From: a virus
Taxonomy: Duplodnaviria; Caudoviricetes
Direction: 5' to 3' (one strand)
Virus record (IMG/VR): IMGVR_UViG_3300034062_005355
DNA length: 64,000 nt
Shown here: piece by piece, positions 1 to 64,000 of the stretch
Position numbering within the stretch: the first letter of the stretch is position 1
Layout of the letters: every line of letters begins with the position of its first letter
Made by a program: the position numbers and the translations under genes
The notes under the pieces: model-generated
Seen by the model: only the letters and a program-made list of their open reading frames with translations
The model's database searches: none
Told to the model about the DNA's origin: nothing

Positions 1-2
1 GA

Positions 3-965
3 GTTCGTCCATTAATTTATACTGTTTACAAAGCATTGGTTAATAACGGTGAAGGAGTTATCTATCCTGTACCATCTTGGAATAACAATCACTATAGTTT
101 TTTACATGGAGCGGTTAAACAAGAAATTGAATGTAAACCTGAGAACTCATTTTTTCCAACAGCGTCAGATATTGACATGGCAATTAATGATAAAACATCT
201 TTAATTTGTATTTGTTCACCACAAAACCCAACAGGTCGTGTAATCAATCCTGAGGTATTAAAGAGTATTTGTGAATTGGTGGTGAATGAAAATAACGTCA
301 GGTCATCACAAGTTGGATCAAGACCCTTGTATTTGTTTTTTGACCAAATCTATTCTGACTTAACTGTTGAGGGTTTATTTGTTCACCCATTAACGTTATG
401 CCCTGAAATCCGTGATTATTTGATTTGTGTGGATGGTATCTCTAAATCACTATGTGCCACAGGTATTAGAGTTGGTTGGATGTTTGGTCCACAAGACATT
501 ATAGGTAAGATGACAGAGATTTTCTCACACATTGGGGCTTGGGCACCAAAACCAGAACAAAACGCAGTTGCAAGGTACCTAAATGATTATGATAATATGG
601 TTGAATTTGTTAATTCAAAAACAAAACAATATTCAGATATTTCAAACAAAATATGTGATAAAATCCAAGAATTAAAAGATAAAGGATTCCGTATTGATTA
701 CCAAAGGCCTGAAGGTGGAATTTATATTTCAATTTATTTGGGTGAGTCTTTATCGTTTCCGACTATTGAAAGTTATATCAAATTTTTAATTAATAGATGT
801 AGTATTGGGTTGGTACCTTTTGAATATTTTGGTTCAAAAGAAAACAAGGGATGGTTTAGAATGTCAATTGGAGGTGTAGACCCAAACAATGTTGAGGAAA
901 TTTTAAATCATCTTAATGTCTTAACCTATGAGTCATTAGAAGAAATTGGTTCTTGGATGATTTAA
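3..965 (+). CDS. PLP-dependent aminotransferase class I/II (aspartate aminotransferase-like), 5'-truncated by the window
   Basis: Frame is open from position 3 (VRPLIYTVYKALVNNGEGVIYPVPSWNNNHY); SPQNPTG, FDQIY and the PLP-lysine motif DGISKSLCATGIRVGW. Confidence 0.9.
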   Translation, partial: VRPLIYTVYKALVNNGEGVIYPVPSWNNNHYSFLHGAVKQEIECKPENSFFPTASDIDMAINDKTSLICICSPQNPTGRVINPEVLKSICELVVNENNVRSSQVGSRPLYLFFDQIYSDLTVEGLFVHPLTLCPEIRDYLICVDGISKSLCATGIRVGWMFGPQDIIGKMTEIFSHIGAWAPKPEQNAVARYLNDYDNMVEFVNSKTKQYSDISNKICDKIQELKDKGFRIDYQRPEGGIYISIYLGESLSFPTIESYIKFLINRCSIGLVPFEYFGSKENKGWFRMSIGGVDPNNVEEILNHLNVLTYESLEEIGSWMI

Positions 966-996
966 AAAATTAATCATCAATAATTGACAAATATGA

Positions 997-1004
997 TATC
1001 TTTG
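997..1004 (+). promoter_or_regulatory. Bacteroidota-type -7 promoter element (TATCTTTG) upstream of the small lipoprotein
   Basis: Matches TAnnTTTG, but no TTG at canonical -33 spacing. Confidence 0.4.
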
Positions 1005-1072
1005 TCTATACTTATTAAATCAATAACGAAACAATTACAAACAATTTATAAATAAAAAAAAAACAAACAATT

Positions 1073-1243
1073 ATGAAACAAATCGTAGCATTATTCGCAA
1101 TCGTAGCATTAGCCTCTTGTGGAAACGGAACATCAACAACTGAAGTTAAATCAACTGATTCTACCGTGGCAACTGTTGATTCAACATTAATAACAGACAC
1201 AACATTTATCGTTGATTCAACCATTTTTGTTGAGACTAAGTAA
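1073..1243 (+). CDS. Small lipoprotein, 56 aa (absent from the ORF track)
   Basis: Hand translation MKQIVALFAIVALASCGNGTSTTEVKSTDSTVATVDSTLITDTTFIVDSTIFVETK*: signal peptide II with lipobox LAS-C, A-rich leader, terminator directly downstream. Confidence 0.8.
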   Translation: MKQIVALFAIVALASCGNGTSTTEVKSTDSTVATVDSTLITDTTFIVDSTIFVETK

Positions 1244-1259
1244 TTAGACCTTAATGAAA

Positions 1260-1289
1260 CAAAAAACCCACCAATTGGTGGGTTTTTTT
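1260..1289. terminator. Bidirectional intrinsic terminator
   Basis: aaaaaacccacc-aatt-ggtgggtttttt between convergent genes. Confidence 0.85.
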
Positions 1290-2382
1290 ATTTTAATAGA
1301 CCTTTAATTCTATTTATATTTTCTTCTATTTTTTTAGGGTCTTTCTTTTCAAAAGATTTTTTTAAATTTCTATATGAATTAATGAAAAGTTTTGAATATT
1401 CGTTTTTACCATATAAATCACTGTCTTTATCCTTTTCTTTATTCTTGTCTTTACCTTTTGATTTTTTTTCTTTATCTGTATTAATATTTTCTCTGTTTTT
1501 ATTTAAATCGTACAAAGTAACTTTAACATCTGAATCTGTTTTACCTATTGTTGTTCCTTTACTAACAGATTGACCCTTTTGAACTAAAGGTGTTGAAATA
1601 CCACAGTATTCTAAATACCCCACGTCACTACCATTATCAAATTTAATAACAATTTGATTATCACAATTTGAATTATAATAACTTGTTATTACACCCTCCA
1701 CAGGACTTTTAATCTTTGAGTTATTTTCTTTTGGTATTACAATTGAACCGTATCTTGATTCTATATTATTACCAAAACTTGAATATACTTTTTCTTCATT
1801 AATCCCAACAGCGTTTAATATGGATTTACCAATTTCTCTTGCGAATGAACCAGCCTTTTCAGTACTTGACGATGTATTGTCTGAAGAAGTTTTTGGTTCC
1901 TCACTTGTAGATGAAGTAATATTTGATATGTGAACGTGGTTATCATGGTTTGGAAATCCAAAAGTTAAAACTGACTTAGGGTTACTTGATCCTTCGGCAT
2001 TTTTGGTATAACCCATTGAAACTAATGCACTAACTAATTTGTCGGCATCAGCTCTATTTGAAGGACTAACGGATTTACCATTAATTATTGCAATATCAAC
2101 AGCGTTTCCTGATGGGTGTCTACTTGCATTACCGCTTTTAGTTTTTTTACCATGGCCACTTACTGCGGTTGTAATATCTACTTTAAGACCAACGGACTTT
2201 GCAGCGACTTGAATATCCCGTAAAAGGGTGGTGTTAATATTGTCAGATGAAGGATTACCATCACCAATACTTTTAAAATCCACGTTATCGTATACATCAA
2301 TGGCTTCAGACACATTCTTATTTTCAAGAATTGTATCATAAAGTGATATTATATCTTTAATTAATTTTGTTTGACTACTCAT
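1288..2382 (-). CDS. Peptidoglycan peptidase-like protein: M15-type Zn domain plus degenerate M23-like domain
   Basis: SRHPSGNAVD (H-x6-D) and HDNHVH; C-terminal IKSPVEGVI...VQKGQSVSKGTTIG is M23-like but lacks Zn ligands. Confidence 0.7.
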   Translation of the reverse strand: MSSQTKLIKDIISLYDTILENKNVSEAIDVYDNVDFKSIGDGNPSSDNINTTLLRDIQVAAKSVGLKVDITTAVSGHGKKTKSGNASRHPSGNAVDIAIINGKSVSPSNRADADKLVSALVSMGYTKNAEGSSNPKSVLTFGFPNHDNHVHISNITSSTSEEPKTSSDNTSSSTEKAGSFAREIGKSILNAVGINEEKVYSSFGNNIESRYGSIVIPKENNSKIKSPVEGVITSYYNSNCDNQIVIKFDNGSDVGYLEYCGISTPLVQKGQSVSKGTTIGKTDSDVKVTLYDLNKNRENINTDKEKKSKGKDKNKEKDKDSDLYGKNEYSKLFINSYRNLKKSFEKKDPKKIEENINRIKGLLK

Positions 2383-2409
2383 ATAATATAAATAGTTTAT
2401 TATAAATAA

Positions 2410-2438
2410 AAAAAAAACCGACTAATTGTCGGTTCTTT
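2410..2438 (-). terminator. Intrinsic terminator
   Basis: aaccgac-taatt-gtcggtt hairpin with a long U tract on the minus strand. Confidence 0.7.
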
Positions 2439-2550
2439 TGGTGTAAGTTAATCTGTTAACTTCAGGTTTAATAACCACATCAGATTTAATTTTTTTAGAT
2501 TTAAATATTAATTTAAAAAAATTTACAAATATTTCTTTTATTTTTTTCAT
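2422..2550 (-). CDS. Small basic hypothetical protein, 42 aa (absent from the ORF track)
   Basis: MKKIKEIFVNFFKLIFKSKKIKSDVVIKPEVNRLTYTKRTDN*; ATG overlaps the pspC stop (ATGA). Confidence 0.45.
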   Translation of the reverse strand: MKKIKEIFVNFFKLIFKSKKIKSDVVIKPEVNRLTYTKRTDN

Positions 2551-2729
2551 ACTATTTTGTTTGGTGTTGATATCCATAGTAATAAATATGTAAAAATGAT
2601 TGGAAATGGTGTAAACATTAAAACAACAAATAAAATCCTAATTAGTGAATCATCAATATTAAAATAATTTCCTAATCCTCCACATACACCACCAATTATT
2701 CCTGAATTTGACCTACATAGTTTTTTCAT
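2547..2729 (-). CDS. pspC: PspC domain membrane protein
   Basis: KKLCRSNSGIIGGVCGGLGNYFNID..LIRILFV followed by a hydrophobic helix. Confidence 0.85.
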   Translation of the reverse strand: MKKLCRSNSGIIGGVCGGLGNYFNIDDSLIRILFVVLMFTPFPIIFTYLLLWISTPNKIV

Positions 2730-2733
2730 AAAT

Positions 2734-2919
2734 TTAATTAAAATTTTTATTATTTAGTTCTTTAATAGTTAAATCATTATTTTTCCAACTTTTCCAATTT
2801 TCAAAATCTTTCAAATCTTCTAATGTTTTTTCATGGACCAAAACAAACCCTTCGGGAGCGATATTAGATAATTTTAACATCGGACCTTCTTTTTTTAAAA
2901 TTTCTTTAATATTAATCAT
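2734..2919 (-). CDS. Hypothetical protein
   Basis: 61-aa ORF packed in operon with neighbours. Confidence 0.6.
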   Translation of the reverse strand: MINIKEILKKEGPMLKLSNIAPEGFVLVHEKTLEDLKDFENWKSWKNNDLTIKELNNKNFN

Positions 2920-3487
2920 TTAAAAATTTGATTACTTTTTCTTTTATTCCCGATTGTTTGATCCCTTCATTACCATTTGGAGTTAAGACAAAGTTATCCA
3001 ACCCCCAATCCTTCCAAGATTCCCCATTTTTACCCATGTTCAAATCATCAATTGAGACCCAATGAGTAATCTCAGGATGGTCATGTAGGTATTGTTTAAT
3101 TTCAATAACTCGACTCATTTCCAAATCCCATTTTGGGTTCCAAACCCAAACATCTTTATTATACCAAGTACAATTACCTAGATTTAATGTAAATGCGATA
3201 GGTTTTTTAATAATCCCTTTGGATTCATAATATTTACCCATCTCTTCAAGAGTTGCAAAATTTTTCCAATCTGATGAAACCACAATTTCTGCTCCTGTTT
3301 CTTCCAAAATTTCGTTAAGGATGTTAATCGCCTTTTGATTGAAATTATCAAAACGATATTCAAGTGGTATTTCATTCATTGAGATGGATGTATTCCGTTC
3401 ACCCCATTTTTTTTGTTTCTTATGTCGACTTCCCCATTCGGTTAATAAACAAATTACACCGTCATGATCTAAAAATATAACTTTCAT
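2912..3487 (-). CDS. HAD-superfamily protein (HAD_SAK_2 / RNA-repair-associated type)
   Basis: KVIFLDHDGV motif I, IVVSSDW motif II, WVSIDD motif IV. Confidence 0.8.
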   Translation of the reverse strand: MKVIFLDHDGVICLLTEWGSRHKKQKKWGERNTSISMNEIPLEYRFDNFNQKAINILNEILEETGAEIVVSSDWKNFATLEEMGKYYESKGIIKKPIAFTLNLGNCTWYNKDVWVWNPKWDLEMSRVIEIKQYLHDHPEITHWVSIDDLNMGKNGESWKDWGLDNFVLTPNGNEGIKQSGIKEKVIKFLND

Positions 3488-3491
3488 AAAG

Positions 3492-3522
3492 CAAAGATAA
3501 GATATTTATACTTAAATACAAA
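3492..3522 (-). promoter_or_regulatory. Bacteroidota housekeeping-sigma promoter
   Basis: Minus strand TTTG-N19-TATCTTTG ending 4 nt before the ATG at 3487. Confidence 0.7.
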
Positions 3523-3560
3523 GCTTAGTCGCATAAATTTTTAATGCACACATATGGACG

Positions 3561-3785
3561 ATGACAGTAGAAAACAAAACTTGGAGGAGGGTATTCCAAG
3601 ACAATTTATCCCAACTATTTCTAATGATAGCACTATTCTTCAATCCTTTTGGGTTCGATGCTGTTCAGTATGGACTAATCTTATGGACAGGAAGTTTATG
3701 GAAAGCCAACTTTGTGTTGTATTGTGTTGCGGTAGTATTTTTTGGATTATATATCTACTTTCGCAGATTATCTAAAAAACCTTAA
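3561..3785 (+). CDS. Small membrane protein
   Basis: Two hydrophobic segments and a basic C-terminus. Confidence 0.65.
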   Translation: MTVENKTWRRVFQDNLSQLFLMIALFFNPFGFDAVQYGLILWTGSLWKANFVLYCVAVVFFGLYIYFRRLSKKP

Positions 3786-5299
3786 AGCTCACTTAATTGT
3801 CCTGATTTGAATGCCTCAAAATTCGGACCTTTTTTCAAATAAAACTGATTACCTTTTTTGTCGTAATCTAATATTCCTGCTAATCTTGCTGAGTTAAATA
3901 ACCCACTTAGTTGTCCTCTAAATGCTGATGGTATCTGCCAATTATTTTGATTTTTATGAGAATAGTATGGTTTTCCGTTAACGTCTTTTTTCTGTAGTGA
4001 ACCTATATCAACTAAAAAATCTAATTTTGTTCCTTTGTTATCTGAGTCTAAATAATCAACTAGTTTTTTAATTAATCCAGAATCTTTTCTTTTAAATGTG
4101 AATCCGTAACTACTTCTATTTGGAGTCCAAGTTGACTTTCCTCCGTGAACTAAAGACATAAATTCAGGAGATTGTTTCATTTTATCAACAACCCTCCTAG
4201 TGATTTGATAGTTTATATCTTCAGATATTTTTTTAATCTCATTATCGGTTTGGAGTTTTGGTATATTATATTCTAAGTTAAAATCTAACTTTTCAATATG
4301 TAAATCAAAGTCAAGAGTGGTATTACTATCATCCCAACTAAATCCGATACTAAGAACTAAAAGAGAGGGGTAGTTAATATCATAATTTAAAACAATCATA
4401 ACCGTATATTGGTCAACATATTCACCATCAATAGAAATGTTCATCTCCATTGCTGCGTGATTTGTCATATCATCATTAATATCTAATGGTAATAATAGAT
4501 TTGGGTTAGAATACTCAATTCCGACTGATTCTTTAGTTTTTAATTCTCCACTCACAGTATATAAACCTTCACTAAAAAGTTTTTCAAATAAATCGTATTT
4601 TGATTTAAGAACACTTTCCTCGTAATTTTTTCTAACCAGCTCAATAACTTTTGGTGCTCCAAGACTAAAAATATCTTGTTCTCTTGAGCTCATTGGAGTG
4701 TCTGTCGCGTCATACCAAGTTTCTGTATTGGGTGTTATATGTATTGCTATCTTATAAAACTTATTTGATTGGTCAAAATTCTTTAATATTATGTAATATA
4801 ATCCCTGGTTACCAATTGTATGGGTTTCAAAATAAGATGATTGACTTTCCATTGCGGTGCACCATCTTGTACCAGCACCATATTTACAAGATGCTCTATA
4901 AGTTAATGGTTTAACTATTAAAATATTCTTATCTTCAAATATTTTTTCCGCTCCTGATGCATCAAACTTATTTAATTGTGATTTTGAAGATGTGATATGT
5001 GACTGTATCGCATTTTTTAATCTATCAAGGTTGTATTGATTAATATCTTTAATTTCTAAAGATTGTTTGAATCTGTCAAAATCTTTAACAAGTTCTATCG
5101 CGTCGTCAATTTCCTCATTGGATGTGTTTGGGTGTAATTCTCGTAATACGAAATCGGCATATTTGAAATTGGTATCTGCTAAATCAGAAATACCTAAAAT
5201 AAAATCCAATGTTTCAGGATATTCTTTAAATTTATTAGAGTATTTTTTTCGTAAATCTTCTTTACGACCTTCTTTTATAAGGATTGGAGTTAATCTCAT
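3782..5299 (-). CDS. Hypothetical protein with SCxYGxxTxWCT motif (paralog of 5913..7727); likely start MRLTP at 5299
   Basis: LIVKPLTYRASCKYGAGTRWCTA; TATTTATA motif 3 nt upstream of the ATG at 5299. Confidence 0.8.
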   Translation of the reverse strand: MRLTPILIKEGRKEDLRKKYSNKFKEYPETLDFILGISDLADTNFKYADFVLRELHPNTSNEEIDDAIELVKDFDRFKQSLEIKDINQYNLDRLKNAIQSHITSSKSQLNKFDASGAEKIFEDKNILIVKPLTYRASCKYGAGTRWCTAMESQSSYFETHTIGNQGLYYIILKNFDQSNKFYKIAIHITPNTETWYDATDTPMSSREQDIFSLGAPKVIELVRKNYEESVLKSKYDLFEKLFSEGLYTVSGELKTKESVGIEYSNPNLLLPLDINDDMTNHAAMEMNISIDGEYVDQYTVMIVLNYDINYPSLLVLSIGFSWDDSNTTLDFDLHIEKLDFNLEYNIPKLQTDNEIKKISEDINYQITRRVVDKMKQSPEFMSLVHGGKSTWTPNRSSYGFTFKRKDSGLIKKLVDYLDSDNKGTKLDFLVDIGSLQKKDVNGKPYYSHKNQNNWQIPSAFRGQLSGLFNSARLAGILDYDKKGNQFYLKKGPNFEAFKSGQLSEL

Positions 5300-5321
5300 A
5301 TATATAAATATATGGGAAACA

Positions 5322-5349
5322 AAAAACCCCATCACAAGGACAGGGTTTT
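5322..5349 (-). terminator. Probable terminator downstream of ssrA
   Basis: Minus strand aaaaccctgtc-cttgt-gatggggttttt (G-U-rich stem plus U tract). Confidence 0.55.
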
Positions 5350-5359
5350 ATGTTAAATG

Positions 5360-5747
5360 TGGAGTAGCGCGGATTCGAACCGCGGTCTTCCCTACTCAAT
5401 AATAAATGACTACACGTTTAGGATAATGTTTGCTAACATTCCAAAATTCACAATTCCCTTATTTTTAAAGTGGTTCGGTTTACTGAGAACTAATCCTCCA
5501 CTTGTTTCTTTTAGGATAGAAACCACACCCTATAGAGATTTATGTTCCAAGGTTAATATCTCCCCGACCTGAATATAGTTTTGCTTACGCTACTTCTACA
5601 AGCTCATCTTGTTTTACAAGACCTAATAGAGCCATTTTGTTTAACACGTTGCCGTATAATTGTTATTACCATAGATTTAAGTGATAGGAAACATCTCACT
5701 ACGTGCCACCGATTACAGACATATGAAATCAATTGCCTTTCTACCCC
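5360..5747 (-). ncRNA. ssrA: tmRNA (one-piece, ~388 nt)
   Basis: 5' GGGGTAG pairs with 3' CTACTCC-A giving an alanyl G3.U70 acceptor stem; T-arm CGCGGTTCGAATCCGCG; internal tag ORF at 5653..5585; CCA not fully encoded. Confidence 0.92.
5585..5653 (-). other. tmRNA proteolysis-tag reading frame (A)GNVLNKMALLGLVKQDELVEVA*
   Basis: AATTATAC-GGC-AAC resembles the canonical resume context; the frame ends in TAA after an Ala codon; resume codon inferred. Confidence 0.7.
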
Positions 5748-5765
5748 ATAAATTAAAGAACTTAA

Positions 5766-5845
5766 AAATCACTTTCGCCCCCTGTATAGACTTTCGTCGG
5801 ATGTTTAAGGTCAGCCTTAACTATTAAGGGAGCCACCCGTGATTT
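5766..5845 (-). ncRNA. Unassigned structured RNA leader upstream of ssrA
   Basis: Closing stem AAATCAC/GTGATTT, stem GGGTG/CATCC, hairpins TTAAGG-CTGA-CCTTAA and GAC-GAAA-GTC, possible pseudoknot CTCCCT/AGGGGG; GC-rich within AT-rich DNA. Confidence 0.6.
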
Positions 5846-5851
5846 GTTGTA

Positions 5852-5882
5852 CAAAGGTAATAATAAATATGGAAATTCCAAA
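5852..5882 (-). promoter_or_regulatory. Bacteroidota promoter driving leader RNA plus ssrA
   Basis: Minus strand TTTG-N19-TACCTTTG; predicted start near 5845. Confidence 0.7.
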
Positions 5883-5912
5883 CAAATATGGTATTTATAA
5901 TAAAAATCAACG

Positions 5913-7727
5913 GTGATAATAATAGAAGGTAAAAAAGAAGATGTTTCAAAACGTCTAAAACAGAGGTTTGAATACGATAGTTCATTCATTGACCGTATGC
6001 TATCTGTAGACCCAACAGGGTACAAATACGTTGATTATATTGCTAAACAACTTGAAAAATTAATCCCACAACTTGCAGGACGAAAGGGTGGTCTTAATAT
6101 AACACAACAAGATGCAATCAAAGACATCTTATCAATGGTTATTCCATGGTTTCATAATAATGTTAATAGAATAACTGAAGACGATATTTGGAAAGCGGAA
6201 ACAATTTTTAGAGAACAAAATGGTATGGTACCAAATATTGAAGGGATTGCCAAATCATTTAAAGACATTGCCCAGTATGAAGATCCTGAGTTTATTAAAA
6301 CTTTGATGGATATTATTGATTCTAAAAAAACCGAAAGAGAAAAAGAAAGGGAGTTAAAGAGTCAGGCTGAGAGATTATATGAAGATGATGATGTATTGGT
6401 GATTAGACCAAAATCATATGCAGCATCATGTTATTATGGTGCAAACACAAAATGGTGTACTGCCGGTAAGGGAAGTTCGGGTTATTATGATAGGTATGCC
6501 AATAGAGGTTTGTTATATTACTTTATTAAGAAAAAAGAAAATAAGAAAATGGCCTTATACAGAAATACAGAAGATAGAACAAATGAAGTCTATAATGCCC
6601 AAGATACTGAAGTAACTGTGAATGATTTAAGAGAGACCTTCCCAAATCAAAATGATTTAATTGACGATTTAATAGGTGTTGGAGAATTTATTAAAACACT
6701 TAGAGAGTTTTCCAAAGGTAAAATTGATTCTCGTGAATTGGAAGATTCTGACGAAGCAATTCTTAAAGTTAAACCTTCAGACCCATTAGGACAAAGTACA
6801 ATTATAATTGATTTTGGAGACGATACAAAATTCTTTAAATCACTAGACATATCTGAAGACGACCAATGGTTTTTAAATGGAATAAATTCACATTATGGTA
6901 GTTATGAATTTATGGATTCATATCAAGTAGAACAAGATTTTAAAGAAGGTTATGTAGTCTATGGTGACCTCAATAAAGAAAATAAGGAAAAGTTAAAAGA
7001 AATTGCCGAATTAATATTACCAGGGGAAGAATTTGATTTGGATAACGACGAATATAGAGTTAGATTATCGGAAACATTATTAAATTTATTTGATGATGAA
7101 ATGGATTGGATTCTTGGTGATTATGTTTCCGAAAAGAATAGTGAGATGCAAACAACCGCTCAAACATCAATTGAAAAAGAAATTAATAGTTTTTTGGAAT
7201 CTATTGGGTTTGTACTTTTTAGAGATTACGACCAAATTGCAACTACCGCAGCCAATTTATTAATGTGGTCCGCAAGATTACAACTACCAAAAATAGATAT
7301 AATATCTTTATTTAATCAAATAATTGAATATTCAGGCACTAGACGACTAGGTGGTTGGTCTGAAGATTCATATGAATATCAAGATTATGATAATTTTGAT
7401 TTAGTATCTTTTAATAACTCTGTTGAACGTCAATTTGAAAAAATTTTAGAAAAACTTGATGAGGATGAAGATGCTGGTGGAGAGAAAATTAAAGAGTTTT
7501 TAGGGTTTAGAGGTAGAATTGTTAAAAAATTTGGATTAAATAAATGGAACAAATTGCCTAGTGATAAAACTGTTTCATTTAAAGTTGAAGGGTTTGACCG
7601 AGAAGAAATGAAAGTTATTATTCGTGTTGAAAAACAATATAAAGGTATGAGACAATTAAAATTGTCTGAAGAAAATTTCAATAATTTATTATATTCCCCA
7701 CAATTATTTGATTTATTTGAAGTTTAA
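5913..7727 (+). CDS. Hypothetical acidic protein with SCxYGxxTxWCT motif (paralog of 3782..5299)
   Basis: VLVIRPKSYAASCYYGANTKWCTAG; GTG start; TATTTATA at 5892-5899. Confidence 0.85.
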   Translation: MIIIEGKKEDVSKRLKQRFEYDSSFIDRMLSVDPTGYKYVDYIAKQLEKLIPQLAGRKGGLNITQQDAIKDILSMVIPWFHNNVNRITEDDIWKAETIFREQNGMVPNIEGIAKSFKDIAQYEDPEFIKTLMDIIDSKKTEREKERELKSQAERLYEDDDVLVIRPKSYAASCYYGANTKWCTAGKGSSGYYDRYANRGLLYYFIKKKENKKMALYRNTEDRTNEVYNAQDTEVTVNDLRETFPNQNDLIDDLIGVGEFIKTLREFSKGKIDSRELEDSDEAILKVKPSDPLGQSTIIIDFGDDTKFFKSLDISEDDQWFLNGINSHYGSYEFMDSYQVEQDFKEGYVVYGDLNKENKEKLKEIAELILPGEEFDLDNDEYRVRLSETLLNLFDDEMDWILGDYVSEKNSEMQTTAQTSIEKEINSFLESIGFVLFRDYDQIATTAANLLMWSARLQLPKIDIISLFNQIIEYSGTRRLGGWSEDSYEYQDYDNFDLVSFNNSVERQFEKILEKLDEDEDAGGEKIKEFLGFRGRIVKKFGLNKWNKLPSDKTVSFKVEGFDREEMKVIIRVEKQYKGMRQLKLSEENFNNLLYSPQLFDLFEV

Positions 7728-7747
7728 GAATAAATTTCTTATATTTG
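7716..7747 (+). promoter_or_regulatory. Bacteroidota promoter
   Basis: TTTG(7716-7719)-N20-TATATTTG(7740-7747), 4 nt before the ATG at 7752. Confidence 0.7.
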
Positions 7748-7751
7748 CTTC

Positions 7752-8591
7752 ATGAATAATTTAGAACTACTAAAAAACGTATTAAGCGTTCCAACTAAGA
7801 CATATCAAGAAGAAAGAATGGTTGCGTTTTTGGTTAATTGGTTAACCGAAAATAATATTACACATTTTGTTGATGAATATCATAACGTATATGCAACAAA
7901 ACAAGAATCGTCAGAATTACCTGAAGATTTTTATTTCCCATGTGTTATTTCCCATACTGACACCGTTCACAACATTGACACAATTAATATTAAGGAAGAA
8001 ATGTTATTCAATGCTCAAGGAGAGGAAAAACTATCTTACAAAGCGTATAACGACCAAGGAAACCCAACTGGTATTGGTGGTGATGACAAATGTGGTGTTT
8101 TTGCTTGTTTAACTTTACTACAAGAATTACCAAATGTTAAAGCCGCGTTCTTTGTATCCGAAGAAACTGGTTGTCATGGTTCACTTAAAGCGAGTAAAGA
8201 ATTTTTTAAAAATGTTGGGTATGGAATTCAATTTGACGCACCTGAAAATTGGATGATTACAGAAAAATGTTTTGGCCAAGTATTGTTTGACAGGGATACA
8301 GAATTTTTTGAGGCTTGTGATAAAGTTTTGACTGAAGGAATGAATCAAAATGATATGGAGTACATGGTTCACCCTTACACTGACGTATATGCCCTAAGAA
8401 GTAAGTTTAACTTCTCTTGTATTAACATTTCGATTGGATATTACAATTATCACACAAAACATGAATATGTGGTAGTTGAAGATGTTTTTAACGGAATTGA
8501 TCTGGGTAAGAAAATGATTGAAAACCTTGGGAATAAATTACACTACAAGAAATCAGTTAATTACGACTGGAAAACTCGGTTAGTATTTTAA
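7752..8591 (+). CDS. M20/M28-family Zn metallopeptidase-like protein
   Basis: ISHTDTVH, GIGGDDKCG, FFVSEETG, SIGYYNYHTKHE. Confidence 0.8.
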   Translation: MNNLELLKNVLSVPTKTYQEERMVAFLVNWLTENNITHFVDEYHNVYATKQESSELPEDFYFPCVISHTDTVHNIDTINIKEEMLFNAQGEEKLSYKAYNDQGNPTGIGGDDKCGVFACLTLLQELPNVKAAFFVSEETGCHGSLKASKEFFKNVGYGIQFDAPENWMITEKCFGQVLFDRDTEFFEACDKVLTEGMNQNDMEYMVHPYTDVYALRSKFNFSCINISIGYYNYHTKHEYVVVEDVFNGIDLGKKMIENLGNKLHYKKSVNYDWKTRLVF

Positions 8592-8776
8592 TTATAAGTC
8601 GGATGAGAAATTATCCGATTTTTTTTGTCTTTAGGTTCATTGTCATGACCACATTTATGACAAATATATAGGTCATCACCACCATCAGAAATATCCCAAC
8701 TATGTGGACACTCATCACATAAAACTTTACCGTCTTTAACGGTTTCTCTGATAATTCTTCTGATTAACTCTTTCAT
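8588..8776 (-). CDS. Small Zn-ribbon protein
   Basis: CDEC...CHKC; ATG at 8776; TATTTATA upstream (8781-8788, minus strand). Confidence 0.7.
   Translation of the reverse strand: MKELIRRIIRETVKDGKVLCDECPHSWDISDGGDDLYICHKCGHDNEPKDKKNRIISHPTYN
8596..8627 (+). terminator. Intrinsic terminator
   Basis: gtcggatga-gaaa-ttatccgat followed by a T8 run. Confidence 0.65.
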
Positions 8777-8790
8777 CAAATATAAATATA

Positions 8791-8820
8791 TAAAAAAAGG
8801 GGGATTTTCATCCCCCTTCT
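8791..8820 (-). terminator. Terminator after clpC
   Basis: ggggga-tttt-catccccc hairpin; U tract on the minus strand. Confidence 0.6.
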
Positions 8821-8823
8821 TAA

Positions 8824-10839
8824 TTATCGTCCTTTCTTTTGGACCACCACATTTTCATCCACTACTTTGATGAGATAAGTTTTACCCTCAATCATCTTAC
8901 CTGTTAGAACTTCTTCAGACAATAGGTCTTCAACCTTATCTTGAATTGCTCTTTTCAATGGACGAGCTCCGTATAATTCATCATAACCAATCTTAGCAAG
9001 ATACTCAACCAATGAATCATCGTATGTGATGTTGTATTTCATGTCTACAAGACGAACTACCAACTTCTTTAATTCAATGTCTGTAATCTTTTTAATATCC
9101 TCTTGAGATAAAGAATTAAATACGATTGTATCATCAATACGATTTAAGAACTCAGGAGAAAAGAAATTCTTCATTTCTTTCATTAACATTTGTTTCTTAG
9201 CTTCTTCATTACTATATGCGTTTGAAGAGAAACCAATACCTGTTCCAAATTCTTGTAGTTTCTTAACCCCTAAATTTGATGTCAAGATAATCAAGGTATT
9301 CTTGAAGTTAATCTTACGACCTAAACTATCTGTCACATGACCATCATCCAAGATTTGAAGTAAAACAGTGAATACATCTTTGTGTGCTTTTTCCACCTCG
9401 TCAAACAAGATAACTGAATATGGTTTGTTTTTAACTTTTTCAGTTAACAATCCACCTTCTTCATAACCAACATAACCCGGAGGAGCTCCCACTAATTTAG
9501 AAATACTATGTTTCTCTTGGTATTCTGACATATCCACACGGATAAGTGAATCTTCAGAACCAAACATTTCCTTAGCCAATTGTTTTGCCAAGTATGTTTT
9601 ACCAACACCAGTAGAACCCAAGAACACGAATGAGCCAATTGGACGGTTAGGGTCTTTAATGCCCAAACGGTTTCTTTTAATAGATTTTGCAATCTTAACA
9701 ACAGCGTTGTCCTGACCAATAACTTTACCAATTAAGTTTTTGTCTAAATCTAACAATGATTTTGTGTCATCAACGCTCATTTTGTTTACAGGAATTTTGG
9801 TCATGTTTGAAACAACATCGTATACGTGTTCCAACAAGATGGTTTGTTTTTCCTTCGCCAATTGTTCTTCAAACTTAATTTTTTCTTGCTCAAGTTTTAT
9901 TAACAATTTCTTCTCCTTGTCACGAAGTTCTGCTGCTTGTTCGTAGTTTTGTTTTTTAACCACATCAATTTTTTGTTGTTTGATATCTGCAGCCTTCTTT
10001 TTAAGGTCTTCAATAACATCAGGAACTTTTAAGTCAGTTTGCATTCTTGCCCCAACCTCATCCAAGATGTCAAACGCTTTGTCAGGAAATTCACGGTCAG
10101 TGATATAACGGTCTGCCAACTTAACACAAGTTTCAATAACCTCATCACTGTAATTTACCTTGTGGAAGTTTTCGTATTTGTCACGAACATTCTTAAGGAT
10201 TTGAATTGTTTCATCAACTGATGATGGATCAACAATTACTTTTTGGAATCTACGTTCTAACGCTCCGTCTTTTTCAATGTTCTTACGGAATTCATCCAAT
10301 GTGGTTGCTCCAATACATTGAAGTTCACCACGAGAAAGTGCTGGTTTAAAGATGTTTGAACCATCCATTGAACCTGAAGAATTACCTGAACCAACCAAAG
10401 TGTGAATCTCGTCAATAAACACAATGATGTTTGGATTCGCCTGAAGTTCTTCAATAATCACTTTCATTCTTTCTTCGAATTGTCCACGGTATTTGGTACC
10501 AGCAACAACTGAAGTTAGGTCAAGGTTAACAATACGTTTGTCAATTAAGTTACGAGGACATTCCCCATTAACAATTTTAATTGCCAAACCTTCAACAAGA
10601 GCAGTTTTACCACAACCAGGTTCACCAATAATAATTGGGTTATTTTTCTTTCTACGAGATAAAATCTGAGCAATTCTCAAAATCTCTCGGTCACGACCAA
10701 TAACAGGGTCAAGTTTACCCGCCTCAGCTAATTTATTTAGGTCTCTACTGAAGTTGTCTAATACAGGTGTGTTTGAATCTGCAGATGATTTTGATTTTTT
10801 ACTCATCATTTTGTCGTCATCGTCCATTAAGTCGTTCAT
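8824..10839 (-). CDS. clpC: ClpC-like Hsp100 AAA+ ATPase lacking the N-terminal Clp-repeat domain (likely start MNDL at 10839)
   Basis: D1 GEPGCGKT/FIDEIH, UVR middle domain KKQNYEQAAELRDKEK, D2 GSTGVGKT/LFDEVEKAH, ClpP-docking IGF loop, GARPL. Confidence 0.9.
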   Translation of the reverse strand: MNDLMDDDDKMMSKKSKSSADSNTPVLDNFSRDLNKLAEAGKLDPVIGRDREILRIAQILSRRKKNNPIIIGEPGCGKTALVEGLAIKIVNGECPRNLIDKRIVNLDLTSVVAGTKYRGQFEERMKVIIEELQANPNIIVFIDEIHTLVGSGNSSGSMDGSNIFKPALSRGELQCIGATTLDEFRKNIEKDGALERRFQKVIVDPSSVDETIQILKNVRDKYENFHKVNYSDEVIETCVKLADRYITDREFPDKAFDILDEVGARMQTDLKVPDVIEDLKKKAADIKQQKIDVVKKQNYEQAAELRDKEKKLLIKLEQEKIKFEEQLAKEKQTILLEHVYDVVSNMTKIPVNKMSVDDTKSLLDLDKNLIGKVIGQDNAVVKIAKSIKRNRLGIKDPNRPIGSFVFLGSTGVGKTYLAKQLAKEMFGSEDSLIRVDMSEYQEKHSISKLVGAPPGYVGYEEGGLLTEKVKNKPYSVILFDEVEKAHKDVFTVLLQILDDGHVTDSLGRKINFKNTLIILTSNLGVKKLQEFGTGIGFSSNAYSNEEAKKQMLMKEMKNFFSPEFLNRIDDTIVFNSLSQEDIKKITDIELKKLVVRLVDMKYNITYDDSLVEYLAKIGYDELYGARPLKRAIQDKVEDLLSEEVLTGKMIEGKTYLIKVVDENVVVQKKGR

Positions 10840-10895
10840 ATATTTTATAGATTTTTTACAAAGTAACAACAAATTTTATACATCTCCAAATAATT

Positions 10896-10939
10896 TGTCA
10901 AATTGTCAGTAATATTTTTTTATAATGACATAATGTCAT
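10896..10939. promoter_or_regulatory. Putative operator: perfect inverted repeat ATGACA-TAA-TGTCAT plus two extra TGTCA half-sites
   Basis: Inverted repeat at 10925-10939; TGTCA at 10896-10900 and 10904-10908; lies in the clpC/UVR divergent gap. Confidence 0.45.
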
Positions 10940-11001
10940 ATAATATTTGTTTTATCTGAAAAAATGACTTATATTTATCAAAGGAATAAATTTTGATACC
11001 A

Positions 11002-11032
11002 CAAAGATATAAAATAAATTTACAAAAACAAA
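11002..11032 (-). promoter_or_regulatory. Bacteroidota promoter for clpC
   Basis: Minus strand TTTG-N19-TATCTTTG. Confidence 0.6.
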
Positions 11033-11038
11033 AAAAAT

Positions 11039-11437
11039 ATGTTTAACAAAAGAAACTTTAATTTTAACTTTGACGAGTTAATAGCTCGTTATGAAAAAAT
11101 GATGGAAGATTTCCATAAAACGGATTGGTCGGAAAAAAGTTATGAATCACCTGATGGTTCATATAAAGTGACTAGTTACTATAAGGTATTTGATTTATCA
11201 GATTTAGACAAGTCAAAACAAATGAGTAAAGAAGAATACCTTAAGATTAAACTTCAAAGGGCAATTGAAACTGAAGATTTTGAATCAGCAATTAAATTGA
11301 GAGACCAAATTAAAAACTTAGAATCAAATCAAGAAGAAATTGAAAAAGTTGAACTTGAATTGAAAAAAGCAATTAAGGAACAAAACTTTGAAATGGCGAT
11401 TGAACTCAGGGATGAATTAAAAAAACTGAAGTCTTAA
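11039..11437 (+). CDS. Tandem UVR (UvrB/UvrC motif) protein, McsA-C-terminal-like
   Basis: LQRAIETEDFESAIKLRDQI and LKKAIKEQNFEMAIELRDEL. Confidence 0.8.
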   Translation: MFNKRNFNFNFDELIARYEKMMEDFHKTDWSEKSYESPDGSYKVTSYYKVFDLSDLDKSKQMSKEEYLKIKLQRAIETEDFESAIKLRDQIKNLESNQEEIEKVELELKKAIKEQNFEMAIELRDELKKLKS

Positions 11438-11440
11438 ATG

Positions 11441-11467
11441 AAACCCTCACCAAATGGTGGGGGTTTT
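11441..11467 (+). terminator. Intrinsic terminator
   Basis: aaaccctcacc-aaat-ggtgggggtttt. Confidence 0.75.
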
Positions 11468-11479
11468 GTATTTATATAC

Positions 11480-11662
11480 ATGAAACCTTTTGAATTATAT
11501 TTAAATGGATCTTTAACTTTAAGAGAACTACTTAATACATATATTGAGTTAAGACAGCATTTCCAAGAATATTTAAAACCATTAATGGAAAAAATAAACG
11601 AATTAACCCCACTAAGTAAAGATGGCTATAGTCAAAGAAGAAATCAACGGGACGAAGATTAA
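11480..11662 (+). CDS. Hypothetical protein (start moved to 11480)
   Basis: The track start lies inside the terminator; ATG 11480 follows TATTTATA at 11469-11476. Confidence 0.5.
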   Translation: MKPFELYLNGSLTLRELLNTYIELRQHFQEYLKPLMEKINELTPLSKDGYSQRRNQRDED

Positions 11663-11864
11663 AAACGAAATAAAATCGTCAAATATTAAATCAACTGAAT
11701 ACGATACTGAAACAAAAGATTTAGTTGTTGAATTTAATAACGGAGCAAAATACAAATACGATGGGGTTCCCCATCAGGTTTATACAAAACTTAGGTTAGC
11801 AGAATCTCAAGGTAAATTTTTTACCACAGATATCGCAAAAAAATACCCATATAAAAAACTTTAA
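11622..11864 (+). CDS. KTSC domain protein
   Basis: SSNIKSTEYD..TKDLVVEFNNGAKYKYDGVP...AESQGKFF. Confidence 0.9.
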   Translation: MAIVKEEINGTKIKNEIKSSNIKSTEYDTETKDLVVEFNNGAKYKYDGVPHQVYTKLRLAESQGKFFTTDIAKKYPYKKL

Positions 11865-11885
11865 TAATCCTACTATTTATATAGG

Positions 11886-12611
11886 ATGAATAGTTTTCAA
11901 AAAATCCTTGATAGTTTTTCTATTAAGGACACATTAAACCCAAAAATTTGGGAATCCCCAAAAGAACCTAACAAAGCGGTTATGATACCAAAAGTTAGAA
12001 AAGCTCTTACGCGTATTGCGGAAGAGTTTATTGATTATTTGGGTGATGATGTTTTTGTGGACGATATTCATCTCACAGGTTCATTGGCAAATTTTAATTG
12101 GTCAGAATTTTCAGATTTTGATTTACATGTAATTGTTGATTTACAACAATACGAAAACCAAAGTGAATTGTATAAAGAATTGTTTAATTTAAAAAAACAA
12201 GTTTTCAACGACAAACATAATATTAAGATTTTTGGTTATGATGTTGAGTTATATGCTCAAGATGCAGAAGAACCACATTATAGTTCGGGAGTTTATTCTG
12301 TTATGAATGATGAATGGATTAGTAAACCAAAAAAATTCAAGAATGAAATTGATAAAGGTGTGCTTGAAAAAAAGATAAAAACTTGGACAGAAAAGATTGA
12401 TACTGCAATTGACGAGGGCAAAGATTTAGAAACAATTAAGACTAAACTCAAAGATTATAGAAAGGCTGGGTTAGAAAAAGATGGTGAATTATCTTATGAA
12501 AATTTAGTCTTTAAGTTTTTAAGAAGGTCAGGTCACATAGAAAAATTATTTGATACCGTGAATAAAGAGACAGATAAAGAGTTGTCTGTTGAAAGAACAA
12601 TTCAAGAATAA
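11886..12611 (+). CDS. Pol-beta superfamily nucleotidyltransferase
   Basis: LTGSLANFNWSEFSDFDLHV (GS...DxD) and a later VELYAQD acidic residue. Confidence 0.75.
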   Translation: MNSFQKILDSFSIKDTLNPKIWESPKEPNKAVMIPKVRKALTRIAEEFIDYLGDDVFVDDIHLTGSLANFNWSEFSDFDLHVIVDLQQYENQSELYKELFNLKKQVFNDKHNIKIFGYDVELYAQDAEEPHYSSGVYSVMNDEWISKPKKFKNEIDKGVLEKKIKTWTEKIDTAIDEGKDLETIKTKLKDYRKAGLEKDGELSYENLVFKFLRRSGHIEKLFDTVNKETDKELSVERTIQE

Positions 12612-12659
12612 TTAAATTATTCGTATGAATCATATATTTATTAAGAAAAATTAATACAC

Positions 12660-12854
12660 ATGGCAACATATTCCGCAAATACACAATACGAGTATACCGT
12701 TGAGATTTTAGGTAATTTTAGTGGTGGTTCAATTACAGAGGGAGGTCCAGCTAATGGGTTTGCCCCTCATCCCGTATTTTCTAATGCTGATAATGAACCA
12801 ATCGTGCAACTAAACGCAATAACCTTAGGTGGTTTTAACGGATTAAATAATTAA
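12660..12854 (+). CDS. Hypothetical protein
   Basis: 64-aa ORF with TATTTAT upstream. Confidence 0.65.
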   Translation: MATYSANTQYEYTVEILGNFSGGSITEGGPANGFAPHPVFSNADNEPIVQLNAITLGGFNGLNN

Positions 12855-12872
12855 AATATAAAATAAAAAGAT

Positions 12873-14105
12873 ATGGCAGATTTAAAACCAATTGGTAGTG
12901 AAAAACTAAAAGGCCAAGACAAACTAAATAGAATTATGGAAATTGCTCGTTTTAACGAAGTAATGCCAAAAGCAATTAACGAAACTGCAAAATCTGAATA
13001 TTCAGTAGCTCTTGCCGACGGAAACAAATATGAAATTGTTAGAGAAAGACAAGGGTATATTATTAAGAAAACTATTTCAGAATCTGAAACTGAATATATT
13101 GAACCTATGAAAAATAGGAAATATTATTCATCGTATTCACAAGCGTTTAAAAGGTTAAATCTTGTTGCTGGTGAATTAAATAGACTTAATGAAAATGATG
13201 AAGGTATTTCTTTATATGGTGAACAAAAAAAATTCACATTAAAAACACCAAAACCAGCACCATCACCTGAAATGGAGGCTCCTATGGCTCCTCCAGCAGC
13301 ACCACCATCAGTACCTTCACCTGAATTACCACCATCACCGATGGGAGGAGAAGAAGACATGGGAATGGAAGACATGGGAATGGAAGACATGGGAATGGAA
13401 GACATGGCACCTGAGACTGATGTTGAAGATATTGATGTTGATACTGAAGAAGGTGGAGAAGACCAAGTTACTTTTAAATCAATCCAAAAACTTACAGGTA
13501 AATTAACTCAAAAAATTAGAACACTTGATAGTCAAGAAGGAATGACTTCTGAAGACATCAAATATGTAATTAATATGGTATTATCTTCATTAGATTTAAA
13601 ATCATTATCTGAGGAAGATATGGAAGACATTATGTCCAAATTTGAAGAAGATGAAACTGAAGATTTTGGAGCTGAAGATGATATGGACGGTGAAGATATG
13701 ACTGACGATACTGAAGTTGAAGATATTCAAACTGATATGGATGTTCCTGTTGAGGGTTATGAAATGGAAGAAGAAGATTATGGTAATGGAGCAATCTTTG
13801 ATAGTATCTTTGGTGAATCAAAAGTAGATAAAGTAATTTCAAAATATTTTGAGGTTTCTAAAAAAGAAATCAGAGAAGGTAAAGAAAAACAAATTCAAGA
13901 AACTGCTAAGAAAAAAGCTGTAGTTAATCAGATTATGGAATCAGTTGTTAAAATGACTGAAACTATTGAACAAGAATTAGCTGCGAAAAAATTTATAAAA
14001 GAAAATTTAAATTCTAAGTTTGTTGGAATTACAAACAAAAAGAATTTAGTTTTTGAAACTAAAGCAGGTCAAGTAAGAATTACACCAAACGGAGATTTAA
14101 TATGA
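12873..14105 (+). CDS. Acidic low-complexity protein (probable head/virion-associated)
   Basis: 410-aa ORF in the head operon; Pro-rich and D/E/M-rich segments. Confidence 0.8.
   Translation: MADLKPIGSEKLKGQDKLNRIMEIARFNEVMPKAINETAKSEYSVALADGNKYEIVRERQGYIIKKTISESETEYIEPMKNRKYYSSYSQAFKRLNLVAGELNRLNENDEGISLYGEQKKFTLKTPKPAPSPEMEAPMAPPAAPPSVPSPELPPSPMGGEEDMGMEDMGMEDMGMEDMAPETDVEDIDVDTEEGGEDQVTFKSIQKLTGKLTQKIRTLDSQEGMTSEDIKYVINMVLSSLDLKSLSEEDMEDIMSKFEEDETEDFGAEDDMDGEDMTDDTEVEDIQTDMDVPVEGYEMEEEDYGNGAIFDSIFGESKVDKVISKYFEVSKKEIREGKEKQIQETAKKKAVVNQIMESVVKMTETIEQELAAKKFIKENLNSKFVGITNKKNLVFETKAGQVRITPNGDLI
13353..13407 (+). repeat. 15-nt tandem repeat (GAAGACATGGGAATG, ~3.7 copies; EDMGM)
   Basis: Read directly. 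Confidence 0.9.
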
Positions 14106-14497
14106 GCTATTTAACTTATGTTAACGGACTAGGTCCTAACTATAAGGGAGATAATTTATACGAATTTATATTTTCAGATAGTTTGGATGTTTGGGGAGAA
14201 TCTTGGGAGAGTAAACCTTCCAACGGTTATCCAACTCCACCTGAATTACAATACATTAAGAAAGTAGGAGTTCTGAGAAATACTGATTTAAAATTGGAAT
14301 TGATTCAGAACTCCGATTTTTTTTGTATGATAGACGCAATAGATGATGTTGTTGCGTTAGCCTGGGAAACTGAAGAATCTGAAGGACAAAAAAGAATGGT
14401 GTTTAGATTTGGAAGTACCGAGCAAGAAATTAAAGATAAACTCTACGAAAGAGATTTGATTTTAGAATTTGAAAAAAAGTTAATATATGAAAGTTAA
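14102..14497 (+). CDS. Hypothetical protein
   Basis: 131-aa ORF with ATGA overlap. Confidence 0.8.
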   Translation: MSYLTYVNGLGPNYKGDNLYEFIFSDSLDVWGESWESKPSNGYPTPPELQYIKKVGVLRNTDLKLELIQNSDFFCMIDAIDDVVALAWETEESEGQKRMVFRFGSTEQEIKDKLYERDLILEFEKKLIYES

Positions 14498-15368
14498 TAA
14501 AAAAGCCCTTGAATTGATTGATAAAGGTTTATCATCTAAAACAGTTAGTAAATTAACTGAATCACAGATTAATGTATTACATAAAAAATTATTTGTTGAA
14601 GAAACAATGGTATCAAAAACAGATGCTGAGACAATTAGTAAATTAAAAAGTGAAAAAAAACCATTTCAAGTTTATGAAAAAGAACTGGATGAAGAAGAAG
14701 AAGTAACTTTAGACCCAAATAAAGATACTGAGACTCAAGACCCTCATCAAGTAGGTCCTTCATCAGATGATGGATTTGGTGATGAAACGGATGGTATGGG
14801 AATGATGGAAGAAAAAGATGGTCCAAATCCTTGGGCTATTTGTCATTCACAAGTTGGACCTAAAAAATCAAGAAAATGGGAAAGATGTGTTAGAGAAGTA
14901 AAAAAACAATTGAAAGAAGGGAAAAATCCTGTATCTTTGTTCTTGGAAACTCAAATAGAAAGAATAGTGGAAAAACATATACCCCCAAGAATTACAAAAG
15001 GAGATTTAATGAAGGTTCTTTCAGAATCAGAACCAACAACTGCTCCAACAAAACCAAAAACAAAACCTGGTACAAAACCTGATACAAGACCAAGACCATC
15101 TCATCCTGGTAAAAATCCAAACCCTGGTGAGAATCCTGCTCCAAAGGCTAAAAAGAGTGAAACAAAGGAACAACAAACCTCACCTGCACCAACAACAAAA
15201 CCAGCACCAACAAAACCTGGTACAAAACCTGATACAAGACCAAGACCATCTCATCCTGGTAAAAATCCAAACCCTGGTGAGAATCCTGCTCCAAAGGCAA
15301 AAAAAGTTTCTCCTGAACAGGCTAAAGATAAAGTGATTGATGTGATAATGAACTTATTAAAGAAATAA
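14487..15368 (+). CDS. Hypothetical protein with a small Cys module and a duplicated Pro/Lys-rich segment
   Basis: NPWAICHSQVG...WERCVREVK; duplicated KPGTKPDTRPRPSHPGKNPNPGENPAPKA. Confidence 0.8.
   Translation: MKVNKKALELIDKGLSSKTVSKLTESQINVLHKKLFVEETMVSKTDAETISKLKSEKKPFQVYEKELDEEEEVTLDPNKDTETQDPHQVGPSSDDGFGDETDGMGMMEEKDGPNPWAICHSQVGPKKSRKWERCVREVKKQLKEGKNPVSLFLETQIERIVEKHIPPRITKGDLMKVLSESEPTTAPTKPKTKPGTKPDTRPRPSHPGKNPNPGENPAPKAKKSETKEQQTSPAPTTKPAPTKPGTKPDTRPRPSHPGKNPNPGENPAPKAKKVSPEQAKDKVIDVIMNLLKK
15059..15298 (+). repeat. Perfect 90-nt direct repeat (15059-15148 and 15209-15298)
   Basis: Identical copies 150 nt apart, in frame. Confidence 0.9.
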
Positions 15369-15371
15369 TTT

Positions 15372-16658
15372 ATGGCAAAGAAAATTAACGAACAAATTGA
15401 TTACGGGAATACACCTGAAAGAATGGACCCAAACTTAGAAAGAAAGTTAGCAAGTCCTGAAGGACTTTATGCAACAAATCCTGCAATGACAAAAGGTCCT
15501 CAGGATGTTCAAAGATTGGTTAGTAAAAGATTTCAAAAAGTTGCTGATAAATTAAGAGAGGTTACAGGTATTCAAGACCTTAGTTCAAGACAAGTTCAAG
15601 GAATGGTTTATCAAGAAATGATGAGAAAACTTCCTAATATTATGAGAATTGAGAGCGCTCACAAGGATGAACTCATAGAGTTGGCAATAGAGGCGTCTTT
15701 AGATGAGGCCGAAGTTCCTGCAGATTGGTACCAAATCGAGGCGACTTTAGGTATGCCAGATACTGGTAATTTTAGATTTGAACCTGAAGATGAAGAAGAA
15801 GATGAGGAAGAAAAAGAACAACCTTTAGAATTTCCATCTTTTGATGTTGAAGATTTAACTGACGAAGAAATTTTAGAGTTAGAGAAACACAAAAGAAACA
15901 TTATCAACGCAATTATTCAAGGTGCTGCAAAAAAAGGACATTACCTTTTCCAAAAACCTGAAATTAAATCGAGATTAGATGCAATTGACCCGTCTTTATA
16001 TAGAGATTATTTGGGTATCATGGCAATCAATGATTTCATGTATTTTAGTATGGAGCAAATGATTGAAATGATGAGTCAAACAGGTCAAGGTGTTGCAGGT
16101 AAAGTTGAATTAGGTGACGCCGATGAAGATGAAGATGGTGAAGAAGGTGAATCACAATCCGACACAAAAATCATGGCCACAGGTATGATTTTCCCAATTC
16201 TTTGTCATGAAATTATTAAAGGATTAGAAGAAGCTAAAGGTAGACACGGACTACCAAAAGAGCCAGGTCTTCGTCAAAAAGTACAAGGTCAAACAGACAT
16301 TTTATCTAACGAACCAATGCAATTAAGAATCGGTCCTGAAATAGTTGAAAAAATTAGATTTGCATTACCCGATAAAATGTACGACCAAGATAATAAAGGA
16401 CTAATAAACTGGTTCCATATATTGTTATACCAAATACCAGCACAAGAGTTTTTAGAAATTATTGGAAATGCCATCTCTGAAGATTCTTCAAAAGTTAGAA
16501 AAGCAACTTCAAGATTTGAAGAAATTATGAAAGAAGCTATTCAAATGAAAGAAGAATTTGAAAACTACAAAGAAGAGGAAAATATTGATTCAGATGAGGA
16601 TGAAGATGATGGTTTAGATGACTTTTTAGGTGGTTTAGGTATATCATTACCTAAATAA
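15372..16658 (+). CDS. Hypothetical protein upstream of terminase
   Basis: 428-aa ORF, acidic linkers. Confidence 0.85.
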   Translation: MAKKINEQIDYGNTPERMDPNLERKLASPEGLYATNPAMTKGPQDVQRLVSKRFQKVADKLREVTGIQDLSSRQVQGMVYQEMMRKLPNIMRIESAHKDELIELAIEASLDEAEVPADWYQIEATLGMPDTGNFRFEPEDEEEDEEEKEQPLEFPSFDVEDLTDEEILELEKHKRNIINAIIQGAAKKGHYLFQKPEIKSRLDAIDPSLYRDYLGIMAINDFMYFSMEQMIEMMSQTGQGVAGKVELGDADEDEDGEEGESQSDTKIMATGMIFPILCHEIIKGLEEAKGRHGLPKEPGLRQKVQGQTDILSNEPMQLRIGPEIVEKIRFALPDKMYDQDNKGLINWFHILLYQIPAQEFLEIIGNAISEDSSKVRKATSRFEEIMKEAIQMKEEFENYKEEENIDSDEDEDDGLDDFLGGLGISLPK

Positions 16659-16664
16659 CATTTT

Positions 16665-18428
16665 GTGAATAGAGAACAACTTATTATAGAATTAACGAAG
16701 TGCATGAGGAATACTCCTTACGCACTTCGAACTTATTTACAGACATACGATAATACCGTATCAAAATACGTCCCATTAGATTTATTCCCAGACCAAGTTA
16801 GTTTAATTGAAGATTACGACAAATACAATGAGAACATTGCATTAAAGTATCGTCAGGCAGGTGTATCAACAGTAACCGCCGCTTGGATATCAAAAAAATT
16901 GGCATTTGCCCAAAAGAACAAACCTGAAAAAATCCTTATTATTGCCAACAAGTTAGACACATCAATGGAGATGGCTAACAAGGTTAGAGGGTTTACTGAA
17001 CAATGGCCCGCGTGGGTTGGTATTTCATTCTCAAAAGAAAAAAACTCCCAAAGACACTTTAAACTTAATAATAATTGTGAAGTTAAGGCTGTTGCAACAT
17101 CAAAAGATGCTTTGAGGGGTTATACTCCAACAATTCTTGTTTTTGACGAGGCGGCGTTTATTGAAGCGGACTCAGATTTTTGGTCTGCGTGTATGGCATC
17201 CCTATCAACAGGGGGTAAAGTAATTGTAGTATCTACTCCAAACGGATATGACCAAATTTACTATGAGATTTACGACCAATCATTAAGGAATATGAATGAT
17301 TTCAAAATATCTGAGATGTTTTGGTATCGTGACCCAAGATATACAAAAGATTTGTATATGGTTAAAACAAACGATTTGGTTCATTTTTTATTAAATAGAG
17401 AAGAATATACTGATAAGGATATTATTAACTTGTCAATGGAAAATCCATATGACAGAGACCATTCAATCGTAACTGATTACATTAGTCAGGGATATAAACC
17501 ATGTTCATCATGGTTTGAAAGTATGGTTAAGAAGTTAAAGTTTGACCGAAGAAAAGTTGCTCAGGAATTGGAATGTAACTTCTTGGGTTCAGGTGATAAT
17601 GTATTTGAATCAGAATTGATGCAAGGTATTGCCAAAAATACTTTACGTGAGCCTCAAGCTAAACTTATGGGTGGTTCATTATGGATATTTAAAGAACCCG
17701 TAAACGGTCACAAATATGTAATGGGTGTGGATGTATCAAGAGGTGACTCTGAAGACTTCTCGTGTATTCAAATCATTGATTTTGATGAAAGAGAACAAGT
17801 GTTAGAATACGTTGCAAAAATCCCACCTGATGTATTAGCAGAAATTGCATATAAATGGGGAACAATGTATAATGCTTATTGTGTTATTGACATCACAGGT
17901 GGTATGGGTATTTCTACTGCAAGAAAGTTACAAGAGTTAAATTATCAAGCTGGATTATATGTTGATAATGTTGATACAAGTAATAAGTGGAAATGGGACC
18001 CAAAAATAAATGATAAAATACCAGGGATTAATTTTAATTCAAAAAGAGTTCAAATTATTGCAGCGTTTGAAGAGGGTGTAAGGCATGGGTTTAAAGTATA
18101 TTCAAATAGATTATACAATGAAATGAATACATTTATTTATATCAATGGAAGACCTGACCATCAAAAAGGACATCACGATGACTGTATTATGGGTGTTTCT
18201 ATGGCATTATATGTTGCAGAAAAATCATTCCAATCTTTAGAAAAAGTTACGAATCATACAAAGGCGATGATAAATTCATGGGCAACAACTGTGAATGAAA
18301 ATAAAAACTCTTCCGACTTTTTTAATCCAATGGTTCCACAAATGGGAAGAGACAATAATTTAAATAATAATGGGGCTGCAACTAAGGCCGACTATCAAAA
18401 ATACGGTTGGTTATTTGGATCTCGTTAA
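16665..18428 (+). CDS. terL: Terminase large subunit (T4 gp17-like)
   Basis: KYRQAGVST Walker A, ILVFDEAAF Walker B, VSTPNG coupling motif, nuclease GVDVSRG and HDDCIM. Confidence 0.93.
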   Translation: MNREQLIIELTKCMRNTPYALRTYLQTYDNTVSKYVPLDLFPDQVSLIEDYDKYNENIALKYRQAGVSTVTAAWISKKLAFAQKNKPEKILIIANKLDTSMEMANKVRGFTEQWPAWVGISFSKEKNSQRHFKLNNNCEVKAVATSKDALRGYTPTILVFDEAAFIEADSDFWSACMASLSTGGKVIVVSTPNGYDQIYYEIYDQSLRNMNDFKISEMFWYRDPRYTKDLYMVKTNDLVHFLLNREEYTDKDIINLSMENPYDRDHSIVTDYISQGYKPCSSWFESMVKKLKFDRRKVAQELECNFLGSGDNVFESELMQGIAKNTLREPQAKLMGGSLWIFKEPVNGHKYVMGVDVSRGDSEDFSCIQIIDFDEREQVLEYVAKIPPDVLAEIAYKWGTMYNAYCVIDITGGMGISTARKLQELNYQAGLYVDNVDTSNKWKWDPKINDKIPGINFNSKRVQIIAAFEEGVRHGFKVYSNRLYNEMNTFIYINGRPDHQKGHHDDCIMGVSMALYVAEKSFQSLEKVTNHTKAMINSWATTVNENKNSSDFFNPMVPQMGRDNNLNNNGAATKADYQKYGWLFGSR

Positions 18429-18465
18429 CTATTTATATTATCAAGGTAATTAGTAAATTTAACAT

Positions 18466-20334
18466 ATGAGCGATAATAATCTTACGGTATGGCAGAGGCT
18501 GTCAAAAACATTTGGACCTAATTCATTATTAAAACAAGATTATCCAACTTTTAAGTTTGATAAGAAAGAACTTTTGCGTACTCCAAATCGTGATGATTAT
18601 GAAAGAGAAAAACTTCAAGCGCAACAAACATTTTATTTAACAAACCAATGGGCTAAGGTTGAAAACAACCTATATTCTCAAGCCATTTACTATGAACCAT
18701 CAAGATTATCTGCTCAGTACGATTACGAATCAATGGAGTACACTCCTGAGATTTCAGCCGCATTAGACATATATTCTGAAGAATCTACAACAACAAATGA
18801 AGATGGTTTTATCCTTCAAATTTATTCTGAATCAAAACGTATTAAATCTGTATTAGCCGATTTATTCAACAACGCACTTGATATTAACACCAACTTACCA
18901 ATGTGGACAAGAAACACTTGTAAGTATGGTGATAACTTTGTTTATCTTAAATTAGACCCTGAAAAGGGTATTATTGGTTGTCAACAATTACCAACAATTG
19001 AAATTGAACGTCATGAGGTTGGAGTTAGCGCAAAAATTACTGTGGATATTACACAAGAAAAAGATGAGAATAAAAAGGCTCTTCATTTTACTTGGAAAAA
19101 CAGAAATATGGAATTCCAATCATGGGAAGTTGCTCACTTTAGATTATTAGGTGATGACCGAAAACTTCCTTATGGCACTTCCATGTTAGAAAAGGCAAGA
19201 CGTATATGGAAACAATTATTGTTATCTGAAGATGCAATGTTAATCTATCGTACATCAAGAGCACCTGAAAGAAGAATGTTTAAAGTCTTTGTCGGTAACA
19301 TGAATGATGATGATGTTGAAGCATACGTAAACCGTGTTGCAAACAAATTCAAAAGAGAACAAATTGTTGACGCTAAAACAGGAAATGTTGATATGAGGTT
19401 TAACCAAATGGCTGTAGATCAAGATTATTTTATCCCTGTTCGTGACCCAGCCGCGCCAGACCCAATTACAACATTACCAGGAGCAACTAACTTATCAGAG
19501 ATTGCCGATATAGAATATATCCAAAAGAAATTATTAACAGCTCTTCGTGTTCCTAAAGCATTTTTAGGTTTTGAAGAAGTTGTAGGTGATGGTAAAAATT
19601 TATCATTACAAGATATTCGTTTTGCTCGTACAATCAACAGAATTCAAAAAAGTATGATTGCCGAGTTAAATAAAATTGCAATTGTTCATTTATTCTTATT
19701 AGGGTTTGAGGACGAGTTACAAAACTTTACATTAGGTTTGTCTAACCCATCTACACAAGCAGACTTATTAAAAATTGATGTATGGAAAGAAAAAGTTTTA
19801 TTGTATAAAGATTTAGTTTCAGATCCAGGAAACGGTATTCAACCTACATCTTCTACTTGGGCTAAGAAACACATCTTTAATTGGTCTGACGAAGAAATTA
19901 GATTAGATTTACAACAACAAAGAATTGAAAGAGCTGTTGGTGAAGAACTTAAAGCAACTCCTACAGTTATCACTAAGACAGGTTTATTTGATAATATAGA
20001 TAAACTTTATGGTAATACCACAGGAGGTACCGCAACAACCGCAGCAACAACTACAGGTGGTGAAGAATCATTTGGAGGTGGAGCAGGATTTGAAACCGCA
20101 CCACCACCTGCGGGAGGTGGAGAAGAAGTTGCACCACCAGCTGAAGGTGGGGCACCTGAAGGTGGGGCACCTGAAGGTGGAGAAGCCGCAGTTACTCCAG
20201 AATCAAGAATGAAAAACATGAATTTATTGATTGAAAGTAACTTATTAGAGGGGTCAACATTTTTAGATTTAGGTCAAGGTCAACAATCTTTAGGAGAAAT
20301 TTCAAAAGAATTGGATAAGTTACTAAACTCCTAA
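18466..20334 (+). CDS. Portal protein (T4 gp20-like)
   Basis: LIYRTSRAPERRMFKVFVGNM, QDYFIPVR, IEYIQKKLLTALRVP; follows terL; Gly/Pro/Glu-rich tail. Confidence 0.92.
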   Translation: MSDNNLTVWQRLSKTFGPNSLLKQDYPTFKFDKKELLRTPNRDDYEREKLQAQQTFYLTNQWAKVENNLYSQAIYYEPSRLSAQYDYESMEYTPEISAALDIYSEESTTTNEDGFILQIYSESKRIKSVLADLFNNALDINTNLPMWTRNTCKYGDNFVYLKLDPEKGIIGCQQLPTIEIERHEVGVSAKITVDITQEKDENKKALHFTWKNRNMEFQSWEVAHFRLLGDDRKLPYGTSMLEKARRIWKQLLLSEDAMLIYRTSRAPERRMFKVFVGNMNDDDVEAYVNRVANKFKREQIVDAKTGNVDMRFNQMAVDQDYFIPVRDPAAPDPITTLPGATNLSEIADIEYIQKKLLTALRVPKAFLGFEEVVGDGKNLSLQDIRFARTINRIQKSMIAELNKIAIVHLFLLGFEDELQNFTLGLSNPSTQADLLKIDVWKEKVLLYKDLVSDPGNGIQPTSSTWAKKHIFNWSDEEIRLDLQQQRIERAVGEELKATPTVITKTGLFDNIDKLYGNTTGGTATTAATTTGGEESFGGGAGFETAPPPAGGGEEVAPPAEGGAPEGGAPEGGEAAVTPESRMKNMNLLIESNLLEGSTFLDLGQGQQSLGEISKELDKLLNS

Positions 20335-20358
20335 TATTTATATTGAAAACACACCATA

Positions 20359-21057
20359 ATGACTTTCGGAAAAATCAAATCCATAATTGAAAACAATCTA
20401 ATTGAATCCTACAAAGATGAAAAGGAATTCAAGAAATCGCTAAAAGAATTCAAACATAATGTTTTGAACAACAAAACCATGTCTAAATTGTATTCTTTAT
20501 ACGAACAATTGAGCACACCTCAAGGACTAAACGAATCTGACGCTAAAGACTTTTTAGAAGAAGGTATTAGTTTAATCCAACAATTACTGCCAAGTATTAA
20601 ATTACCAAAACCTTTATCAGAGAATGTTAAGAACAAATATTCTGACATTGATGCTCTTGTCTATACAAATAAATTAAATTTGTTAGAGAGAGTAAATTCT
20701 AAAAAAAATATTACAAGTGTGTTAACCTCAACAAATGATATTGTTAAAGAATCTATTAATATTCCATTGAAATCAATGGTTAGTATTGCAAATCAAACTT
20801 TAAACAAATATGTCGATAATCTTGATGAGTCATCTAAAAAAGAATTCCTTCAATTAATCTCTGAAGATTCTAAATCTCTTGAAGACAAATTTGAAACTAT
20901 TCGTGAAAGTGCTATTGGCAAACTTAATATCATCTTAGAAAAAGAAGAGGAGTTTGAATTAAAGACAAAATTGTCTGAAACCATAGATAGGTTAAAAACT
21001 GAAAAGTTTGACCAATTGAATTTCCTTAAGTTAAAGAACTTGGAAGAATCAATTTAA
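20359..21057 (+). CDS. Hypothetical protein in the head module
   Basis: 232-aa helical ORF with TATTTATA upstream. Confidence 0.8.
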   Translation: MTFGKIKSIIENNLIESYKDEKEFKKSLKEFKHNVLNNKTMSKLYSLYEQLSTPQGLNESDAKDFLEEGISLIQQLLPSIKLPKPLSENVKNKYSDIDALVYTNKLNLLERVNSKKNITSVLTSTNDIVKESINIPLKSMVSIANQTLNKYVDNLDESSKKEFLQLISEDSKSLEDKFETIRESAIGKLNIILEKEEEFELKTKLSETIDRLKTEKFDQLNFLKLKNLEESI

Positions 21058-21237
21058 AGAATTTTTTACTTTTTGAACATACGACGCTTTTAATATTTGA
21101 GATCGTCTTACCACAGATTTTTTAACAAATTCTTTTTTTTCAAATAGAATTTGATTTTGTTTAGTTTTAATAACTTTAGATTTTAAAGTTTTTAAGGCCT
21201 TTTCTATTCCGTCTTTTTTTATTTTTACTATTAGCAT
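21049..21237 (-). CDS. rpsU: Ribosomal protein bS21 homolog (62 aa, start 21237)
   Basis: MLIVKIKKDGIEKALKTLKSKVIKTKQNQILFEKKEFVKKSVVRRSQILKASYVQK fits the Bacteroidota-type bS21 pattern (IEKALK..K.K...EF.K.S..RR). Confidence 0.85.
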   Translation of the reverse strand: MLIVKIKKDGIEKALKTLKSKVIKTKQNQILFEKKEFVKKSVVRRSQILKASYVQKVKNSLN

Positions 21238-21335
21238 ATTATTACAAATATCACAATTTTTTAAAAATTTTTGACAATGGGTATAATTTGTGTTATGTTT
21301 TAACAAACAATAAACATTGACATCAATGAAATTTA

Positions 21336-21767
21336 ATGAAAAAAGGAAAAAGTGTAAAGTTAAATCTATTCAGTCCGATAAAATCGGTGTATGGTACTGT
21401 AGATTCTAAAAATTTAAAATCATTATACATAAACATTCAATCATGGGTATCTCCCAAATTTGACCACGACAATTGGAATAGGGTCGTGTGTAATTTAAAC
21501 CGAGAAATCAAACATTCCGTATTTAATTCAATTGATACAAGTCTTTTTAAAGAAAATAGTATTGTTGATTTGGATTTAAGAACAAGTGGGATATCCCACG
21601 GAAAAAAATCATTTTTTAATTTAGAAGTTAATTTATATACCAACCAAGAATTTGATTTTAAATCTATCGAATTAAAAGAATCGGTTAAAAAAATAGTAAG
21701 AAGTATTATAAGGGATAATGTTATTGAAAACAAATACTTTGATTTTTCAGTGTCAAAAACTAAATAA
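21336..21767 (+). CDS. Hypothetical protein
   Basis: 143-aa ORF. Confidence 0.8.
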   Translation: MKKGKSVKLNLFSPIKSVYGTVDSKNLKSLYINIQSWVSPKFDHDNWNRVVCNLNREIKHSVFNSIDTSLFKENSIVDLDLRTSGISHGKKSFFNLEVNLYTNQEFDFKSIELKESVKKIVRSIIRDNVIENKYFDFSVSKTK

Positions 21768-21812
21768 AAACAATAAATAACTCCTTTGATATATTTATCT
21801 TAAAAACTATTA

Positions 21813-22535
21813 ATGAAACAATTAAGAATTTTAGAAGCAAGTGAAGTCGGTCATGGCATATTAATTGAGACGGATGCGGGTTGGGTTTCTCCAAAAGACA
21901 TACGTAATTCCGAAATGTTAAAGGAAGCAACTAACTTAGATTATAGAAATCCATTTGAATTTTATGCCGTATTACAAAAGTACGATACTCCAAATAGAAA
22001 CGGAAGATTTTATCCTGAAAGAATATTAAAAAGAGAAGCTGAAAACTATAAGAAGGCAATAGCCAAGGGACTATCAACTTCAGAACTTAACCACCCTGAA
22101 TCATCTTTAATTGATTTAGATAGAGTAGCACATATCATTACTGATATATGGTGGGATAAAAATATCCTAATGGGTAAACTTAAATTATTAACATCACCAG
22201 GATTCCATGAAAGAGGTATTGTTTCAACAAAAGGAGACCAAGCAGCTAACTTAATGAGACAAGGTGTAACCATGGGAGTTTCTTCAAGAGGAGTCGGTTC
22301 CTTAAAAAAGGTTGGAGAAAGAAATGAAGTACAAGAGGATTTTGAATTAATTTGTTTTGACTTAGTGTCTTCACCATCTACACCAGGAGCTTATTTATTT
22401 ACTAATCCTGAAGATAGAAACAAGTATGAAGAAAACTTAGAAGAAGAAAAAAGACATAAAACACCAGAAAATTCAGAATTCCAATCCAAAGGAGTTGACT
22501 TAATGAGAAAATTAACCGATTATTTGGGAAAATAA
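21813..22535 (+). CDS. Prohead core protease (T4 gp21-like)
   Basis: NRNGRFYP, ELNHP, GVSSRGVGS, FDLVSSPSTPGA. Confidence 0.93.
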   Translation: MKQLRILEASEVGHGILIETDAGWVSPKDIRNSEMLKEATNLDYRNPFEFYAVLQKYDTPNRNGRFYPERILKREAENYKKAIAKGLSTSELNHPESSLIDLDRVAHIITDIWWDKNILMGKLKLLTSPGFHERGIVSTKGDQAANLMRQGVTMGVSSRGVGSLKKVGERNEVQEDFELICFDLVSSPSTPGAYLFTNPEDRNKYEENLEEEKRHKTPENSEFQSKGVDLMRKLTDYLGK

Positions 22536-22543
22536 AAATAATT

Positions 22544-22753
22544 ATGGAAGAAAAATTTTTTGTAGCGAAAGTTCAGTACGATTTACCTGATGAAAACAGC
22601 GGTAAAATTAAAAAAATCAGAGAAGAAAAACTTGTAAGAGGATATTCTGTTACCGATGTAGAAGCAAAGGTTACGGCAAAATATGAAGGTTTTACTCATG
22701 ATTGGAGAATTACTTCAGTATCCGAAAGTAAAATAGATGAAGTTATTAAATAA
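22544..22753 (+). CDS. Small protein, DUF4494-like
   Basis: FFVAKVQYD...GKIKKIREEKLVRGYSVTDVEAKV resembles the DUF4494 pattern. Confidence 0.5.
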   Translation: MEEKFFVAKVQYDLPDENSGKIKKIREEKLVRGYSVTDVEAKVTAKYEGFTHDWRITSVSESKIDEVIK

Positions 22754-22775
22754 TTGATTTAAATTCAATTTATCT

Positions 22776-22806
22776 AAAGTGGTCAATTTTGACCACTTTT
22801 TTTTTG
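22776..22806 (+). terminator. Intrinsic terminator
   Basis: aaagtggtca-attt-tgaccacttt plus T run. Confidence 0.85.
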
Positions 22807-22953
22807 CTCGAACATATTTATATGTTGATATAATATTGTATTTCCACAAAATTATTAATCATAAAACATTAAAAAATAAAAGATATATAATTAAAAAACG
22901 ATATTTTTTGTTTTTTGGTAATATTTATTAGTTAAAATAAATAGATTTTCTAT

Positions 22954-24531
22954 ATGAAAGAAAACAAATTAGTTCAAGAGGCTCTTATTCAAATGAAACA
23001 AGTTGAAGAAGCTATAGCCGCAAATGCAAAAGGAATACTTGCTTCTACTATGAAGGAAGAAATCAATCAACTAGTAAAAGAATCTCTTTCCGAGCAATCT
23101 GACGAAGATGAGGTTGAATTAGATGCTGACATGGATATGTCCGCTGATAATGATGAAGTAGACATGGATATGGACATGGAATTGGATGATGAATCTGACG
23201 ATATGGAAATGGACTTTGGTATGGATTCAGACGAAAGTCCAATTGATTTAACTGATGCTTCTGACGAAGAAATTTTAAAAGTATTCAAAGCTATGGGTGA
23301 AAATGACGGAATCATCGTTAAAAAAGACGGTGAAAATGTTCATTTAACTGATAATGATGCTGATGTAGAATATCTTGTTAAGCTTGGTGAATCTGAAGAC
23401 GACATGATGGAAGATGATATGATGTCTGATGATATGATGGAAGATGATATGATGTCGGATGATGGAGAATTTGATGAATCAGTTGATGATGTTATTGATG
23501 CTATTTTTAGTGGAAATATGTCAAAAGTAGATTCTAAAGATATGTCTGAAGAGGATGAAGAAGTTGTTTACGAAATCACATTAGATGACGATTCTGAAAT
23601 GATGGAAGAAGATGACATGGAAGATTCTGAAATGATGGAAGAAGATGACATGGAGGATTCTGAAATGATGGAAGAAGATGACATGGAGGAAGATGACAAC
23701 ATGATGGAATCTAAAAACACAATTAAACCTAAAGGTGTTGGTATGGGTAAACCTAAATTTAGTTACAAGAAAACAACAGGTGGATTTAAAGAAGACATGA
23801 AACAAGGTCCTAAATCTGTTGGTACTGGTAAAGCTAAATTTGATTACAAAAAAGGTGCTAACATGGAAGGTAAATCTAAAGTTGTTAAAGCTGAAACTAA
23901 GGAAGGTAATTACGGAATGAATAAGGGTGAAAAATCTAAAACCATGAAAGGTAAAGAAGATTACACCACTAAAAAAGGTATGACAAATTCTAAAGGAGAA
24001 AAGGCTTTTGAAAAAGAAGAGACCAAAGAAGCTGCAAGAACTTATGGTATGGGTTCTAAAGAAGGTCGAGGTTTAAGAAAGGGCATCACTAATAACAGAA
24101 ACTATGTTTATGGTAAAAATGGTGTTAAAGTTGAATCCACACAAGAAGAAGTTAGAATGTTGAGAGAAAAGAATGAAGAATACAGAAAAGCATTAAATGT
24201 TTTCAGAGAAAAACTTAATGAAGTTGCGATCTTTAATTCAAACTTAGCTTACGCTACAAGATTGTTCACAGAACACTCAACTACTAAAAAAGAAAAAATA
24301 AACATCCTAAGAAGATTTGACAATGTTCAAACTTTAAAAGAATCTAAAAGTCTTTATAAGTCAGTCAAAGACGAATTATCTAAGGTAGATACAAAATCAA
24401 TTAATGAATCAGTAGGTGCAAAATTAAATAAAACAGTAACTACAGGTTCATCAACTACTCTAATTGAATCAAAAACTTATGAAAATCCTCAGTTCTTAAG
24501 AATGAAAGATTTAATGGGTAAATTAGGGTAA
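22954..24531 (+). CDS. Prohead core scaffold-like protein (T4 gp22 position)
   Basis: Between protease and capsid; very acidic middle, coiled-coil C-terminus (NEVAIFNSNLAYATRLF). Confidence 0.75.
   Translation: MKENKLVQEALIQMKQVEEAIAANAKGILASTMKEEINQLVKESLSEQSDEDEVELDADMDMSADNDEVDMDMDMELDDESDDMEMDFGMDSDESPIDLTDASDEEILKVFKAMGENDGIIVKKDGENVHLTDNDADVEYLVKLGESEDDMMEDDMMSDDMMEDDMMSDDGEFDESVDDVIDAIFSGNMSKVDSKDMSEEDEEVVYEITLDDDSEMMEEDDMEDSEMMEEDDMEDSEMMEEDDMEEDDNMMESKNTIKPKGVGMGKPKFSYKKTTGGFKEDMKQGPKSVGTGKAKFDYKKGANMEGKSKVVKAETKEGNYGMNKGEKSKTMKGKEDYTTKKGMTNSKGEKAFEKEETKEAARTYGMGSKEGRGLRKGITNNRNYVYGKNGVKVESTQEEVRMLREKNEEYRKALNVFREKLNEVAIFNSNLAYATRLFTEHSTTKKEKINILRRFDNVQTLKESKSLYKSVKDELSKVDTKSINESVGAKLNKTVTTGSSTTLIESKTYENPQFLRMKDLMGKLG
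23590..23688 (+). repeat. 33-nt tandem repeat x3 (DSEMMEEDDME)
   Basis: Read directly; near-identical units. Confidence 0.85.
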
Positions 24532-24575
24532 CAAATAAAAATTTTAAATAAACTAAAAACAAAACAAAAACTAAA

Positions 24576-26381
24576 ATGGGAGCATTATTAGAATCAGGTC
24601 TTGTTGGTAATATCGGGTTAAAACACCTTAAAGTTATCAAGGAAGACACAATCAACAAATGGGACAAATTAGGCTTTTTAGAAGGTCTTAAAGGTCACAT
24701 GAGAGAAAACGTAGCTCAATTATACGAAAACCAAGCATCATTTTTAATTAATGAAGCATCATCTACATCTGATACAGGTGCATTTGAAACAGTGGTTTTC
24801 CCAATTGTTAGACGTGTATTCTCTAAATTATTAGCAAACGACATCGTTTCAGTACAAGCTATGAACTTACCTATCGGTAAATTATTCTACTTTGTACCTA
24901 ACATTCAAGCGTACACTGACCCTGCAAACTTGGCAACAACGGGTATTCACTACGCACCGTATGGTTCACCAAACGCGGCTGCTGACCAAACACCTAACAG
25001 TGGTTACGACTACAACAACACTAAAGACCTTTACGATAGATTCTACGAAGGTAACGAACCAGCATTAGACCCACCAGGTTTATTTGACTATTCTAAAGGA
25101 CAATATTCTGCAATTACAGCTAGCGTTGCTACTGTAGCTTGGGATGCTGACCAATTAGTTGGTTCGGCTTATACTGAATCTGATTACAGAAAAGTATTAA
25201 TCGCTATGTCAGGTTTCGCATCTGATGGAGCAGGTAAATTAATCGGTCCTGATGGTCAACCAATGGATAACGAAGCTTTCTTATCTGATTTGACAATCTA
25301 CGGAGCTGCTGGAAACGTTTATACTTCAGCAAACACTGCAAACCCTTATTTATTCAGAGTTGTAACTCAAAGATATGGTAAAGGTATTGTACAATATGGT
25401 AACAACAATTCTACGTTAGTATTCCCTAACAGTAAAACTGATGGTGGTCAATATGACAACTTGTGTGATGCTGCGGGTGTTATCTACTTAGAAGTTGATT
25501 TACAAGTACCAGTATGTATCACTTGTGGTGGTTCTATGGACGGTTACACAGGTTCAACATTCTCTTCATCAACTGCAACTAATAACGCGTTTACATCTAC
25601 TTACAGAATCTACAAAAACTTAGAATTTGAAGATAGAATTGGTGAGGTATCGTTTGACCTTATGTCAGTAACAGTTTCTGTAACTGAAAGAAAATTAAGA
25701 GCTCAATGGTCTCCAGAAATGGCACAAGACGTTGCAGCGTTCCACAACATTGATGCTGAAGCTGAATTAACAGCTTTATTATCTGAACAAGTTGCGGCTG
25801 AAATTGACCGTGAAATCTTAAGAGATTTACGTAAAGGTGCAGCTTGGAACTTAAGATGGGACTACAATGGTTGGAAGCGTCTGGGTTCAAGTGCAGTTCC
25901 TTACACTCAAAAAGACTGGAACCAAACTTTAATCACAGCAATCAACCAAATTTCAGCACAAATCCACAAATCTACATTAAGAGGTGGAGCAAACTGGATT
26001 GTTGTTTCTTCTGAAATCAGTGCAATCTTTGATGACTTGGAATATTTCCACGTATCAAACGCGGCTCCTGAGCAAGACCAATACAACATGGGTATTGAAA
26101 GAGTTGGTACATTAGCTGGTCGTTACCAAGTTTACCGTGACCCTTACTTCCCACCAAACCAAGTGTTAATGGGACACAAAGGAACATCATTGTTAGACAC
26201 AGGTTACATCTACGCACCTTACGTACCTCTACAATTAACTCCAACTATGTACAATCCGTTCAACTTTACACCAATCAAAGGTATCATGACTAGATACGCT
26301 AAGAAAATGGTGAATAACAGATTCTACGGACGTATCACAGTTGATGGTGTTAGAACATTTGACTTAAGAGAATTGAGATAA
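24576..26381 (+). CDS. Major capsid protein (T4 gp23-like)
   Basis: VQAMNLPIGKLFY, RKLRAQWSPEMAQDVAAFHNIDAEAELTALLSEQVAAEIDREIL, YAPYVPL, GIMTRY. Confidence 0.96.
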   Translation: MGALLESGLVGNIGLKHLKVIKEDTINKWDKLGFLEGLKGHMRENVAQLYENQASFLINEASSTSDTGAFETVVFPIVRRVFSKLLANDIVSVQAMNLPIGKLFYFVPNIQAYTDPANLATTGIHYAPYGSPNAAADQTPNSGYDYNNTKDLYDRFYEGNEPALDPPGLFDYSKGQYSAITASVATVAWDADQLVGSAYTESDYRKVLIAMSGFASDGAGKLIGPDGQPMDNEAFLSDLTIYGAAGNVYTSANTANPYLFRVVTQRYGKGIVQYGNNNSTLVFPNSKTDGGQYDNLCDAAGVIYLEVDLQVPVCITCGGSMDGYTGSTFSSSTATNNAFTSTYRIYKNLEFEDRIGEVSFDLMSVTVSVTERKLRAQWSPEMAQDVAAFHNIDAEAELTALLSEQVAAEIDREILRDLRKGAAWNLRWDYNGWKRLGSSAVPYTQKDWNQTLITAINQISAQIHKSTLRGGANWIVVSSEISAIFDDLEYFHVSNAAPEQDQYNMGIERVGTLAGRYQVYRDPYFPPNQVLMGHKGTSLLDTGYIYAPYVPLQLTPTMYNPFNFTPIKGIMTRYAKKMVNNRFYGRITVDGVRTFDLRELR

Positions 26382-26407
26382 TCAATATCTTATATTAGAT
26401 ACCAAAG

Positions 26408-26439
26408 AAAAGGGAGACAAGAAATTGTCTCCTTTTTTT
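26408..26439 (+). terminator. Intrinsic terminator after major capsid gene
   Basis: ggagacaa-gaaa-ttgtctcc plus T7. Confidence 0.9.
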
Positions 26440-26576
26440 ATTTACAGAAAATTCAAATTGTTTATATTTATTTTTAGATTTTAGTTTATCAGTCCCCAGC
26501 CATAACAAGCTGTTGAGTATTCACGGACACGAAGGTATTGGTAACATAGTCATTAACTATTATAAAATTAAAGAAA

Positions 26577-27305
26577 ATGTATTACACAACAACAAGCGTG
26601 GGCAAACCGACAGCTCACATCACAAAGAAAAAGTCGCGTCTTAAAGTCTACAACGGTAACACCGTTTTCCTTGGAGATAAGGATAATTTTGAATTTGAAA
26701 TTCATAACCCGACACAAAAATCAGTTCTCTGTAAAATTAAATTGAATGGTGAATACATCTCCACAGGTGGTGTTGTTATTAAACCAGGTCAAAGAGTGTT
26801 TTTAGAACGTTTCCTTGACACTAACAACAAGTTTGAGTTCAGTACCTACGAAGTAAAAGATACGTCGGCAAACAGGACGGCAATCGATTTAAATGGGGAC
26901 GTAAGGATTGAGTTCTATAATGAACAAACATATCAACCAAGTTATGGGTCAACATTATTTGTTGGTGGTAGTTTAAATACTACTATTAGTAGAGGTGTTC
27001 CCAATTATGGTGATATGACATTTACAACATCAACTTCCGCTCCAATGGCGTATTATTCTAACACGTTATCCGTTAGTAATAACATTGAAACGGGAAGAGT
27101 TGAAAAAGGTGAAAAATCAAAACAAGAATTTACTAATTCGTATCAAAATTTTGAATATAACGCATCTCGTCAAATTATTTTCAAGATATTACCATTGGGG
27201 GTTAAAAATAAAACTACAGAAGATATTAAACACTATTGTACCGAGTGTGGTACCAAGACGAAATCAAAATATAAATTTTGTCCGTCTTGTGGAAATAAGT
27301 TATAA
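26577..27305 (+). CDS. Hypothetical protein with C-terminal zinc ribbon
   Basis: C-terminal YCTECG...KFCPSCG. Confidence 0.8.
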   Translation: MYYTTTSVGKPTAHITKKKSRLKVYNGNTVFLGDKDNFEFEIHNPTQKSVLCKIKLNGEYISTGGVVIKPGQRVFLERFLDTNNKFEFSTYEVKDTSANRTAIDLNGDVRIEFYNEQTYQPSYGSTLFVGGSLNTTISRGVPNYGDMTFTTSTSAPMAYYSNTLSVSNNIETGRVEKGEKSKQEFTNSYQNFEYNASRQIIFKILPLGVKNKTTEDIKHYCTECGTKTKSKYKFCPSCGNKL

Positions 27306-27307
27306 AT

Positions 27308-27337
27308 AAAAAGGAGTCCCGTGAGACTCCTTTTTTT
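27308..27337. terminator. Bidirectional terminator
   Basis: aaaaaggagtc-ccgtga-gactcctttttt between convergent genes. Confidence 0.85.
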
Positions 27338-27542
27338 ATTTTAACGTTCTAAGTGATTTAGAAATAATTTCTGATTCAGTTAAAGAATACAAACCATTTC
27401 TGTATGCCATTTGAACTGCTCTAATTAACATAAATTTTGATTGGTCTTCACTTAAATTATCAATCAAATTATCAATGTCTTCAGGTTTGTATATTGCTAC
27501 TTCTTCAAATAGATGTAAAATTGGTTGCTTCTGTTGTTCCAT
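27336..27542 (-). CDS. Hypothetical protein
   Basis: 68-aa ORF. Confidence 0.7.
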   Translation of the reverse strand: MEQQKQPILHLFEEVAIYKPEDIDNLIDNLSEDQSKFMLIRAVQMAYRNGLYSLTESEIISKSLRTLK

Positions 27543-27575
27543 AATCTGTTATCCGTATATTTATAGTATAAGTAT

Positions 27576-28268
27576 ATGAAAAAAAATAGAATAAGTGAAG
27601 CAACTGGTTCATCAAATGCGGGAGCGTTTAAAGTACCAATAGTTTTATCTCCACAACCTTGGAAAGAAAATCAAATTGCGCCATTCACAGATTCTGTATA
27701 TAATTACGATAATGCCGAATTAGCTTATCAAGAAGCTGATGGTGATTTTAAAGAAACTCCTGAAGAAAGATCAAGGATTGAAAAGAAAACGGATATTATG
27801 GCTAAAGTTAATGAGTATTTAAAAAGTTTTTATACTGGTCAAAATGATGAGGATGGAGGTGTTCTTGGTGACATTGAAGACCCTGAAAAAATTATACAAC
27901 AAGCTGTGGGTCCACTAAAAGAAGATTTGGCTGTTTGGTTTGGAACAAAGAAAAAACCAAAAGGTAGTAAACAACCTAGTGGTCCTTGGGTTAATATTTG
28001 TAGAAAAAAAGAAGGTGGTGGTCATCCACCGTGTGGTAGACCTGAGGCAGATTCTAAAGGTTATCCTAAATGTAGAGCCGCAGGTGTTGCTTCCAAAATG
28101 ACAGACGCTCAAAAAAAATCAGCATGCTCTCAAAAAAGAAGAGAAGAGAAAAAAGACCCTAAAGTTGGTAAAGGTAATAAACCAACCATGGTCTCATACA
28201 AACCAAAAAATGAATCTTTAAGAGAAACTATCACAACAATACTTAACGAATACAAAAAATCTATTTAA
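27576..28268 (+). CDS. Hypothetical virion-type protein with a basic Cys module
   Basis: WFGTKK...WVNIC...CGRPEADSKGYPKCR; TATTTATA at 27558-27565. Confidence 0.8.
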   Translation: MKKNRISEATGSSNAGAFKVPIVLSPQPWKENQIAPFTDSVYNYDNAELAYQEADGDFKETPEERSRIEKKTDIMAKVNEYLKSFYTGQNDEDGGVLGDIEDPEKIIQQAVGPLKEDLAVWFGTKKKPKGSKQPSGPWVNICRKKEGGGHPPCGRPEADSKGYPKCRAAGVASKMTDAQKKSACSQKRREEKKDPKVGKGNKPTMVSYKPKNESLRETITTILNEYKKSI

Positions 28269-28590
28269 TAGAATCTGTTGTATTTTTTGTCGCTGAAATT
28301 ACCGTATCTTTCTCAGTTAAAACTTTTGGTGATATTTTTGGTTTTATCACACTAATATTTTTAGGACTTTCGTTATTTTTAATGACAGGTCTGTCAATAT
28401 AAACAGTATCGTGAATAATTTGTTTTTCAGGTTTAATCTCATGGGTGATAATTTCGATCTTATCATTTTTAAATTTCGGGGATACATAACGATATAGATT
28501 AATAAACACTAATGTTATTACTGAAATGGTTAAGGTTAGAACTATCAATCCCAAATAAAAAGTTTTATTGAATGAGTTATTATTTTTCAT
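28261..28590 (-). CDS. Single-pass membrane protein
   Basis: N-terminal TM helix FYLGLIVLTLTISVITLVFINLY. Confidence 0.75.
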   Translation of the reverse strand: MKNNNSFNKTFYLGLIVLTLTISVITLVFINLYRYVSPKFKNDKIEIITHEIKPEKQIIHDTVYIDRPVIKNNESPKNISVIKPKISPKVLTEKDTVISATKNTTDSIK

Positions 28591-28991
28591 TAAATATTTT
28601 TTAAAATGTTTTGTAATGAGTGTTTTATGTTTGAAGTAATCTCTTTTTCAAATGATTCTCTACGTTTTTCAACCTCAGTGTCAAACACTAAAGTAATACT
28701 ATTCCAAAGTTTTTGTTCTAAAAACACAGTATAGGAATATACATGATTAATAACTTTTACTGAACTATTCTCAAGAATTACGAATATTTGTAATTCCTCA
28801 TTTCTAATGTATCTTTTATTTGAAATTGGAGTTAATAAAAGCACTGTGTCTTCTTTTGATATTAATTTTTTACAAATTGCAATACAATCTCTTTCATATT
28901 CAGATTTTTCAACAGTTGGGGTTGAGTATCTGACTAATGAGATAAACCATTTTTGAACTAGTCGTCTTAATTTATGTAGATGTGAATTCAT
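28590..28991 (-). CDS. Hypothetical protein (likely start MNSHL at 28991)
   Basis: TTG-N20-TATCTTTG promoter at 29016-29046 lies just upstream of this ATG. Confidence 0.7.
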   Translation of the reverse strand: MNSHLHKLRRLVQKWFISLVRYSTPTVEKSEYERDCIAICKKLISKEDTVLLLTPISNKRYIRNEELQIFVILENSSVKVINHVYSYTVFLEQKLWNSITLVFDTEVEKRRESFEKEITSNIKHSLQNILKNI

Positions 28992-29028
28992 TGTTGTTGG
29001 ATTAATATAACACAACAAAGATAGTAAA

Positions 29029-29517
29029 TTACTTCTCATTAAACAATAACAATAAAAAATTTTTCCATGTCTCAACGTCATTTTCATTTCTACCTATATT
29101 TGCAGAATAACAAGTTAAAACTACATTATTTTTTGTATACCCTTTATTTCTATCTATTCTGTCTAATGATGGTTGTTGTGGATGTTTTGAACAATTTGAG
29201 GGTATTAATGGGACATTAAACCAATAACATAGTCCATTTTGTTTTTCATACATTTCATTAATATCTTTAACAGTTAAAGTATGTTCTTCATTTCTTTTAC
29301 TATCGTTTATTAATGTATTTTGCCATAATCTAACTCGTCTTTCTTTTTGTTTAATCCCTTCAGATTTTCTGAAATCTAAATTTTTTCTTTTTTCTCTTTT
29401 ATATTCTCTAGTTATGTTTAAAGTACATTCTTTACATTTTAATGCTCTTTGTGATTTATAAAAATCTTCCTCAGTTTTTGTTTCTCCGCAAATTTTACAT
29501 GTTTTTTGTATTCCCAT
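29029..29517 (-). CDS. HNH-type (homing) endonuclease with N-terminal Zn finger
   Basis: CKICG...CKEC; GLCYW...PSLDRIDRNKGYTKNNVVLTCYSANIGRN; TATTTATA upstream of ATG 29517. Confidence 0.8.
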   Translation of the reverse strand: MGIQKTCKICGETKTEEDFYKSQRALKCKECTLNITREYKREKRKNLDFRKSEGIKQKERRVRLWQNTLINDSKRNEEHTLTVKDINEMYEKQNGLCYWFNVPLIPSNCSKHPQQPSLDRIDRNKGYTKNNVVLTCYSANIGRNENDVETWKNFLLLLFNEK

Positions 29518-29551
29518 AGATATAAATATATGGATATAATTAAAGTGCATA

Positions 29552-29580
29552 AAAAAAGGTTAAATATTTAACCTTTTTTT
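29552..29580. terminator. Bidirectional terminator-like hairpin
   Basis: aaaaaaggttaaa-ta-tttaacctttttt. Confidence 0.65.
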
Positions 29581-29585
29581 ATGTA

Positions 29586-30053
29586 TTAACAATAAGCTCC
29601 TGAACAATGTTTTTTACCGTCCAACCCTTTAATTTTTCCTTTACAAACTTGAACGGCGTGACCATTACTATATGCACTAGGGTAGACATCGTACTTAGCC
29701 TTTGCGGACGCTTTACCTCTAGCACATAAAGGTGTACCTGTTTTTTTTCTACCTTCAGTCATTTCTTCATAATCCACATATTGTGATTCCTTATCCATTT
29801 CATTTTTTAAGAAATCAAATACTTGGTCCATATTTGTTTTTGCTTCTGAGATGTGGTCATCAGCCCAATCATGACCATTTTGAATAATATCATCAATCAT
29901 GTTAGGGTCCATTTCCATAATCATTTCAATTTGTCTTTTCATTTGCTTTAAATTAGAAAAGAACATATAGTTTGCATTTTCAACTTCTTGTTCAGATAAT
30001 ACTCTTGTAACTAATCTTGTGATATCTGATTCTGTTAATTTAACTGTTTTCAT
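29586..30053 (-). CDS. Hypothetical virion-type protein with C-terminal YPSAY Cys module
   Basis: MKTVKLTESDITRLV; LCARGKASAKAKYDVYPSAYSNGHAVQVCKG. Confidence 0.8.
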   Translation of the reverse strand: MKTVKLTESDITRLVTRVLSEQEVENANYMFFSNLKQMKRQIEMIMEMDPNMIDDIIQNGHDWADDHISEAKTNMDQVFDFLKNEMDKESQYVDYEEMTEGRKKTGTPLCARGKASAKAKYDVYPSAYSNGHAVQVCKGKIKGLDGKKHCSGAYC

Positions 30054-31573
30054 TATATTGTAGGATAATTTTGTTTTTTATTTACTATGTTAAAGGTTAA
30101 TTGTTTCTTATAAGTATCTTTCTCACCAGAAGTATTCACTTGAATATCAACATAATATTGATTAGGTATTTTATCTCTCATATCAAATATAAAGTAATAC
30201 TCGTTTGGTGTTCTATTAATTGGAGTCCAATCTTGAACTAATACTTCAGTTGTTCCTTCTCTAACATAAACTCTATAGAATGCTGAAATATCTTGTAATA
30301 AAACTTGACCAGTGTATGCCTTTTTAATTGTAACCCCAACTTTTCTGATATCTGAATTTAGTATTTTTTCATCTTGTAATATACCGTAAAAATTAAATCC
30401 ATATATCTCAGGTTCTTTTGAAGTTGAACCTATGTGAATGCCAGCACTATACTGTTGTAATGTAAATTGATTTGTAACATTTGGTAATGGCTGTCCATTA
30501 ATTGTTAAACCTGACCATATATCGTAATATTGACATGGTGTTGGTGAACCTGAAAACCCATTTGGAACGATTACCTCATAGATTCCCTTTGTTCTTAAAC
30601 AAGTTGATAATGTTGCCATACCCGCAACCGCATCACCGTTTCGGTCTTCAATTCTAACAACAGGGTTTGAATCTAAGTTTTTATAGTCACCATTTTGATA
30701 AACATACAAATAGAGTTTGTTTTCTTGACTCTTCAAAAATAAAGTTCTATTGTCTTTAATTAAATCGTCATATGTTGTTTGAAGGAATGGTTGATAAAAT
30801 GTTTGAGTATGTCTTGAAAAGAATGCAACACTATAACTGTCAGTTAAACCTGTAATGTTTTCAATTTGTGGTAGATATGCAACACCCCAACCTGTAACTC
30901 CAGTTATTGTACCATTTAATATACCATTTATTTCATTGGTCATGTCCATGTTAATATTTTCATTTCCAAGTTCAAAATGTTGTCTTGCAACAATAGTCAG
31001 ACCTGAGAAATTTACGGAACCTTCATTTTTGTTATCATATACACCTGGTTGAGACCAAGTGTCAAGAGTAGTAGTTTGGTACCAATTTGATGGTCGAGTT
31101 GAGAACGCTCTACTATCAACATAAGTAATTGGTGTAGAACCACCATTAGGACTATTTTGATTAAGATTAGAATCGTTATAATCAAATCCAACACCTTCAT
31201 CCCAATCTTGTGGGTTTCCTGTACTACCTGATGTTTTTGGTATTCTAAATAATATTAAATCAAATGAAGTTGCTCTTCTTCTTTCATTTGACATGAATGT
31301 GTTTAACAGTTCATTATCAAATGATGACGTATTTGTCATACTAAGAACGTGAGTCATTCCTGTTGTACATCCTGTTGATATTACGCCTGACGTAATGTTT
31401 TCCCTCAATAATTCTAAATCCAAATTAAATAGTAATCTACTATAACCATAATTTGGAACAATGAAATCAGATGAACCAAAATTTAACTCAATAATGGGGT
31501 TTCTACCAGTATTGACGTATGAGTTTGATTGAATGGTATTATTCTTATCTACGTATGACCTTAAAATTGACAT
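30053..31573 (-). CDS. Hypothetical structural protein (beta-rich; tail/baseplate region)
   Basis: 506-aa ORF, T/N/S-rich; TATTTATA upstream. Confidence 0.7.
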   Translation of the reverse strand: MSILRSYVDKNNTIQSNSYVNTGRNPIIELNFGSSDFIVPNYGYSRLLFNLDLELLRENITSGVISTGCTTGMTHVLSMTNTSSFDNELLNTFMSNERRRATSFDLILFRIPKTSGSTGNPQDWDEGVGFDYNDSNLNQNSPNGGSTPITYVDSRAFSTRPSNWYQTTTLDTWSQPGVYDNKNEGSVNFSGLTIVARQHFELGNENINMDMTNEINGILNGTITGVTGWGVAYLPQIENITGLTDSYSVAFFSRHTQTFYQPFLQTTYDDLIKDNRTLFLKSQENKLYLYVYQNGDYKNLDSNPVVRIEDRNGDAVAGMATLSTCLRTKGIYEVIVPNGFSGSPTPCQYYDIWSGLTINGQPLPNVTNQFTLQQYSAGIHIGSTSKEPEIYGFNFYGILQDEKILNSDIRKVGVTIKKAYTGQVLLQDISAFYRVYVREGTTEVLVQDWTPINRTPNEYYFIFDMRDKIPNQYYVDIQVNTSGEKDTYKKQLTFNIVNKKQNYPTI

Positions 31574-31592
31574 TAATTTTTATTTATAAATA

Positions 31593-33131
31593 TCAATTAA
31601 GTCGGATATTGTTATTAAGAATTTTTGTATACGCATTTTGAAGTTCAGTTAACATATCTGGAATGTTTGACCCATCTTGAGTTACCGATACTGGAGGTAA
31701 TCCTGGATACGCGTGAGTGTGTGTGGTTAAGAATCTAACAATCATATTAATTAACTCTAATAACTCTTCACCTCTAACTAAACTTGAAGTTTTTGGGGTT
31801 ATTTCGTCAACAAATTGATCTAACGAAATACCATATAATGTATTATCAAAATTAATCTTACCTTTTCCAGGTATTGATGAGTTATGGGATAACAAGAATA
31901 AATAATCACTAGCTATTGCACCATAAGTTGTTGGGTCCGCATAATATGCTGATTGAGGTACGGTAGTTGATGTTGTATTTAATGGAGTACCAACCATATC
32001 TTTGGCGTAAATTAAACCATAACCACCAACCCTAAGTGCTGGTTTTAATTTTATTTGGTTGTAAATATCGGTTACGTTTTTTATTGACGCATCTGAATTT
32101 TCGGTTGTACCTGAAGTAGGTACAGATGATTTCATGATTGAGTAAGTTAAATTATTTGGTCTATAAAAAATTGGAAACTTATTGTTAGAATCTGTGAATA
32201 ATTGAATTCCTGATTTTGTAACATTTGAATTATTACAAGTTTGAATAAAATTATTAATAAATGCTATAACTTCAGTTTTAGATAATAAACTAAATGATTC
32301 TGAGGCAATTAATGATTTTAAATTTTCTTTTACAACAGTATCGACTGTTAAGTTTTTAGAATTTGTAGATAAATCACTTTTTAATTTATACAGATAAACA
32401 GCACCTGCAAATTTTTCTTGAGTATTTTCAGGATTAGTTATAACCCATTCAATTAAATAATTAACTTGAACCACAACTTCATTAAGTTGAGTTATTATTT
32501 TATCAGGTTGTTTTTGTTTTCTTAATCCAAATCTTGATAGTTGTAAAAATCCTCTTTTAGGGTTACCTACTGGTGGTATATTTGGTTCAAGAGATGAACC
32601 CCTAAATTTACCCGCCCTTAATAATACTTCATCTTGTTTTATAATTAAATCGGCACTACCACGGCCTAAAATACCATTATCCCCTGGTTCAGGGAATACT
32701 CCTCTGTGAACCGCTTGGTCTGTAAAAGTACCGTCTTGATTTTTTAATGGTTTTGGTGCGGTTAATTGACTACCTGTTCCTGTAAATTTATTTCCACCAA
32801 CATAGTACTCAAACTTTGTTGTTGTCGGACTTGAAAAAGTACTTTGTATGTAATATTGATTTAAAAATTTAAAATCTTTATTAACATAAATTATCTGTGT
32901 TAATTCATCTATTAACGGAACTTGATACATAAAATACGGCATCAAAGGATTAAATACAAATGGGTCTCTTGCTGTCCATTTATCTTTTTCTTCGTTCCAT
33001 ATTGGGTCATTAATACTTTTTATAATATCATTGTAGTTGTCAATTAGTAACTTGGCTCTAATACGGCCCAACATCATCGGGTCTACATTATCAATTACTT
33101 GAGCTTGAAAAAATATTGAGTTATCTTCCAT
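31593..33131 (-). CDS. Baseplate hub/spike protein (gp5/VgrG-like)
   Basis: N-terminal AQVIDNVDPMMLGRIRAKL OB-fold signature; C-terminal THTHAYPG metal-binding tip motif. Confidence 0.65.
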   Translation of the reverse strand: MEDNSIFFQAQVIDNVDPMMLGRIRAKLLIDNYNDIIKSINDPIWNEEKDKWTARDPFVFNPLMPYFMYQVPLIDELTQIIYVNKDFKFLNQYYIQSTFSSPTTTKFEYYVGGNKFTGTGSQLTAPKPLKNQDGTFTDQAVHRGVFPEPGDNGILGRGSADLIIKQDEVLLRAGKFRGSSLEPNIPPVGNPKRGFLQLSRFGLRKQKQPDKIITQLNEVVVQVNYLIEWVITNPENTQEKFAGAVYLYKLKSDLSTNSKNLTVDTVVKENLKSLIASESFSLLSKTEVIAFINNFIQTCNNSNVTKSGIQLFTDSNNKFPIFYRPNNLTYSIMKSSVPTSGTTENSDASIKNVTDIYNQIKLKPALRVGGYGLIYAKDMVGTPLNTTSTTVPQSAYYADPTTYGAIASDYLFLLSHNSSIPGKGKINFDNTLYGISLDQFVDEITPKTSSLVRGEELLELINMIVRFLTTHTHAYPGLPPVSVTQDGSNIPDMLTELQNAYTKILNNNIRLN

Positions 33132-33333
33132 TGGTTCTTGATTGATATTCGTCTAATATTTTATTGTATAATTCTTCAACATTATCCAAATAAACGGTTA
33201 AATTAATTATGTTATTTTTAGTTAATTCAAAATCTGTGGTTAATTTATCCATATCATCAATTAACTTACTATTAGGGACATTTTTTATATCACCTAAATC
33301 TTTTAGTATTTCGTCAAATTCTTCTTTTTTCAT
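33121..33333 (-). CDS. Hypothetical coiled-coil protein
   Basis: 70-aa ORF overlapping neighbours. Confidence 0.7.
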   Translation of the reverse strand: MKKEEFDEILKDLGDIKNVPNSKLIDDMDKLTTDFELTKNNIINLTVYLDNVEELYNKILDEYQSRTNGR

Positions 33334-35429
33334 TATCTATTTTTTACAAAAACTCTAAATATACCAGGACCTGTAGTTATTACAACACCTTCTCCTTTAC
33401 TGTTTTCTGCGGCTTCTTTATCCGCACCTTTATGTGTCATTAAATTATAAATACCCATTAAATTTGGTGAACCATCAGGTAAAGTTCCTGTTGGAATACC
33501 AACCGACTGTAATAATTCAATTGTATTTATTGTCGATCTTTCAGGTGAAGTACCTGGTAAGAATTGTGTTAATAATAGTAAGGGCATTGGAATTGAACCA
33601 TCTGACCTACCAAATATTGTTTTTAACAATAATAATATATCAGTTATTAATGACTTACATTTTCTATAATCGTCGACTAATTGAGCTAATATTAAAAGAA
33701 TATTAACTAATCTTAATATTATTGCGTATTTTTTTAATCTCGCAGATTTTGAGATATCTGCAATTACTGAAGTAACAAGATTTAAAATATCTCTTTTTAA
33801 AATATCATACAAAGTTTTTAAAAAAATCGCACCTATTTTAGAAATAACTTCAATATTAAAACTTCTAAACGCAACCAAAAAATCTGTTGAATTATTAACA
33901 ATATTATTAACGCCACCAAGTGATGTATTACCTGATTGAACTATGTTATTCGCCGAAGTTATATTTTGATTATAGTTGTTTTTAGCGTCACCCTCAACAA
34001 CCTGTAATAAAGTAAAAATTGGTAATAACACTTTTGGACTAAGTATAGATGATGCAACCGCCAAAGGTATTTGATTTAATATTTCTTTATTTACCGCAAC
34101 CTCTAAATTAAAGTTTGTTGGTAAAAAGGCTTGCCAATCAGGGTTTTGATATATGGTATCTAAAATACTACTCATAGCATTTACCTGTCCATCTAAATTT
34201 AATGTGTCTGATACATCTCTAAATCTACCCAATTCATCGATTAATGTCTCATAATCAACAGGTAATTTAACGTTTTCACAATCTTCAAATTCCATAACAC
34301 CATTTTGAATGTTAGAGATCCTTATATCTATAGTTCTTAAATCAACTTCAGTTAATTCAAAGAAACTATCATCAACACCATCTAATTCCGCGACTTTTGA
34401 AATGCCACTAACATCTATTTCTCTTCTACTATCAAAACAAAGACCTAAAATCCTTTGAATAATTAATGAAAATTTAGTACCTTGTGATATTTCTTGAGCA
34501 CTTAAATTAGAATTAATGCTTATAGCTCCCGAAATAATATTCACTAAAGATTCCGCAACATCAACACTATCTATTAATTTTATCGTGGAATAATAATCTT
34601 TTAAAAACTCACCTACTTTATTTACAGGCTCACCTTCCGTTACACCAGCAGTTGTTAAACTGTTCGCTGGTTTATTAATTAGAGCCACTCTGTAACAATC
34701 TTGATTAACACCATACTGATTTGTTGGAGAATAAGCAAAATCAAATAAATCTAATCCAGAAGTTCCTTGGTAATATTTACCATATTCTTGGTAGTATGAA
34801 CGATTTAAATTTGAGTCCTCCATTCTAAGATTTAATTCCTTATTCATCGGGTATGGTAATGGACCTGAATAAGGTCTAAAAACACCAGATGTAACATTAG
34901 GTTCTGGCTTTTCATACGAAATTTTACCTAACTTACTATCGACAGGTGTTTTTAATAATGAACCTAAATCTATAGATTGTACGGGTACATATATCCCTTC
35001 ACCCGCAGGAAGTGTAGTTAGGGGATTTACCTGTAAATTTAGTTTATCGTAACCATTAAATGTTTGTTCTTGAGAGCAACCTAATGCCTTTATTGCTGCA
35101 TCACCGATTATTTGTTGAATTTGAGGCTCTATCTTTACAACGACTTCTAAAAGTTTTCTTTTTAAATAAACAAGAGAACTCAATCCGCTACCATTTGTAA
35201 TATTAATTAATTCTAAAAGTTGGTTAAAAGAAGTTGGTTGGTCCCTTAAATATCTTTTTTGTTGATTTGATATCTTATCTAAAGATGTGTTTAAGCTTGC
35301 GGTAGATTGTGCAAATGAATTTCCTGCAGAACGTTTTAATTGTTTTTCTCCAGCAGAAATCTCCTTATAAGTTTTGATTGAGTTTATTTGGCTTTTAGCA
35401 CTATCAAAACTCTGATTTAAATCCGCCAT
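33333..35429 (-). CDS. Large hypothetical protein (probably structural)
   Basis: 698-aa ORF. Confidence 0.8.
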   Translation of the reverse strand: MADLNQSFDSAKSQINSIKTYKEISAGEKQLKRSAGNSFAQSTASLNTSLDKISNQQKRYLRDQPTSFNQLLELINITNGSGLSSLVYLKRKLLEVVVKIEPQIQQIIGDAAIKALGCSQEQTFNGYDKLNLQVNPLTTLPAGEGIYVPVQSIDLGSLLKTPVDSKLGKISYEKPEPNVTSGVFRPYSGPLPYPMNKELNLRMEDSNLNRSYYQEYGKYYQGTSGLDLFDFAYSPTNQYGVNQDCYRVALINKPANSLTTAGVTEGEPVNKVGEFLKDYYSTIKLIDSVDVAESLVNIISGAISINSNLSAQEISQGTKFSLIIQRILGLCFDSRREIDVSGISKVAELDGVDDSFFELTEVDLRTIDIRISNIQNGVMEFEDCENVKLPVDYETLIDELGRFRDVSDTLNLDGQVNAMSSILDTIYQNPDWQAFLPTNFNLEVAVNKEILNQIPLAVASSILSPKVLLPIFTLLQVVEGDAKNNYNQNITSANNIVQSGNTSLGGVNNIVNNSTDFLVAFRSFNIEVISKIGAIFLKTLYDILKRDILNLVTSVIADISKSARLKKYAIILRLVNILLILAQLVDDYRKCKSLITDILLLLKTIFGRSDGSIPMPLLLLTQFLPGTSPERSTINTIELLQSVGIPTGTLPDGSPNLMGIYNLMTHKGADKEAAENSKGEGVVITTGPGIFRVFVKNR

Positions 35430-35434
35430 TATTA

Positions 35435-35803
35435 TTACCTCATTTTATAAGTTTCTTCATCATTAGAAACATCCTTATCAATTAAATTTTGAATAAGGTC
35501 ATCATCTAAATCTGCAAGAGAAAACGATTCGTTATTGTTGTTATTAGATTTTTCCCAAATACTTGATTGTAATTTAGATAGACTAATTTTTTTCTCAACG
35601 CAATCATTTACAATTTTTTGTTGTTTTTCAATTACTGGACCAATAGTCATCATGTCATTAGGGTCTTTTAACATTGAAAGCATTTTATTTTGAATCCTAA
35701 TTGCAGTTTGTCTTTGTTCTACAAGTTCATTATAGATTTCTTGCATTAAAGACAATATTGAATCTTTACTAAAATTAATTTCTTTACGTTGTGGTCTAGG
35801 CAT
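35435..35803 (-). CDS. Helical protein, possibly terminase small subunit
   Basis: 122-aa two-helix coiled-coil pattern reminiscent of T4 gp16; TATTTATA upstream; function call is weak. Confidence 0.35.
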   Translation of the reverse strand: MPRPQRKEINFSKDSILSLMQEIYNELVEQRQTAIRIQNKMLSMLKDPNDMMTIGPVIEKQQKIVNDCVEKKISLSKLQSSIWEKSNNNNNESFSLADLDDDLIQNLIDKDVSNDEETYKMR

Positions 35804-35818
35804 ATCTATAAATACTTT

Positions 35819-36568
35819 TTAATCGGTTTTCATTTTACTTTGAATGAAAATATACAACTTTTTGAATCTTTTCATTGAGCTACGAATTTCTTTTGTACTT
35901 AAATTTGTCATTTCTCTTAAAGACAAAAGAATAATATTTTTATTAAACTTATTATTATTAGCACCTGAGAATATGGATTCGTAATTATCGAATAAATCAA
36001 TTAATGCGTATCCTAATTTTTTTTCATTATCATTTAAATTTTCCCCCTCAATAAAATCCTTTAATTCTTTTAGATATTCTGTAATTATAATACTAGTGTC
36101 AACTACGTCGTCATCAATACGATACATCATATCAGGTCTTTCCTCAATACTTTCTGACATATCCTCATAAGAAACTTTTCTGTTAGTTTCTTTTTGGTCT
36201 TTTATTATTTGACCCATTAAGTAATTTTTACAAATAGTTCCAAAATAAGAATATGCTTTTTTTTCCTTTGAAGGTTTAAATTTGTCAACCTTGGTCATTA
36301 AGAATGAATGAGTATCACAATGGATTTCAGTAAAATCCATATCTTTACGATATAACTTATATCGTCTAATAATAGATGATATCATCTTATCTAAAGGACC
36401 TCTTAAGAATTCGTTATATATTTTGTTCTTCTCTTCTGAAGTTTCTGCCAATAAAAAATTTCTTACTGCGGTCTCTTCTCTAACATCAAAATAATTTATA
36501 TTTACCGTTTTCCTACCCCTTTTTTTAGATGAAACATCTTCTGTTGTTGCAGATAGAGTTTCTTGCAT
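35819..36568 (-). CDS. Phage sigma factor, T4 gp55-like
   Basis: Region-2-like LMTKVDKFKPSKEKKAYSYFGTICKNYL. Confidence 0.65.
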   Translation of the reverse strand: MQETLSATTEDVSSKKRGRKTVNINYFDVREETAVRNFLLAETSEEKNKIYNEFLRGPLDKMISSIIRRYKLYRKDMDFTEIHCDTHSFLMTKVDKFKPSKEKKAYSYFGTICKNYLMGQIIKDQKETNRKVSYEDMSESIEERPDMMYRIDDDVVDTSIIITEYLKELKDFIEGENLNDNEKKLGYALIDLFDNYESIFSGANNNKFNKNIILLSLREMTNLSTKEIRSSMKRFKKLYIFIQSKMKTD

Positions 36569-37374
36569 TATCCATTTTCTGATTGATATTTTATGACCCT
36601 ATCGTCAACAAAGAAAAATTCTTTTTTTGCAGTTTGAACCCAAAATTTAACTTCGTCTTCTAACATTTTGTTTTCACCAAACTTATAATTCCAAAAAATT
36701 GAACCTTCTCTCATGTTGGTGTGTTTATACCCAAGTCTAGGTATTGTCATAATTGATACAGAATTGTAGGTTAATCTTAATAAAAACTCATAAACAAACG
36801 TTAACTTGATTGAGGGTTTAAAACCTCCAAAGTCTTCAATAACTTGTTTTTTAATAACAGCGCCTGCTGTTTGGAAATTTTGATAGTCTTGTAAAGTTTC
36901 ATTAGTTAAAAATCCCATTTCTTGACTAAAGTTTGCCGCAAAGGTTGCTTCATTGGTAAAACCGGCAAATAAACCTTTTTCGTCCGTTTCAACAACCACA
37001 GGTAAAAATACTTGAGTTTCAGGATATGAACCAATGTATTTTTTAACATTTTTAAACCATATTGACGAGTATTCATCATCAAATTCAAATAATGAAACCC
37101 AAATACCTTTTGCGTTTTTAACCCCAAAATTAACTTGTTCTGCATAACTAGGTTCTTTATCCCATAATAATTTTGTAACATTTATATCTCCAAAATCATA
37201 ACCATTTAAATGGTTAACTAATGATTCTTCAGATGTGTGTACAATTATTAACTCTTCAATATCAACAGTTTGTGATTTAATTGAGGTTATTGCCTTTTCA
37301 AAATAGTCATTAAAATCTCTAGATTTTGATGATTTGATAGGTAGTATGATTGATAGTGATAATTTTTCGTTCAT
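36568..37374 (-). CDS. Glycosyltransferase, GT-A fold (GT2-like); likely start 37374
   Basis: LSIILPI, QVNFGVKNA, EFDDEY DxD-like motif. Confidence 0.8.
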   Translation of the reverse strand: MNEKLSLSIILPIKSSKSRDFNDYFEKAITSIKSQTVDIEELIIVHTSEESLVNHLNGYDFGDINVTKLLWDKEPSYAEQVNFGVKNAKGIWVSLFEFDDEYSSIWFKNVKKYIGSYPETQVFLPVVVETDEKGLFAGFTNEATFAANFSQEMGFLTNETLQDYQNFQTAGAVIKKQVIEDFGGFKPSIKLTFVYEFLLRLTYNSVSIMTIPRLGYKHTNMREGSIFWNYKFGENKMLEDEVKFWVQTAKKEFFFVDDRVIKYQSENG

Positions 37375-37375
37375 A

Positions 37376-38428
37376 TTATTCTTCTGTTTTAGATATTTGT
37401 TGTTCAAACGACTCTGATCTTACGTTTAGGTAGTTTTCAAATAACGAAATTACCGTAGAGTCAAATTCTTGTTTATTAGTATAGTTTTCAACCGTTTTCT
37501 TCATGTTTTCATAAAGATCAGTCTTGATGTTATCTTCTAACCAATTTTGAATATAGTCAGCAATAAAATCACAAATCATTGTTTTGTTTGTTAACCAAAC
37601 ACCATTATCATCATTCATCCATTCAGGTTGAATATTTGGAGTTTTACCAATAACAGGTACTCCTGATGCCATAGATTCTAATGGGAAGGTACCAAAACCA
37701 CTCTCGTCATCAATCCAAACACTAACAAAACAATCTCTTAATGAGTTCGCAAATTCTTTTTCAGAAAGTCCTCTTAAGTCTCTAAATGTAAACCATCTAT
37801 ATTGTGGAAATTTTAAATAAAAAGTCTTGATAATGTTAATAGTATCTTCTTGATTTTTAGTGTGAACTCCAATGATTGGCATTGGTGGGACATTTTTCGG
37901 GTAAAAACTATCTGTAATTAAAGGTTTAATAATATCAAAACTTGATTGTCTCATAACCGTTTCAATATACTCCTGTTGTTTTGTTGTTGTTGTTAAACAT
38001 TTAAAGAAACCATATTGAGCCCAATTTTGACCAGGTTGTAATGTTTCCACAATGTGATTATAGTTTTGGGTAAAAACTATTTTACCACAAGGTAAATTTT
38101 TAATTTGGTCCATCACGTACCCAAACAATTCAGGAACAACAATAAAATCTTCAGGCGCAATTTCTAAATTTTGACCTTCAATTGCTCTGTGAGGAATTGA
38201 CATGTATTCTTCATCAAGCCACGCAACAACACCAGCATATTCTTTTTTCTCGTGAAGAATTATAGGATTAAATCCCGCATCTAATAGCGATTTTGCCATT
38301 TGATAAATTAATCTAACAGAAGCTTTTGCATTACCTTTAGTATCTTGAATAAGAAAATAAATTCTTGATTTTCTATCTTTTAGGTTTTGAATCGACTGTT
38401 TTACTTTTTCGTTTAACGATGTATCCAT
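37376..38428 (-). CDS. Glycosyltransferase, GT-B fold
   Basis: IVVPE; ESGFGTFPLESMASGVPVIG. Confidence 0.8.
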   Translation of the reverse strand: MDTSLNEKVKQSIQNLKDRKSRIYFLIQDTKGNAKASVRLIYQMAKSLLDAGFNPIILHEKKEYAGVVAWLDEEYMSIPHRAIEGQNLEIAPEDFIVVPELFGYVMDQIKNLPCGKIVFTQNYNHIVETLQPGQNWAQYGFFKCLTTTTKQQEYIETVMRQSSFDIIKPLITDSFYPKNVPPMPIIGVHTKNQEDTINIIKTFYLKFPQYRWFTFRDLRGLSEKEFANSLRDCFVSVWIDDESGFGTFPLESMASGVPVIGKTPNIQPEWMNDDNGVWLTNKTMICDFIADYIQNWLEDNIKTDLYENMKKTVENYTNKQEFDSTVISLFENYLNVRSESFEQQISKTEE

Positions 38429-38429
38429 A

Positions 38430-38711
38430 TTAATAATGATTTATAAGTTTTTTATTTAATAAGCTATTAAAAGCTAACCTGAAAGGTATACTTGTATTTG
38501 AACTTGATTTCATTCCTAACTGCTCATCAATTTCTTCATGCTCAGTTAAAATGGTGTCCACCAACATTTTTACCATTTCAAATTTTATGATGTTAATCCT
38601 TGTTTCTGTGTTACCTGAAGTTTCACCTTCAGTATATTGGTTAGACATGTCCAAATATTCTTCAATTTTGTCTAAATCAATATAGTAGTTTTCTCCTAAT
38701 ACTTTAATCAT
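38430..38711 (-). CDS. Hypothetical protein
   Basis: 93-aa ORF in operon. Confidence 0.75.
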   Translation of the reverse strand: MIKVLGENYYIDLDKIEEYLDMSNQYTEGETSGNTETRINIIKFEMVKMLVDTILTEHEEIDEQLGMKSSSNTSIPFRLAFNSLLNKKLINHY

Positions 38712-39300
38712 ATAGCTCTTTTATTTTTGTTTGTAATTCTTTTATTTTTGTTATCGAATGTTCTGTTTCAACATCCTTGTTATATAATGTTTCATATTTT
38801 ATAACAATTTTTCCTTCAGGATGATTTAATAATAAGTTAGGATTTGCTGTAAGTAAAACGTCTATTGAATTCCACATTGAATTAATTGTTGGTTCACTAT
38901 AAAATTTAACCATTTCAACAAGACAACCAAATTTTGAAATGAAGAATAGAGACGCTGGTTTTGATTTACCAATTTCATCGGAAACGATTAAAATATCATG
39001 ATTATCTCTCATATCTAAATAAAAGTCGTTGAAATCCATCATACTTGATACCTCAACTGAACCCGCATGACCGAAGATTTCCATGGTATGTTCTTTGTAT
39101 AAAAAATTATACAGTTCATCTTCATCTTTAAATTTCAAGTGTTTACCAATATCTAAACTACTCAAGTCAGAAATTACCTCATATTCAGATTTTTCCTCGT
39201 CTTCTTTGAATGGATTATCCAAATACCATTTTTCGTATTCCTGTTGTATTTTTTTTAAAGTATCTCGTAAAACACCATTTAACTCTATTGCAATTCTCAT
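38704..39300 (-). CDS. 5'(3')-nucleotidase-like HAD-fold protein with altered motif I
   Basis: MRIAIELNGVLRDT (DxD replaced by ExN); IDVLLTANP. Confidence 0.55.
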   Translation of the reverse strand: MRIAIELNGVLRDTLKKIQQEYEKWYLDNPFKEDEEKSEYEVISDLSSLDIGKHLKFKDEDELYNFLYKEHTMEIFGHAGSVEVSSMMDFNDFYLDMRDNHDILIVSDEIGKSKPASLFFISKFGCLVEMVKFYSEPTINSMWNSIDVLLTANPNLLLNHPEGKIVIKYETLYNKDVETEHSITKIKELQTKIKELYD

Positions 39301-40046
39301 TCTGTTTCGTTATCGTATTTTTGTAATATTTTACTAATTAAAGGATTTCTAACAATATCGTTTTTATCTTTAAATTCAAATGTTGAAATATATTTGTCGT
39401 CTCTAAATTTTTCAATTGCATCCCATAATCCACTGTGAGTTTTATTTTTGTATCTATCTGATTGCTCAACATCGCCAGATATAAAGAATTTACTATTAAA
39501 CCCAATTCTTGTCAATAGTAATTTCATTTGACTTGGTGTTGCGTTTTGACCCTCTTCAAAAATTAAAATTGAGTTATCAATATTCATACCTCTCATAAAC
39601 GCCAATGCAAACACCTCAACAATTTCAAGTTCTTTTAATTTTTCTCTAATTTCTTTTCCTACAATTTTATTTAACAAATAATAAGACGGGAAAATATAAG
39701 GGTCTAATTTTTCTTCAACATTACCAGGTAAACTACCTAATTTTTCTTCAGCCTCAACTGCAGGTCTTACTATAATAATCTTTTCATAAGGTGTGTTTGG
39801 ATCAGCAAGTAAATCAATTGCTGCTTTCATAGTAATATAACTTTTACCTACCCCTGCTGGACCTGAACATACCGTAACTTCACTTGAGGTTAATGTATCG
39901 TAGTATCTTTTTTGTGTTTGAGTTAGAAATTTTTCTTTGGTTTTCTTTTTTAATATTGAACAGATTACTTCTTTTCTTGTTTTATTGTGACCTTCTTCCA
40001 TTGAAGGAGTGGGTACTGGTGATTTTTTTTGTCTTGTATTTGCCAT
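39297..40046 (-). CDS. phoH: PhoH-like ATPase
   Basis: GPAGVGKS, IIIVRPAVE, LGSLPG, FMRGMNI, EEGQNAT, SGDVEQSD. Confidence 0.95.
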   Translation of the reverse strand: MANTRQKKSPVPTPSMEEGHNKTRKEVICSILKKKTKEKFLTQTQKRYYDTLTSSEVTVCSGPAGVGKSYITMKAAIDLLADPNTPYEKIIIVRPAVEAEEKLGSLPGNVEEKLDPYIFPSYYLLNKIVGKEIREKLKELEIVEVFALAFMRGMNIDNSILIFEEGQNATPSQMKLLLTRIGFNSKFFISGDVEQSDRYKNKTHSGLWDAIEKFRDDKYISTFEFKDKNDIVRNPLISKILQKYDNETE

Positions 40047-40061
40047 TTAAATTTGTTTTTT

Positions 40062-41126
40062 TTATAAGTTATCAACTTGAGATTTAATCCATTCATATGT
40101 TTTTTTAAGACCGATGGACAAGGGTTGATTTACTTCCCAACCAATTGCACTTTTATATAATCTATTATCTGAATTTCTTCCTTTAACGCCTAAAGGGCAT
40201 TTAAATCCGTATTTATTAAAAAATTCTTCTCCTTCTATATTTTTAATTTTTATGTCTTTACCTGAAATAGCAATTGCCATACTTGCAAGTTGATTGATTG
40301 TCACCATTTCTTCACTACCAATATTAACTGGTTTTGATAATTCTGAATCCATTAATCTTAACACCGCTTCAACGCACTCATCAACGTATAAGAATGAACG
40401 TGTTTGCACACCACTACCCCAAACTTCAATCTCACCACCATCAGGTGTTTCGGCAGCTTTTCTACACATCGCTGCTGGCGATTTTTCTTTACCACCCTTC
40501 CAAGTTCCCATTGGTCCAAAAATGTTATGAAATCTTGCAATTCTAACATTTAATCCATAGTTTCTATGAAATGATAAAAATAATCTTTCCGAAAATAATT
40601 TTTCCCATCCATATTCGGAATCTGGGTTTGCGGGATAAGCAGAATATTCTTCACAATTTGGATTGTTAGGGTCTAACTGATTATGTTCAGGATACATACA
40701 TGCCGATGACGAGTAAAATACTTTTTTAACTCCTTGTTCGACACATTCTTTAGCAACATTTAAGTTAATCATCGCCGAGTTATGCATAACATCCGCATCG
40801 TGTTCTCCTGTAAAAATATATCCTGCACCACCCATATCTGCTGCAAGTTGATAAACTTCGTCAAACGAAGTTACTTCGGAATAAGGTTGTTTGAGATATG
40901 AAAATGGTATAATTTTATTTTCGTAAGTTTCTACTCTAATAACTGCTTCCACATTTTTTGGGTCACGTAAATCGTAAGTTAAAAATTCATTACACATTTC
41001 TTCAGGTGTAAAATATTCGTGACTTTTTATGTCGACTACTCTTACGTAGTTACCTTCATCTTTTAATTTTTTTGCCAAGTGACCACCTATAAATCCGCCG
41101 CCACCAAGAATTAATATTTTTTTCAT
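40062..41126 (-). CDS. GDP-mannose 3,5-epimerase-like extended SDR
   Basis: GGGGFIG, YQLAADMGGAGYI, FYSSSACMYP, YGWEK, RFHNIFGPMGTWKGGKEKSPAAMCRK. Confidence 0.88.
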   Translation of the reverse strand: MKKILILGGGGFIGGHLAKKLKDEGNYVRVVDIKSHEYFTPEEMCNEFLTYDLRDPKNVEAVIRVETYENKIIPFSYLKQPYSEVTSFDEVYQLAADMGGAGYIFTGEHDADVMHNSAMINLNVAKECVEQGVKKVFYSSSACMYPEHNQLDPNNPNCEEYSAYPANPDSEYGWEKLFSERLFLSFHRNYGLNVRIARFHNIFGPMGTWKGGKEKSPAAMCRKAAETPDGGEIEVWGSGVQTRSFLYVDECVEAVLRLMDSELSKPVNIGSEEMVTINQLASMAIAISGKDIKIKNIEGEEFFNKYGFKCPLGVKGRNSDNRLYKSAIGWEVNQPLSIGLKKTYEWIKSQVDNL

Positions 41127-41128
41127 AA

Positions 41129-41509
41129 TTAATATTCTACGTATTCTTTAACTTCTCTAATTTCAGAAGAAGTTCTTTCGTTTATTTCATTTTTTAATTT
41201 GAATCTTTTATCATTTGTGTGATATACATTTCTTGAAAGTTCAATAAACTTTGAATTAAAAATTTTTTCAGTTTCAATAATTCTTAACATATCTTCAATC
41301 TCCCATAGTTTTGAATTAGTATCAACTAACTCGTGGTATAATTTTGTTATTTCTTCATCGTTTAAATAATCTGAAGAGAAGTTATATAATAATTCAAATT
41401 CTTTATTAACGTACACCAATTTTTCAAGGTTAGTTATTTTTATTTTTTTAACGTGAAGGATTGATAATTTGTCAATTAATTCTCCAACACTAACAGGTAT
41501 TGTAATCAT
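41129..41509 (-). CDS. DUF6165-like protein
   Basis: IPVSVGELIDKLSIL...NSKLWEIED...VYHTNDKR. Confidence 0.75.
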   Translation of the reverse strand: MITIPVSVGELIDKLSILHVKKIKITNLEKLVYVNKEFELLYNFSSDYLNDEEITKLYHELVDTNSKLWEIEDMLRIIETEKIFNSKFIELSRNVYHTNDKRFKLKNEINERTSSEIREVKEYVEY

Positions 41510-41511
41510 AG

Positions 41512-42096
41512 TTATTTTTTTTTAAAAATCATTATGGTTTTTAGAAACCAAGATGCAATTGCAGGTGAAACTGAATTACGTGCACTCATACTATCATTTT
41601 CCAAGTAGTCAAAACCTAAATCATTCATTTTTAAAATAACTTCATCATTATTCATACAATTAACATGACCATCACCTAATTGACCAATGATGGCCCAAGA
41701 CAATATTATTTTATTTGTAGTGAGTGATGTAATGTTATCTAAAAAAATTGATTCATATTGCTTTGGTATATGTTCACCAACTTCTAAACAAATTGTGTTG
41801 TATGCGTTATTTTTTAAATTGTCATAATTTTTATAGTTTTTTATTGGGTTTGACAAATCCCAATTTTTAATAAATTTTAGACTTCCCTTTCTAACCTCAC
41901 CTTCAAATCCGTGTAAGTTTGTGAATCCATTGTTATGTAAATTTTTAAGATAATCCCCAAAACCACATCCAAAATCAATTAATTGTTTATCCTTATCATC
42001 CTGTAGGTAATTTAAAATCCAATTTGCTAAGCTTGGGTCATGCACATGGATTGCTTCTGTGTCATCTGATGTCCAATATCCTGTTTCTGTTATCAT
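41512..42096 (-). CDS. Class I SAM-dependent methyltransferase
   Basis: LIDFGCGFG; ICLEVGEHIP; GQLGDGHVN. Confidence 0.85.
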   Translation of the reverse strand: MITETGYWTSDDTEAIHVHDPSLANWILNYLQDDKDKQLIDFGCGFGDYLKNLHNNGFTNLHGFEGEVRKGSLKFIKNWDLSNPIKNYKNYDNLKNNAYNTICLEVGEHIPKQYESIFLDNITSLTTNKIILSWAIIGQLGDGHVNCMNNDEVILKMNDLGFDYLENDSMSARNSVSPAIASWFLKTIMIFKKK

Positions 42097-42097
42097 T

Positions 42098-43858
42098 TTA
42101 TTTTTTATAAAAAAGTTTATCGTTTTCTAAAGTTTCTCTCACTTCAAAATTATTCTCAATAAGAATAGTTTCCATGTCACCTAAAGAATTCCCATTATTT
42201 TCTGTTAAGTTTTTATCCCATTCAAGATAAATGTAAACATCGTTACAATTTTTAAGAAATCCTGTCATGCCCTCCAACACTTCTTTTTCAAATCCTTGAA
42301 CGTCAATTTTAATAAATCCAATATTAAGATTTTTATTTTTTTTAATCCAATCATCAAACGTGGTGCAATTAACTGTTTCTTCAATATAATTTTTACTAAA
42401 TGACATATTACTTATTGCAACATCTTTATTAAAAGATGTGTTGTCTGAACAATATGGTATGTAGATTGTTTCTTTTTTTGTTTTATTAGAAACTCCCATA
42501 TTTACAATATTAAAATTATTACATTTGTTTTCTTCTCTTCCTAATTCTAACAATTTTATATTCATTCGTACAGGTTCAAAACCGTATACTTCATATCCGT
42601 TTAGTGAGGATGGAATACTAAATAAACCACAATTTGCACCAATATCAATAATAATTTTTGATTTATCTACCAAACTTATTAACTCTTGTAATTTACTATA
42701 TTCTTTATATTCCTCATTTACAACATTAGTTTTTTGGTAATAAAGATTTGTAAAATAATCGTAGTTATATATTACGTAATTTAGATTATAACTATTTTTA
42801 AATTCATATCTGTTTATACTTGTTGATATCTTATTATTTATTTTTTCAAAATATTTGTCGTAGTCAAAATCATCTTGTTTAATTTTTGTTTTATCAAAAA
42901 TTTTAGATTTAATTTTTTTAGAATCTCTTTCTGAAATATATTTTTCAAAATATTTTTCATAATCAAAATCTTTAAGGTTATTCACGTAATAGTGTTCACC
43001 AACAATTAATTTAAATTCGTTAGGGTCTTTATTACTACCATCAATATCGCTATGACTAACCCTTTGGTTTGCCATTCCTGGAGTAAAAGAATAACAATTT
43101 AACTTACTTTCAATTTTGGAGCAATACACATGGTCAATTGCATAAGTGTCGGCAATGTTTTCATCAATCAATTTTAAAATTTTATCAATTGATTTTGGGT
43201 TAACCAAATAAGCATGTGTTGTAAATGCGCCATAAACTCTGTGGATATATTTTGTATCAGTTAATTCAAAATCACCTGAAGGGTTCCATCTATCTTTATG
43301 TTCATTCAAATGGTAGTACGATGATAAAAAGAATATATCCCAATCTAAATTAAAGTTGTCTTCAATATACTTAAACCTGTCCAAAAAATCTTCACATAAT
43401 TCAACATCATCTTCAAATATACCTAAAATTTTATTACTGTCATGTGTTTTAAGTAATTTATAGTGTGAAAGAAAACAACCCTTTTGACCTTTACTGTAAG
43501 CCTTTGGAAAATTAACATCATATTCATTATCATCAACAATTGCGTCAAAAAATTCATAGTTTATATTAAACTTTGGTAAATGAGAGTTAATCCAATCCCT
43601 TCTATCATTTCTTTTTTTTAGATTAATACATTTAAAATCTATATCATCTAATTTAATTTTATTAAATTTAGTCTTACTTGGGGGTAAATTTTCTAAAGAA
43701 TCTATTTTTTTATTTAAAAACCAAGAAGCTTTTTTTAATTCTTCCAAATCATTAAAATCTTTATTTTTTGAATTTAAAATGTGAAACAATGAATTACCAA
43801 CAGTGTATGACAAATTCCAATTCTCAATAACATCTATTATATTTTTATCTAAATTCAT
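42098..43858 (-). CDS. Fusion: degenerate DUF3310 + GT25 glycosyltransferase + FkbM methyltransferase (likely start 43858)
   Basis: VIENWNLSYTVGN..LEELKKASWFL; CINLKKRNDRR, GCFLSH, IFEDDV, TTHAY; IIDIGANCGLF, KIDVQGFE. Confidence 0.85.
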   Translation of the reverse strand: MNLDKNIIDVIENWNLSYTVGNSLFHILNSKNKDFNDLEELKKASWFLNKKIDSLENLPPSKTKFNKIKLDDIDFKCINLKKRNDRRDWINSHLPKFNINYEFFDAIVDDNEYDVNFPKAYSKGQKGCFLSHYKLLKTHDSNKILGIFEDDVELCEDFLDRFKYIEDNFNLDWDIFFLSSYYHLNEHKDRWNPSGDFELTDTKYIHRVYGAFTTHAYLVNPKSIDKILKLIDENIADTYAIDHVYCSKIESKLNCYSFTPGMANQRVSHSDIDGSNKDPNEFKLIVGEHYYVNNLKDFDYEKYFEKYISERDSKKIKSKIFDKTKIKQDDFDYDKYFEKINNKISTSINRYEFKNSYNLNYVIYNYDYFTNLYYQKTNVVNEEYKEYSKLQELISLVDKSKIIIDIGANCGLFSIPSSLNGYEVYGFEPVRMNIKLLELGREENKCNNFNIVNMGVSNKTKKETIYIPYCSDNTSFNKDVAISNMSFSKNYIEETVNCTTFDDWIKKNKNLNIGFIKIDVQGFEKEVLEGMTGFLKNCNDVYIYLEWDKNLTENNGNSLGDMETILIENNFEVRETLENDKLFYKK

Positions 43859-44472
43859 ATATTTTTGTTTACCCAAGACTCCCAAACAAAGTCATATTTA
43901 TAATTGATTTCAAATCCATTTCCTTTTAATCCCTCAAATATTTTTTCATAGTTTTCTTCATAATTTTCACAAAAGGTATGAAATTGTATTTGTAGGTATT
44001 TTACATTTTTTAAAAATCCTGTCTCAATCCAATTTAAAAGTAATGGATATTCTTCACATTCAATGTTAATTTGAATTAAGTCAATTTTATTTAAATTATA
44101 TTTGGATATAAAATAACCAATGTCGTACGAATCAACACTAATTTTTCTTTTTGAAACTTCAATTGTTTCTGAAGTTGCACACCCATTAACATACAAGTTT
44201 ATTTTTTTATTTGATGTTGATATTGCAACTCCTTCAATGTTAACTTTTGGATTTTCACCAAAATTACGTGTTAACTCATAAACAAAATTAGGGACTGGTT
44301 CCACAATAATTAAGTTTGGATTAAACTTATCAATAATTTTTTTAGACCATACTCCAGTAAATCCACCAAGTTCAATTACTTGGGAATTAGAATCTAACGG
44401 ATAATCAATAATTTTAATTTCATCTCCTCTATCTCTTTCCCACATTTCTTGTGGGGTTAAAACATTTTCCAT
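43855..44472 (-). CDS. FkbM-family methyltransferase
   Basis: VIELGGFTG, IIVEPVP, IDLIQINIECEEY, LQIQFH. Confidence 0.8.
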   Translation of the reverse strand: MENVLTPQEMWERDRGDEIKIIDYPLDSNSQVIELGGFTGVWSKKIIDKFNPNLIIVEPVPNFVYELTRNFGENPKVNIEGVAISTSNKKINLYVNGCATSETIEVSKRKISVDSYDIGYFISKYNLNKIDLIQINIECEEYPLLLNWIETGFLKNVKYLQIQFHTFCENYEENYEKIFEGLKGNGFEINYKYDFVWESWVNKNI

Positions 44473-44477
44473 ATTTC

Positions 44478-45317
44478 TTATTGATTAATTCTTTTCCAAG
44501 TTATTGGTAATAACGCACTCCTATCGTGTTGAGTGTATGCCGAACCAAACCAATCTTCTTCTTTAGGACAACAAACTATCTTATTTTTATTTTTACTTAA
44601 AAATGATGACCACCAAGAAAATGTACTATTTGCAATAACAAAATGTTGACATAAACTTTGTGATACGAAATCTGTTATATAGTCGCTGTCGTAATCAAAA
44701 TAGACAACTGTAACTCCAAATTTTTCAAACTTACCAAAAATAAAATCTTTGGTGTCTTCGTTATCTGTAAAAATTAAAATTTCATCAATTTTAGTTTCAT
44801 TTAAAATAAAATTTATTGCATTTTCATAATAGTTAAGTGACATTGTTGGGTGCCACTTTTCAAAACCCTTATGACCACCACCAGTTTTTCTATCATATAC
44901 ATCTCCCCACCTAACATGAACACATAATTTTATTGTGTCTTTGGACATTTTAGATAATGCTTTATCAATCCTTTCTTTAGAAAAAGATAATTCTTCAATT
45001 ACCTCATTTTCAAATCCCTCAAGATATTTCCACGATTGGAAAAATCCATTTATTTCCAAAAGACCTGAATTGCTAGGTATGTCGTGATATGCAAATGATG
45101 GTTCTTGGTGTGTTGATGATACATTATGTTTAATATCATTTACTGATATTTTATTTTTTAAATTGGGAAACAAATCGCAGTGATCCCATTCTTTTGGGAT
45201 GTAATATTCAACATTACGTTTCATTGATTCTCCAACTACCGCACCAATTCTAAAAAGTTGATTTCCAAATCTACCTTTTTCATGGTGTAATATTTCGGTA
45301 TTAGTTAGTCCTATCAT
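44478..45317 (-). CDS. GT11 alpha-1,2-fucosyltransferase-like
   Basis: GRFGNQLF, GFFQSWKY, CVHVRWGD, IANSTFSWWSSFL. Confidence 0.9.
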   Translation of the reverse strand: MIGLTNTEILHHEKGRFGNQLFRIGAVVGESMKRNVEYYIPKEWDHCDLFPNLKNKISVNDIKHNVSSTHQEPSFAYHDIPSNSGLLEINGFFQSWKYLEGFENEVIEELSFSKERIDKALSKMSKDTIKLCVHVRWGDVYDRKTGGGHKGFEKWHPTMSLNYYENAINFILNETKIDEILIFTDNEDTKDFIFGKFEKFGVTVVYFDYDSDYITDFVSQSLCQHFVIANSTFSWWSSFLSKNKNKIVCCPKEEDWFGSAYTQHDRSALLPITWKRINQ

Positions 45318-45331
45318 AATTTTGATATGTT

Positions 45332-46387
45332 TTAATTAAATTTATCGTATTTCTCTCTATATTCAATATTGTTATAATAATCTAACATTGATTTATAGTC
45401 CATAGCCAATAATTTATCACACAATTTATGATTTTTGTCGTAATATTTATTATCCCCGTTACTAAATGGTGTTCTTGAATGTTCAAAATGATACACAAGA
45501 TTATCTACTCTTGATACATTATATTTTAAAGTTATAAACCTATTTTCTCTTTCTTGGTCTTCAGGTCCATATCCAATAAAATTTTCATTTTCTCCACCAC
45601 ATTTTCTATATTTTTTTGTATTTGCAAAAACACAATGACCATATTTTGACGTAAAAGTTTTTAGTAAATTAGTATCAATTGAATTTATATCAAAATTTAT
45701 ATTAAACTCATCCCTGTTAAAACTTAAAGAAATTTCCCTTTGAAATTCACCATCACCGTAAGGATAAACAAAATCTGAATTACCATTAAGTATTAAATTT
45801 TGTGACTCAACGTAAGAGTCAACAGGTAAAATAACGTCAATATCATAATTAACAACTACAGGTGTTTTTACAATATTTAACATTTCGTTTAATTGTTTTG
45901 TTCTGTGGTAGTAATCCAAATTATCTTTTTGAAGAATGTGATTTATTTTTAAGTTTTTTAATGAACTAATAAAATCTAATTTACTTTCTTCTTTAGTTAA
46001 TTCATGTATAATAACATTTGTTTTAAAATTTTTATTTAAAAACCCAAGTACACTTACAGCGTTATTATATCTGTCCTTGGATTCAACACAAACTGGAATA
46101 ATAAATGTTGTTTTTGTTAAGTCTTTTACGTCAATATCTAACTCATCAGTTTCGTCTTGTAAAGTAAAATCATTATCTTCTAATTTTTGTATTTTTCTTT
46201 CAATATACCATAAAGATTTTTTTAAATCTTCTAACTCAGTATCAATACTTTTTTTACCCGCTCTTGAAATGTATTTTATTGCATTGCCAAGATGAAATCC
46301 TAAATCCCAAGATTCAATCACTTTAATGGCTTCATATGGATTATCTTCTCCACCATAATGTTCAGGATGATTTATTTGATTTTCCAT
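45332..46387 (-). CDS. Fusion: DUF3310 + GT-A glycosyltransferase (GT7 C-terminal-like)
   Basis: INHPEHYGG...GNAIKYISRAGKK...EDLKKSLWY; NYDIDV; GGENENFIGYGPEDQER; YHFEH. Confidence 0.85.
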   Translation of the reverse strand: MENQINHPEHYGGEDNPYEAIKVIESWDLGFHLGNAIKYISRAGKKSIDTELEDLKKSLWYIERKIQKLEDNDFTLQDETDELDIDVKDLTKTTFIIPVCVESKDRYNNAVSVLGFLNKNFKTNVIIHELTKEESKLDFISSLKNLKINHILQKDNLDYYHRTKQLNEMLNIVKTPVVVNYDIDVILPVDSYVESQNLILNGNSDFVYPYGDGEFQREISLSFNRDEFNINFDINSIDTNLLKTFTSKYGHCVFANTKKYRKCGGENENFIGYGPEDQERENRFITLKYNVSRVDNLVYHFEHSRTPFSNGDNKYYDKNHKLCDKLLAMDYKSMLDYYNNIEYREKYDKFN

Positions 46388-46392
46388 TATGT

Positions 46393-47214
46393 TTATAATT
46401 TTATCATATTTTCTGTATATAAATCATCGGTAATGTATGTTGAATACCCTGTACCGAGCCATTTGATTGGAGCGATGATTTTTTTATTTTTATTTTTTGA
46501 TAAGTAACTACTCCACCAACTGAATGAACTATTTGAGATTATGTGGTGGTCACATAGTGACATAACACATAAATCAACATAAGGTGATTTTGAATTAACA
46601 ACAGTAAAGTTTTCGTCATTTCCCCAAACATTATTGCACCATTCGTAATCGTCAGAGCAAACTACAAAATGGTACTCATCTTTATTAAAATGTTCTATTG
46701 CGGGATTAAAGAAATCTAAACCTGTTAATGGATGATACGGATTAGGTACTGCGGCATCAGTTCTTCTAACATGAATTGACACTAATGTCTTATCTGTCTT
46801 TGGTAGGTATGATTTTGCTGATGTTATAATAGAATCTTTAAATTTTAAAATGTCCATTATTTTATCTGAACAATGTTTAAAATATTTTTCTGATTGTAGA
46901 TAACCATTAACATCCGTGTTGTCTAAAATATTAAACAAGTTTTCATCAAAATGAAAAAATCTTTCACTAACTCTTTTCTCAATTATTAAATCATCAGTGA
47001 AAAATTTTTGGTCAATATCAAAACATTCATTTATTTCAAAATATGCGACAAAAGTCTTGTTTTCTCTTGTTGATGATATGTTTATTTGTTTTAGATTTTT
47101 TTTAGGAAATAAAACTTCATAGTTTAATTTATCCCCAATTCCGATTAAAGATGCGAATTGGAATAGTTGATTACCAAATCTTCCATTGTCACCTATGTTA
47201 CTACATGTTATCAT
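46393..47214 (-). CDS. GT11 alpha-1,2-fucosyltransferase-like (second copy)
   Basis: GRFGNQLFQ, GYLQSEKYF, SIHVRRTD, ISNSSFSWWSSYL. Confidence 0.9.
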   Translation of the reverse strand: MITCSNIGDNGRFGNQLFQFASLIGIGDKLNYEVLFPKKNLKQINISSTRENKTFVAYFEINECFDIDQKFFTDDLIIEKRVSERFFHFDENLFNILDNTDVNGYLQSEKYFKHCSDKIMDILKFKDSIITSAKSYLPKTDKTLVSIHVRRTDAAVPNPYHPLTGLDFFNPAIEHFNKDEYHFVVCSDDYEWCNNVWGNDENFTVVNSKSPYVDLCVMSLCDHHIISNSSFSWWSSYLSKNKNKKIIAPIKWLGTGYSTYITDDLYTENMIKL

Positions 47215-47217
47215 AAT

Positions 47218-48036
47218 TTATTTTTTAAATGTTATCAACCAATGCCAACCAAGTATAGATTCTAAATAACTAAAAATGGATTTTGGTATAAGTTTAATTA
47301 TAGTTTTTTTATTATAGTTATGTTTTATATAATCCTTAATTACATAGGGAAAAATATGGTCTTTTCTAACAGATGTAATTTTAAAATTATTATCTAATTC
47401 CAACAAGTTTATTAATTCTTTTTTAGTGTATGTAAATGCTACAGGACAATCTAATTGAGCTTCAGCGTAATATTGTATTGTTTTATTAAGGTTGAAATTA
47501 AATTTATACCCATTTCTAATGAAAAACTCAAATGTTTTCCATGAGTGTTTTGCATACATCATTATACGAACTTCAGTGTTTTCGTTCATATATTTTTTAA
47601 TTTCGTCAAATACATTTTGTGGTGTTGGGGTATGATGAATAACTCCAAAAGAATATATTAAATCGTATTCTTCAATTGGAACAACTTTGGATAGTTCTTC
47701 AGCGTTTGCACAATAAAAATCGGCATTTAAACCAAAAATTTCAAACCTTTTTTTACACAATTCTAAAGACTTTTCAGATAACTCAACACATGTTAATTTA
47801 GCACCCGCTTTTGCAAAATTTATTGAATCGGTACCTATACCACATCCAATTTCTAAAACTTTTTTTCCTTTCCACTTTTCAAATTCTGCAAATTCTGGTA
47901 TGTGTGGTTCTACAAAATATTTACGATGTTCTACGTCGTTAAAGTATTCTTTACTACCAATTTCTTTTTTTGAATGTCTAATATTACATGGTCTACTATT
48001 CCAATAATTTTTAACATCTTTTACTGTTTTTGTCAT
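47218..48036 (-). CDS. Class I SAM-dependent methyltransferase
   Basis: [25 protein letters not shown]. Confidence 0.9.
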
Positions 48037-48743
48037 ATTTTATTGTAAGGTGTTTTATTTCTAATTATGTTTACAATTGAATTTACCATTGGCATATTAA
48101 CCTTATGGTCATTCAAAGGATTATTTTCGTTATAAATGTAAGTTATTGTTGAAATATGTCTATAATGTTTTTCACCTGACATTTCAAACATTGGAAACAT
48201 AAACGCCAAATCGCCTGCTACACTCCAATAGTTTCCTTCAGAATCTTGTAAATCTTCTTCTTTAATTTTTTTCCATAACCAAGATTTCCATGTTCGTAAA
48301 TGTGATAGAGTAAACCCTTGCTGTCTAATGTTATTAAAACTTGTGGGTGGTGTTGAAAATCCTTGAGAGCCATTACTATACTTAAATGAACCACTTGTCA
48401 TCCAGACATTTTCATCTTGGTAAGTTTCATTAATTAATCCTAACACATTTGAATTTGGTAACCAATCATCCCCATCAATTTCAACACAAATTTCATCATC
48501 AGGAACATTAAGACCACGAATGACTTGGTCATAATTCCCTGGTTGATACATCTTTGTTTTGTTTTCAATTAAAACAAATCTGTCATCCCCTTGTATTGTT
48601 TTTTTAATTATTTCAACCGTATTATCAGTAGATAAATCATCTGTTATATAACAAGTAAAATCTTTAAATCTTTGAGTCATAATTGTCATCAAAGATTTTT
48701 CAATAAAGTTTTCGCAGTTATATGATGTTGTTAAGATTATCAT
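48033..48743 (-). CDS. GT2 glycosyltransferase
   Basis: [20 protein letters not shown]. Confidence 0.88.
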
Positions 48744-49900
48744 TATAGGGTAATTTTGTATCCTTGAGGGTTAGTCCCTGGTTTAAAGAATTTTAATCTG
48801 TTATTATAAGATTCACTCATTTGTTGTAACTTATTTGTAATTGCATCAATTTCAATAACATGTAAGGTATAACCTTCATTTAACAAATCAACACACAATT
48901 GGAATTGTTGTGACTCCTCTATAATATCAGTACCTTTTTTATAGGTAATATAATCCATTACAAATGGTACCATTCTATCAGGATTTTTTTGAATAAAATA
49001 GTCCTTAATGAAATTAGCGTGTTCTTTATTAAAATTGTCTACAGTTAAAGGTAAATTCAACTCCATTCCAAGATTTTTTGCAAAATGACCTAACGCTCGG
49101 TTATCTCTTGGTAAACAAGGACCACCAAATCCAAATCCATATTTTAAGTATTTTTTACCAACTCTTGAGTCTCCACCAATTGCACTTAAAACCATATCAA
49201 TTTCACTTTGAATACCAGCCTTAATCATAATTTGTCCCATCATGTTTGCATAACTAATCTTTGTTGTTAAAAAGCAGTTAATGCCAATTTTGGTTATTTC
49301 TGCAGCTTTTGGTGACATTACATAAGCATTAACAGGTGTGGTTTGAATCTTATTATAAATTTCAATTAATTGATTTGATAGTTCAGTATAGTCAGTCCCA
49401 ATTAAAACAATGTCTGATTGTTCAAGACCTTTTACTATTTCACCTTGAGCAATGAATTCAGGGTTATATGCAACCTGAATGTTAAACATGTTTAATCTTG
49501 TTTGGATTTGTTCTACATCACCAGGGTTAGTTGTACATCCGACAATGAATTTCTTTTCGTATAAAGGGATGTTTAATGACGATGCGGTATAAAAATCTGC
49601 AACAACTTCAAATACTCTTGTTGTGTCGTAATTACCGTCTAATGTTGATGGGGTTGCAACGAATGTAAAAATAACATCAGAGTTTTCAATAACCTCAATA
49701 TTTTTAGTTGTTGCACTAAAATTTTTTGAATCCAACAACATTGATTGGATTAATGGTTCGTTTGTTAAACAAATTTTTTGGTTTAAGTTAAAGACATAAT
49801 CTTCTCTAACATCAGATACAATTACTTCGTATCCGTTTTTTTCACATAATAGAGCAAAAGTTAATCCTAATCTGCCTGCTCCGATAATTCCTATTTTCAT
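48743..49900 (-). CDS. UDP-glucose/GDP-mannose dehydrogenase family
   Basis: GAGRLG, FVATPS, YNPEFIAQG, AEITKIGINCFL, GFGFGGPCLPRD. Confidence 0.9.
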   Translation of the reverse strand: MKIGIIGAGRLGLTFALLCEKNGYEVIVSDVREDYVFNLNQKICLTNEPLIQSMLLDSKNFSATTKNIEVIENSDVIFTFVATPSTLDGNYDTTRVFEVVADFYTASSLNIPLYEKKFIVGCTTNPGDVEQIQTRLNMFNIQVAYNPEFIAQGEIVKGLEQSDIVLIGTDYTELSNQLIEIYNKIQTTPVNAYVMSPKAAEITKIGINCFLTTKISYANMMGQIMIKAGIQSEIDMVLSAIGGDSRVGKKYLKYGFGFGGPCLPRDNRALGHFAKNLGMELNLPLTVDNFNKEHANFIKDYFIQKNPDRMVPFVMDYITYKKGTDIIEESQQFQLCVDLLNEGYTLHVIEIDAITNKLQQMSESYNNRLKFFKPGTNPQGYKITL

Positions 49901-50676
49901 ATTATTTCGTTTTGTTTTAAATCAAAGATTGGTATTGAAACCATTTTATGTTTATTTTTTTCATTAAAGTTTTGGTACGTTTGGAGAACTTTAAATTCTT
50001 TTTCGGTGTGTGATATTTTATTAATACCATATTCCATAACCCATTCTAACTCTTCATAAGTAGCACCAATTTGAGATTCATCGTTTCTATCATCATCCCA
50101 TAAACCGTCTGTTGGTGTTGCATCAATAATTTCTTGAGGAACTCCCAAATAACGACCAAGTTCTCTAACCTCTGTTTTATATAAATCGGCAATTGGAGAA
50201 ATATCAACACCACCATCACCATACTTGGTAAAAAACCCAACACCAAAATCCTCAACTTTATTTCCTGTTCCTATAACAATACCACTTGTAACTGTTGCTA
50301 TATGGTATAATGTCATCATTCTTAATCTTGATTTGCTATTCGCATTAGCCAATTCAGATTTAAACGTTTGAGACATAAGGGTTTCAAAGGATTTAAATGT
50401 CTCACTTAATTCAATTTCAACCGTCTTAACATTTAATTTGGATAAAAACTCTAATTGAAGGTTTGATAATGTTGTATTATTAAGTTTTGAATTCAACGGC
50501 ATTCCAACAGCGATTGTTGGAATCCCCGTTTTTGCACATAAAGTAGAGACAACTGCGGAATCAATTCCACCTGAAACACCAATTACTAAAGTTTTGATGT
50601 TGTTGTTTAATACATAATTTTCAATCCAACGTTGTATTTCGTTTGATAAATTTTCGTAATCTATAATTCTATTCAT
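49897..50676 (-). CDS. nadE: NH3-dependent NAD+ synthetase
   Basis: IGVSGGIDSAV, NSKSRLRM, GTGNKVE, FTKYGDGGVD, IADLYKTEV, TPTDGLW. Confidence 0.93.
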   Translation of the reverse strand: MNRIIDYENLSNEIQRWIENYVLNNNIKTLVIGVSGGIDSAVVSTLCAKTGIPTIAVGMPLNSKLNNTTLSNLQLEFLSKLNVKTVEIELSETFKSFETLMSQTFKSELANANSKSRLRMMTLYHIATVTSGIVIGTGNKVEDFGVGFFTKYGDGGVDISPIADLYKTEVRELGRYLGVPQEIIDATPTDGLWDDDRNDESQIGATYEELEWVMEYGINKISHTEKEFKVLQTYQNFNEKNKHKMVSIPIFDLKQNEII

Positions 50677-52313
50677 TATAAAATTTTTATATACTCGTTT
50701 TTTATTTGTTGAGCAACTTTTAAAGTATTGTATTTTTCAATATCTACAGGAGGGTCAAATTTTTCTTTAGATAAGATAAACCCACCAGCATCTACTTTGT
50801 ATATCCAACTTGGTTTACCACACATCCATCCTTCAATAGTTGTTCTACCTAATTGAATTCCTGCTGTCTCATAAGATTTAAAAATATAATTTTCAATATT
50901 CCATGTTGATGGGAAATGTTTTACGTGAGATTCTAATAAAACGTTTTCCAAATAATTTCCATTGTTTTCACCTACTAACCACAATTCTTTACCAATTTCT
51001 CTGGTGTATTCAATTAAATCTAAAATTGACTCTTTTCTTAAATAATCTATAGTACCAACAAATAACACATAATTTTCTGATGGTATATTTTTTGGTTGGA
51101 ATTTTTCATTGTCAACTGGATTATATATAACCTCAATCATTTCTTCAGGTACATCAAAATTTTGAATTAAATGAGATTTAATCTCAGGTCTAATTGCGAT
51201 GAATTTTTTTATACTTTCGTGTATTACTGGATTTTCTAACTCTTTAGACATAACCTCAGAATGTATTGTACAAATTTTATCTAATTCGGGGTACATACTA
51301 AGTATTCTTTCCGCAACAGGTTTGTGTTGGATATGAATAATATCATAATCAACTTCAGATATACGATATAATGCGTTTGGTGTAGATGGTGTAAAACCTT
51401 CAGGTGTGTTCATTCCCCATTGACCATCGCCAAGTTTAAACCCTGGTGCGTTTTCAAATGAAATACATTTAATACCTAATTTTTTTGCCATATCTGTAAG
51501 TGGACCTCCAATTTGAGAAAGAATGGTAACACTACAATTTAATTTCATTAAACTTTTGGCTAACTCATAAACATATAATTCTGAACCAGTAAACCCTCTA
51601 AAAAATAAACAAGATATTAATACTTTTAATCTTTTGTTTGGGTCAAAAGGAATTTTACTTGGTAAATTTTTACCGTACTTTTGAACAAAAAATTCTCTGT
51701 TTTGCTCCCATTGTTCATTAGTTTGTCCAATAGATTTGTGAGTAATTCTAATATTAGTAATTACACCAACCTTGACACCTTCTAAATGATTTTTAAAACA
51801 AAATGCTATATCATAAAAGTGAAACCCTTTAAAATCTTCATCAAAATTATGTTTAATCTTTGATTTACTTAACGCAATAAAAAGACCATCAACAATTGCA
51901 GTCTGTCTAATTGATTTACCAAAATCTTCAGAATATTTTGATGTCCATTTTTTTCCACCATTTTCGTGGTTAACAATACCAATCATATTTTTTCTACGAT
52001 TGGTTTCCCACCATTTACCAGTTTCTGACATATGTGTGGTTCCAGCAACACCTAAAATACCATACTCACTACTTTCAAAATGAGTCTTCAATTTGTAGTA
52101 CCAACTATTGGTATCAAAGTAAATGTCGTCATGACACAATACAACTATGTCAGTTTTTGATTCTTCAAGTATTTCATTATAAACTTGAGAAAGGGATTTC
52201 TCCCCATTATTAATTTTTTCTATCACTTCAATTTTCTTGAAACCTGAACTTTTTTTCAAGTATTCAATAAATTTTGGATTATGTTCTCTTGTTGAGTATC
52301 CTACTGTTATCAT
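50676..52313 (-). CDS. Two-domain glycosyltransferase (GT-A + GT-B)
   Basis: VLCHDDIYF, VDGLF, GFHFYD; then FTGSELY, FVGTIDYLR, GRTTIEGWMCGKP. Confidence 0.82.
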   Translation of the reverse strand: MITVGYSTREHNPKFIEYLKKSSGFKKIEVIEKINNGEKSLSQVYNEILEESKTDIVVLCHDDIYFDTNSWYYKLKTHFESSEYGILGVAGTTHMSETGKWWETNRRKNMIGIVNHENGGKKWTSKYSEDFGKSIRQTAIVDGLFIALSKSKIKHNFDEDFKGFHFYDIAFCFKNHLEGVKVGVITNIRITHKSIGQTNEQWEQNREFFVQKYGKNLPSKIPFDPNKRLKVLISCLFFRGFTGSELYVYELAKSLMKLNCSVTILSQIGGPLTDMAKKLGIKCISFENAPGFKLGDGQWGMNTPEGFTPSTPNALYRISEVDYDIIHIQHKPVAERILSMYPELDKICTIHSEVMSKELENPVIHESIKKFIAIRPEIKSHLIQNFDVPEEMIEVIYNPVDNEKFQPKNIPSENYVLFVGTIDYLRKESILDLIEYTREIGKELWLVGENNGNYLENVLLESHVKHFPSTWNIENYIFKSYETAGIQLGRTTIEGWMCGKPSWIYKVDAGGFILSKEKFDPPVDIEKYNTLKVAQQIKNEYIKIL

Positions 52314-52696
52314 TTAAAAACTTCTATTTTGTGTTCTACTTTTATTAATTCTCCCCATCTACCATCATACCTTGTTGCTCTAACAATATGATTATCAATC
52401 CAATGGTAGTTACCACCCCTTGGCTTGTTAAACAAGATGTTATGGTATTTAAAACCATGTTTATCTAACCATTGTTTGGTGACAATTTCGTGTTCATCTG
52501 TTCTTGATGTAAAGAAAGTAATGATATGACCATCATCAAACCAAGAATTAATTATTTCAACAGAACCATCATATGGTAATGATGTTTCCATTCTCCAAGG
52601 TTCTTCGTTTGGAATATCATCGGTGATTGTTCCATCAATGTCAATTAAATAATTTTTAACACCATCAGGTAATGCGGGACTAATATTATTTTCCAT
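52310..52696 (-). CDS. Small HAD-family phosphatase
   Basis: YLIDIDGTI, FFTSR, NKPRG, WIDN. Confidence 0.8.
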   Translation of the reverse strand: MENNISPALPDGVKNYLIDIDGTITDDIPNEEPWRMETSLPYDGSVEIINSWFDDGHIITFFTSRTDEHEIVTKQWLDKHGFKYHNILFNKPRGGNYHWIDNHIVRATRYDGRWGELIKVEHKIEVFK

Positions 52697-53316
52697 TATA
52701 TTCCTGTACTACCAAAACCGTTGTTACCTCTATCTTTATCCTCAACTTGACCAACTTGTTCAATGCTAACATATTTACCTTGAACTACGGGGCATAAAAC
52801 ACCTTGACCCACTTTCATTCCTTTTGGAATTGTTACTGTTGTGTTGTTGGTGTTAAACACAATAACTTGTATTTCGCCAGTATATCCTTGGTCTACTGTT
52901 CCTGGAGTGTTAAGAACTGTTAATCCTTGTTTAATAGCTAAACCACTTTTTGGTCTAACTTGTATTTCATAACCTTCTTCAAAAGAAACTTTTAGACCTG
53001 TTGGAATTAAAGCTCTGCCAAATGGCCCAATAATAACCTCTTCAGTTGCATGTAAATCAAACCCTGAATCTGAAGGGTATGCGTATTTTGGAAGAACCGC
53101 GTCTTCATGTACTAATTCAACTTTAATTGTTCTTAATTTAGCAATATTGTTAATTTCTTTTTCCATATCTTCAAATGAAAGACCTAACATGTCTTCTAAT
53201 TCTTTTTGATATTCTTCGTCGGGTTGAATACCCATTTCAGATTGAATTTTTTTAAATTGTTTTTCAATCTCTTCTCTAATTTTTGGGTCAAAATGACCAA
53301 GTTGTCCTAAATCCAT
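52696..53316 (-). CDS. dut: dUTPase (trimeric) with N-terminal extension
   Basis: SGFDL, RPKSGLA, GTVDQGYTGEI, RGNNGFGSTG. Confidence 0.95.
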   Translation of the reverse strand: MDLGQLGHFDPKIREEIEKQFKKIQSEMGIQPDEEYQKELEDMLGLSFEDMEKEINNIAKLRTIKVELVHEDAVLPKYAYPSDSGFDLHATEEVIIGPFGRALIPTGLKVSFEEGYEIQVRPKSGLAIKQGLTVLNTPGTVDQGYTGEIQVIVFNTNNTTVTIPKGMKVGQGVLCPVVQGKYVSIEQVGQVEDKDRGNNGFGSTGI

Positions 53317-54017
53317 TATTTTAATTCGTTTAATTTTTTTATTACATCAATTAATACTGACACATCTTTTTCACAATATTTTACAATACCTTTAATATCT
53401 TTTTTAATCCAAAAAGCATCGTGAACTTTATTACCTGTAATTTCCATTGTTTTAGATGACTCAACACCTAAACAAACACACATAAGTTCTAATGAAGCAA
53501 TTGAACCATATCCACCATATTGCCATACTTCTTTGGTATCTAACGCTTTAATTTCCCATGGTTTTGTGTCGTGACCTGGTAAAATTTTAGGTGGCATGAT
53601 ACCATTCATAATCATTCTTTTTGCCATCATTGGAATATCAAATCCTTTTACATTGTGACCACATAAGTAAAACCCAAGTTCACCAACTCTATATAGAAGT
53701 TTTTGAACATCTTGTAATAGTTTCTTTTCATCAGGATCGCTAAATGATTGCATTTTAACATCACCTTTATCTGTTACGAATGCAACGCTAACACATGCAA
53801 TTCTTGCGAATTCAGGAACCAATGCCGATCTATTTACAAACATCTGACCAACACCTTTATCGGCGTCTTCAGGAAATCTTTTTTGAAACCAATCAAAATA
53901 GTTTTCAAATTGAAATGAGAGAGCTTCGTTATATTTGACCAAAGAATCCCAATCAGGTTGAACACCTACAGTTTCAATGTCTAAGAATAATAATTTTGTA
54001 ATTGGTATGTTTATCAT
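53316..54017 (-). CDS. 3'-5' exonuclease (DEDD, PolB-exonuclease-like)
   Basis: FLDIETV, GHNVKGFDIP, YCEKDV. Confidence 0.88.
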   Translation of the reverse strand: MINIPITKLLFLDIETVGVQPDWDSLVKYNEALSFQFENYFDWFQKRFPEDADKGVGQMFVNRSALVPEFARIACVSVAFVTDKGDVKMQSFSDPDEKKLLQDVQKLLYRVGELGFYLCGHNVKGFDIPMMAKRMIMNGIMPPKILPGHDTKPWEIKALDTKEVWQYGGYGSIASLELMCVCLGVESSKTMEITGNKVHDAFWIKKDIKGIVKYCEKDVSVLIDVIKKLNELK

Positions 54018-55222
54018 TTGATTATTGATTTATAAAATTGTGCCCTATCTTTTGTTACGTTATTTAAATCGTATTTGTCTTTAACCGTTTCATATAATCT
54101 TTCACCCATGTCTTTTGCCATATTTGGGTTTTTAAGTAATTTTTCAATGTATTTAGACCAATCAGAATGATTTCTTTTCTCATCTACTAACATTGCATTT
54201 CCGTCAACATATTCACCATTTTTTAAACAATGTTTTAAATCAATAGTGTAAGGTCCAATATCAGAGGCAATAATCGCTTTTTTATAGAAACCAGCCTCAA
54301 TAACTTTTAATTGTGATTTAACTCTATTAAAAAGATGGTTTTTAATTGGTGCCAAAGATACATCAAATTTTGAATAATTCTTAGCATAAGATGTAACAGG
54401 TTTTGTCCACACTCGTAAATAAGGTTCATTCATTTCGTTTGGAAATGATTCTTGAGTGTAATTTAATAAGAATTTTTTATAATCTTCAGAAACAGTTGTT
54501 AGATTTTGTGTAAAGATTTTTTCATATTGTGCCCAAACAGTTTCATGAGGTAAGATGTTTCTTTGTTTTTGTTCTTTTGTTTGTTGATTTATTTCAGTAA
54601 CCGTACCTCTAGTGTCAAATCCACATAAAACAAATTGTAACTTGTCTTTATACTGAGATAATCTTCCTAAATCTAATAATTGTAAGTCATGTAAGTGAGA
54701 TGAACCACCTAACCAACCAACTCTTAATCGGTCTGATTCAGGGGTGGGCTCTTTAAATTGTGGTTCGTTTGGATTAATTGCGTTAGGAAATACGACAACA
54801 TTCTTGTTTAATTTTTTAATTTCATCCGCAAAAATTGTTGTGGTTGTTGTAACATATTTTGAAACCTTAAGATTTGCCATGATTTTTTCGTTAATCTTAT
54901 TAACTCTAATAATATCATGAATTGGATGTTCTTTTCCTGGCATCCAATAGTCATCAATATCACAAACCGTTATAATCTCTAATGAGTTTAACATTTGGAT
55001 TAATCTGTTAGCCCTATCAAAATCAGAACCAATACTTCTATGGAATACAACAATTTGATACCCTTTCCAAAAATTCATATCATCGTATGATGGTTCGTAA
55101 ATAATATCTACGTGGAAATCGTCACCGTAAAGATTTTGTAAAAAGACGTGAGGGTCTACTGACCTAAATTTACCCACACCTGTTCTATCAGAGGGGACAA
55201 CTAATACTTTGATTTTAGACAT
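54014..55222 (-). CDS. Glycosyltransferase, GT-B fold
   Basis: CDIDDYW, VGWLGGSSHLHDL, DVSLAPI..NRVKSQLKVIEAG..IIASD. Confidence 0.85.
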   Translation of the reverse strand: MSKIKVLVVPSDRTGVGKFRSVDPHVFLQNLYGDDFHVDIIYEPSYDDMNFWKGYQIVVFHRSIGSDFDRANRLIQMLNSLEIITVCDIDDYWMPGKEHPIHDIIRVNKINEKIMANLKVSKYVTTTTTIFADEIKKLNKNVVVFPNAINPNEPQFKEPTPESDRLRVGWLGGSSHLHDLQLLDLGRLSQYKDKLQFVLCGFDTRGTVTEINQQTKEQKQRNILPHETVWAQYEKIFTQNLTTVSEDYKKFLLNYTQESFPNEMNEPYLRVWTKPVTSYAKNYSKFDVSLAPIKNHLFNRVKSQLKVIEAGFYKKAIIASDIGPYTIDLKHCLKNGEYVDGNAMLVDEKRNHSDWSKYIEKLLKNPNMAKDMGERLYETVKDKYDLNNVTKDRAQFYKSIIK

Positions 55223-55278
55223 AATAAATTAATATATTTTATCAAAATATAGTAATTCACGACTAATAAATAAAGCGG

Positions 55279-55914
55279 TTAGGATAATTTTTTAATTTTG
55301 GTAACTTTACCCTCAAAGATGTGTTTACCAACTTTAAAACTAAAAACTTCGTTTGATTTTTCAGAACTTTCGGTTATTAAACCATTTTCATGTAATGCAT
55401 CATTAACCGCTTCATTAATCATTTTTTTGATTAATTTATAGTCAATTCCTCCTACAGATGGTTGTGTTTGTTGAACTTGTTGTTTTGGTTTTGCCGATTC
55501 AGGAATATATCCTTCTTTGTTTGTATTCATTAATCTTGACGCTCTTTCAATCAAATCATTAGATATTGTTGTATTTTGTTGTTGGGGTTGTCCAATAGGA
55601 TGTTCCATCATTAACCTTTTAATTTCATCAGGTAATTTAGAATTTTTAATTGCGTCTACTGTAGGAACTCCAACTGGCTTGGTGTTTTCTCTTGGTACAT
55701 TTGAAAGGTAAGGTTGTTGTGTTTGTTGTGTTTCCTGTAAAAATTCTGCAGGAATATTGTATTTTGCGTTTGGAATGTCAAATGTTTCAGGTGAATTTAG
55801 TTGTTGTAATGATGTCGGTGGTAATCCTCCGTTCATAGAATTTGAACTTTTAATTCCATCTGATTTATCCATAATTGCTTTAGACAAAGCTAATTTTTCC
55901 ATTAATCTATCCAT
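55279..55914 (-). CDS. Hypothetical Q/P-rich protein
   Basis: 211-aa ORF. Confidence 0.75.
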   Translation of the reverse strand: MDRLMEKLALSKAIMDKSDGIKSSNSMNGGLPPTSLQQLNSPETFDIPNAKYNIPAEFLQETQQTQQPYLSNVPRENTKPVGVPTVDAIKNSKLPDEIKRLMMEHPIGQPQQQNTTISNDLIERASRLMNTNKEGYIPESAKPKQQVQQTQPSVGGIDYKLIKKMINEAVNDALHENGLITESSEKSNEVFSFKVGKHIFEGKVTKIKKLS

Positions 55915-55915
55915 A

Positions 55916-56371
55916 TTATGTTATATTTTCTTCTTCGGGTGTTTGAGGTTGAGTTGGTGGTGTTTGAGGTTGTGGTGTTTGAGGATTATTATCAAACTTA
56001 GCATTTATTATAACACTGACCATACTTTTATCACCGTTAAAATTATAACCTGGTTTAGGTTCATTGTAAACCTCACCTGTAGGTTTGTTTGATAGTATTT
56101 TATCTAATCTAAAAAGTCTCCAACCAGGCAATGGTTGTTCACCCTTATATCCTGTATGAGACGCTCCTTCACTATCCCACGCCCTTAAAACTTTATTACC
56201 CGCTTTACTAACTCCTAAGCATACAGGTTCAATTTGACGTATACCTCTACCACCTGGTTCGTCACCATCATAGTAAATAATAACGACTTTTCGTCCTTTA
56301 ATAGCATCAATAATACTATCTAAAGAAGCAATTTCGCAAATTAAACCTTTTAACGCTCCTTGTAGTTTCAT
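55916..56371 (-). CDS. Stand-alone WYL-domain protein
   Basis: IYYDG...RQIEPVCLG...VLRAWD...WRLFRLDKI. Confidence 0.8.
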   Translation of the reverse strand: MKLQGALKGLICEIASLDSIIDAIKGRKVVIIYYDGDEPGGRGIRQIEPVCLGVSKAGNKVLRAWDSEGASHTGYKGEQPLPGWRLFRLDKILSNKPTGEVYNEPKPGYNFNGDKSMVSVIINAKFDNNPQTPQPQTPPTQPQTPEEENIT

Positions 56372-56664
56372 TAGAAATTAGGGTATACTTTTGACGAGTT
56401 AAATTTATTGATTTTTATTTCACTTTTTCTTTCAACAACGTCTTCAATTGTTCCTGCTCCCGTGTTATATACGTCTAAGAACTCTCCAGTTCCTCTACCT
56501 AAAGAGTCTCCGTCAGCGATAGCGTCTTTATTAACTACTGAGTATTCATTACCAACTTTATTGTAGTCGTTTTTTGGAATTAATTTAGCTCTTTCTTGGT
56601 CGGCGACAGCGGAAAGTGTGTTTGGTTCCGTTTGATTTAAATCAACAGGTGTTTGTTGTGCCAT
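56371..56664 (-). CDS. Hypothetical protein
   Basis: 97-aa ORF in operon. Confidence 0.75.
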   Translation of the reverse strand: MAQQTPVDLNQTEPNTLSAVADQERAKLIPKNDYNKVGNEYSVVNKDAIADGDSLGRGTGEFLDVYNTGAGTIEDVVERKSEIKINKFNSSKVYPNF

Positions 56665-56668
56665 ATTA

Positions 56669-57136
56669 TTATATTTTTGATATTAGTTCGTTTATTCTTT
56701 TAACACTTTCATTAACAGATGGATTATATTTGTCCACAGTTTTTGAATGTTCTTGAGATGGTCTTACATTTGTAAAATCTTTTTTCTCGTGAGAGTCAAT
56801 AAATTGGTTCATCATACCACCATTCATTTTGTTTGTCTTGGTATTCTTAACATAATCCCTCATTTTTCTTAATTCATCGTTAACCCAATTTTTTATTTCA
56901 GCGCCACCATTTAAAATAAATGAAGGTTCTTTATGGTTACCTTTAAAGTTATCAAAAAAGTTTTTAATTCTTTTTAATTGTTTATAATTGATAAATTTTT
57001 GAGATTGAAGTTCTTTATTTCTATTATAACCTTCAGTATTTTCATCCGCATTTTTTACCATATGAAAACATTTTTTCATATGTTCCCTTTTGTCGGATGG
57101 GAATTCTATTTCGTTATCGTATAAACTTTTATTCAC
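56669..57136 (-). CDS. Hypothetical protein
   Basis: 155-aa ORF. Confidence 0.75.
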   Translation of the reverse strand: MNKSLYDNEIEFPSDKREHMKKCFHMVKNADENTEGYNRNKELQSQKFINYKQLKRIKNFFDNFKGNHKEPSFILNGGAEIKNWVNDELRKMRDYVKNTKTNKMNGGMMNQFIDSHEKKDFTNVRPSQEHSKTVDKYNPSVNESVKRINELISKI

Positions 57137-57959
57137 CTTTTTTTATGAGTTTAATTAAATCTTCTTTTGAGTAACCATTTTTTTCAACATGATTTAAAAG
57201 AGACTTTAAATTTTTTCTAATTAATAATGGTAATTCATCAATGCTTTTACCCATTTCTTTTTTACTAACTTCAGAATTATCTGAATTTTTTTTATTCATC
57301 AACATATCTTCCACAACTTTAATCATTTTTTGTTTTTGAATTTCTGATAGAGTTGCTCTTGTTACAAAATTTTTGTCTTTATAATATTTTGATTTTTTAT
57401 CTTTGTTTCCTGTTGGGTCTTGTCCTTTTTGTTTTGTTCTTTCTTTAGCTTCGTCAGGGTCCATACCCATCTTCTTTACTAAATATTTGTAAGTTTGAGC
57501 TCCGTCCATATCTTCAGTTTCTTCGTAACCAAAAGCGCCTGACATATCAATTTCACTAACTTCTTCAACTGACTCACCATAATATGTTCTATAACCACGA
57601 GAAATAGGGTCATTTGTAATTCTTGCTGCAGCAACAGTTTGGTCCATGGTTTTCATTGGGTGAAGTTTCGGGTCAAGAATTGGAATTTTAGAATTGGATA
57701 ATGCTCCATCTAAATTGACTAATTCTTCTAAATCTTTCTTAAGACCTTTAGTTGTTTTAATTTTTTTCTCTTTGGCAACTTTCTTAAGATGGTTTTTAAC
57801 CTTAACACCTTTACTTTTTTCAAAATGAATTACCTCGTCTTTTTTACGAGCTTCTGTTAAATTTTCCTCCACAGAGTAGTATAAAGAGTATTTTTCTCCC
57901 TTATCTCTTAAAAGAAAATAGTATGGTGATGAATAAAATTCTGTATCTGTTGTAATCAT
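57129..57959 (-). CDS. Hypothetical virion-type protein
   Basis: 276-aa ORF; TATTTATA at 57976-57983 (minus strand). Confidence 0.75.
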
Positions 57960-58012
57960 CTCTTCTTTTTTATCTTATAAATACTAGCACACAAGGTATT
58001 TATCATTGTAAT

Positions 58013-61000
58013 ATGGCATATCAAAATATTAATCAATATAATTTTAGAAGATTTGGTCTAAAACCTGTCAATGAAGTGACCGACTTATGTCTTGCATCAG
58101 ATGAAAAAGATTATGACCAAGAAGTGATCTTTTCACCGTTATTAATTGGTGAAGACGATGGTAATAGAATGCCATTCAAATTTAATTTTAATAGTAGCGG
58201 TACCACATTATGTCAGGTTTCACCTTGTGTTTTTAGTAGTGATACAATCGTTTCTGAAAATTATTGGAATCCAACAGATACTGACCCAAATTTTTGTCCT
58301 ATTGTTACTAATTTATGTGATGTTGGTCTGACAGGTATTGACAACGGGTTAGTTCAGAATATGTCAGGAGAAACTATTCAAGTAACAACAGGGTTATATA
58401 CAAATATTTCTGATAAATTTAGCAGATACAAATATGATAGGAGAATGAAACTTCATCCTATTACTGGTTTTACAACAACACAAAATAGATTATGGAATGA
58501 TGGTTCATACAATTATGATTTATCTTACACAAACGCTGGTGGAGATATTGGATATGTTGCAACTTTAAATGGTGGTTTCTATCAAGGGTTTTACAAACTT
58601 GCAGGATATGATTATCAAGTTTTCCCTGAAAGAGTTAGTTTAGGTTGGACGGCAGAGTTCATGTTAAAATATAGATGGACAGGTAATACTTCAGTTGGAT
58701 TAAATGTTAGATACCCTGAAAATAAAGGAACCTTCTTTTATATGGGGGCAAGATCCGAAAATAAATTTTATCATTATGCCGATGGTAGTCCAAAACAAGA
58801 TACAGGATATACAAGAGTTACCTCAGGTTTAACTTGTATGCATACTTGTGGTTGTGCTAGTAGTGCAAACACATCTTCAGAATGCCTTCAAGTATATCAA
58901 CCATCAGGAGGAACAATAACAACATGTACTTGTGGATGTGCGTGTGATTGTACGACCACAGCACAATACCCTGAAAAAGACCCATTATATGATGAGGTTT
59001 CAAACGCGCTGTCATTAAGATTAAGTGGGGATACTGGTAGTCCAAGATTATGTGTTAAAACATATAGAATAACTGGCGGATGTGAAAGTACTGGAACTTG
59101 TCTTACAGGATTAACATATGTTACAGGAACTTCAGTGACTGAATGGTGTTCAACAAGAGGTATCTTTGATGATTGTTCAGGTACAACATATCAAAATGTT
59201 GAACATTGGGCTCAAATTGATGCCGTATTCCAAAGATATGAATGGTTTGACACTTGTGACCTTTACGATAAAGGTGGGTTAGGGTTATTAGTTAAAGATG
59301 TGTATTTTGCAACAATTGAAGGTAGGAGTGTTTCGTTAATTGAACCGCCAATTACCCGTGAACAACCTTATGACCCAGCGTCGACTGAAGTTGTAACATT
59401 TAATGACATGTGGACTGAAGAACAAAAGTACAGATTAGGTACACTTAAGTTCTATGTTAATGGTAAGTTATTCATGGTTGCCGAAAACTTTGAAGAAATT
59501 ATTCCAAGATTATTAAATGTTGAAAAAGAAAAACAAATTGGTGTTGGGTACAACATTTCAATTGGTGGTGGTACCCAAGGTCTTCACGATAACTTAACTT
59601 TTTCAGGTGGATGTCCCACTGATTTAAGTGGTTTACAATATCAACAGGACCCTGAATGTTTAACAACTTATGATTTAGACAATACAATTTATTCAGGTTT
59701 AACAACCCAAATTAGATTAGAAGAACTTTTTGGCGGTAGTATGATTGGTGATATTAGTGCATTTAGAATGTACACCGAACCATTAAATCCTGCTCAAATA
59801 AAACACAACTTTAGAATATTAAAAAACACATATAATTTATTAAATCCTGATTGTCCTAATTGTAGAATTGTAATACCATCAAACGATTTATATTACATAA
59901 TAATACCTGATAATGATTTATCATATATTAGTATACCTGCGAATGATTTGTATTATGAACTAATTCAACCTAGTCCAACACCAACAAATACACCAACAGT
60001 AACTCAAACCCCGACAAATACACCAACACCAACGGTAACTCAAACCCCGACAAATACACCAACGGTAACTCAAACTCCGACAAATACAGAAACGCCAACA
60101 AACACACCAACGGTAACTCAAACCCCAACAAATACAGAAACGCCAACAAATACACCAACGGTAACTCAAACTCCGACAAATACAGAAACGCCAACAAACA
60201 CACCAACTACAACCGAAACACCTACACCAACAAATGCTTTGGATGTTTTTAATATAACTTCAGGTTCAACCGCAAATATTGCTTGTGATAGTGGTGTTAT
60301 TGGAGTAATATATGCAGAAAATTTATCTTTTGATACTAATACACAATTCTATAATAATCCAAATGGAGCCGTTATTGGTGATATGTCAGGATATTATAGT
60401 TATAGTGGGTTAGTTGTTGAATTAGACTCAAATGGTTTTGAGATAGGTGGATTTAGTTCTTGTGCTGTGGTTCCTTCGGTTACACCAACTAACACTCCAA
60501 CTGAGACACCAACACCAACTAACACACCAACACCAACTGAGACTCCTACTAATACACCAACCGAAACCTCAACACCAACTAATACATTAACACCAACTGA
60601 AACACAAATCATTACTCCAACACCAACAAACACTAATACTCCAACCAATACACCATCCTCAACACCAAGTATTGTAACTTCAGGTTTGGTTATTCAACTT
60701 GACGCATATGAAAGCTCAAGTTACCCTGGCACAGGAACAACTGTTTTTGATATTACAGGTGGGTATGACCATACATTAATTGGTGCAACTTACACAGTTC
60801 TTAATGGTATAAAATGTTTTGATTGTACAACAGGAAATAATAGAGTTGATTACAACTTAACAGGACCTTTATTACCAAATTCAGGATACACATATATCAC
60901 TTGGGCAAGATTGATACCTAGTAATGCTGGATTTAGAACAGTACTTTATACAAAGGGTCCTCCTAAAATCACACCAATTACAATACCTAATGGAACAAGT

Positions 61001-62209
61001 ACATTAGGATATTGGGCAACAGGATTTGTAAGCTCAGGATATGATGTAGCATCTTCAGCTGGCGTTTGGGTTCAGTTTGCGGTAGTTGGAACAAACACAT
61101 CTCAAACATTCTACATAAATGGTTCACAGGTGGGAAGCACAATTAATGAGGGTGCTGGTGGAACTACACATTGGGGGTGGGGTAATAATGATACTGCTTC
61201 TCAGCCTTGGGGACATGTTGCCAACATGTACTTTTACAACAGACAATTAAGTCTTGATGAGATAACACAACAATACGATTATTTGGCTCCAAGATTTGTG
61301 GAACCAACACCGACCCCAACTCCAACAGTAACACCAACTAACACTCCAACACCCACTGAAACACCAATAACAGAACTAATTAATCCCGTTTTAATAAGTG
61401 GTATTAATGAATATATTTCAGTTGGTAATGGTGAGTATTTGGAATTTTTTGAACCAGAACCAACACCAAGTCCAACAGTAACTAAAACACCAACTAATAC
61501 ACCAACTCCAACTTCAACACCTGTAGTTCCCGTAACTACTAATCTTAGGTTATATTATGACCCAAGTAATTTATCAAGTTACCCTGGAACAGGTACGACA
61601 ATTAATGATTTATCGGGTAATGGATTAAATGGAACAATGTCCAATATCACATATACATCACCATACTTCACATATAATGGAACCTCATCACAAGTTAGTG
61701 TTGCGGATAATGTGTTATTAGAACCAGGAAGTGGGGATTGGACTATGGAAGTATGGGTTAATCAATCAGTTTTAGGTAATGATGTTGTACTTGGAAAGTT
61801 TGATGATGGGGGTCTTACTGTAGATGTAAGTTATAGTATCAGAACAACTAATACTACATACTACGCTCAATTAGGTTCAGGTAGTGGTAGTGGTTCATCA
61901 TTGTTTGTCAATAGTACAAACTACGTTGGAACGATTGGTACTTGGTACCAAATAGTTTATGTGTTTACCAATGTCGCATCTAATACACTTGAAACATTTG
62001 TAAATGGTGTAAGTATAGGAAGTGTGGGTCATAGTTTGGCAAGTATATTAAACTCAACTAACCCACTTTATATTGGTAGTTACAATGGTGGAGAGTTTCC
62101 TCAATGGTTTGATGGAAAAATTGGTATAACTCGTTTATACGACGCATCACTTACCTCTTCCCAAGTATTACAAAACTTCAATGCGGATAAATCAAAATAT
62201 GGATTATAA
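58013..62209 (+). CDS. Large tail-fibre/adhesin-like protein with concanavalin-A/LamG domains and Pro/Thr repeats
   Basis: Two modules starting [13 protein letters not shown] / [13 protein letters not shown] with WxQ..V, YING, IG...Y..L LamG features; TPT repeat blocks; Cys-rich N-terminal region. Confidence 0.8.
59969..60233 (+). repeat. Pro/Thr tandem repeats ([10 protein letters not shown] / TPTNTE units)
   Basis: Read directly; further blocks near 60477-60668, 61307-61365 and 61459-61522. Confidence 0.9.
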
Positions 62210-62233
62210 ACAAATATTTATAAAATAAAAAAT

Positions 62234-62728
62234 ATGTCATTAACAGGTAAAACAATCGGAGAATTAACTTTTTTAGCGGAACCAACCAATAACACTCTTA
62301 TTCCAGTAGAACTGAGTGGTGTAACCTATCATATTGCTTACTCAGGCATCACAAATAATCTTGGTAATACAGGTTCTTGGACAGTAACACCAGGAACTAA
62401 CAATTACAGTTTTACAGTTGATATTAATAATACATATAACTTATGGGTTCTTGCAAATATACCAAATGGTATAATAGTTTATAATGCAACAGTAAGTGTT
62501 AGTAATTCTAATGTACCTGTAATTGGTGTTCAGTATGCATGGAATTATACTGGTGGGGGTAGTCCAATATTGTTTACAAGTATCCCTGTACAGATTATAG
62601 GAACCGCGGGTGCAATATCCACAACGTCACCAGATGTAGGTACATCAACAAATACATTTGTATTCGGTATTCAAAACAATACGGTATCAGGTCTTACGGT
62701 TAATTACGGATATGTTAAAGTAAGTTAA
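62234..62728 (+). CDS. Beta-rich hypothetical virion protein
   Basis: MSLTGKTIGELTFL..PT....IPVELSGVTYHI N-terminal module; T/N/G-rich. Confidence 0.7.
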   Translation: MSLTGKTIGELTFLAEPTNNTLIPVELSGVTYHIAYSGITNNLGNTGSWTVTPGTNNYSFTVDINNTYNLWVLANIPNGIIVYNATVSVSNSNVPVIGVQYAWNYTGGGSPILFTSIPVQIIGTAGAISTTSPDVGTSTNTFVFGIQNNTVSGLTVNYGYVKVS

Positions 62729-62729
62729 A

Positions 62730-63299
62730 ATGTACACTACAGACTGTAATTACTATAGAATAACAAATTATAATAATGTCCAAGAAGGATATTATAGTTG
62801 GACTGGTTGTACTGATATAATTGGCGTTAACCCTGTTGACCCACTTCAGACAAGTTATTTTTGTGCTAAAGACATTTCTGTTGAAGAATATGGTGCACCG
62901 CTTGATGTGGTCTTTATTGGTTTATGTCCGTCAAATACACCAACACCAACATTAACTCCAACACCAACACAAACTCCTGTAACACCAACACCTACACCAA
63001 CACCTGTTACTCCAACTCAAACACCAACTCCAAGTGCAACGCCAACCGTTATTTATATGTATAACTTATGGTCAGGTGGGTATTATCAAAACGCTTGTGA
63101 AGCTGCGGGTATGTTCGCAAATCCTGCTAACGTAACAATCTATACAACAAAACCATTTAATCTTTTAGTTCCTGGTGATAATGCCTTTGGTAATCAATCA
63201 TTAACAATACCTCCAGTAAACGCTAATTTTACAATTTCAAATGGTAATAGATTTATTCAATTAAGTGGAACGTTAGTAATTAATGTCGGATTGTGTTAA
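62730..63299 (+). CDS. Pro/Thr-repeat protein
   Basis: Central [19 protein letters not shown] block flanked by small Cys-containing domains. Confidence 0.8.
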   Translation: MYTTDCNYYRITNYNNVQEGYYSWTGCTDIIGVNPVDPLQTSYFCAKDISVEEYGAPLDVVFIGLCPSNTPTPTLTPTPTQTPVTPTPTPTPVTPTQTPTPSATPTVIYMYNLWSGGYYQNACEAAGMFANPANVTIYTTKPFNLLVPGDNAFGNQSLTIPPVNANFTISNGNRFIQLSGTLVINVGLC

Positions 63300-63325
63300 T
63301 TTAAAATAATTAAGTATTTATTTAT

Positions 63326-63853
63326 ATGGCAATTGGAGTAAGAATTTTAAGTGATAATTTAAGTGGTCAGACCACAAATGTTACGTATTTTCCAAACACT
63401 GGAGGTACAATTGATTTGGGGGTACAAGTATTCCCATTTAATTATATATCAAGTTATTTTTATGGTGACTACGATTGTTATGTTCCAACTTATGGATACA
63501 ATTATGTTGTTAATGTGCCAGGGCCAACGCCAACACCCACACCAACATTAACACCAACCCAAACTCCAACTGCGAGTGTAACACCAACCCAAACTCCAAC
63601 TAATACTGAAACACCAACTAACACTCCAACTGCGAGTGTAACACCAACAGTTACAGAAACTCCAACAAATACTCCAACTGAAACTCCTACACCAACAGTT
63701 ACAGAAACTCCAACTGAAACTCCTACACCAACAGTTACAGAAACACCAACAAATACTCCGACTGAAACTCCTACACCAACAGTTACAGAAACGCCAACCA
63801 ATACACCAACAGTTACAGAAACACCAACCAGTACACCGACACCAACATCATAA
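63326..63853 (+). CDS. Pro/Thr-repeat (mucin-like) protein
   Basis: C-terminal ~110 aa almost entirely TPT/ETPT repeats. Confidence 0.85.
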
Positions 63854-63915
63854 TTTTTAAAAAATTTTAAAACAATAAACAATAACGTAGTATTTATATT
63901 TAAACAGAATTTAAA

Positions 63916-64000
63916 ATGGCATGTAGCAAATATACTCTAACAAATACGGGTACAACCGCAGTGAACTTCAACTATAGAAGATGCGATGACTCTATGTGGG
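63916..64000 (+). CDS. Partial CDS running off the window
   Basis: [28 protein letters not shown]...; TATTTATA at 63891-63898. Confidence 0.7.

Follow-up and report, generated by a model that had tools for sequence, protein, structure and literature searches.

Both tmRNAs and Clp genes of phages appear in genome surveys, to our knowledge without an established role. When Staphylococcus aureus ClpC is deprived of its N-domain and its middle-domain contacts are broken as well (F436A), it needs no adaptor to degrade GFP-SsrA; the pore reads the SsrA tag, and ΔN-ClpC alone is proteolytically inactive (Jenne et al. 2025, PMC12583610). Bacillus megaphage G encodes its own tmRNA, with the 13-residue tag AKLNITNNELQVA, together with ClpP and ClpX (PMC12484599). 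That phages can carry ssrA genes, at times along with SmpB, is established for Bxz1-like mycobacteriophages (PMC4131195) and for huge phages (PMC7162821), and phage SPO1 makes Gp53, a small adaptor-like protein for the host ClpCP (PMC6873191). Here we describe a locus in a stretch of 64,000 nucleotides (the window), which comes from a freshwater phage family with genomes of ~310-320 kb that infects Bacteroidota. The locus holds a tmRNA, a peptidase, a ClpC without N-domain and a protein with two UVR motifs. We take it, tentatively and with confidence a little short of even, as a protein-quality-control corner in which the N-less ClpC and ClpP would form a phage-run protease within a loosely coupled toolkit.

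The ClpC gene (8824..10839, minus strand) encodes 671 amino acids from an ATG at 10839, which is probably the true start. The protein matches the Pfam families AAA (3e-23) and AAA_2 (3e-69) as well as AAA_lid_9 and ClpB_D2-small, and its two AAA+ modules carry the Walker A motifs GCGKT and GVGKT, the Walker B motifs DEIH and DEVE, and the pore loops KYR and GYVG. The middle domain (9841..10023, minus strand) is a coiled coil with a UVR-like motif that aligns to residues 395-484 of Bacillus subtilis ClpC; its Pfam UVR score of 20.0 bits lies just below the cut-off of 21.5. The aromatic residue at the tip of this domain, a tyrosine (codon 9943-9945), aligns with F436 and is kept in all phage and Bacteroidota homologues. 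The ClpP-docking loop (GTGIGF) is marked by an I-G-F tripeptide (9229..9237, minus strand) and corresponds in the alignment to the A-G-F loop of S. aureus ClpC. The best promoter-like site for the gene, TTGACA-17-TAAAAT, is at 10873-10901 and its terminator at 8794-8821, both on the minus strand.

In the phage ClpC no Pfam match was obtained to the Clp_N domain, which in canonical ClpC, a class I Hsp100 that works with ClpP, is where adaptors, phospho-arginine and ClpS bind; the phage protein begins at position 155 of the 764-position profile phrog_4871. The original prediction of a ClpC with two ATPase rings, a UVR middle domain and an IGF loop, and without an N-domain, is thus borne out by both Pfam and alignments. 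Since Clp_N is missing, the protein is a ClpC derivative and not a canonical ClpC. Cellular Bacteroidota ClpCs (Flavobacteriales, Chitinophagales and Cytophagales) are 55-60% identical to it over both AAA+ rings and match its middle domain, pore loops and ClpP loop; this identity indicates that the phage gene was captured from Bacteroidota. They differ in being 840-880 amino acids long with an N-domain of ~160 residues, an addition seen across 80 Bacteroidota homologues, whereas the phage proteins have in its place an unconserved tail of ~20 residues. The N-domain is missing from every phage ClpC copy in the family, and neither a stand-alone Clp_N gene nor a second Clp ATPase was found in the complete relatives. 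As judged with a quick ClpC tree, it has also been lost independently from the ClpC of an unrelated 642 kb phage. The absence of an N-domain is shared with S. aureus ΔN-ClpC-F436A; the latter is, however, a laboratory construct, whereas the phage ClpC was truncated naturally and has its tip tyrosine intact. By the S. aureus paradigm, it would for this reason still need something to break any resting state it may have.

The tmRNA gene reported in the original prediction is also present (5357..5747, minus strand). It scores 54.8 bits (E = 9e-19) against Rfam RF00023, whose gathering score is 47, and the alignment spans the full-length model, positions 1-374. ARAGORN called no tmRNA in the 64-kb window; among 63 relatives, it recognised the homologous gene in 11. 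Five of six relatives' tmRNAs pass RF00023 with 50.6-90.3 bits. The acceptor stem pairs 5' GGGGUAG with 3' CUACUCC and so contains a G3-U pair, as in a tRNA-Ala-like domain, and the T-arm is GGUUCGAAUCC (in its longer form CGCGGUUCGAAUCCGCG). The 3' end of the gene encodes A-CA (A-CA-U) and not A-CCA, so that CCA would need to be added. Directly past this end lies a terminator-like hairpin with a stem of 11 pairs and a run of T after it (5323..5349, minus strand). SmpB was not found inside the 64-kb window; a phage SmpB is present in two of the three complete relatives and absent from the third, and host SmpB may substitute for it.

The Rfam alignment places the tag reading frame at 5585..5653 (minus strand), with 22 codons (GNVLNKMALLGLVKQDELVEVA) and a stop. 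A frame of 21-22 codons is open in 60 of the 63 relatives, its entropy is highest at third codon positions (1.20, against 0.82 at first and 0.61 at second positions), and residues Gly11-Leu12 are invariant among the relatives. The tag is family-specific, conserved and under coding constraint. Its first residue is Gly, as in the tags GENNYALAA and GENNYAMAA of Bacteroidota, and its C-terminal V-x-A is non-polar; with 21-22 residues, the tag is unusually long. Compared with known phage tmRNAs, the family thus has a long tag conserved among its members and a divergent RNA that escapes ARAGORN in most of them. Phage G is likewise a giant phage with its own tmRNA and Clp protease genes, and a functional link between tmRNA and Clp is only presumed in both cases. 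Phage G nevertheless carries ClpX rather than ClpC, has adjacent clpP and clpX genes and no tandem-UVR protein, and infects a Firmicute, not a member of the Bacteroidota; its tag of 13 residues is also shorter.

The tmRNA is flanked by two paralogous genes, at 3782-5335 (minus strand) and 5913..7727 (plus strand), both of which match phrog_17056 and phrog_28193. The product of the latter, a 604-residue protein, has no Pfam family match, and its matches in the protein Atlas are viral hypothetical proteins only; the gene is kept between tmRNA and peptidase in the relatives. The peptidase (7752..8591, plus strand; 279 amino acids) had been assigned to M20/M28 and proves to be a PepT-like M20 metallopeptidase, with 27.9 bits to PF01546 (cut-off 24.6) and an E-value of 1.6e-35 to phrog_4191. 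Its HTD, GGDDKCG, SEETG and YNYHTKHE motifs align with the metal-binding and catalytic motifs of peptidase T (1vix). It consists of the catalytic domain alone, the lid/dimerisation domain being missing (279 versus ~410 amino acids), and a terminator-like hairpin follows it at 8596-8621.

On the other side of ClpC, a 132-residue protein with two UVR motifs (UVR2) is encoded divergently at 11039..11437 on the plus strand and followed by a terminator-like hairpin (11438-11469). The 199 bp between the two genes (10840..11038) contain promoter-like hexamers and an ATGACAT/ATGTCAT palindrome at ~10927-10941 and form a candidate divergent control region. PF02151 matches UVR2 twice (E = 5.3e-15), at ~11222-11329 and ~11336-11431, as expected from the earlier description of a protein made of two UVR motifs; that description had left out an N-terminal region of ~55 residues, comprising a helix and a β-hairpin. 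The AlphaFold2 model of UVR2 is of moderate confidence (pLDDT 67), and a Foldseek search of this moderately confident model against the PDB gave no match (best E = 0.38). Among proteins of solved structure, UVR2 is closest to the McsA UVR, the C-terminus of UvrB and the middle domain of ClpC. Both motifs retain a Phe that matches the middle-domain tip residue F436.

McsA, the activator of the arginine kinase McsB (PDB 8wtb), is a small UVR protein in the ClpC regulatory network, and UVR2 resembles it in the UVR motif alone. McsA has N-terminal zinc fingers and a single UVR motif; UVR2 lacks cysteine altogether, has two UVR motifs and differs at its N-terminus, and we therefore reject its identification as McsA. 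We also rejected a derivation of UVR2 from the small heat-shock protein with which it alternates beside ClpC, since hhalign gave a probability of 2.4% and no homology was shown. The small UVR proteins of LR756502 do not belong to the UVR2 family either, because each has just one UVR motif and their architecture differs; one joins a bifunctional-nuclease domain to a UVR motif.

Where present in the phage family, the UVR2 gene is always located 150-200 bp upstream of ClpC on the opposite strand. The slot beside ClpC is taken by UVR2 in 46 loci and by a small heat-shock protein, Hsp20, in 19, and no locus has both; in the complete genomes this mutual exclusion holds genome-wide. The UVR2 gene is absent from about half of the relatives and from two of the three complete genomes, and at least 6-9 losses have occurred with no change in the ClpC middle domain; it is an optional gene, dispensable for phages that retain ClpC. 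When the lineages without UVR2 were checked for an altered tip aromatic, the natural equivalent of F436A, the domain was equally conserved in both groups, and we found no co-variation between UVR2 presence and the ClpC middle domain.

That phages retaining ClpC can dispense with UVR2 would also suit a protein aimed at the host, either binding the UVR domains of UvrB/UvrC and blocking nucleotide excision repair, or binding the middle domain of the host ClpC and deregulating or silencing that protease. The motif matches point the same way: the first is closest to the McsA UVR (E = 4e-6) and the second to the UvrB C-terminal domain (E = 6e-5), both better than the match to the ClpC middle domain (E = 3e-4). 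Distant UVR2-family members, moreover, occur on contigs with no adjoining ClpC, these being only 1.4-4 kb long and hence too short to call ClpC absent. SPO1 Gp53, which modulates host ClpC (PMC6873191), provides a precedent. Like UVR2, Gp53 is small and phage-encoded and has been proposed to redirect ClpC proteolysis; however, it does not belong to the UVR proteins, and its target is the host ClpC, SPO1 having no ClpC of its own. A host target is nonetheless improbable in our judgement, given that UVR2 always sits beside ClpC within the phage family, in a slot where a chaperone gene can take its place. The middle domains of host and phage ClpC are also much alike, so that whatever binds one would probably bind the other as well, and to this extent a host target overlaps with the phage-run protease that we favour.

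The favoured protease also requires a ClpP, which the phage ClpC had been thought to borrow from the host. The relatives speak against this. Eight of 10 related records encode ClpP, ~22-32 kb from ClpC, the closest relative (96% ClpC identity) among them, and none of the 10 encodes ClpX. These 10 were the records searched; this ClpC occurs on more than 600 IMG/VR contigs. The phage ClpC therefore probably need not borrow host ClpP. No ClpP was found inside the 64-kb window, and its presence in the window's own genome is suggested by these closest relatives. The ClpPs of the relatives reach 187-196 bits against PF00574 and 169 bits against Streptococcus pneumoniae ClpP (1y7o), and have a full-length S14 fold with the Ser (AASMG), His (LHQ) and Asp triad and the N-terminal docking/axial loops (MTPYILEE).

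ClpP is missing from one complete relative that does have ClpC, as might be expected if the N-less ClpC worked without ClpP, as an unfoldase or disaggregase serving, for example, virion assembly or proteome solubility, together with the small heat-shock protein where there is one. Small heat-shock proteins classically feed Hsp100 disaggregases, and Hsp20 adjoins ClpC in the 19 loci mentioned above. We regard this as very unlikely, however, because most relatives do have ClpP and because the ClpP-docking loop, which is missing in ClpB and Hsp104, has been kept: its G and F are invariant in 47 aligned sequences, that of the phage without ClpP included.

Conservation of gene order among the four elements had been put forward as a check on their functional connection. 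The order tmRNA - peptidase - ClpC is indeed kept across 87 related contigs, with ClpC identities from 70 to 96%, and tmRNA homologues are at the syntenic position in most relatives. However, unrelated neighbours (KTSC, a nucleotidyltransferase and others) are as syntenic as the four elements; gene order alone therefore reflects collinearity and not a module. It is somewhat unlikely, in our view, that these are independent auxiliary genes and chance neighbours in a conserved collinear block, the tmRNA merely freeing stalled ribosomes and leaving tagged products to host ClpXP or Lon, and ClpC, peptidase and UVR2 acting separately. Several observations agree with this. The tmRNA, the peptidase, ClpC and UVR2 are predicted to be separate transcription units, each with its own terminator. 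Just beyond the tmRNA, relatives carry tRNAs, a GOLLD RNA and a group I intron; the tmRNA lies at the edge of an RNA-gene island, which accounts for its position equally well. ClpP, SmpB and UVR2 vary independently in the three complete genomes (ClpP is missing in one, SmpB in one and UVR2 in two), and unrelated huge phages with an N-less ClpC have only parts of the gene set.

Three points are harder to reconcile with independence. ClpC is the sole Clp-type unfoldase in the relatives carrying ClpP, which makes it probable that the two are coupled; the tag is not of the host type and its internal core is conserved, which suggests a dedicated reader over plain reliance on the host; and both alternative occupants of the slot beside ClpC are proteostasis-related. 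Contigs from lake RNA libraries, which may include carried-over DNA, cover parts of the tmRNA and of ClpC, which is weak evidence of expression; they do not span the peptidase or the gene for the 604-residue protein, which says nothing of silence.

In the phage-run protease that we tentatively prefer, the N-less ClpC would work with the phage ClpP, or with host ClpP where the phage has none. Absence of the N-domain would let ClpC escape the control of host adaptors, with substrates chosen through the pore, and proteins tagged by the phage tmRNA would be the obvious candidate substrates. The peptidase may trim the released peptides. The occupant of the slot beside ClpC, be it the tandem-UVR protein or the small heat-shock protein, would be a helper that the phage can do without. 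With its two copies of the middle-domain tip motif, UVR2 may cap the ClpC middle domain and prevent the resting state. With each element transcribed on its own, the set would be a loosely coupled toolkit rather than an operon.

That the four genes work as one circuit is a well-motivated hypothesis drawn from sequence comparison, and the adaptor-free degradation of SsrA-tagged protein by S. aureus ΔN-ClpC with broken middle-domain contacts makes it plausible. Because S. aureus ΔN-ClpC alone is inactive, lineages without a slot gene would need another means of activating their ClpC. The strictest version, an adaptor-free phage protease in which recurrent, independent loss of the N-domain frees ClpC from the host's control, UVR2 unlocks it from its resting state, and ClpC-ClpP specifically destroys proteins with the private tag, seems to us a long shot.

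The control of ClpC in Bacteroidota is, as far as we know, essentially unstudied, and the swap between UVR2 and Hsp20 beside ClpC offers a lead to new ClpC regulators in this group. The phage family is a natural counterpart of the engineered N-less, adaptor-free, SsrA-degrading ClpC that was characterised only in 2025, and it brings such a ClpC together with a phage ClpP, a conserved tag of its own and a protein that may bind the middle domain. That two phage lineages have lost the N-domain independently is evidence that this domain is a liability on a viral genome. If the adaptor-free protease were to prove real, these phages would have split their quality control from that of the host, or turned tagging into a weapon.

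All four elements under study lie where the original prediction had placed them, as shown by an Rfam match for the tmRNA, by peptidase motifs, by a two-ring ClpC lacking the N-domain and by two Pfam UVR motifs. The window is AT-rich (G+C ~30%) and densely coding, and the DNA-level relatives of the flagged stretch are uncultured phages only. The M20 peptidase (279 aa, 7752-8591, + strand) has HTD, DDK, EET and YNYH motifs that align with peptidase T, and its lid domain is absent. Between it and the tmRNA lies the gene for a 604-aa protein with no known function (5913-7727, +), whose 517-aa paralogue (3782-5335, -) is divergently oriented on the other side of the tmRNA (phrog_17056, phrog_28193). 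Beyond the peptidase follow the ClpC-type gene (8824-10839, -), the tandem-UVR gene (132 aa, 11039-11437, +) and genes for a KTSC-domain protein (11622-11864, +) and a nucleotidyltransferase (11886-12611, +; phrog_36119), while the opposite flank encodes a HAD_SAK_2 domain protein of the RNA-repair type (2912-3487, -), an M23 peptidase domain protein (1288-2382, -) and, at the window edge, a class I/II aminotransferase fragment (3-965, +). Terminator-like hairpins stand directly 3' of the tmRNA, peptidase, ClpC and UVR gene (10 sites versus 2.7 expected), and the region's top promoter-like site precedes the ClpC ATG at 10839, indicating that the four are separate transcription units. An ATGACAT/ATGTCAT palindrome between TATAAT-like boxes (10920-10945) stands in the 199 bp that separate the divergent ClpC and UVR genes, possibly as an operator or as an element of a bidirectional promoter. 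A predicted 74-aa ORF (11438-11662, +), 30-60% conserved among relatives, begins within the hairpin behind the UVR gene and may not be a real gene.

The phage ClpC retains two AAA+ modules with intact Walker motifs and KYR and GYVG pore loops. Its middle domain aligns to residues 395-484 of B. subtilis ClpC, with Tyr in place of the tip residue F436, and GTGIGF occurs in the counterpart of the S. aureus ClpC loop for ClpP docking, which is absent from ClpB and Hsp104. In the 764-position PHROG profile, the start of the protein corresponds to position 155. Its closest cellular homologues, almost all from Bacteroidota (55-60% identity), are longer: all 80 fetched have 840-880 aa, with ~160 extra N-terminal residues, compared with 664-691 aa for every phage copy (80 kept from >597 IMG/VR contigs). 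Neither a separate Clp_N gene nor a second Clp-type ATPase, hence no ClpX, was found in three complete relatives. Outside this family, ClpC also lacks the N-domain in LR756502 (642 kb) and LR756508 (484 kb), huge phages unrelated to it. A quick maximum-likelihood tree, which is unrooted and places LR756508 unreliably, groups the lake-phage proteins into a single clade (support 100) and puts the LR756502 protein within cellular Bacteroidota ClpC (support 95). The truncation in LR756502 is thus independent, and the N-domain was lost at least twice. LR756502 (LR756502.1 428673-454384) also carries two strong ClpP genes and a weaker third, and LR756508.1 a tmRNA (72 bits).

The UVR family comprises 234 clusters (E < 1e-10), exclusively of small proteins, in which a variable, Phe-rich N-terminus is followed by a conserved W...S-x-D-G hairpin and a pair of UVR motifs that both retain the Phe equivalent to the ClpC tip residue. 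Its nearest solved sequences are the McsA UVR, the UvrB C-terminus and the ClpC middle domain. The gene is found in all three ClpC clades of the relatives, has been lost at least 6-9 times and is missing in two of the three complete genomes; distant family members have no adjacent ClpC, but their contigs are short. Its site, 150-200 bp upstream of ClpC on the opposite strand, is instead occupied in 19 loci by a gene for Hsp20, a small heat-shock protein of ~130 aa that matches PF00011 at 44-52 bits and carries an I-x-I/L motif at its C-terminus, for example at L020:9436-9831, L029:9404-9874 and L050:9466-9849 (all -). The two genes never occur together at this site, they are mutually exclusive genome-wide in complete genomes, and no homology between their products is detectable. 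The alternation of a ClpC-type motif protein with a chaperone beside ClpC is the best positional argument for a role of the UVR protein in ClpC biology. The site could alternatively attract small genes of any kind; 23 loci have neither gene there, and the ClpC middle domain is conserved to the same degree with and without the UVR gene. Some relatives without either gene encode proteins starting MKKVI(K/R)LTE at this site (L052:9426-9899 and L084:9441-9878, both -).

Deletion of the N-domain of S. aureus ClpC raises ATPase activity and leaves proteolysis off, while the same deletion combined with F436A gives GFP-SsrA degradation equal to that of the MecA-activated wild type; no adaptor is needed because it is the pore, not the N-domain, that recognises the SsrA tag (Jenne et al., PMC12583610). 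The phage ClpC is the natural counterpart of the N-domain deletion. By analogy, a protein with two tip-like motifs would be a reasonable candidate for the second change, breaking middle-domain contacts. This scheme presupposes that Bacteroidota ClpC forms a resting state, and lineages with an empty site would require another activation route.

For this phage, the proposed borrowing of host ClpP probably does not hold. Although neither ClpP nor SmpB is encoded within the 64-kb window, eight of the ten related records, among them the ones whose ClpC is 92-96% identical, carry a full-length ClpP gene. The product matches PF00574 at 187-196 bits and S. pneumoniae ClpP at 169 bits, with the catalytic triad and the N-terminal loops both in place, and the gene lies ~22-32 kb from ClpC; judged by the orientation in relatives, the ClpP gene of this genome would lie before the window start. 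One complete genome (321 kb, terminal repeats) lacks ClpP and retains the ClpC docking loop. SmpB is present in two of the three complete genomes.

The full-length tmRNA (5357-5747, -) scores 54.8 bits in Rfam (gathering score 47). It was missed by ARAGORN, which detects its homologue in 11 of 63 relatives; the Rfam model passes in five of six (50.6-90.3 bits). The Rfam alignment gives an acceptor stem with a G3-U pair, a canonical T-arm and the tag frame GNVLNKMALLGLVKQDELVEVA. The gene ends in A-CA-U, so the CCA end must be added. Among 63 distinct relatives, 60 keep this frame open at 21-22 codons; they encode 44 different peptides of the common pattern [G/D]-[N/E/D/K]-[V/T]-[L/F/I]-x-K-[M/L]-x-x-hydrophobic-G-L-hydrophobic, with invariant Gly11 and Leu12 and a C-terminus that is mostly V-x-A. 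Variability is highest at codon position 3 (1.20 bits, versus 0.82 at position 1 and 0.61 at position 2). In freshwater Bacteroidota with the nearest ClpC genes, the tags are GENNYALAA and GENNYAMAA; the phage tag resumes with the same Gly codon but exceeds them by 12-13 residues, and the conservation of its internal core hints at a reader dedicated to it. In one relative, the 3' part of the tmRNA homologue (nhmmer match 14764-15159) is either bordered or split by a group I intron (RF00028, 75 bits; L045:15130-15346, +), so that this may be an intron-split phage tmRNA gene; two others (L043, L063) have similarly odd tmRNA 3' ends.

The order tmRNA, 604-aa gene, peptidase, ClpC, (UVR gene), KTSC, nucleotidyltransferase, and genes beyond, is preserved in 87 related contigs almost wherever their flanks permit; since unrelated genes are equally conserved, this reflects collinearity and not a module. 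The tmRNA can also be taken as the border of an RNA-gene island, because tRNAs, a GOLLD RNA and a group I intron lie beyond it in relatives. The GOLLD RNA (RF02032, ~300 bits), followed by tRNA genes, is ~2 kb past the tmRNA (L065:16365-16758 and L075:16944-17351, both -). Four lake metatranscriptome libraries have contigs over parts of the tmRNA (where depth reaches 99, versus 2-10 elsewhere), over parts of ClpC and over the UVR gene of a relative; such contigs are no proof of transcription, and gaps in their coverage carry no meaning.

Bxz1-like mycobacteriophages, phage G and huge phages are known to carry tmRNAs (PMC4131195; PMC7162821), phage G encodes ClpP and ClpX besides its tmRNA (PMC12484599), and SPO1 Gp53 is a known phage adaptor-like protein for host ClpC (PMC6873191). 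We found no report in the literature of an N-domain-less phage ClpC, the tandem-UVR family, the phage tag family or the UVR protein/Hsp20 swap. By analogy with the S. aureus system, a private phage proteolysis circuit is plausible, and the idea is now sharply testable.

Follow-up and report, generated by a model that had tools for sequence, protein, structure and literature searches.

Our analysis showed that the minus strand of a 64,000-nt stretch of phage DNA (hereafter the window) carries, at positions 5766-5845 and upstream of the phage's tmRNA gene, an 80-nt member of a family of small pseudoknotted RNAs. That this is a real and selected fold, read on the minus strand and belonging to a new family, is in our judgement nearly beyond doubt. 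Because the core of the family is kept while its neighbours change, because a tmRNA can dispense with it and because there is one copy per genome, we regard the element as probably an autonomous module rather than a regulator of tmRNA.

The element and its transcription unit

In the window the unit runs from a promoter through the element, a conserved box (GUUCUUUAA) and the tmRNA gene to a terminator, all on the minus strand. The phage is low in GC (~30%) and encodes a terminase, a portal and a Lon-like protease. The parts of the unit, in the direction of transcription, are these:

5879..5882, minus strand: promoter -33 box TTTG, Bacteroidota type, called from the sequence and from its recurrence in relatives
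5852..5859, minus strand: promoter -7 box TACCTTTG; the predicted start is ~6 nt downstream, at the first base of P0
5839..5845, minus strand: 5' strand of P0, AAAUCAC, the closing helix of the type A layout
5834..5838, minus strand: 5' strand of PK1, GGGUG
5827..5833, minus strand: 5' strand of P2, GCUCCCU
5821..5826, minus strand: J2/3, UAAUAG, with its base 5 paired to base 2 of the P3 loop
5805..5820, minus strand: P3 hairpin, UUAAGG-CUGA-CCUUAA
5799..5803, minus strand: 3' strand of PK1, CAUCC
5789..5798, minus strand: P4 hairpin, GAC-GAAA-GUC, a variable outer hairpin
5784..5788, minus strand: J4/2, UAUAC, whose C covaries, in the U-type, with the third and fourth pairs of PK1
5777..5783, minus strand: 3' strand of P2, AGGGGGC
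5773..5776, minus strand: linker GAAA, of which GAA is found in all members collected
5766..5772, minus strand: 3' strand of P0, GUGAUUU
5753..5761, minus strand: conserved box GUUCUUUAA (GUUCUUUGA in relatives), between element and tmRNA
5357..5747, minus strand: tmRNA gene, Rfam RF00023, 54.8 bits, E = 9e-19
5323..5349, minus strand: terminator-like hairpin and T run, closing the element-tmRNA unit

The two promoter boxes of the window (TTTG at 5882-5879 and TACCTTTG at 5859-5852) are separated by 19 nt. The corresponding TTTG-N19-TAnnTTTG layout, which we take to be the -33/-7 promoter type of Bacteroidota, is present in 33 of 117 distinct contexts with its end 13–15 nt upstream of PK1, where chance would give about one. 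The promoter therefore sits at a fixed distance from PK1, which places the predicted start at or beside the first base of P0, in agreement with the start near 5845 that the original prediction had put at the first base of the closing stem; the element would then make up the first 80 nt of the tmRNA precursor. In four relatives (L019, L025, L037 and L043) the word GTTCTTTGA, also part of the conserved box, forms the -33 region of promoters.

ARAGORN, run on the window, did not detect the tmRNA at 5357-5747, even though the Rfam model scores it at 54.8 bits. The tmRNAs of related phages encode tags of ~21 residues ending in ...EEVTVA or ...EEVVVA, and the conserved sequence GUUCUUUGA(A/U)AAUAU immediately precedes G1 of phage tmRNAs, whether the element is there or not (5748-5761, minus strand, in the window; 10750-10765, minus strand, in L064).

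The protein gene adjoining the unit (5913-7727, 604 aa) is on the opposite, plus strand. A plus-strand reading, in which the element would be the 5' UTR of this divergent gene, was considered and rejected: the conserved G.U and U.G pairs would become A.C mismatches, and all relatives are co-oriented with their neighbours. A match of the plus strand to the DUF2815-RNA model (14.9 bits, E = 3) is noise. The two large ORFs flanking the tmRNA unit (3782-5335, minus strand; 5913-7727, plus strand) both match the uncharacterised phage families phrog_17056 and phrog_28193 and, from these matches, look like diverged paralogues. Another ORF, 2 kb downstream of the tmRNA and on the same strand (2912-3487, minus), has a HAD_SAK_2 domain (E = 1e-19), the domain of the 'Swiss army knife' RNA repair proteins.

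Core fold, layouts and extent of the family

All the helices that the original prediction had named (P0, PK1, P2, P3 and P4) are present where it had placed them on the minus strand. P0 pairs 5845-5839 with 5772-5766 and PK1 pairs 5838-5834 with 5803-5799; the helix predicted as 6 bp of CTCCCT/AGGGGG, here P2, is present but one pair longer (GCUCCCU/AGGGGGC, 5833-5827 with 5783-5777). PK1 and P2 cross, which makes the fold a true pseudoknot whichever of the two helices is called the knot. Folded as a single sequence the element reaches -25.1 kcal/mol (z = -2.55, with three of 200 shuffles as good), only modestly above chance, and the case therefore rests on relatives.

The relatives were aligned as 49 close members, from which the covariance model R1 was built, and as a set of 96 diverse members (A2). 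Among the close relatives P0 and P4 covary, with changes on both sides in six of the seven P0 pairs and covariation in all three pairs of P4. P0 varies from 5 to 13 bp in relatives, with wholly different sequences, and P4 is variable in length and loop, so that its GNRA cap, correctly seen in the window, is not a conserved feature (GUAA, GCAA, GUAU and 5-nt loops occur in relatives). In the 96 diverse members all six pairs of P3 change on both sides, the first pair of PK1 is GC in 28, AU in 26, GU in 26, CG in four and UA in three sequences, and the first pair of P2 is GC in 64, AU in 20 and GU in 10. Paired cells amount to 98.8% in this alignment, whose fitting to the covariance model favours the model's pairs, compared with 89.9% in shuffles and at most 60.5% with the partners slid; none of 500 shuffles reached its covariation score. 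Every helix is thus supported by compensatory changes in relatives, the very check by homologs and covariation that had been proposed for it.

Two wobble pairs, G.U in PK1 and U.G in P2, recur in 94 of 95 sequences. Base 5 of J2/3 and base 2 of the P3 loop also make a long-range Watson-Crick pair across A2 (AU in 51, GC in 22, CG in 19, unpaired in three); bridged by a single invariant G, this pair would add a small pseudoknot spanning P3. As read from the alignments, the conserved core is a set of three mutually crossing helices (PK1, P2 and P3) plus one covarying long-range tertiary pair. The members were collected by exact-match patterns, and the apparent invariance of many positions is in part an ascertainment effect.

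Family members measure ~65–110 nt and come in two layouts. In type A, the layout seen in the window, P0 (5–13 bp) joins a 5' strand to the 3' end and P4 is a local hairpin; type B is without P0, and the strand after PK1 pairs instead with the strand after GAA (helix X). A second variant of J2/3 contains an inserted hairpin and goes together with a CGUA loop on P3. A further subclass of seven distinct members, the U-type, has AUAU in J4/2 instead of AUAC, the C of the other members having been demanded by the search patterns. U-type members always carry G.G plus A-U in PK1 where others carry U-A plus G.U, and one member with A-U in PK1 has AUAA in J4/2. The whole PK1 helix of the U-type is swapped for a different sequence, and P3 covaries within the subclass. 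This suggests that the J4/2 base contacts PK1, and the coordinated C-to-U change and altered PK1 look like a tertiary contact or a specificity switch rather than a catalytic residue.

The family comprises at least about 165 viral contigs of IMG/VR with at least 99 distinct cores. An exact 18-mer across P2, J2/3 and P3 occurs in 73 IMG/VR contigs; a pattern covering the 3' half only yielded four additional members there, one restricted to PK1, P2 and J4/2 yielded more than 119 stretches among the matches listed, with at least 62 further distinct versions, and one for a non-C J4/2 gave ten more matches. Gathering by exact patterns under-samples the diversity of the family. The covariance model R1 recovers all members at 20–114 bits. 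The member contigs, mostly from freshwater and including jumbo phages of 180–310 kb, span 31–64% GC, and the hosts are therefore not only Bacteroidota.

When compared with Rfam 15, as the original prediction had advised, the window element matched no family even at E<=10, the best match being to an unrelated snoRNA model, which scored 15.7 bits where the cut-off is 45. From a type B/type 2 member came only noise, and scans of 45 loci at gathering thresholds found tRNA, tmRNA and GOLLD alone. The tmRNA region and three element types had no blastn match in 50,697 GenBank phage records. An exact 27-mer had no match in 185,579 species genomes, in which a looser pattern picked out one 4-kb contig of a Flavobacterium MAG, probably phage DNA, and the covariance model had no hit in another 150 genomes of Flavobacteriales. 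Searches of the literature by core sequence words and by topic brought up no published description; about 8,500 unnamed RNA candidates catalogued from IMG/VR may include the present family (PMC10690425). Going by these searches, the family is phage-restricted and previously uncatalogued. We infer the host solely from the promoter type and the one MAG contig. In lake metatranscriptomes, relatives' copies of the element are covered by contigs at depths of 8–55, and these contigs, which may reflect DNA carry-over and reveal no RNA ends, are a weak sign that the element is present as RNA.

Genomic settings and putative role

The element is always co-oriented with its neighbours, on the sense strand. 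About 30 versions fit the tmRNA-leader context, and a tmRNA was confirmed next to the element in the window and in L033, L059, L073, L074, L136, L149 and L157. Six loci carry the element within a one-piece tmRNA gene, at the place of PK2. In tRNA clusters (L084, L141, L169, L103, L152, L192 and L193) it occupies a spacer, starting 3–5 nt past the upstream tRNA and ending 10–20 nt before the next, and one spacer per array carries it, in arrays of up to ~25 tRNAs. A phage tRNA cluster near the element in L079 includes a tRNA (9664-9738) with anticodon UUA, which would read the UAA stop. In a further context a promoter is followed by the element, then tRNAs and, further downstream, a GOLLD RNA. 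GOLLD genes (RF02032, 284–319 bits) were seen in six loci, downstream of element and tRNAs on the same strand:

L031, 3684-4088: GOLLD
L040, 3974-4389: GOLLD
L054, 1998-2418: GOLLD
L055, 7008-7433: GOLLD
L064, 9607-10019: GOLLD
L086, 5714-6118: GOLLD

More than 20 versions are found 4–8 nt past the stop codon of an ORF and 10–25 nt ahead of an intrinsic terminator. In the three such cases tested the ORF encodes the large subunit of ribonucleotide reductase, and class I, class I with an intein and class II enzymes all precede the element. The class I large subunit of L118 (3119-6628, 1169 aa) has an intein with a LAGLIDADG domain, and the element follows its stop codon just as in the intein-free homologues. 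Other copies lie between small unrelated or unknown ORFs, 16–41 nt before the next start. Across the contexts of the family, no protein gene recurred as a conserved neighbour.

Nine records of large phages (182–311 kb, five of them at least 93% complete) hold one copy each in eight cases and two in the ninth, with no additional copies at E<=5. The exception is a 294-kb phage with a C-type copy of type A and a U-type copy of type B, 13.5 kb apart (L177 1501-1562, that is G002 237222-237283; and L173, G002 223683-223769). The window's own tmRNA contains no second match to the model. A phage with the element elsewhere has a tmRNA leader of its own without it, and the tmRNA therefore does not need the element.

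The original prediction had offered a cis-regulatory RNA, a processing element for pre-tmRNA or a separate small RNA. The last of these fits best, while a role tied specifically to pre-tmRNA finds no support, as the same core is present after reductase genes, between tRNAs, inside tmRNAs and between unrelated ORFs. The same core in unrelated transcribed places, once per genome, points to a self-contained module whose job is independent of its neighbour.

To our knowledge, small RNAs this dense in pseudoknots and conserved junctions have so far nearly always proved to be either ribozymes or specific binders of a ligand or protein. The reading that we favour, if tentatively, is a putative recognition or binding RNA that hitch-hikes on abundant transcripts. 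RNase P cuts at G1 of tmRNA during tmRNA maturation, and such a cut would detach the element as a leader RNA of ~100 nt with a base-paired 5' end. More generally, the element would ride on strongly expressed, naturally processed transcripts and would need only to be made and then freed or displayed: release could come from RNase P, from tRNA 3' processing or from a terminator, and display could take place within tmRNA. The knotted core would most likely bind a protein or a small ligand, either in trans or as a tag on the carrier RNA, and the C-type and U-type, which coexist in one genome, may be two specificities. A recognition or binding RNA agrees with the copies inside tmRNA, with one copy per genome and with the linked C/U switch, and the location inside mature tmRNA fits a non-destructive module. 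We see a small chance that the family is a single-copy, trans-acting phage RNA aptamer or decoy, which would bind a host factor to disarm or divert it, or would act as a sink for a nucleotide signal. If so, it would be an RNA counterpart of the phage protein 'sponges' that act against host defence, and the C-type and U-type of the 294-kb phage would be two specificities in the manner of purine riboswitches, which a single C/U change switches between guanine and adenine.

Small self-cleaving ribozymes just as typically show highly conserved junctions, conserved wobbles, differing outer layouts and a scatter of contexts. A candidate new class of these, HDV-like in layout and cutting at or near its 5' edge, is the main rival, possible though on balance unlikely; it would form the 3' ends of upstream tRNAs and mRNAs and produce a 5'-OH leader before tmRNA. 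The helix order is that of HDV-like ribozymes, junction bases and two wobble pairs are conserved, and scattered contexts with low copy number are typical of the bacterial twister and hammerhead ribozymes. Type B has nothing upstream in the fold and begins 3–5 nt past a tRNA or 4–8 nt past a stop codon, and its sharp 5' edge at tRNA 3' ends recalls theta ribozymes (PMC10879173). Yet the defining HDV features are missing, the C of J4/2 is replaced by U in a selected subclass, and in type A the putative cleavage site would fall inside a continuous P0-PK1 stack with no unpaired base. Cutting would also split the one-piece tmRNA in six loci, no more than one spacer is occupied in arrays of up to ~25 tRNAs, and, as a weak sign, one relative has an RNA contig that runs intact across the 5' edge. 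A passive stability element, a candidate xrRNA-like block to exoribonucleases or 5'-end-dependent decay that would shape the ends of carrier RNAs, is improbable: the fully base-paired 5' end of the type A primary transcript, the replacement of a tmRNA pseudoknot and the position in 3' UTRs before terminators would suit it, but a plain hairpin would serve equally, the strict conservation of junctions, wobbles and the tertiary pair across very different phages exceeds the needs of a roadblock, and one copy per genome leaves all other transcripts unprotected. We know of no bacterial precedent for such an element.

The box GUUCUUUGA, which we take to resemble boxA of rRNA leaders and spacers, raises the idea of a candidate cis-acting antitermination element working with the box across tRNA, tmRNA and GOLLD genes or across the post-reductase terminator. 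The spacing from the element to the box downstream of it is constant in 32 of 117 contexts, where about one would be expected, an enrichment seen in tmRNA leaders; the element itself comes right after the promoters of non-coding operons and, in the reductase context, just upstream of terminators. At the same time, the box precedes one tmRNA without the element, and another tmRNA has neither. In 13 Flavobacteriaceae genomes, many of them MAGs that may lack rRNA operons, the box was no commoner than a reversed control and none of 30 occurrences lay upstream of a 16S/23S start. The box before a tmRNA without element and the lack of an association with rRNA keep the antitermination idea weak; moreover, copies inside tmRNA or 16–40 nt before ordinary ORF starts do not fit it, and a constitutive antiterminator directly before a terminator would render that terminator pointless, and we give this reading little chance. 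Hardly any credence is due to a bistable, riboswitch-like regulator of tmRNA expression, as originally suggested. The core is as ornate as an aptamer, and in the window UUAAGG can indeed pair with either of two CCUUAA copies, but in relatives the alternative pairing lacks covariation (84.8% paired against 84.7% in shuffles, with its covariation score reached by 191 of 500) and is broken in 18–31 sequences, wherever P3 has changed. On this comparison, the bistable fold is not maintained and the alternative pairing is a by-product of the P3 sequence in the window's subgroup. Riboswitches combine an aptamer and a platform of mutually exclusive pairings with coherent regulated genes; here no expression platform is conserved, terminators downstream of type B copies show neither a conserved complementarity to the element nor a conserved overlap with an antiterminator, and the neighbours are unrelated, with no consistent gene association.

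Whether as a new self-cleaving ribozyme class or as a new kind of phage-made recognition RNA, the family would be an addition to known RNAs, because it is abundant in environmental phages and absent from Rfam and from the cultured-phage records searched. Its ride on tmRNA, tRNA arrays, GOLLD operons and reductase mRNAs is a natural experiment on the expression and release of a small RNA. Covariation already fixes the secondary structure and part of the tertiary structure, and the compact, very stable-looking fold with its interchangeable closing helices could serve as a scaffold.

Comparison with known systems

The original prediction had likened the order of helices to HDV-like ribozymes while finding their conserved core absent, and both halves hold: covariation confirms the order, and the defining features are not there. 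With HDV-like and theta ribozymes (PMC10879173; structures in PMC13635239) the family shares the strand order P1-P2-P3-P3'-P1'-P4-P4'-P2' of a nested double pseudoknot. Small size, a short extra pairing involving the P3 loop and, in most members of the present family, a conserved C in J4/2 are likewise held in common with HDV-like ribozymes. Theta ribozymes are also phage-encoded and often abut tRNA 3' ends, those of gut phages adjoining phage tRNAs (PMC10879173). The catalytic J4/2 C of HDV-like ribozymes is invariant and a C-to-U change is inactive (PMC13635239, PMC10879173), whereas the present family has U in seven distinct members and A in one, and this subclass, in which the C-to-U change is a covarying one, speaks against a catalytic cytosine of the HDV type. 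The two-bp P1.1 of HDV is absent here, with 0–2 nt between the 3' strand of PK1 and P4 or helix X, and the P3 loop pairs with J2/3 rather than forming P1.1. P3 measures 6–7 bp and follows a conserved 6-nt P2-P3 joint, or a joint with an extra hairpin, whereas in HDV-like ribozymes P3 is 3 bp directly after P2. The first P1 pair can be any Watson-Crick or wobble pair and not only the G.U of the HDV cleavage site, and in type A the upstream sequence contributes to one more helix, which closes the fold. There is one copy per genome instead of the one per tRNA of theta ribozymes, and no Rfam HDV model matches the family.

Antitermination leaders of the rrn/nut type have a hairpin beside a boxA that is identical to the one in the host's rRNA leaders. 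Phage antitermination RNAs are simpler than the present family: the boxB of lambda nut is a small hairpin and the HK022 put RNA consists of two simple stem-loops. The present element resembles them as a promoter-proximal structured RNA in phage operons, adjoining here a boxA-like box, and differs in that most of its contexts are not promoter-proximal. The species 1 and 2 RNAs of T4 are small stable RNAs embedded in the phage tRNA cluster; like them, the element is a non-tRNA RNA co-transcribed with phage tRNAs and possibly released by tRNA-processing enzymes, but the present family is also found in mRNA 3' regions and in tmRNA. GOLLD and ROOL are similarly phage-borne, ornate and adjacent to tRNAs, yet they are multimer-forming RNAs of 400–800 nt with a different fold, compared with a single domain of 80 nt. 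Finally, six loci have the element in place of PK2 in a one-piece tmRNA that is normal in other respects, and the element is, like PK2, a domain that is pseudoknotted and folds independently. Its complexity and sequence conservation go far beyond those of tmRNA pseudoknots, however, and most members lie outside tmRNA, the element of the window itself being upstream of tmRNA G1.

Follow-up and report, generated by a model that had tools for sequence, protein, structure and literature searches.

The 64,000-nt window (the whole stretch of DNA analyzed here) derives from a jumbo phage of ~300 kb or more with a T4-type capsid; the freshwater lineage to which it belongs is very abundant and probably infects Bacteroidota. 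It carries a locus that we predict, at a probability of about one half, to be a phage-encoded, cytoplasmic, mucin-type protein O-glycosylation system. Judging from its genes, the phage probably sugar-coats its own proteins, because genes for threonine/proline-repeat ("mucin-like") lectin proteins, here termed PT genes after their Pro/Thr (PT) tracts, sit between a large set of glycosyltransferase (GT) genes that varies among strains and, in relatives, a member of a mucin-initiating enzyme family. The gene content is read directly from the sequences of the window and its relatives, and the architecture is conserved.

Gene content of the minus-strand operon

A tightly packed minus-strand run (36568-55222) contains nine GT genes with ten GT domains (tally from Pfam), four methyltransferase domains, a UDP-glucose dehydrogenase, and a GDP-mannose 3,5-epimerase. 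The ~18.6-kb operon with two nucleotide-sugar enzymes described in the first-pass annotation was confirmed. The operon's first GT gene (54014-55222, -) encodes a GT-B (GT4-like) enzyme with a weak match to Glycos_transf_1 (E 2e-5); its family profile matched PglA-type GT4 C-terminal domains in the PDB, and the gene was conserved in 67 related loci, with >8000 homologous clusters in metagenomes. The next GT gene encodes a two-domain enzyme (50676-52313, -; GT-A Glyco_tranf_2_5 plus GT-B Glyco_transf_4 in Pfam) and is conserved in 57 related loci. An NDP-sugar dehydrogenase resembling UDP-glucose 6-dehydrogenase (48743-49900, -) and a GT2 enzyme (48033-48743, -), at which the conserved left flank ends, were found in 42 and 40 loci, respectively, counts limited by the 10-kb flank searched. 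The conserved right flank (36568-40046, -), syntenic in all paired contigs, comprises phoH, two further genes, and Pfam-assigned GT-B (37376-38428, -) and GT2 (36568-37407, -) genes. Non-glycan genes are mixed into the operon: a PolB-exo-like 3'-5' exonuclease, a dUTPase, and a small HAD phosphatase (52310-54017, -), the NAD synthase NadE (49897-50676, -; present in 16 loci, i.e., some relatives only), and PhoH. The adjoining conserved gene (35819-36568, -) weakly resembles phage late sigma factors of the gp55 type (phrog_234, E 5e-4), an assignment that we treat as a lead only.

The GT flanks on either side are conserved, while the ~8 kb between them (40062-48036) differs among relatives. In the window this cassette, all on the minus strand, encodes a SAM methyltransferase with a methyltransferase domain (47218-48036), a GT11 enzyme (46393-47214), a DUF3310 plus Glyco_transf_7C protein (GT-A, GT7C; 45332-46387), a second GT11 enzyme (44478-45317), an FkbM methyltransferase (43855-44472), a GT25 enzyme with a C-terminal FkbM methyltransferase domain (42098-43885), a further methyltransferase (41512-42096), and a GDP-mannose 3,5-epimerase (40062-41126; PDB 2c59, E 1.8e-89), the GT assignments being from Pfam; a DUF6165 gene also sits inside it. 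Relatives swap the cassette for other sets, e.g., GT10, GDP-mannose dehydratase, DegT aminotransferase, and hexapeptide acyltransferase. Kept flanks around a changing cassette are the pattern expected of an exposed epitope, which counts in favor of the O-glycosylation reading.

No hydrophobic 19-mer typical of a membrane span was found in the proteins encoded at 35819-57959, except in the nucleotide-binding loop of NadE; therefore, this stretch encodes no flippase, polymerase, or initiating phosphoglycosyl transferase. The earlier remark that the operon has no recognisable flippase or polymerase was thereby borne out, and the lack of any membrane protein in the operon counts in favor of the O-glycosylation reading. 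Peripheral GTs of lipid-linked pathways likewise have no membrane segments, which weighs against the O-glycosylation reading.

Upstream genes and promoter motifs

The minus-strand unit begins with a 276-aa gene (57129-57959, -) conserved in 74 related loci, with TATTTATA located 24 nt 5' of its start codon. Four small conserved genes follow (56669-57136, 56371-56664, 55916-56371, and 55279-55914, all -; 69-73 related loci). None of these five genes (55279-57959) had a family match in Pfam or PHROG, 55916-56371 giving a sub-threshold match to WYL, so that the earlier description of the genes upstream of the operon as virion-type was not upheld. The divergent intergenic region (57960-58012) contains the inverted pair TATAAATAC-N13-GTATTTATC, both halves of which are conserved in 37-38 of 39 distinct relatives. 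The TATTTAT upstream of the PT genes is the element also found upstream of the portal and other head genes, which supports the O-glycosylation reading. Late expression of the operon had been argued from a shared TATTTAT motif; however, the copy at 55266, 5' of the first GT gene, is conserved in just 4 of 47 distinct relatives, and the argument fails.

Proteins with Pro/Thr tracts

The PT gene array begins 2.8 kb from the operon, on the opposite strand. Its first gene (58013-62209, +) encodes a 1398-aa modular protein in which a conserved 640-aa N-terminal domain, probably ConA-like, is followed by two Laminin_G_3 lectin domains, with four PT tracts (243 residues) as joints. The N-terminal domain is 68-98% identical across >100 contigs and the C-terminal part varies. 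The predicted fold of the N-terminal domain was poor (pLDDT 45) and gives no support for a virion role. The 189-aa product of 62730-63299 (+; 60 related loci) has a 48-residue PT tract between two small domains, and the 175-aa product of 63326-63853 (+) consists of a 58-residue head, the remaining 117 residues up to the C-terminus forming a PT tract. The first-pass annotation had listed 58013, 62730, and 63326 as three consecutive PT genes; all three carry tracts, but they are not strictly consecutive, since a 164-aa gene without a PT tract (62234-62728, +) intervenes. The start of a fourth PT gene (63917-64000, +), cut by the window end, shows 95.6% nucleotide identity to L028:14914-15027 and L002:6907-7020 of two relatives. 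No signal peptide was found in the 58013, 62730, and 63326 proteins or in the protein starting at 63917. PT tracts are rare genome-wide, occurring in 9 of the 495 ORFs of a complete 326-kb relative; this relative also has a second pure PT cluster, transcribed divergently from the gene of a 1210-aa protein that combines methyltransferase, GT4, and GT9 domains.

A GT60-like transferase follows the array in relatives

In 58 related contigs, a 421-aa PF11397 (CAZy GT60) gene lies directly after the PT array, just outside the window, and it does so in every related contig long enough to show that stretch. The homologue of the 63917 gene in relatives directly precedes it (GT60-like starts, L028:16034 and L002:8027), and synteny suggests that in this genome the GT60-like gene would lie ~1.1 kb past the right end of the window. 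In relatives, the genes downstream of it encode GT25, HtrL/YibB-like, and further GTs. The protein matched Pfam PF11397 ("GlcNAc") with E 1e-65 and 222 bits (cut-off 21). Its predicted structure (pLDDT 92) had polypeptide GalNAc-transferases as all of its top 48 PDB matches (E about 1e-10), and its top Swiss-Prot match was the Dictyostelium Skp1-hydroxyproline GlcNAc-transferase Gnt1 (E 1.5e-24, TM 0.64). The DSH metal-binding motif was invariant in 34 diverse sequences. The profile match and the structure model together establish the family and predicted fold of the putative initiating enzyme in relatives. Mucin-type polypeptide transferases (GT27 and GT60 families) prefer Thr/Pro-rich acceptors. 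In protists, GT60 enzymes initiate mucin-type chains on Thr-rich domains (PMC8724618, PMC9472816). A Skp1-type hydroxyproline route was not supported, because no conserved prolyl hydroxylase was present.

Recurrent pairing of PT and GT genes

In relatives, GT genes flank the PT genes on both sides. The left operon is conserved in 40-67 of ~74 loci, and it was adjacent to the PT array in every clade contig examined. Immediately upstream of the GT60-like gene, a co-directional PT ORF was present in 108 of 117 usable large-clade loci, which share ancestry and are thus not independent. The same adjacency was found in 13 of 40 clusters at 80% identity, including lineages whose PT proteins and flanking genes are non-homologous to those of the window. 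In several bacterial phyla (Gemmatimonadaceae, Vicinamibacterales, Cytophagales, and others), PT ORFs are likewise adjacent to GT60-like genes. The pairing of PT genes with GT60-like genes is therefore recurrent. Co-occurrence of PT proteins and GT clusters across relatives, as proposed earlier, holds for these loci and other lineages; however, four related lineages (L252, L258, L262, and L264) lack a PT tract although they retain all the conserved GTs, including the GT60-like gene and 54014, as well as the N-terminal domain of 58013. XacN1-like lineages have no PT gene beside the GT60-like gene, and the module is near DNA-replication genes.

Proposed pathway and alternative explanations

As substrates we propose the modular lectin proteins 58013, 62730, and 63326 and the product of the gene starting at 63917, whose PT tracts present hundreds of Thr hydroxyls as putative acceptors. 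A soluble GT60-family polypeptide HexNAc-transferase would initiate the chains. If the divergent 18.6-kb operon works on these chains too, it would provide activated sugars (UDP-glucuronate, and GDP-L-galactose or GDP-L-gulose) and lengthen the chains. A shared inner portion would then be made by the conserved GT-B and GT2 enzymes, whereas the outer residues, strain-specific, methylated, and capped with L-sugars, would come from the ~8-kb cassette (GT11 fucosyltransferase-type, GT25, GT7C-like, FkbM, and class I O-methyltransferases). The PT proteins may be displayed on the virion as fibres or decoration, and their glycans may serve in shielding or in host range. The original proposal is thus partly supported: its core, that the phage glycosylates its own PT proteins, draws strong and independent evidence from a GT60 homologue that in relatives directly follows the PT array and that recurs with PT genes in other phage and bacterial lineages; the operon, however, is tied to these proteins by conserved gene neighborhood only.

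The PT proteins might instead be glycosylated by the right-hand GT60 module alone, with the 18.6-kb operon merely adjacent and making a different product, e.g., an altered host envelope glycan or a modification of another acceptor. The right-hand module (GT60-like, GT25, HtrL-like) is itself multi-GT and is common to XacN1-type phages without the left operon, and GT genes also occur elsewhere in complete relatives. The operon, moreover, is divergently transcribed, its upstream motif differs from that of the PT and head genes in most relatives, and its dUTPase, exonuclease, NadE, and PhoH are typical of early/middle metabolic operons, which also argues against the O-glycosylation reading itself. 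We consider such a division of function unlikely, because the left operon and PT array stay adjacent despite turnover of the cassette and the PT C-termini, and because the operon encodes neither a membrane protein or flippase nor an enzyme that could initiate a lipid-linked route. Remodeling of the host surface appears quite unlikely. All the GTs would then act on host undecaprenyl-linked intermediates of LPS, capsule, or a Bacteroidota general O-glycan, blocking superinfection or altering the dying cell, and the PT tracts would be unmodified flexible linkers of the kind found in many unglycosylated proteins. GT2, GT4, GT11, GT25, UDP-glucose dehydrogenase, and GDP-sugar enzymes are indeed typical of O-antigen/capsule loci with a variable middle, and the peripheral GTs of these pathways likewise lack membrane segments. 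However, the characterised members of the PT-adjacent enzyme's family all act on polypeptides, the operon has no gene for Wzx, Wzy, or a protein of the WbaP or WecA type, the PT/GT60-like pairing recurs across phyla, and XacN1 virions contain glycoproteins.

A further alternative, in which capsid, sheath, or tube subunits are modified and the PT proteins serve as minor acceptors at most, is improbable: it is the PT array, rather than the head module (12.8-27.3 kb), around which the GT genes lie, and mucin-type polypeptide transferases (GT27, GT60) generally favor Thr/Pro-rich acceptors. Such targets would fit the lineages that retain GTs without PT tracts, and the GTs of Che8-type mycobacteriophages, which, in the account of Freeman et al. 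(2023) given by PMC12619734, glycosylate capsid and tail-tube C-termini. Least credible is hypermodification of DNA, whereby the GTs would assemble oligosaccharides on hydroxymethylated bases in the phage DNA. Phage GT clusters are able to place mono- to trisaccharides on 5hmC (bioRxiv 10.1101/2023.12.21.572611), a dUTPase and an exonuclease lie within the operon, and the right-hand module is beside a DNA polymerase gene both here and in XacN1. Against this, C5 DNA methyltransferase was absent from three complete relatives in a search that finds the family in 9 of 14 control genomes, the three have only one ThyA-family gene, and a search run without a positive control gave no Tet/JBP match. 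A set of nine or more GTs that includes fucosyltransferase-type enzymes, together with sugar O-methyltransferases, goes far beyond what known DNA glycans would require, and the nearest folds to the GT60-like enzyme are polypeptide transferases.

Comparison with known systems

O-antigen and capsule clusters likewise have conserved flanks, between which GT, nucleotide-sugar, and modifying-enzyme genes vary; the phage operon differs in that Wzx, Wzy, an ABC transporter, and an initiating phosphoglycosyl transferase are all absent from it. Serine-rich-repeat adhesins of Gram-positive bacteria (GtfA/GtfB plus strain-variable accessory GTs) receive cytoplasmic O-HexNAc on long Ser/Thr-rich repeats, which is then extended. 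In these systems, however, a GT4 GT-B pair initiates and SecA2/Y2 exports the proteins, whereas the phage locus has no export system. Giant-virus clusters (chlorovirus PBCV-1 capsid glycans, Megavirinae fibril glycans) encode nucleotide-sugar synthesis, GTs, sugar methyltransferases, and GT-methyltransferase fusions, and their content is clade-specific; these are eukaryotic viruses with other GT families and protein targets.

The protist GT60 polypeptide alpha-GlcNAc-transferases (T. cruzi TcOGNT, Dictyostelium Gnt1, pp-alpha-GlcNAcT) share PF11397 with its DxH motif, and Gnt1 is the best structural match. In both cases, the putative acceptors are Thr/Pro-rich and mucin-like, and further GTs could extend the chain. 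The phage-type enzyme, in contrast, is of phage/bacterial origin, cytoplasmic, and without a Golgi anchor, has predicted acceptor and donor, and bears an extra ~100-aa C-terminal beta domain. Animal GT27 polypeptide GalNAc-transferases likewise combine a GT-A catalytic domain having DSH with a second C-terminal domain; identity is 10-17%, and the phage-type enzyme has no recognised ricin-type lectin domain and no membrane anchor.

Virions of the Xanthomonas jumbo phage XacN1 show periodate-Schiff-positive bands, indicating glycoprotein (PMC5852040), the bands being given without protein identity. Its ORF334, ORF332, and ORF330 module contains homologues of the GT60-like (46%), 295-aa (31%), and HtrL-like (43%) genes; at a distance of four genes lies that of a 3313-aa post-baseplate protein carrying PT tracts. 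It differs in having a carbamoyltransferase in the module, no left-hand operon, and no PT gene directly beside the enzyme. Mycobacteriophages Che8, Corndog, and Myrna encode GTs that act, within the host cytoplasm, on structural proteins of the phage itself (Freeman et al. 2023, Cell Host Microbe 31:1216, as cited in PMC12619734). On the features described there, these actinophages use 2-4 GTs and short C-terminal extensions of capsid or tail-tube subunits, whereas the present system combines at least 13 GT genes with dedicated PT-repeat proteins, a predicted GT60-type initiator, and a variable cassette.

A GT60-like gene follows the Pro/Thr array in relatives

The first-pass annotation reported long Pro/Thr (PT) tracts in three genes that it described as consecutive, and the tracts are genuine: they comprise 243 residues in four tracts in 58013 (genes are named by start coordinate), 48 in 62730 and 117 in 63326. 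A fourth PT gene starts at 63917 (plus strand) and is cut by the window end. The window's PT proteins have no signal peptide. 58013 encodes a chain of lectin-type modules, a conserved 640-aa N-domain and then two Laminin_G_3 domains, with PT tracts between all of them. Atlas features class the N-domain as ConA-like; a fold predicted from 23 sequences (pLDDT 45) was confident only in the beta-sandwich core. Each mapped relative has 3-5 consecutive PT genes, whose N-terminal heads are conserved and whose tract length and distal modules vary.

In relatives, the PT array is followed on the same strand by genes for a 421-aa protein, a GT25 glycosyltransferase (GT), a 295-aa protein and an HtrL/YibB-like protein, and then by a 125-aa ORF and a DNA polymerase gene. 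The 421-aa protein (L072:15059-16324) matched Pfam PF11397, which we take to be CAZy family GT60, with 222.6 bits (gathering cut-off 21; E 1.3e-65). The PF11397 family contains Dictyostelium Gnt1 and the protist polypeptide alpha-GlcNAc-transferases, enzymes that initiate mucin-type O-glycosylation of Thr-rich domains (PMC8724618, PMC9472816). We found this GT60-like gene in 58 related loci; in every one it comes straight after the last PT gene, and its copies are 82-94% identical to one another. The DxH metal-binding motif (D92-S93-H94) is invariant in all 34 aligned sequences, which share 45-82% identity. A model built from this alignment had a pLDDT of 92; its first 48 PDB structural matches were all animal or Toxoplasma polypeptide GalNAc-transferases, and its best Swiss-Prot structural match was Gnt1 (E 1.5e-24, TM 0.64). 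By profile score, and by a predicted GT-A fold with the DxH motif, the protein is assigned to GT60/PF11397. Its putative activity, HexNAc transfer to polypeptide Thr/Ser/Hyp, is proposed from family membership and gene neighbourhood. No useful hit came from searching the PDB with the sequence of the protein.

The window's final 114 bases match, at 95.6% identity, the beginning of the PT gene found directly before the GT60-like gene in two relatives; the 58013 N-domain of these relatives is 96% identical to that of the window. From this synteny, the GT60-like gene of the window's own genome is expected ~1.1 kb past the window end. A Skp1-type hydroxyproline route was considered and dropped, because one of the three complete relatives has no 2OG-Fe(II) oxygenase and the other two encode them far away from this locus.

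Several variants were observed at this locus. In L201 (8440-12138) the GT60-like gene is read through into the next gene, giving a 1233-aa product, and L242 and L243 carry tandem GT60-like paralogues. The PT array of L077 includes a 1437-aa protein (12338-16651) with collagen triple-helix repeats (Pfam Collagen, E 1.6e-52). GT25 is the family of collagen galactosyltransferases, and a GT25 gene adjoins the GT60-like gene in relatives.

PT-type tracts occurred in 9 of 495 ORFs (at least 80 aa) of a complete 326-kb relative (G001), in three places: this locus, a head-module protein with a basic PTKP repeat, and a four-gene cluster. The cluster is divergent from a gene for a 1210-aa protein with methyltransferase, GT4 and GT9 (heptosyltransferase-like) domains (G001 ~304.5-308.2 kb; L289:4520-8152). 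The window likewise encodes a head-module protein (14487-15368, plus strand) with two copies of a basic PTKPGTKPDTRPRPSHPGKNPNPGENPAPKAKK repeat, of a low-complexity type unlike the TPT tracts.

Conserved flanks and a variable cassette in the GT operon

Pfam, NCBIfam and PDB searches bore out the gene content first described for the minus-strand operon (36568-55222): 9 GT genes with 10 GT domains, 4 methyltransferase domains, and two nucleotide-sugar enzymes, which are a nucleotide-sugar dehydrogenase and a GDP-mannose 3,5-epimerase (SDR, 40062-41126). The latter matched Arabidopsis GME (2c59) with E 1.8e-89, versus 1e-23 for UXS and 1e-17 for GFS, and its sequence clearly points to GDP-mannose 3,5-epimerase rather than GDP-fucose synthase or UDP-xylose synthase. 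Two proteins belong to CAZy GT11 by score (46393-47214, 79.8 bits; 44478-45317, 43.7 bits; Glyco_transf_11 cut-off 23.9). The operon also encodes an exonuclease, a dUTPase, a HAD phosphatase, NadE and PhoH.

We mapped the window proteins on 80 related loci and fetched both operon ends for seven contigs. Gene order was constant across the mapped relatives: PT array, divergent intergenic region, five small genes without family match, left flank, middle, right flank. The conserved left flank (minus strand) consists of GT-B 54014, the exonuclease, the dUTPase, two-domain GT 50676, the dehydrogenase and GT2 48033; the conserved right flank consists of PhoH, two genes without family, GT-B 37376 and GT2 36568, followed by 35819-28261. 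The middle segment, or cassette, is 2-10 kb long and its genes differ from phage to phage. In the window (40062-48036) it encodes two GT11 enzymes, a GT7C-like enzyme, a GT25-FkbM protein, an FkbM protein, two other methyltransferases and the epimerase. Other relatives have fucosyltransferase-type GT10 and GT11, GDP-mannose 4,6-dehydratase, DegT aminotransferase, a hexapeptide acyltransferase and other methyltransferases in this segment. Every version of the cassette is built around L- or deoxy-sugars derived from GDP-mannose, fucosyltransferase-type GTs and O-methylation, a chain-capping chemistry, and the PT proteins seem to vary in step with the cassette. The annotation suggests that the window's GT11 enzymes would transfer L-galactose or L-gulose rather than fucose. 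The epimerase is paired with two GT11 genes in the window (40062-47214), and the dehydratase with GT10 and GT11 in relatives. The GT25-FkbM gene, 42098, had only two relatives in IMG/VR, both near-identical.

The regions 55279-57959 and 28261-35429 and gene 62234 had no PHROG or Pfam match. Directly after the operon lies a gene for a conserved 249-aa protein (35819-36568, minus strand), with a weak match to a phage late sigma factor (phrog_234, E 5e-4). Searching the PDB with the 54014 sequence gave nothing useful, and the 54014-family profile matched only generic GT4 C-terminal domains. Relatives of 54014 with 26-27% identity lie within a row of four GT genes in Phapecoctavirus and related coliphages, for example in Escherichia phage ESCO13 (NC_047770.1 105097-108241), where the row adjoins primase/helicase and DNA polymerase genes. 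These coliphage clusters apparently have no assigned function and gave no guide to the role of 54014.

Pairing of PT and GT60-like genes in other lineages

The first scan for distant GT60 relatives returned close kin only, because this clade is so abundant; re-ordering the alignment on the sequence of XacN1, a cultured Xanthomonas jumbo phage, solved the problem. The GT60-like proteins were clustered at 80% identity into 40 clusters. In 13 clusters the immediate upstream neighbour of the GT60-like gene is a co-directional PT ORF, and 17 of the 40 have PT ORFs no more than 8 kb upstream. Several of these lineages have a GC content of 0.36-0.43 and a PhoH gene in place of the window's left flank, and their PT proteins have no detectable homology to those of the window outside the tract. 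In an uncontrolled listing, a PT ORF directly adjoins the GT60-like gene in bacteria including Gemmatimonadaceae, Vicinamibacterales, Jiulongibacter and Arcticibacterium (loci L307, L308, L309, L312, L313, L336, L351, L314 and L340), and some of the ORFs in high-GC genomes may be spurious. Since such genes adjoin in bacterial genomes, the pairing appears not to be confined to phages. There are counter-examples: L252, L258, L262 and L264 have no PT tract although they retain 54014, the 58013 N-domain and the GT60-like gene, L252 and L258 having a Thr/Ser-rich protein instead, and XacN1-type phages have no PT gene beside the GT60-like gene.

XacN1 encodes homologues of the GT60-like, 295-aa and HtrL-like genes. 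They lie four genes from the gene for a 3313-aa protein that comes after the baseplate wedge genes and has PT tracts near its C-terminus. Purified XacN1 virions gave at least two periodate-Schiff-positive bands, without protein assignment, and the authors of that study suggested the phage's own GTs as the cause (PMC5852040). By analogy, this staining is the only experimental hint that bears on self-glycosylation by the present phage.

Regulatory signals

Of the 34 genes with an upstream gap, 14 have TATTTAT in sense orientation 7-36 nt ahead of their start codon, against 6 with it in antisense orientation (scored within 40 nt). The 14 genes (1288, 5913, 11886, 18466, 20359, 21813, 22954, 27576, 30053, 35435, 57129, 58013, 62234 and 63326) include the portal and other head genes, and the motif may be a phage-specific promoter or short-leader element. 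The 53-nt divergent region between 57129 and 58013 (57960-58012) has an inverted pair, TATAAATAC-N13-GTATTTATC, that puts TATTTAT[A/C] 16-24 nt before the start codon of each gene and is kept in 37-38 of 39 distinct relatives. The same region contains a T4-late-promoter-like TATAAATA. The TATTTAT noted earlier upstream of the first GT gene (-50) did not hold up: only 4 of 47 distinct relatives keep it, and the relatives share another conserved pattern at that position. The terminator scan agreed with the first annotation in showing no terminator in the 55222-55279 gap, so read-through from 57129 into the operon is possible. Counts in the sigma-70 and terminator scan were no higher than in shuffled sequence. 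In one metatranscriptome run, contigs of relatives (mostly <95% identity) lay across 44-64 kb; contigs are blind to strand, level and timing, DNA carry-over is possible, and these data were set aside as evidence. Timing would in any case not be decisive.

Phage lineage and host

Genes for a large terminase, a portal and a gp23-type major head protein lie in the left half of the window. The closest cultured relatives of the capsid protein were only distantly related (42-46% identity over about half the length); the matches came from Microcystis phage Mel-JY01, Flavobacterium 'immuto' phages and an uncultured 484-kb phage. The region as a whole has no near match in cultured phages, and 50676 has no match there. 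The locus is common to more than 100 IMG/VR contigs, three of which are complete genomes of 309-326 kb, and the single protein 54014 has more than 8000 metagenome clusters (90% identity). The window therefore belongs to a freshwater lineage of jumbo phages that is very abundant. This lineage may overlap the 'moraphages', which were reported to have Bacteroidota hosts and four core GT families without assigned function (PMC12619734).

Five contigs in Saprospiraceae MAG bins (L294, the 230-kb contig CALJOK010000014.1, with L292, L295, L296 and L298; GC 0.33-0.39) carry GT60-like genes ~70% identical to that of the phage. L293 resembles them, but its GC is 0.50 and it comes from a Bacteroidia MAG. 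The Saprospiraceae-binned contigs are probably phage contigs co-binned with their host, and hint at the host.

Discussion

We favour the reading that the GT60 module and the operon together glycosylate the phage's own PT proteins, to which we give a probability of about 0.5. Its most serious rival divides the locus: the right-hand module would glycosylate the PT proteins, and the window's operon would do something else. A lipid-linked pathway that modifies the host surface is improbable. Peripheral GTs of such a pathway also lack membrane spans. However, as first described, the operon has no flippase, polymerase or export gene: no protein in 35819-57959 has a membrane-span-like segment, and no such Pfam family was matched. 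Because no operon protein has such a segment, an initiating phosphoglycosyl transferase is absent as well, and the polytopic initiating transferase, flippase/transporter or polymerase of a Wzx/Wzy- or ABC-dependent polysaccharide locus was not found in this region. The host would have to supply initiation and export, and the association of a polypeptide-transferase homologue with PT genes would be left unexplained.

The GTs are also unlikely to hypermodify DNA. Among the three complete relatives, PF00145 (C5 methyltransferase) is absent, and PF12851 (TET/JBP) was not matched in a search run without a positive control. Each of the three has a single ThyA-family gene (E 1e-56 to 1e-98), a match that does not tell hydroxymethylase from ThyA. 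Moreover, known DNA glycans have only up to three sugars.

A broader form of the favoured reading, glycosylation of the PT proteins by both modules, is more tentative, and we consider it somewhat doubtful. The phage would encode a complete cytoplasmic mucin-type O-glycosylation system. In it, the GT60 enzyme would initiate on Thr/Pro-repeat fibre proteins, conserved enzymes would add the inner chain, and outer residues that are methylated and capped with L-sugars would come from a swappable 'serotype' cassette, giving a glycocalyx specific to each strain. Given that several bacterial phyla likewise have GT60-like genes paired with PT genes, the route would be widespread among prokaryotes, and related to, possibly older than, the mucin-type route of eukaryotes.

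Lake metagenomes contain few phage groups as abundant as the window lineage. If the proposal is true, sugar coats that differ from strain to strain could be common on phage particles in nature. Such a coat would alter how the phages adsorb, how they stick to particles and mucus, how well they withstand proteases and grazers, and their antigenicity. Soluble bacterial-type enzymes would also become available for carrying out mucin-like O-glycosylation in the cytoplasm of E. coli, and the origin of mucin-type glycosylation would become testable. The variable cassette is a natural experiment that ties gene content to glycan structure.

Our literature search turned up no paper that connects phage glycosylation with PT repeats or with GT60 or mucin-type enzymes. 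Initiation of the mucin type (GT27/GT60) is considered to be eukaryotic. To our knowledge, a few mycobacteriophages are the only phages in which virion glycosylation by phage enzymes has been demonstrated so far; giant viruses are known to encode glycan clusters. O-antigen loci likewise have conserved flanks and a variable middle, and by analogy the arrangement seen here would fit an exposed epitope under diversifying selection.
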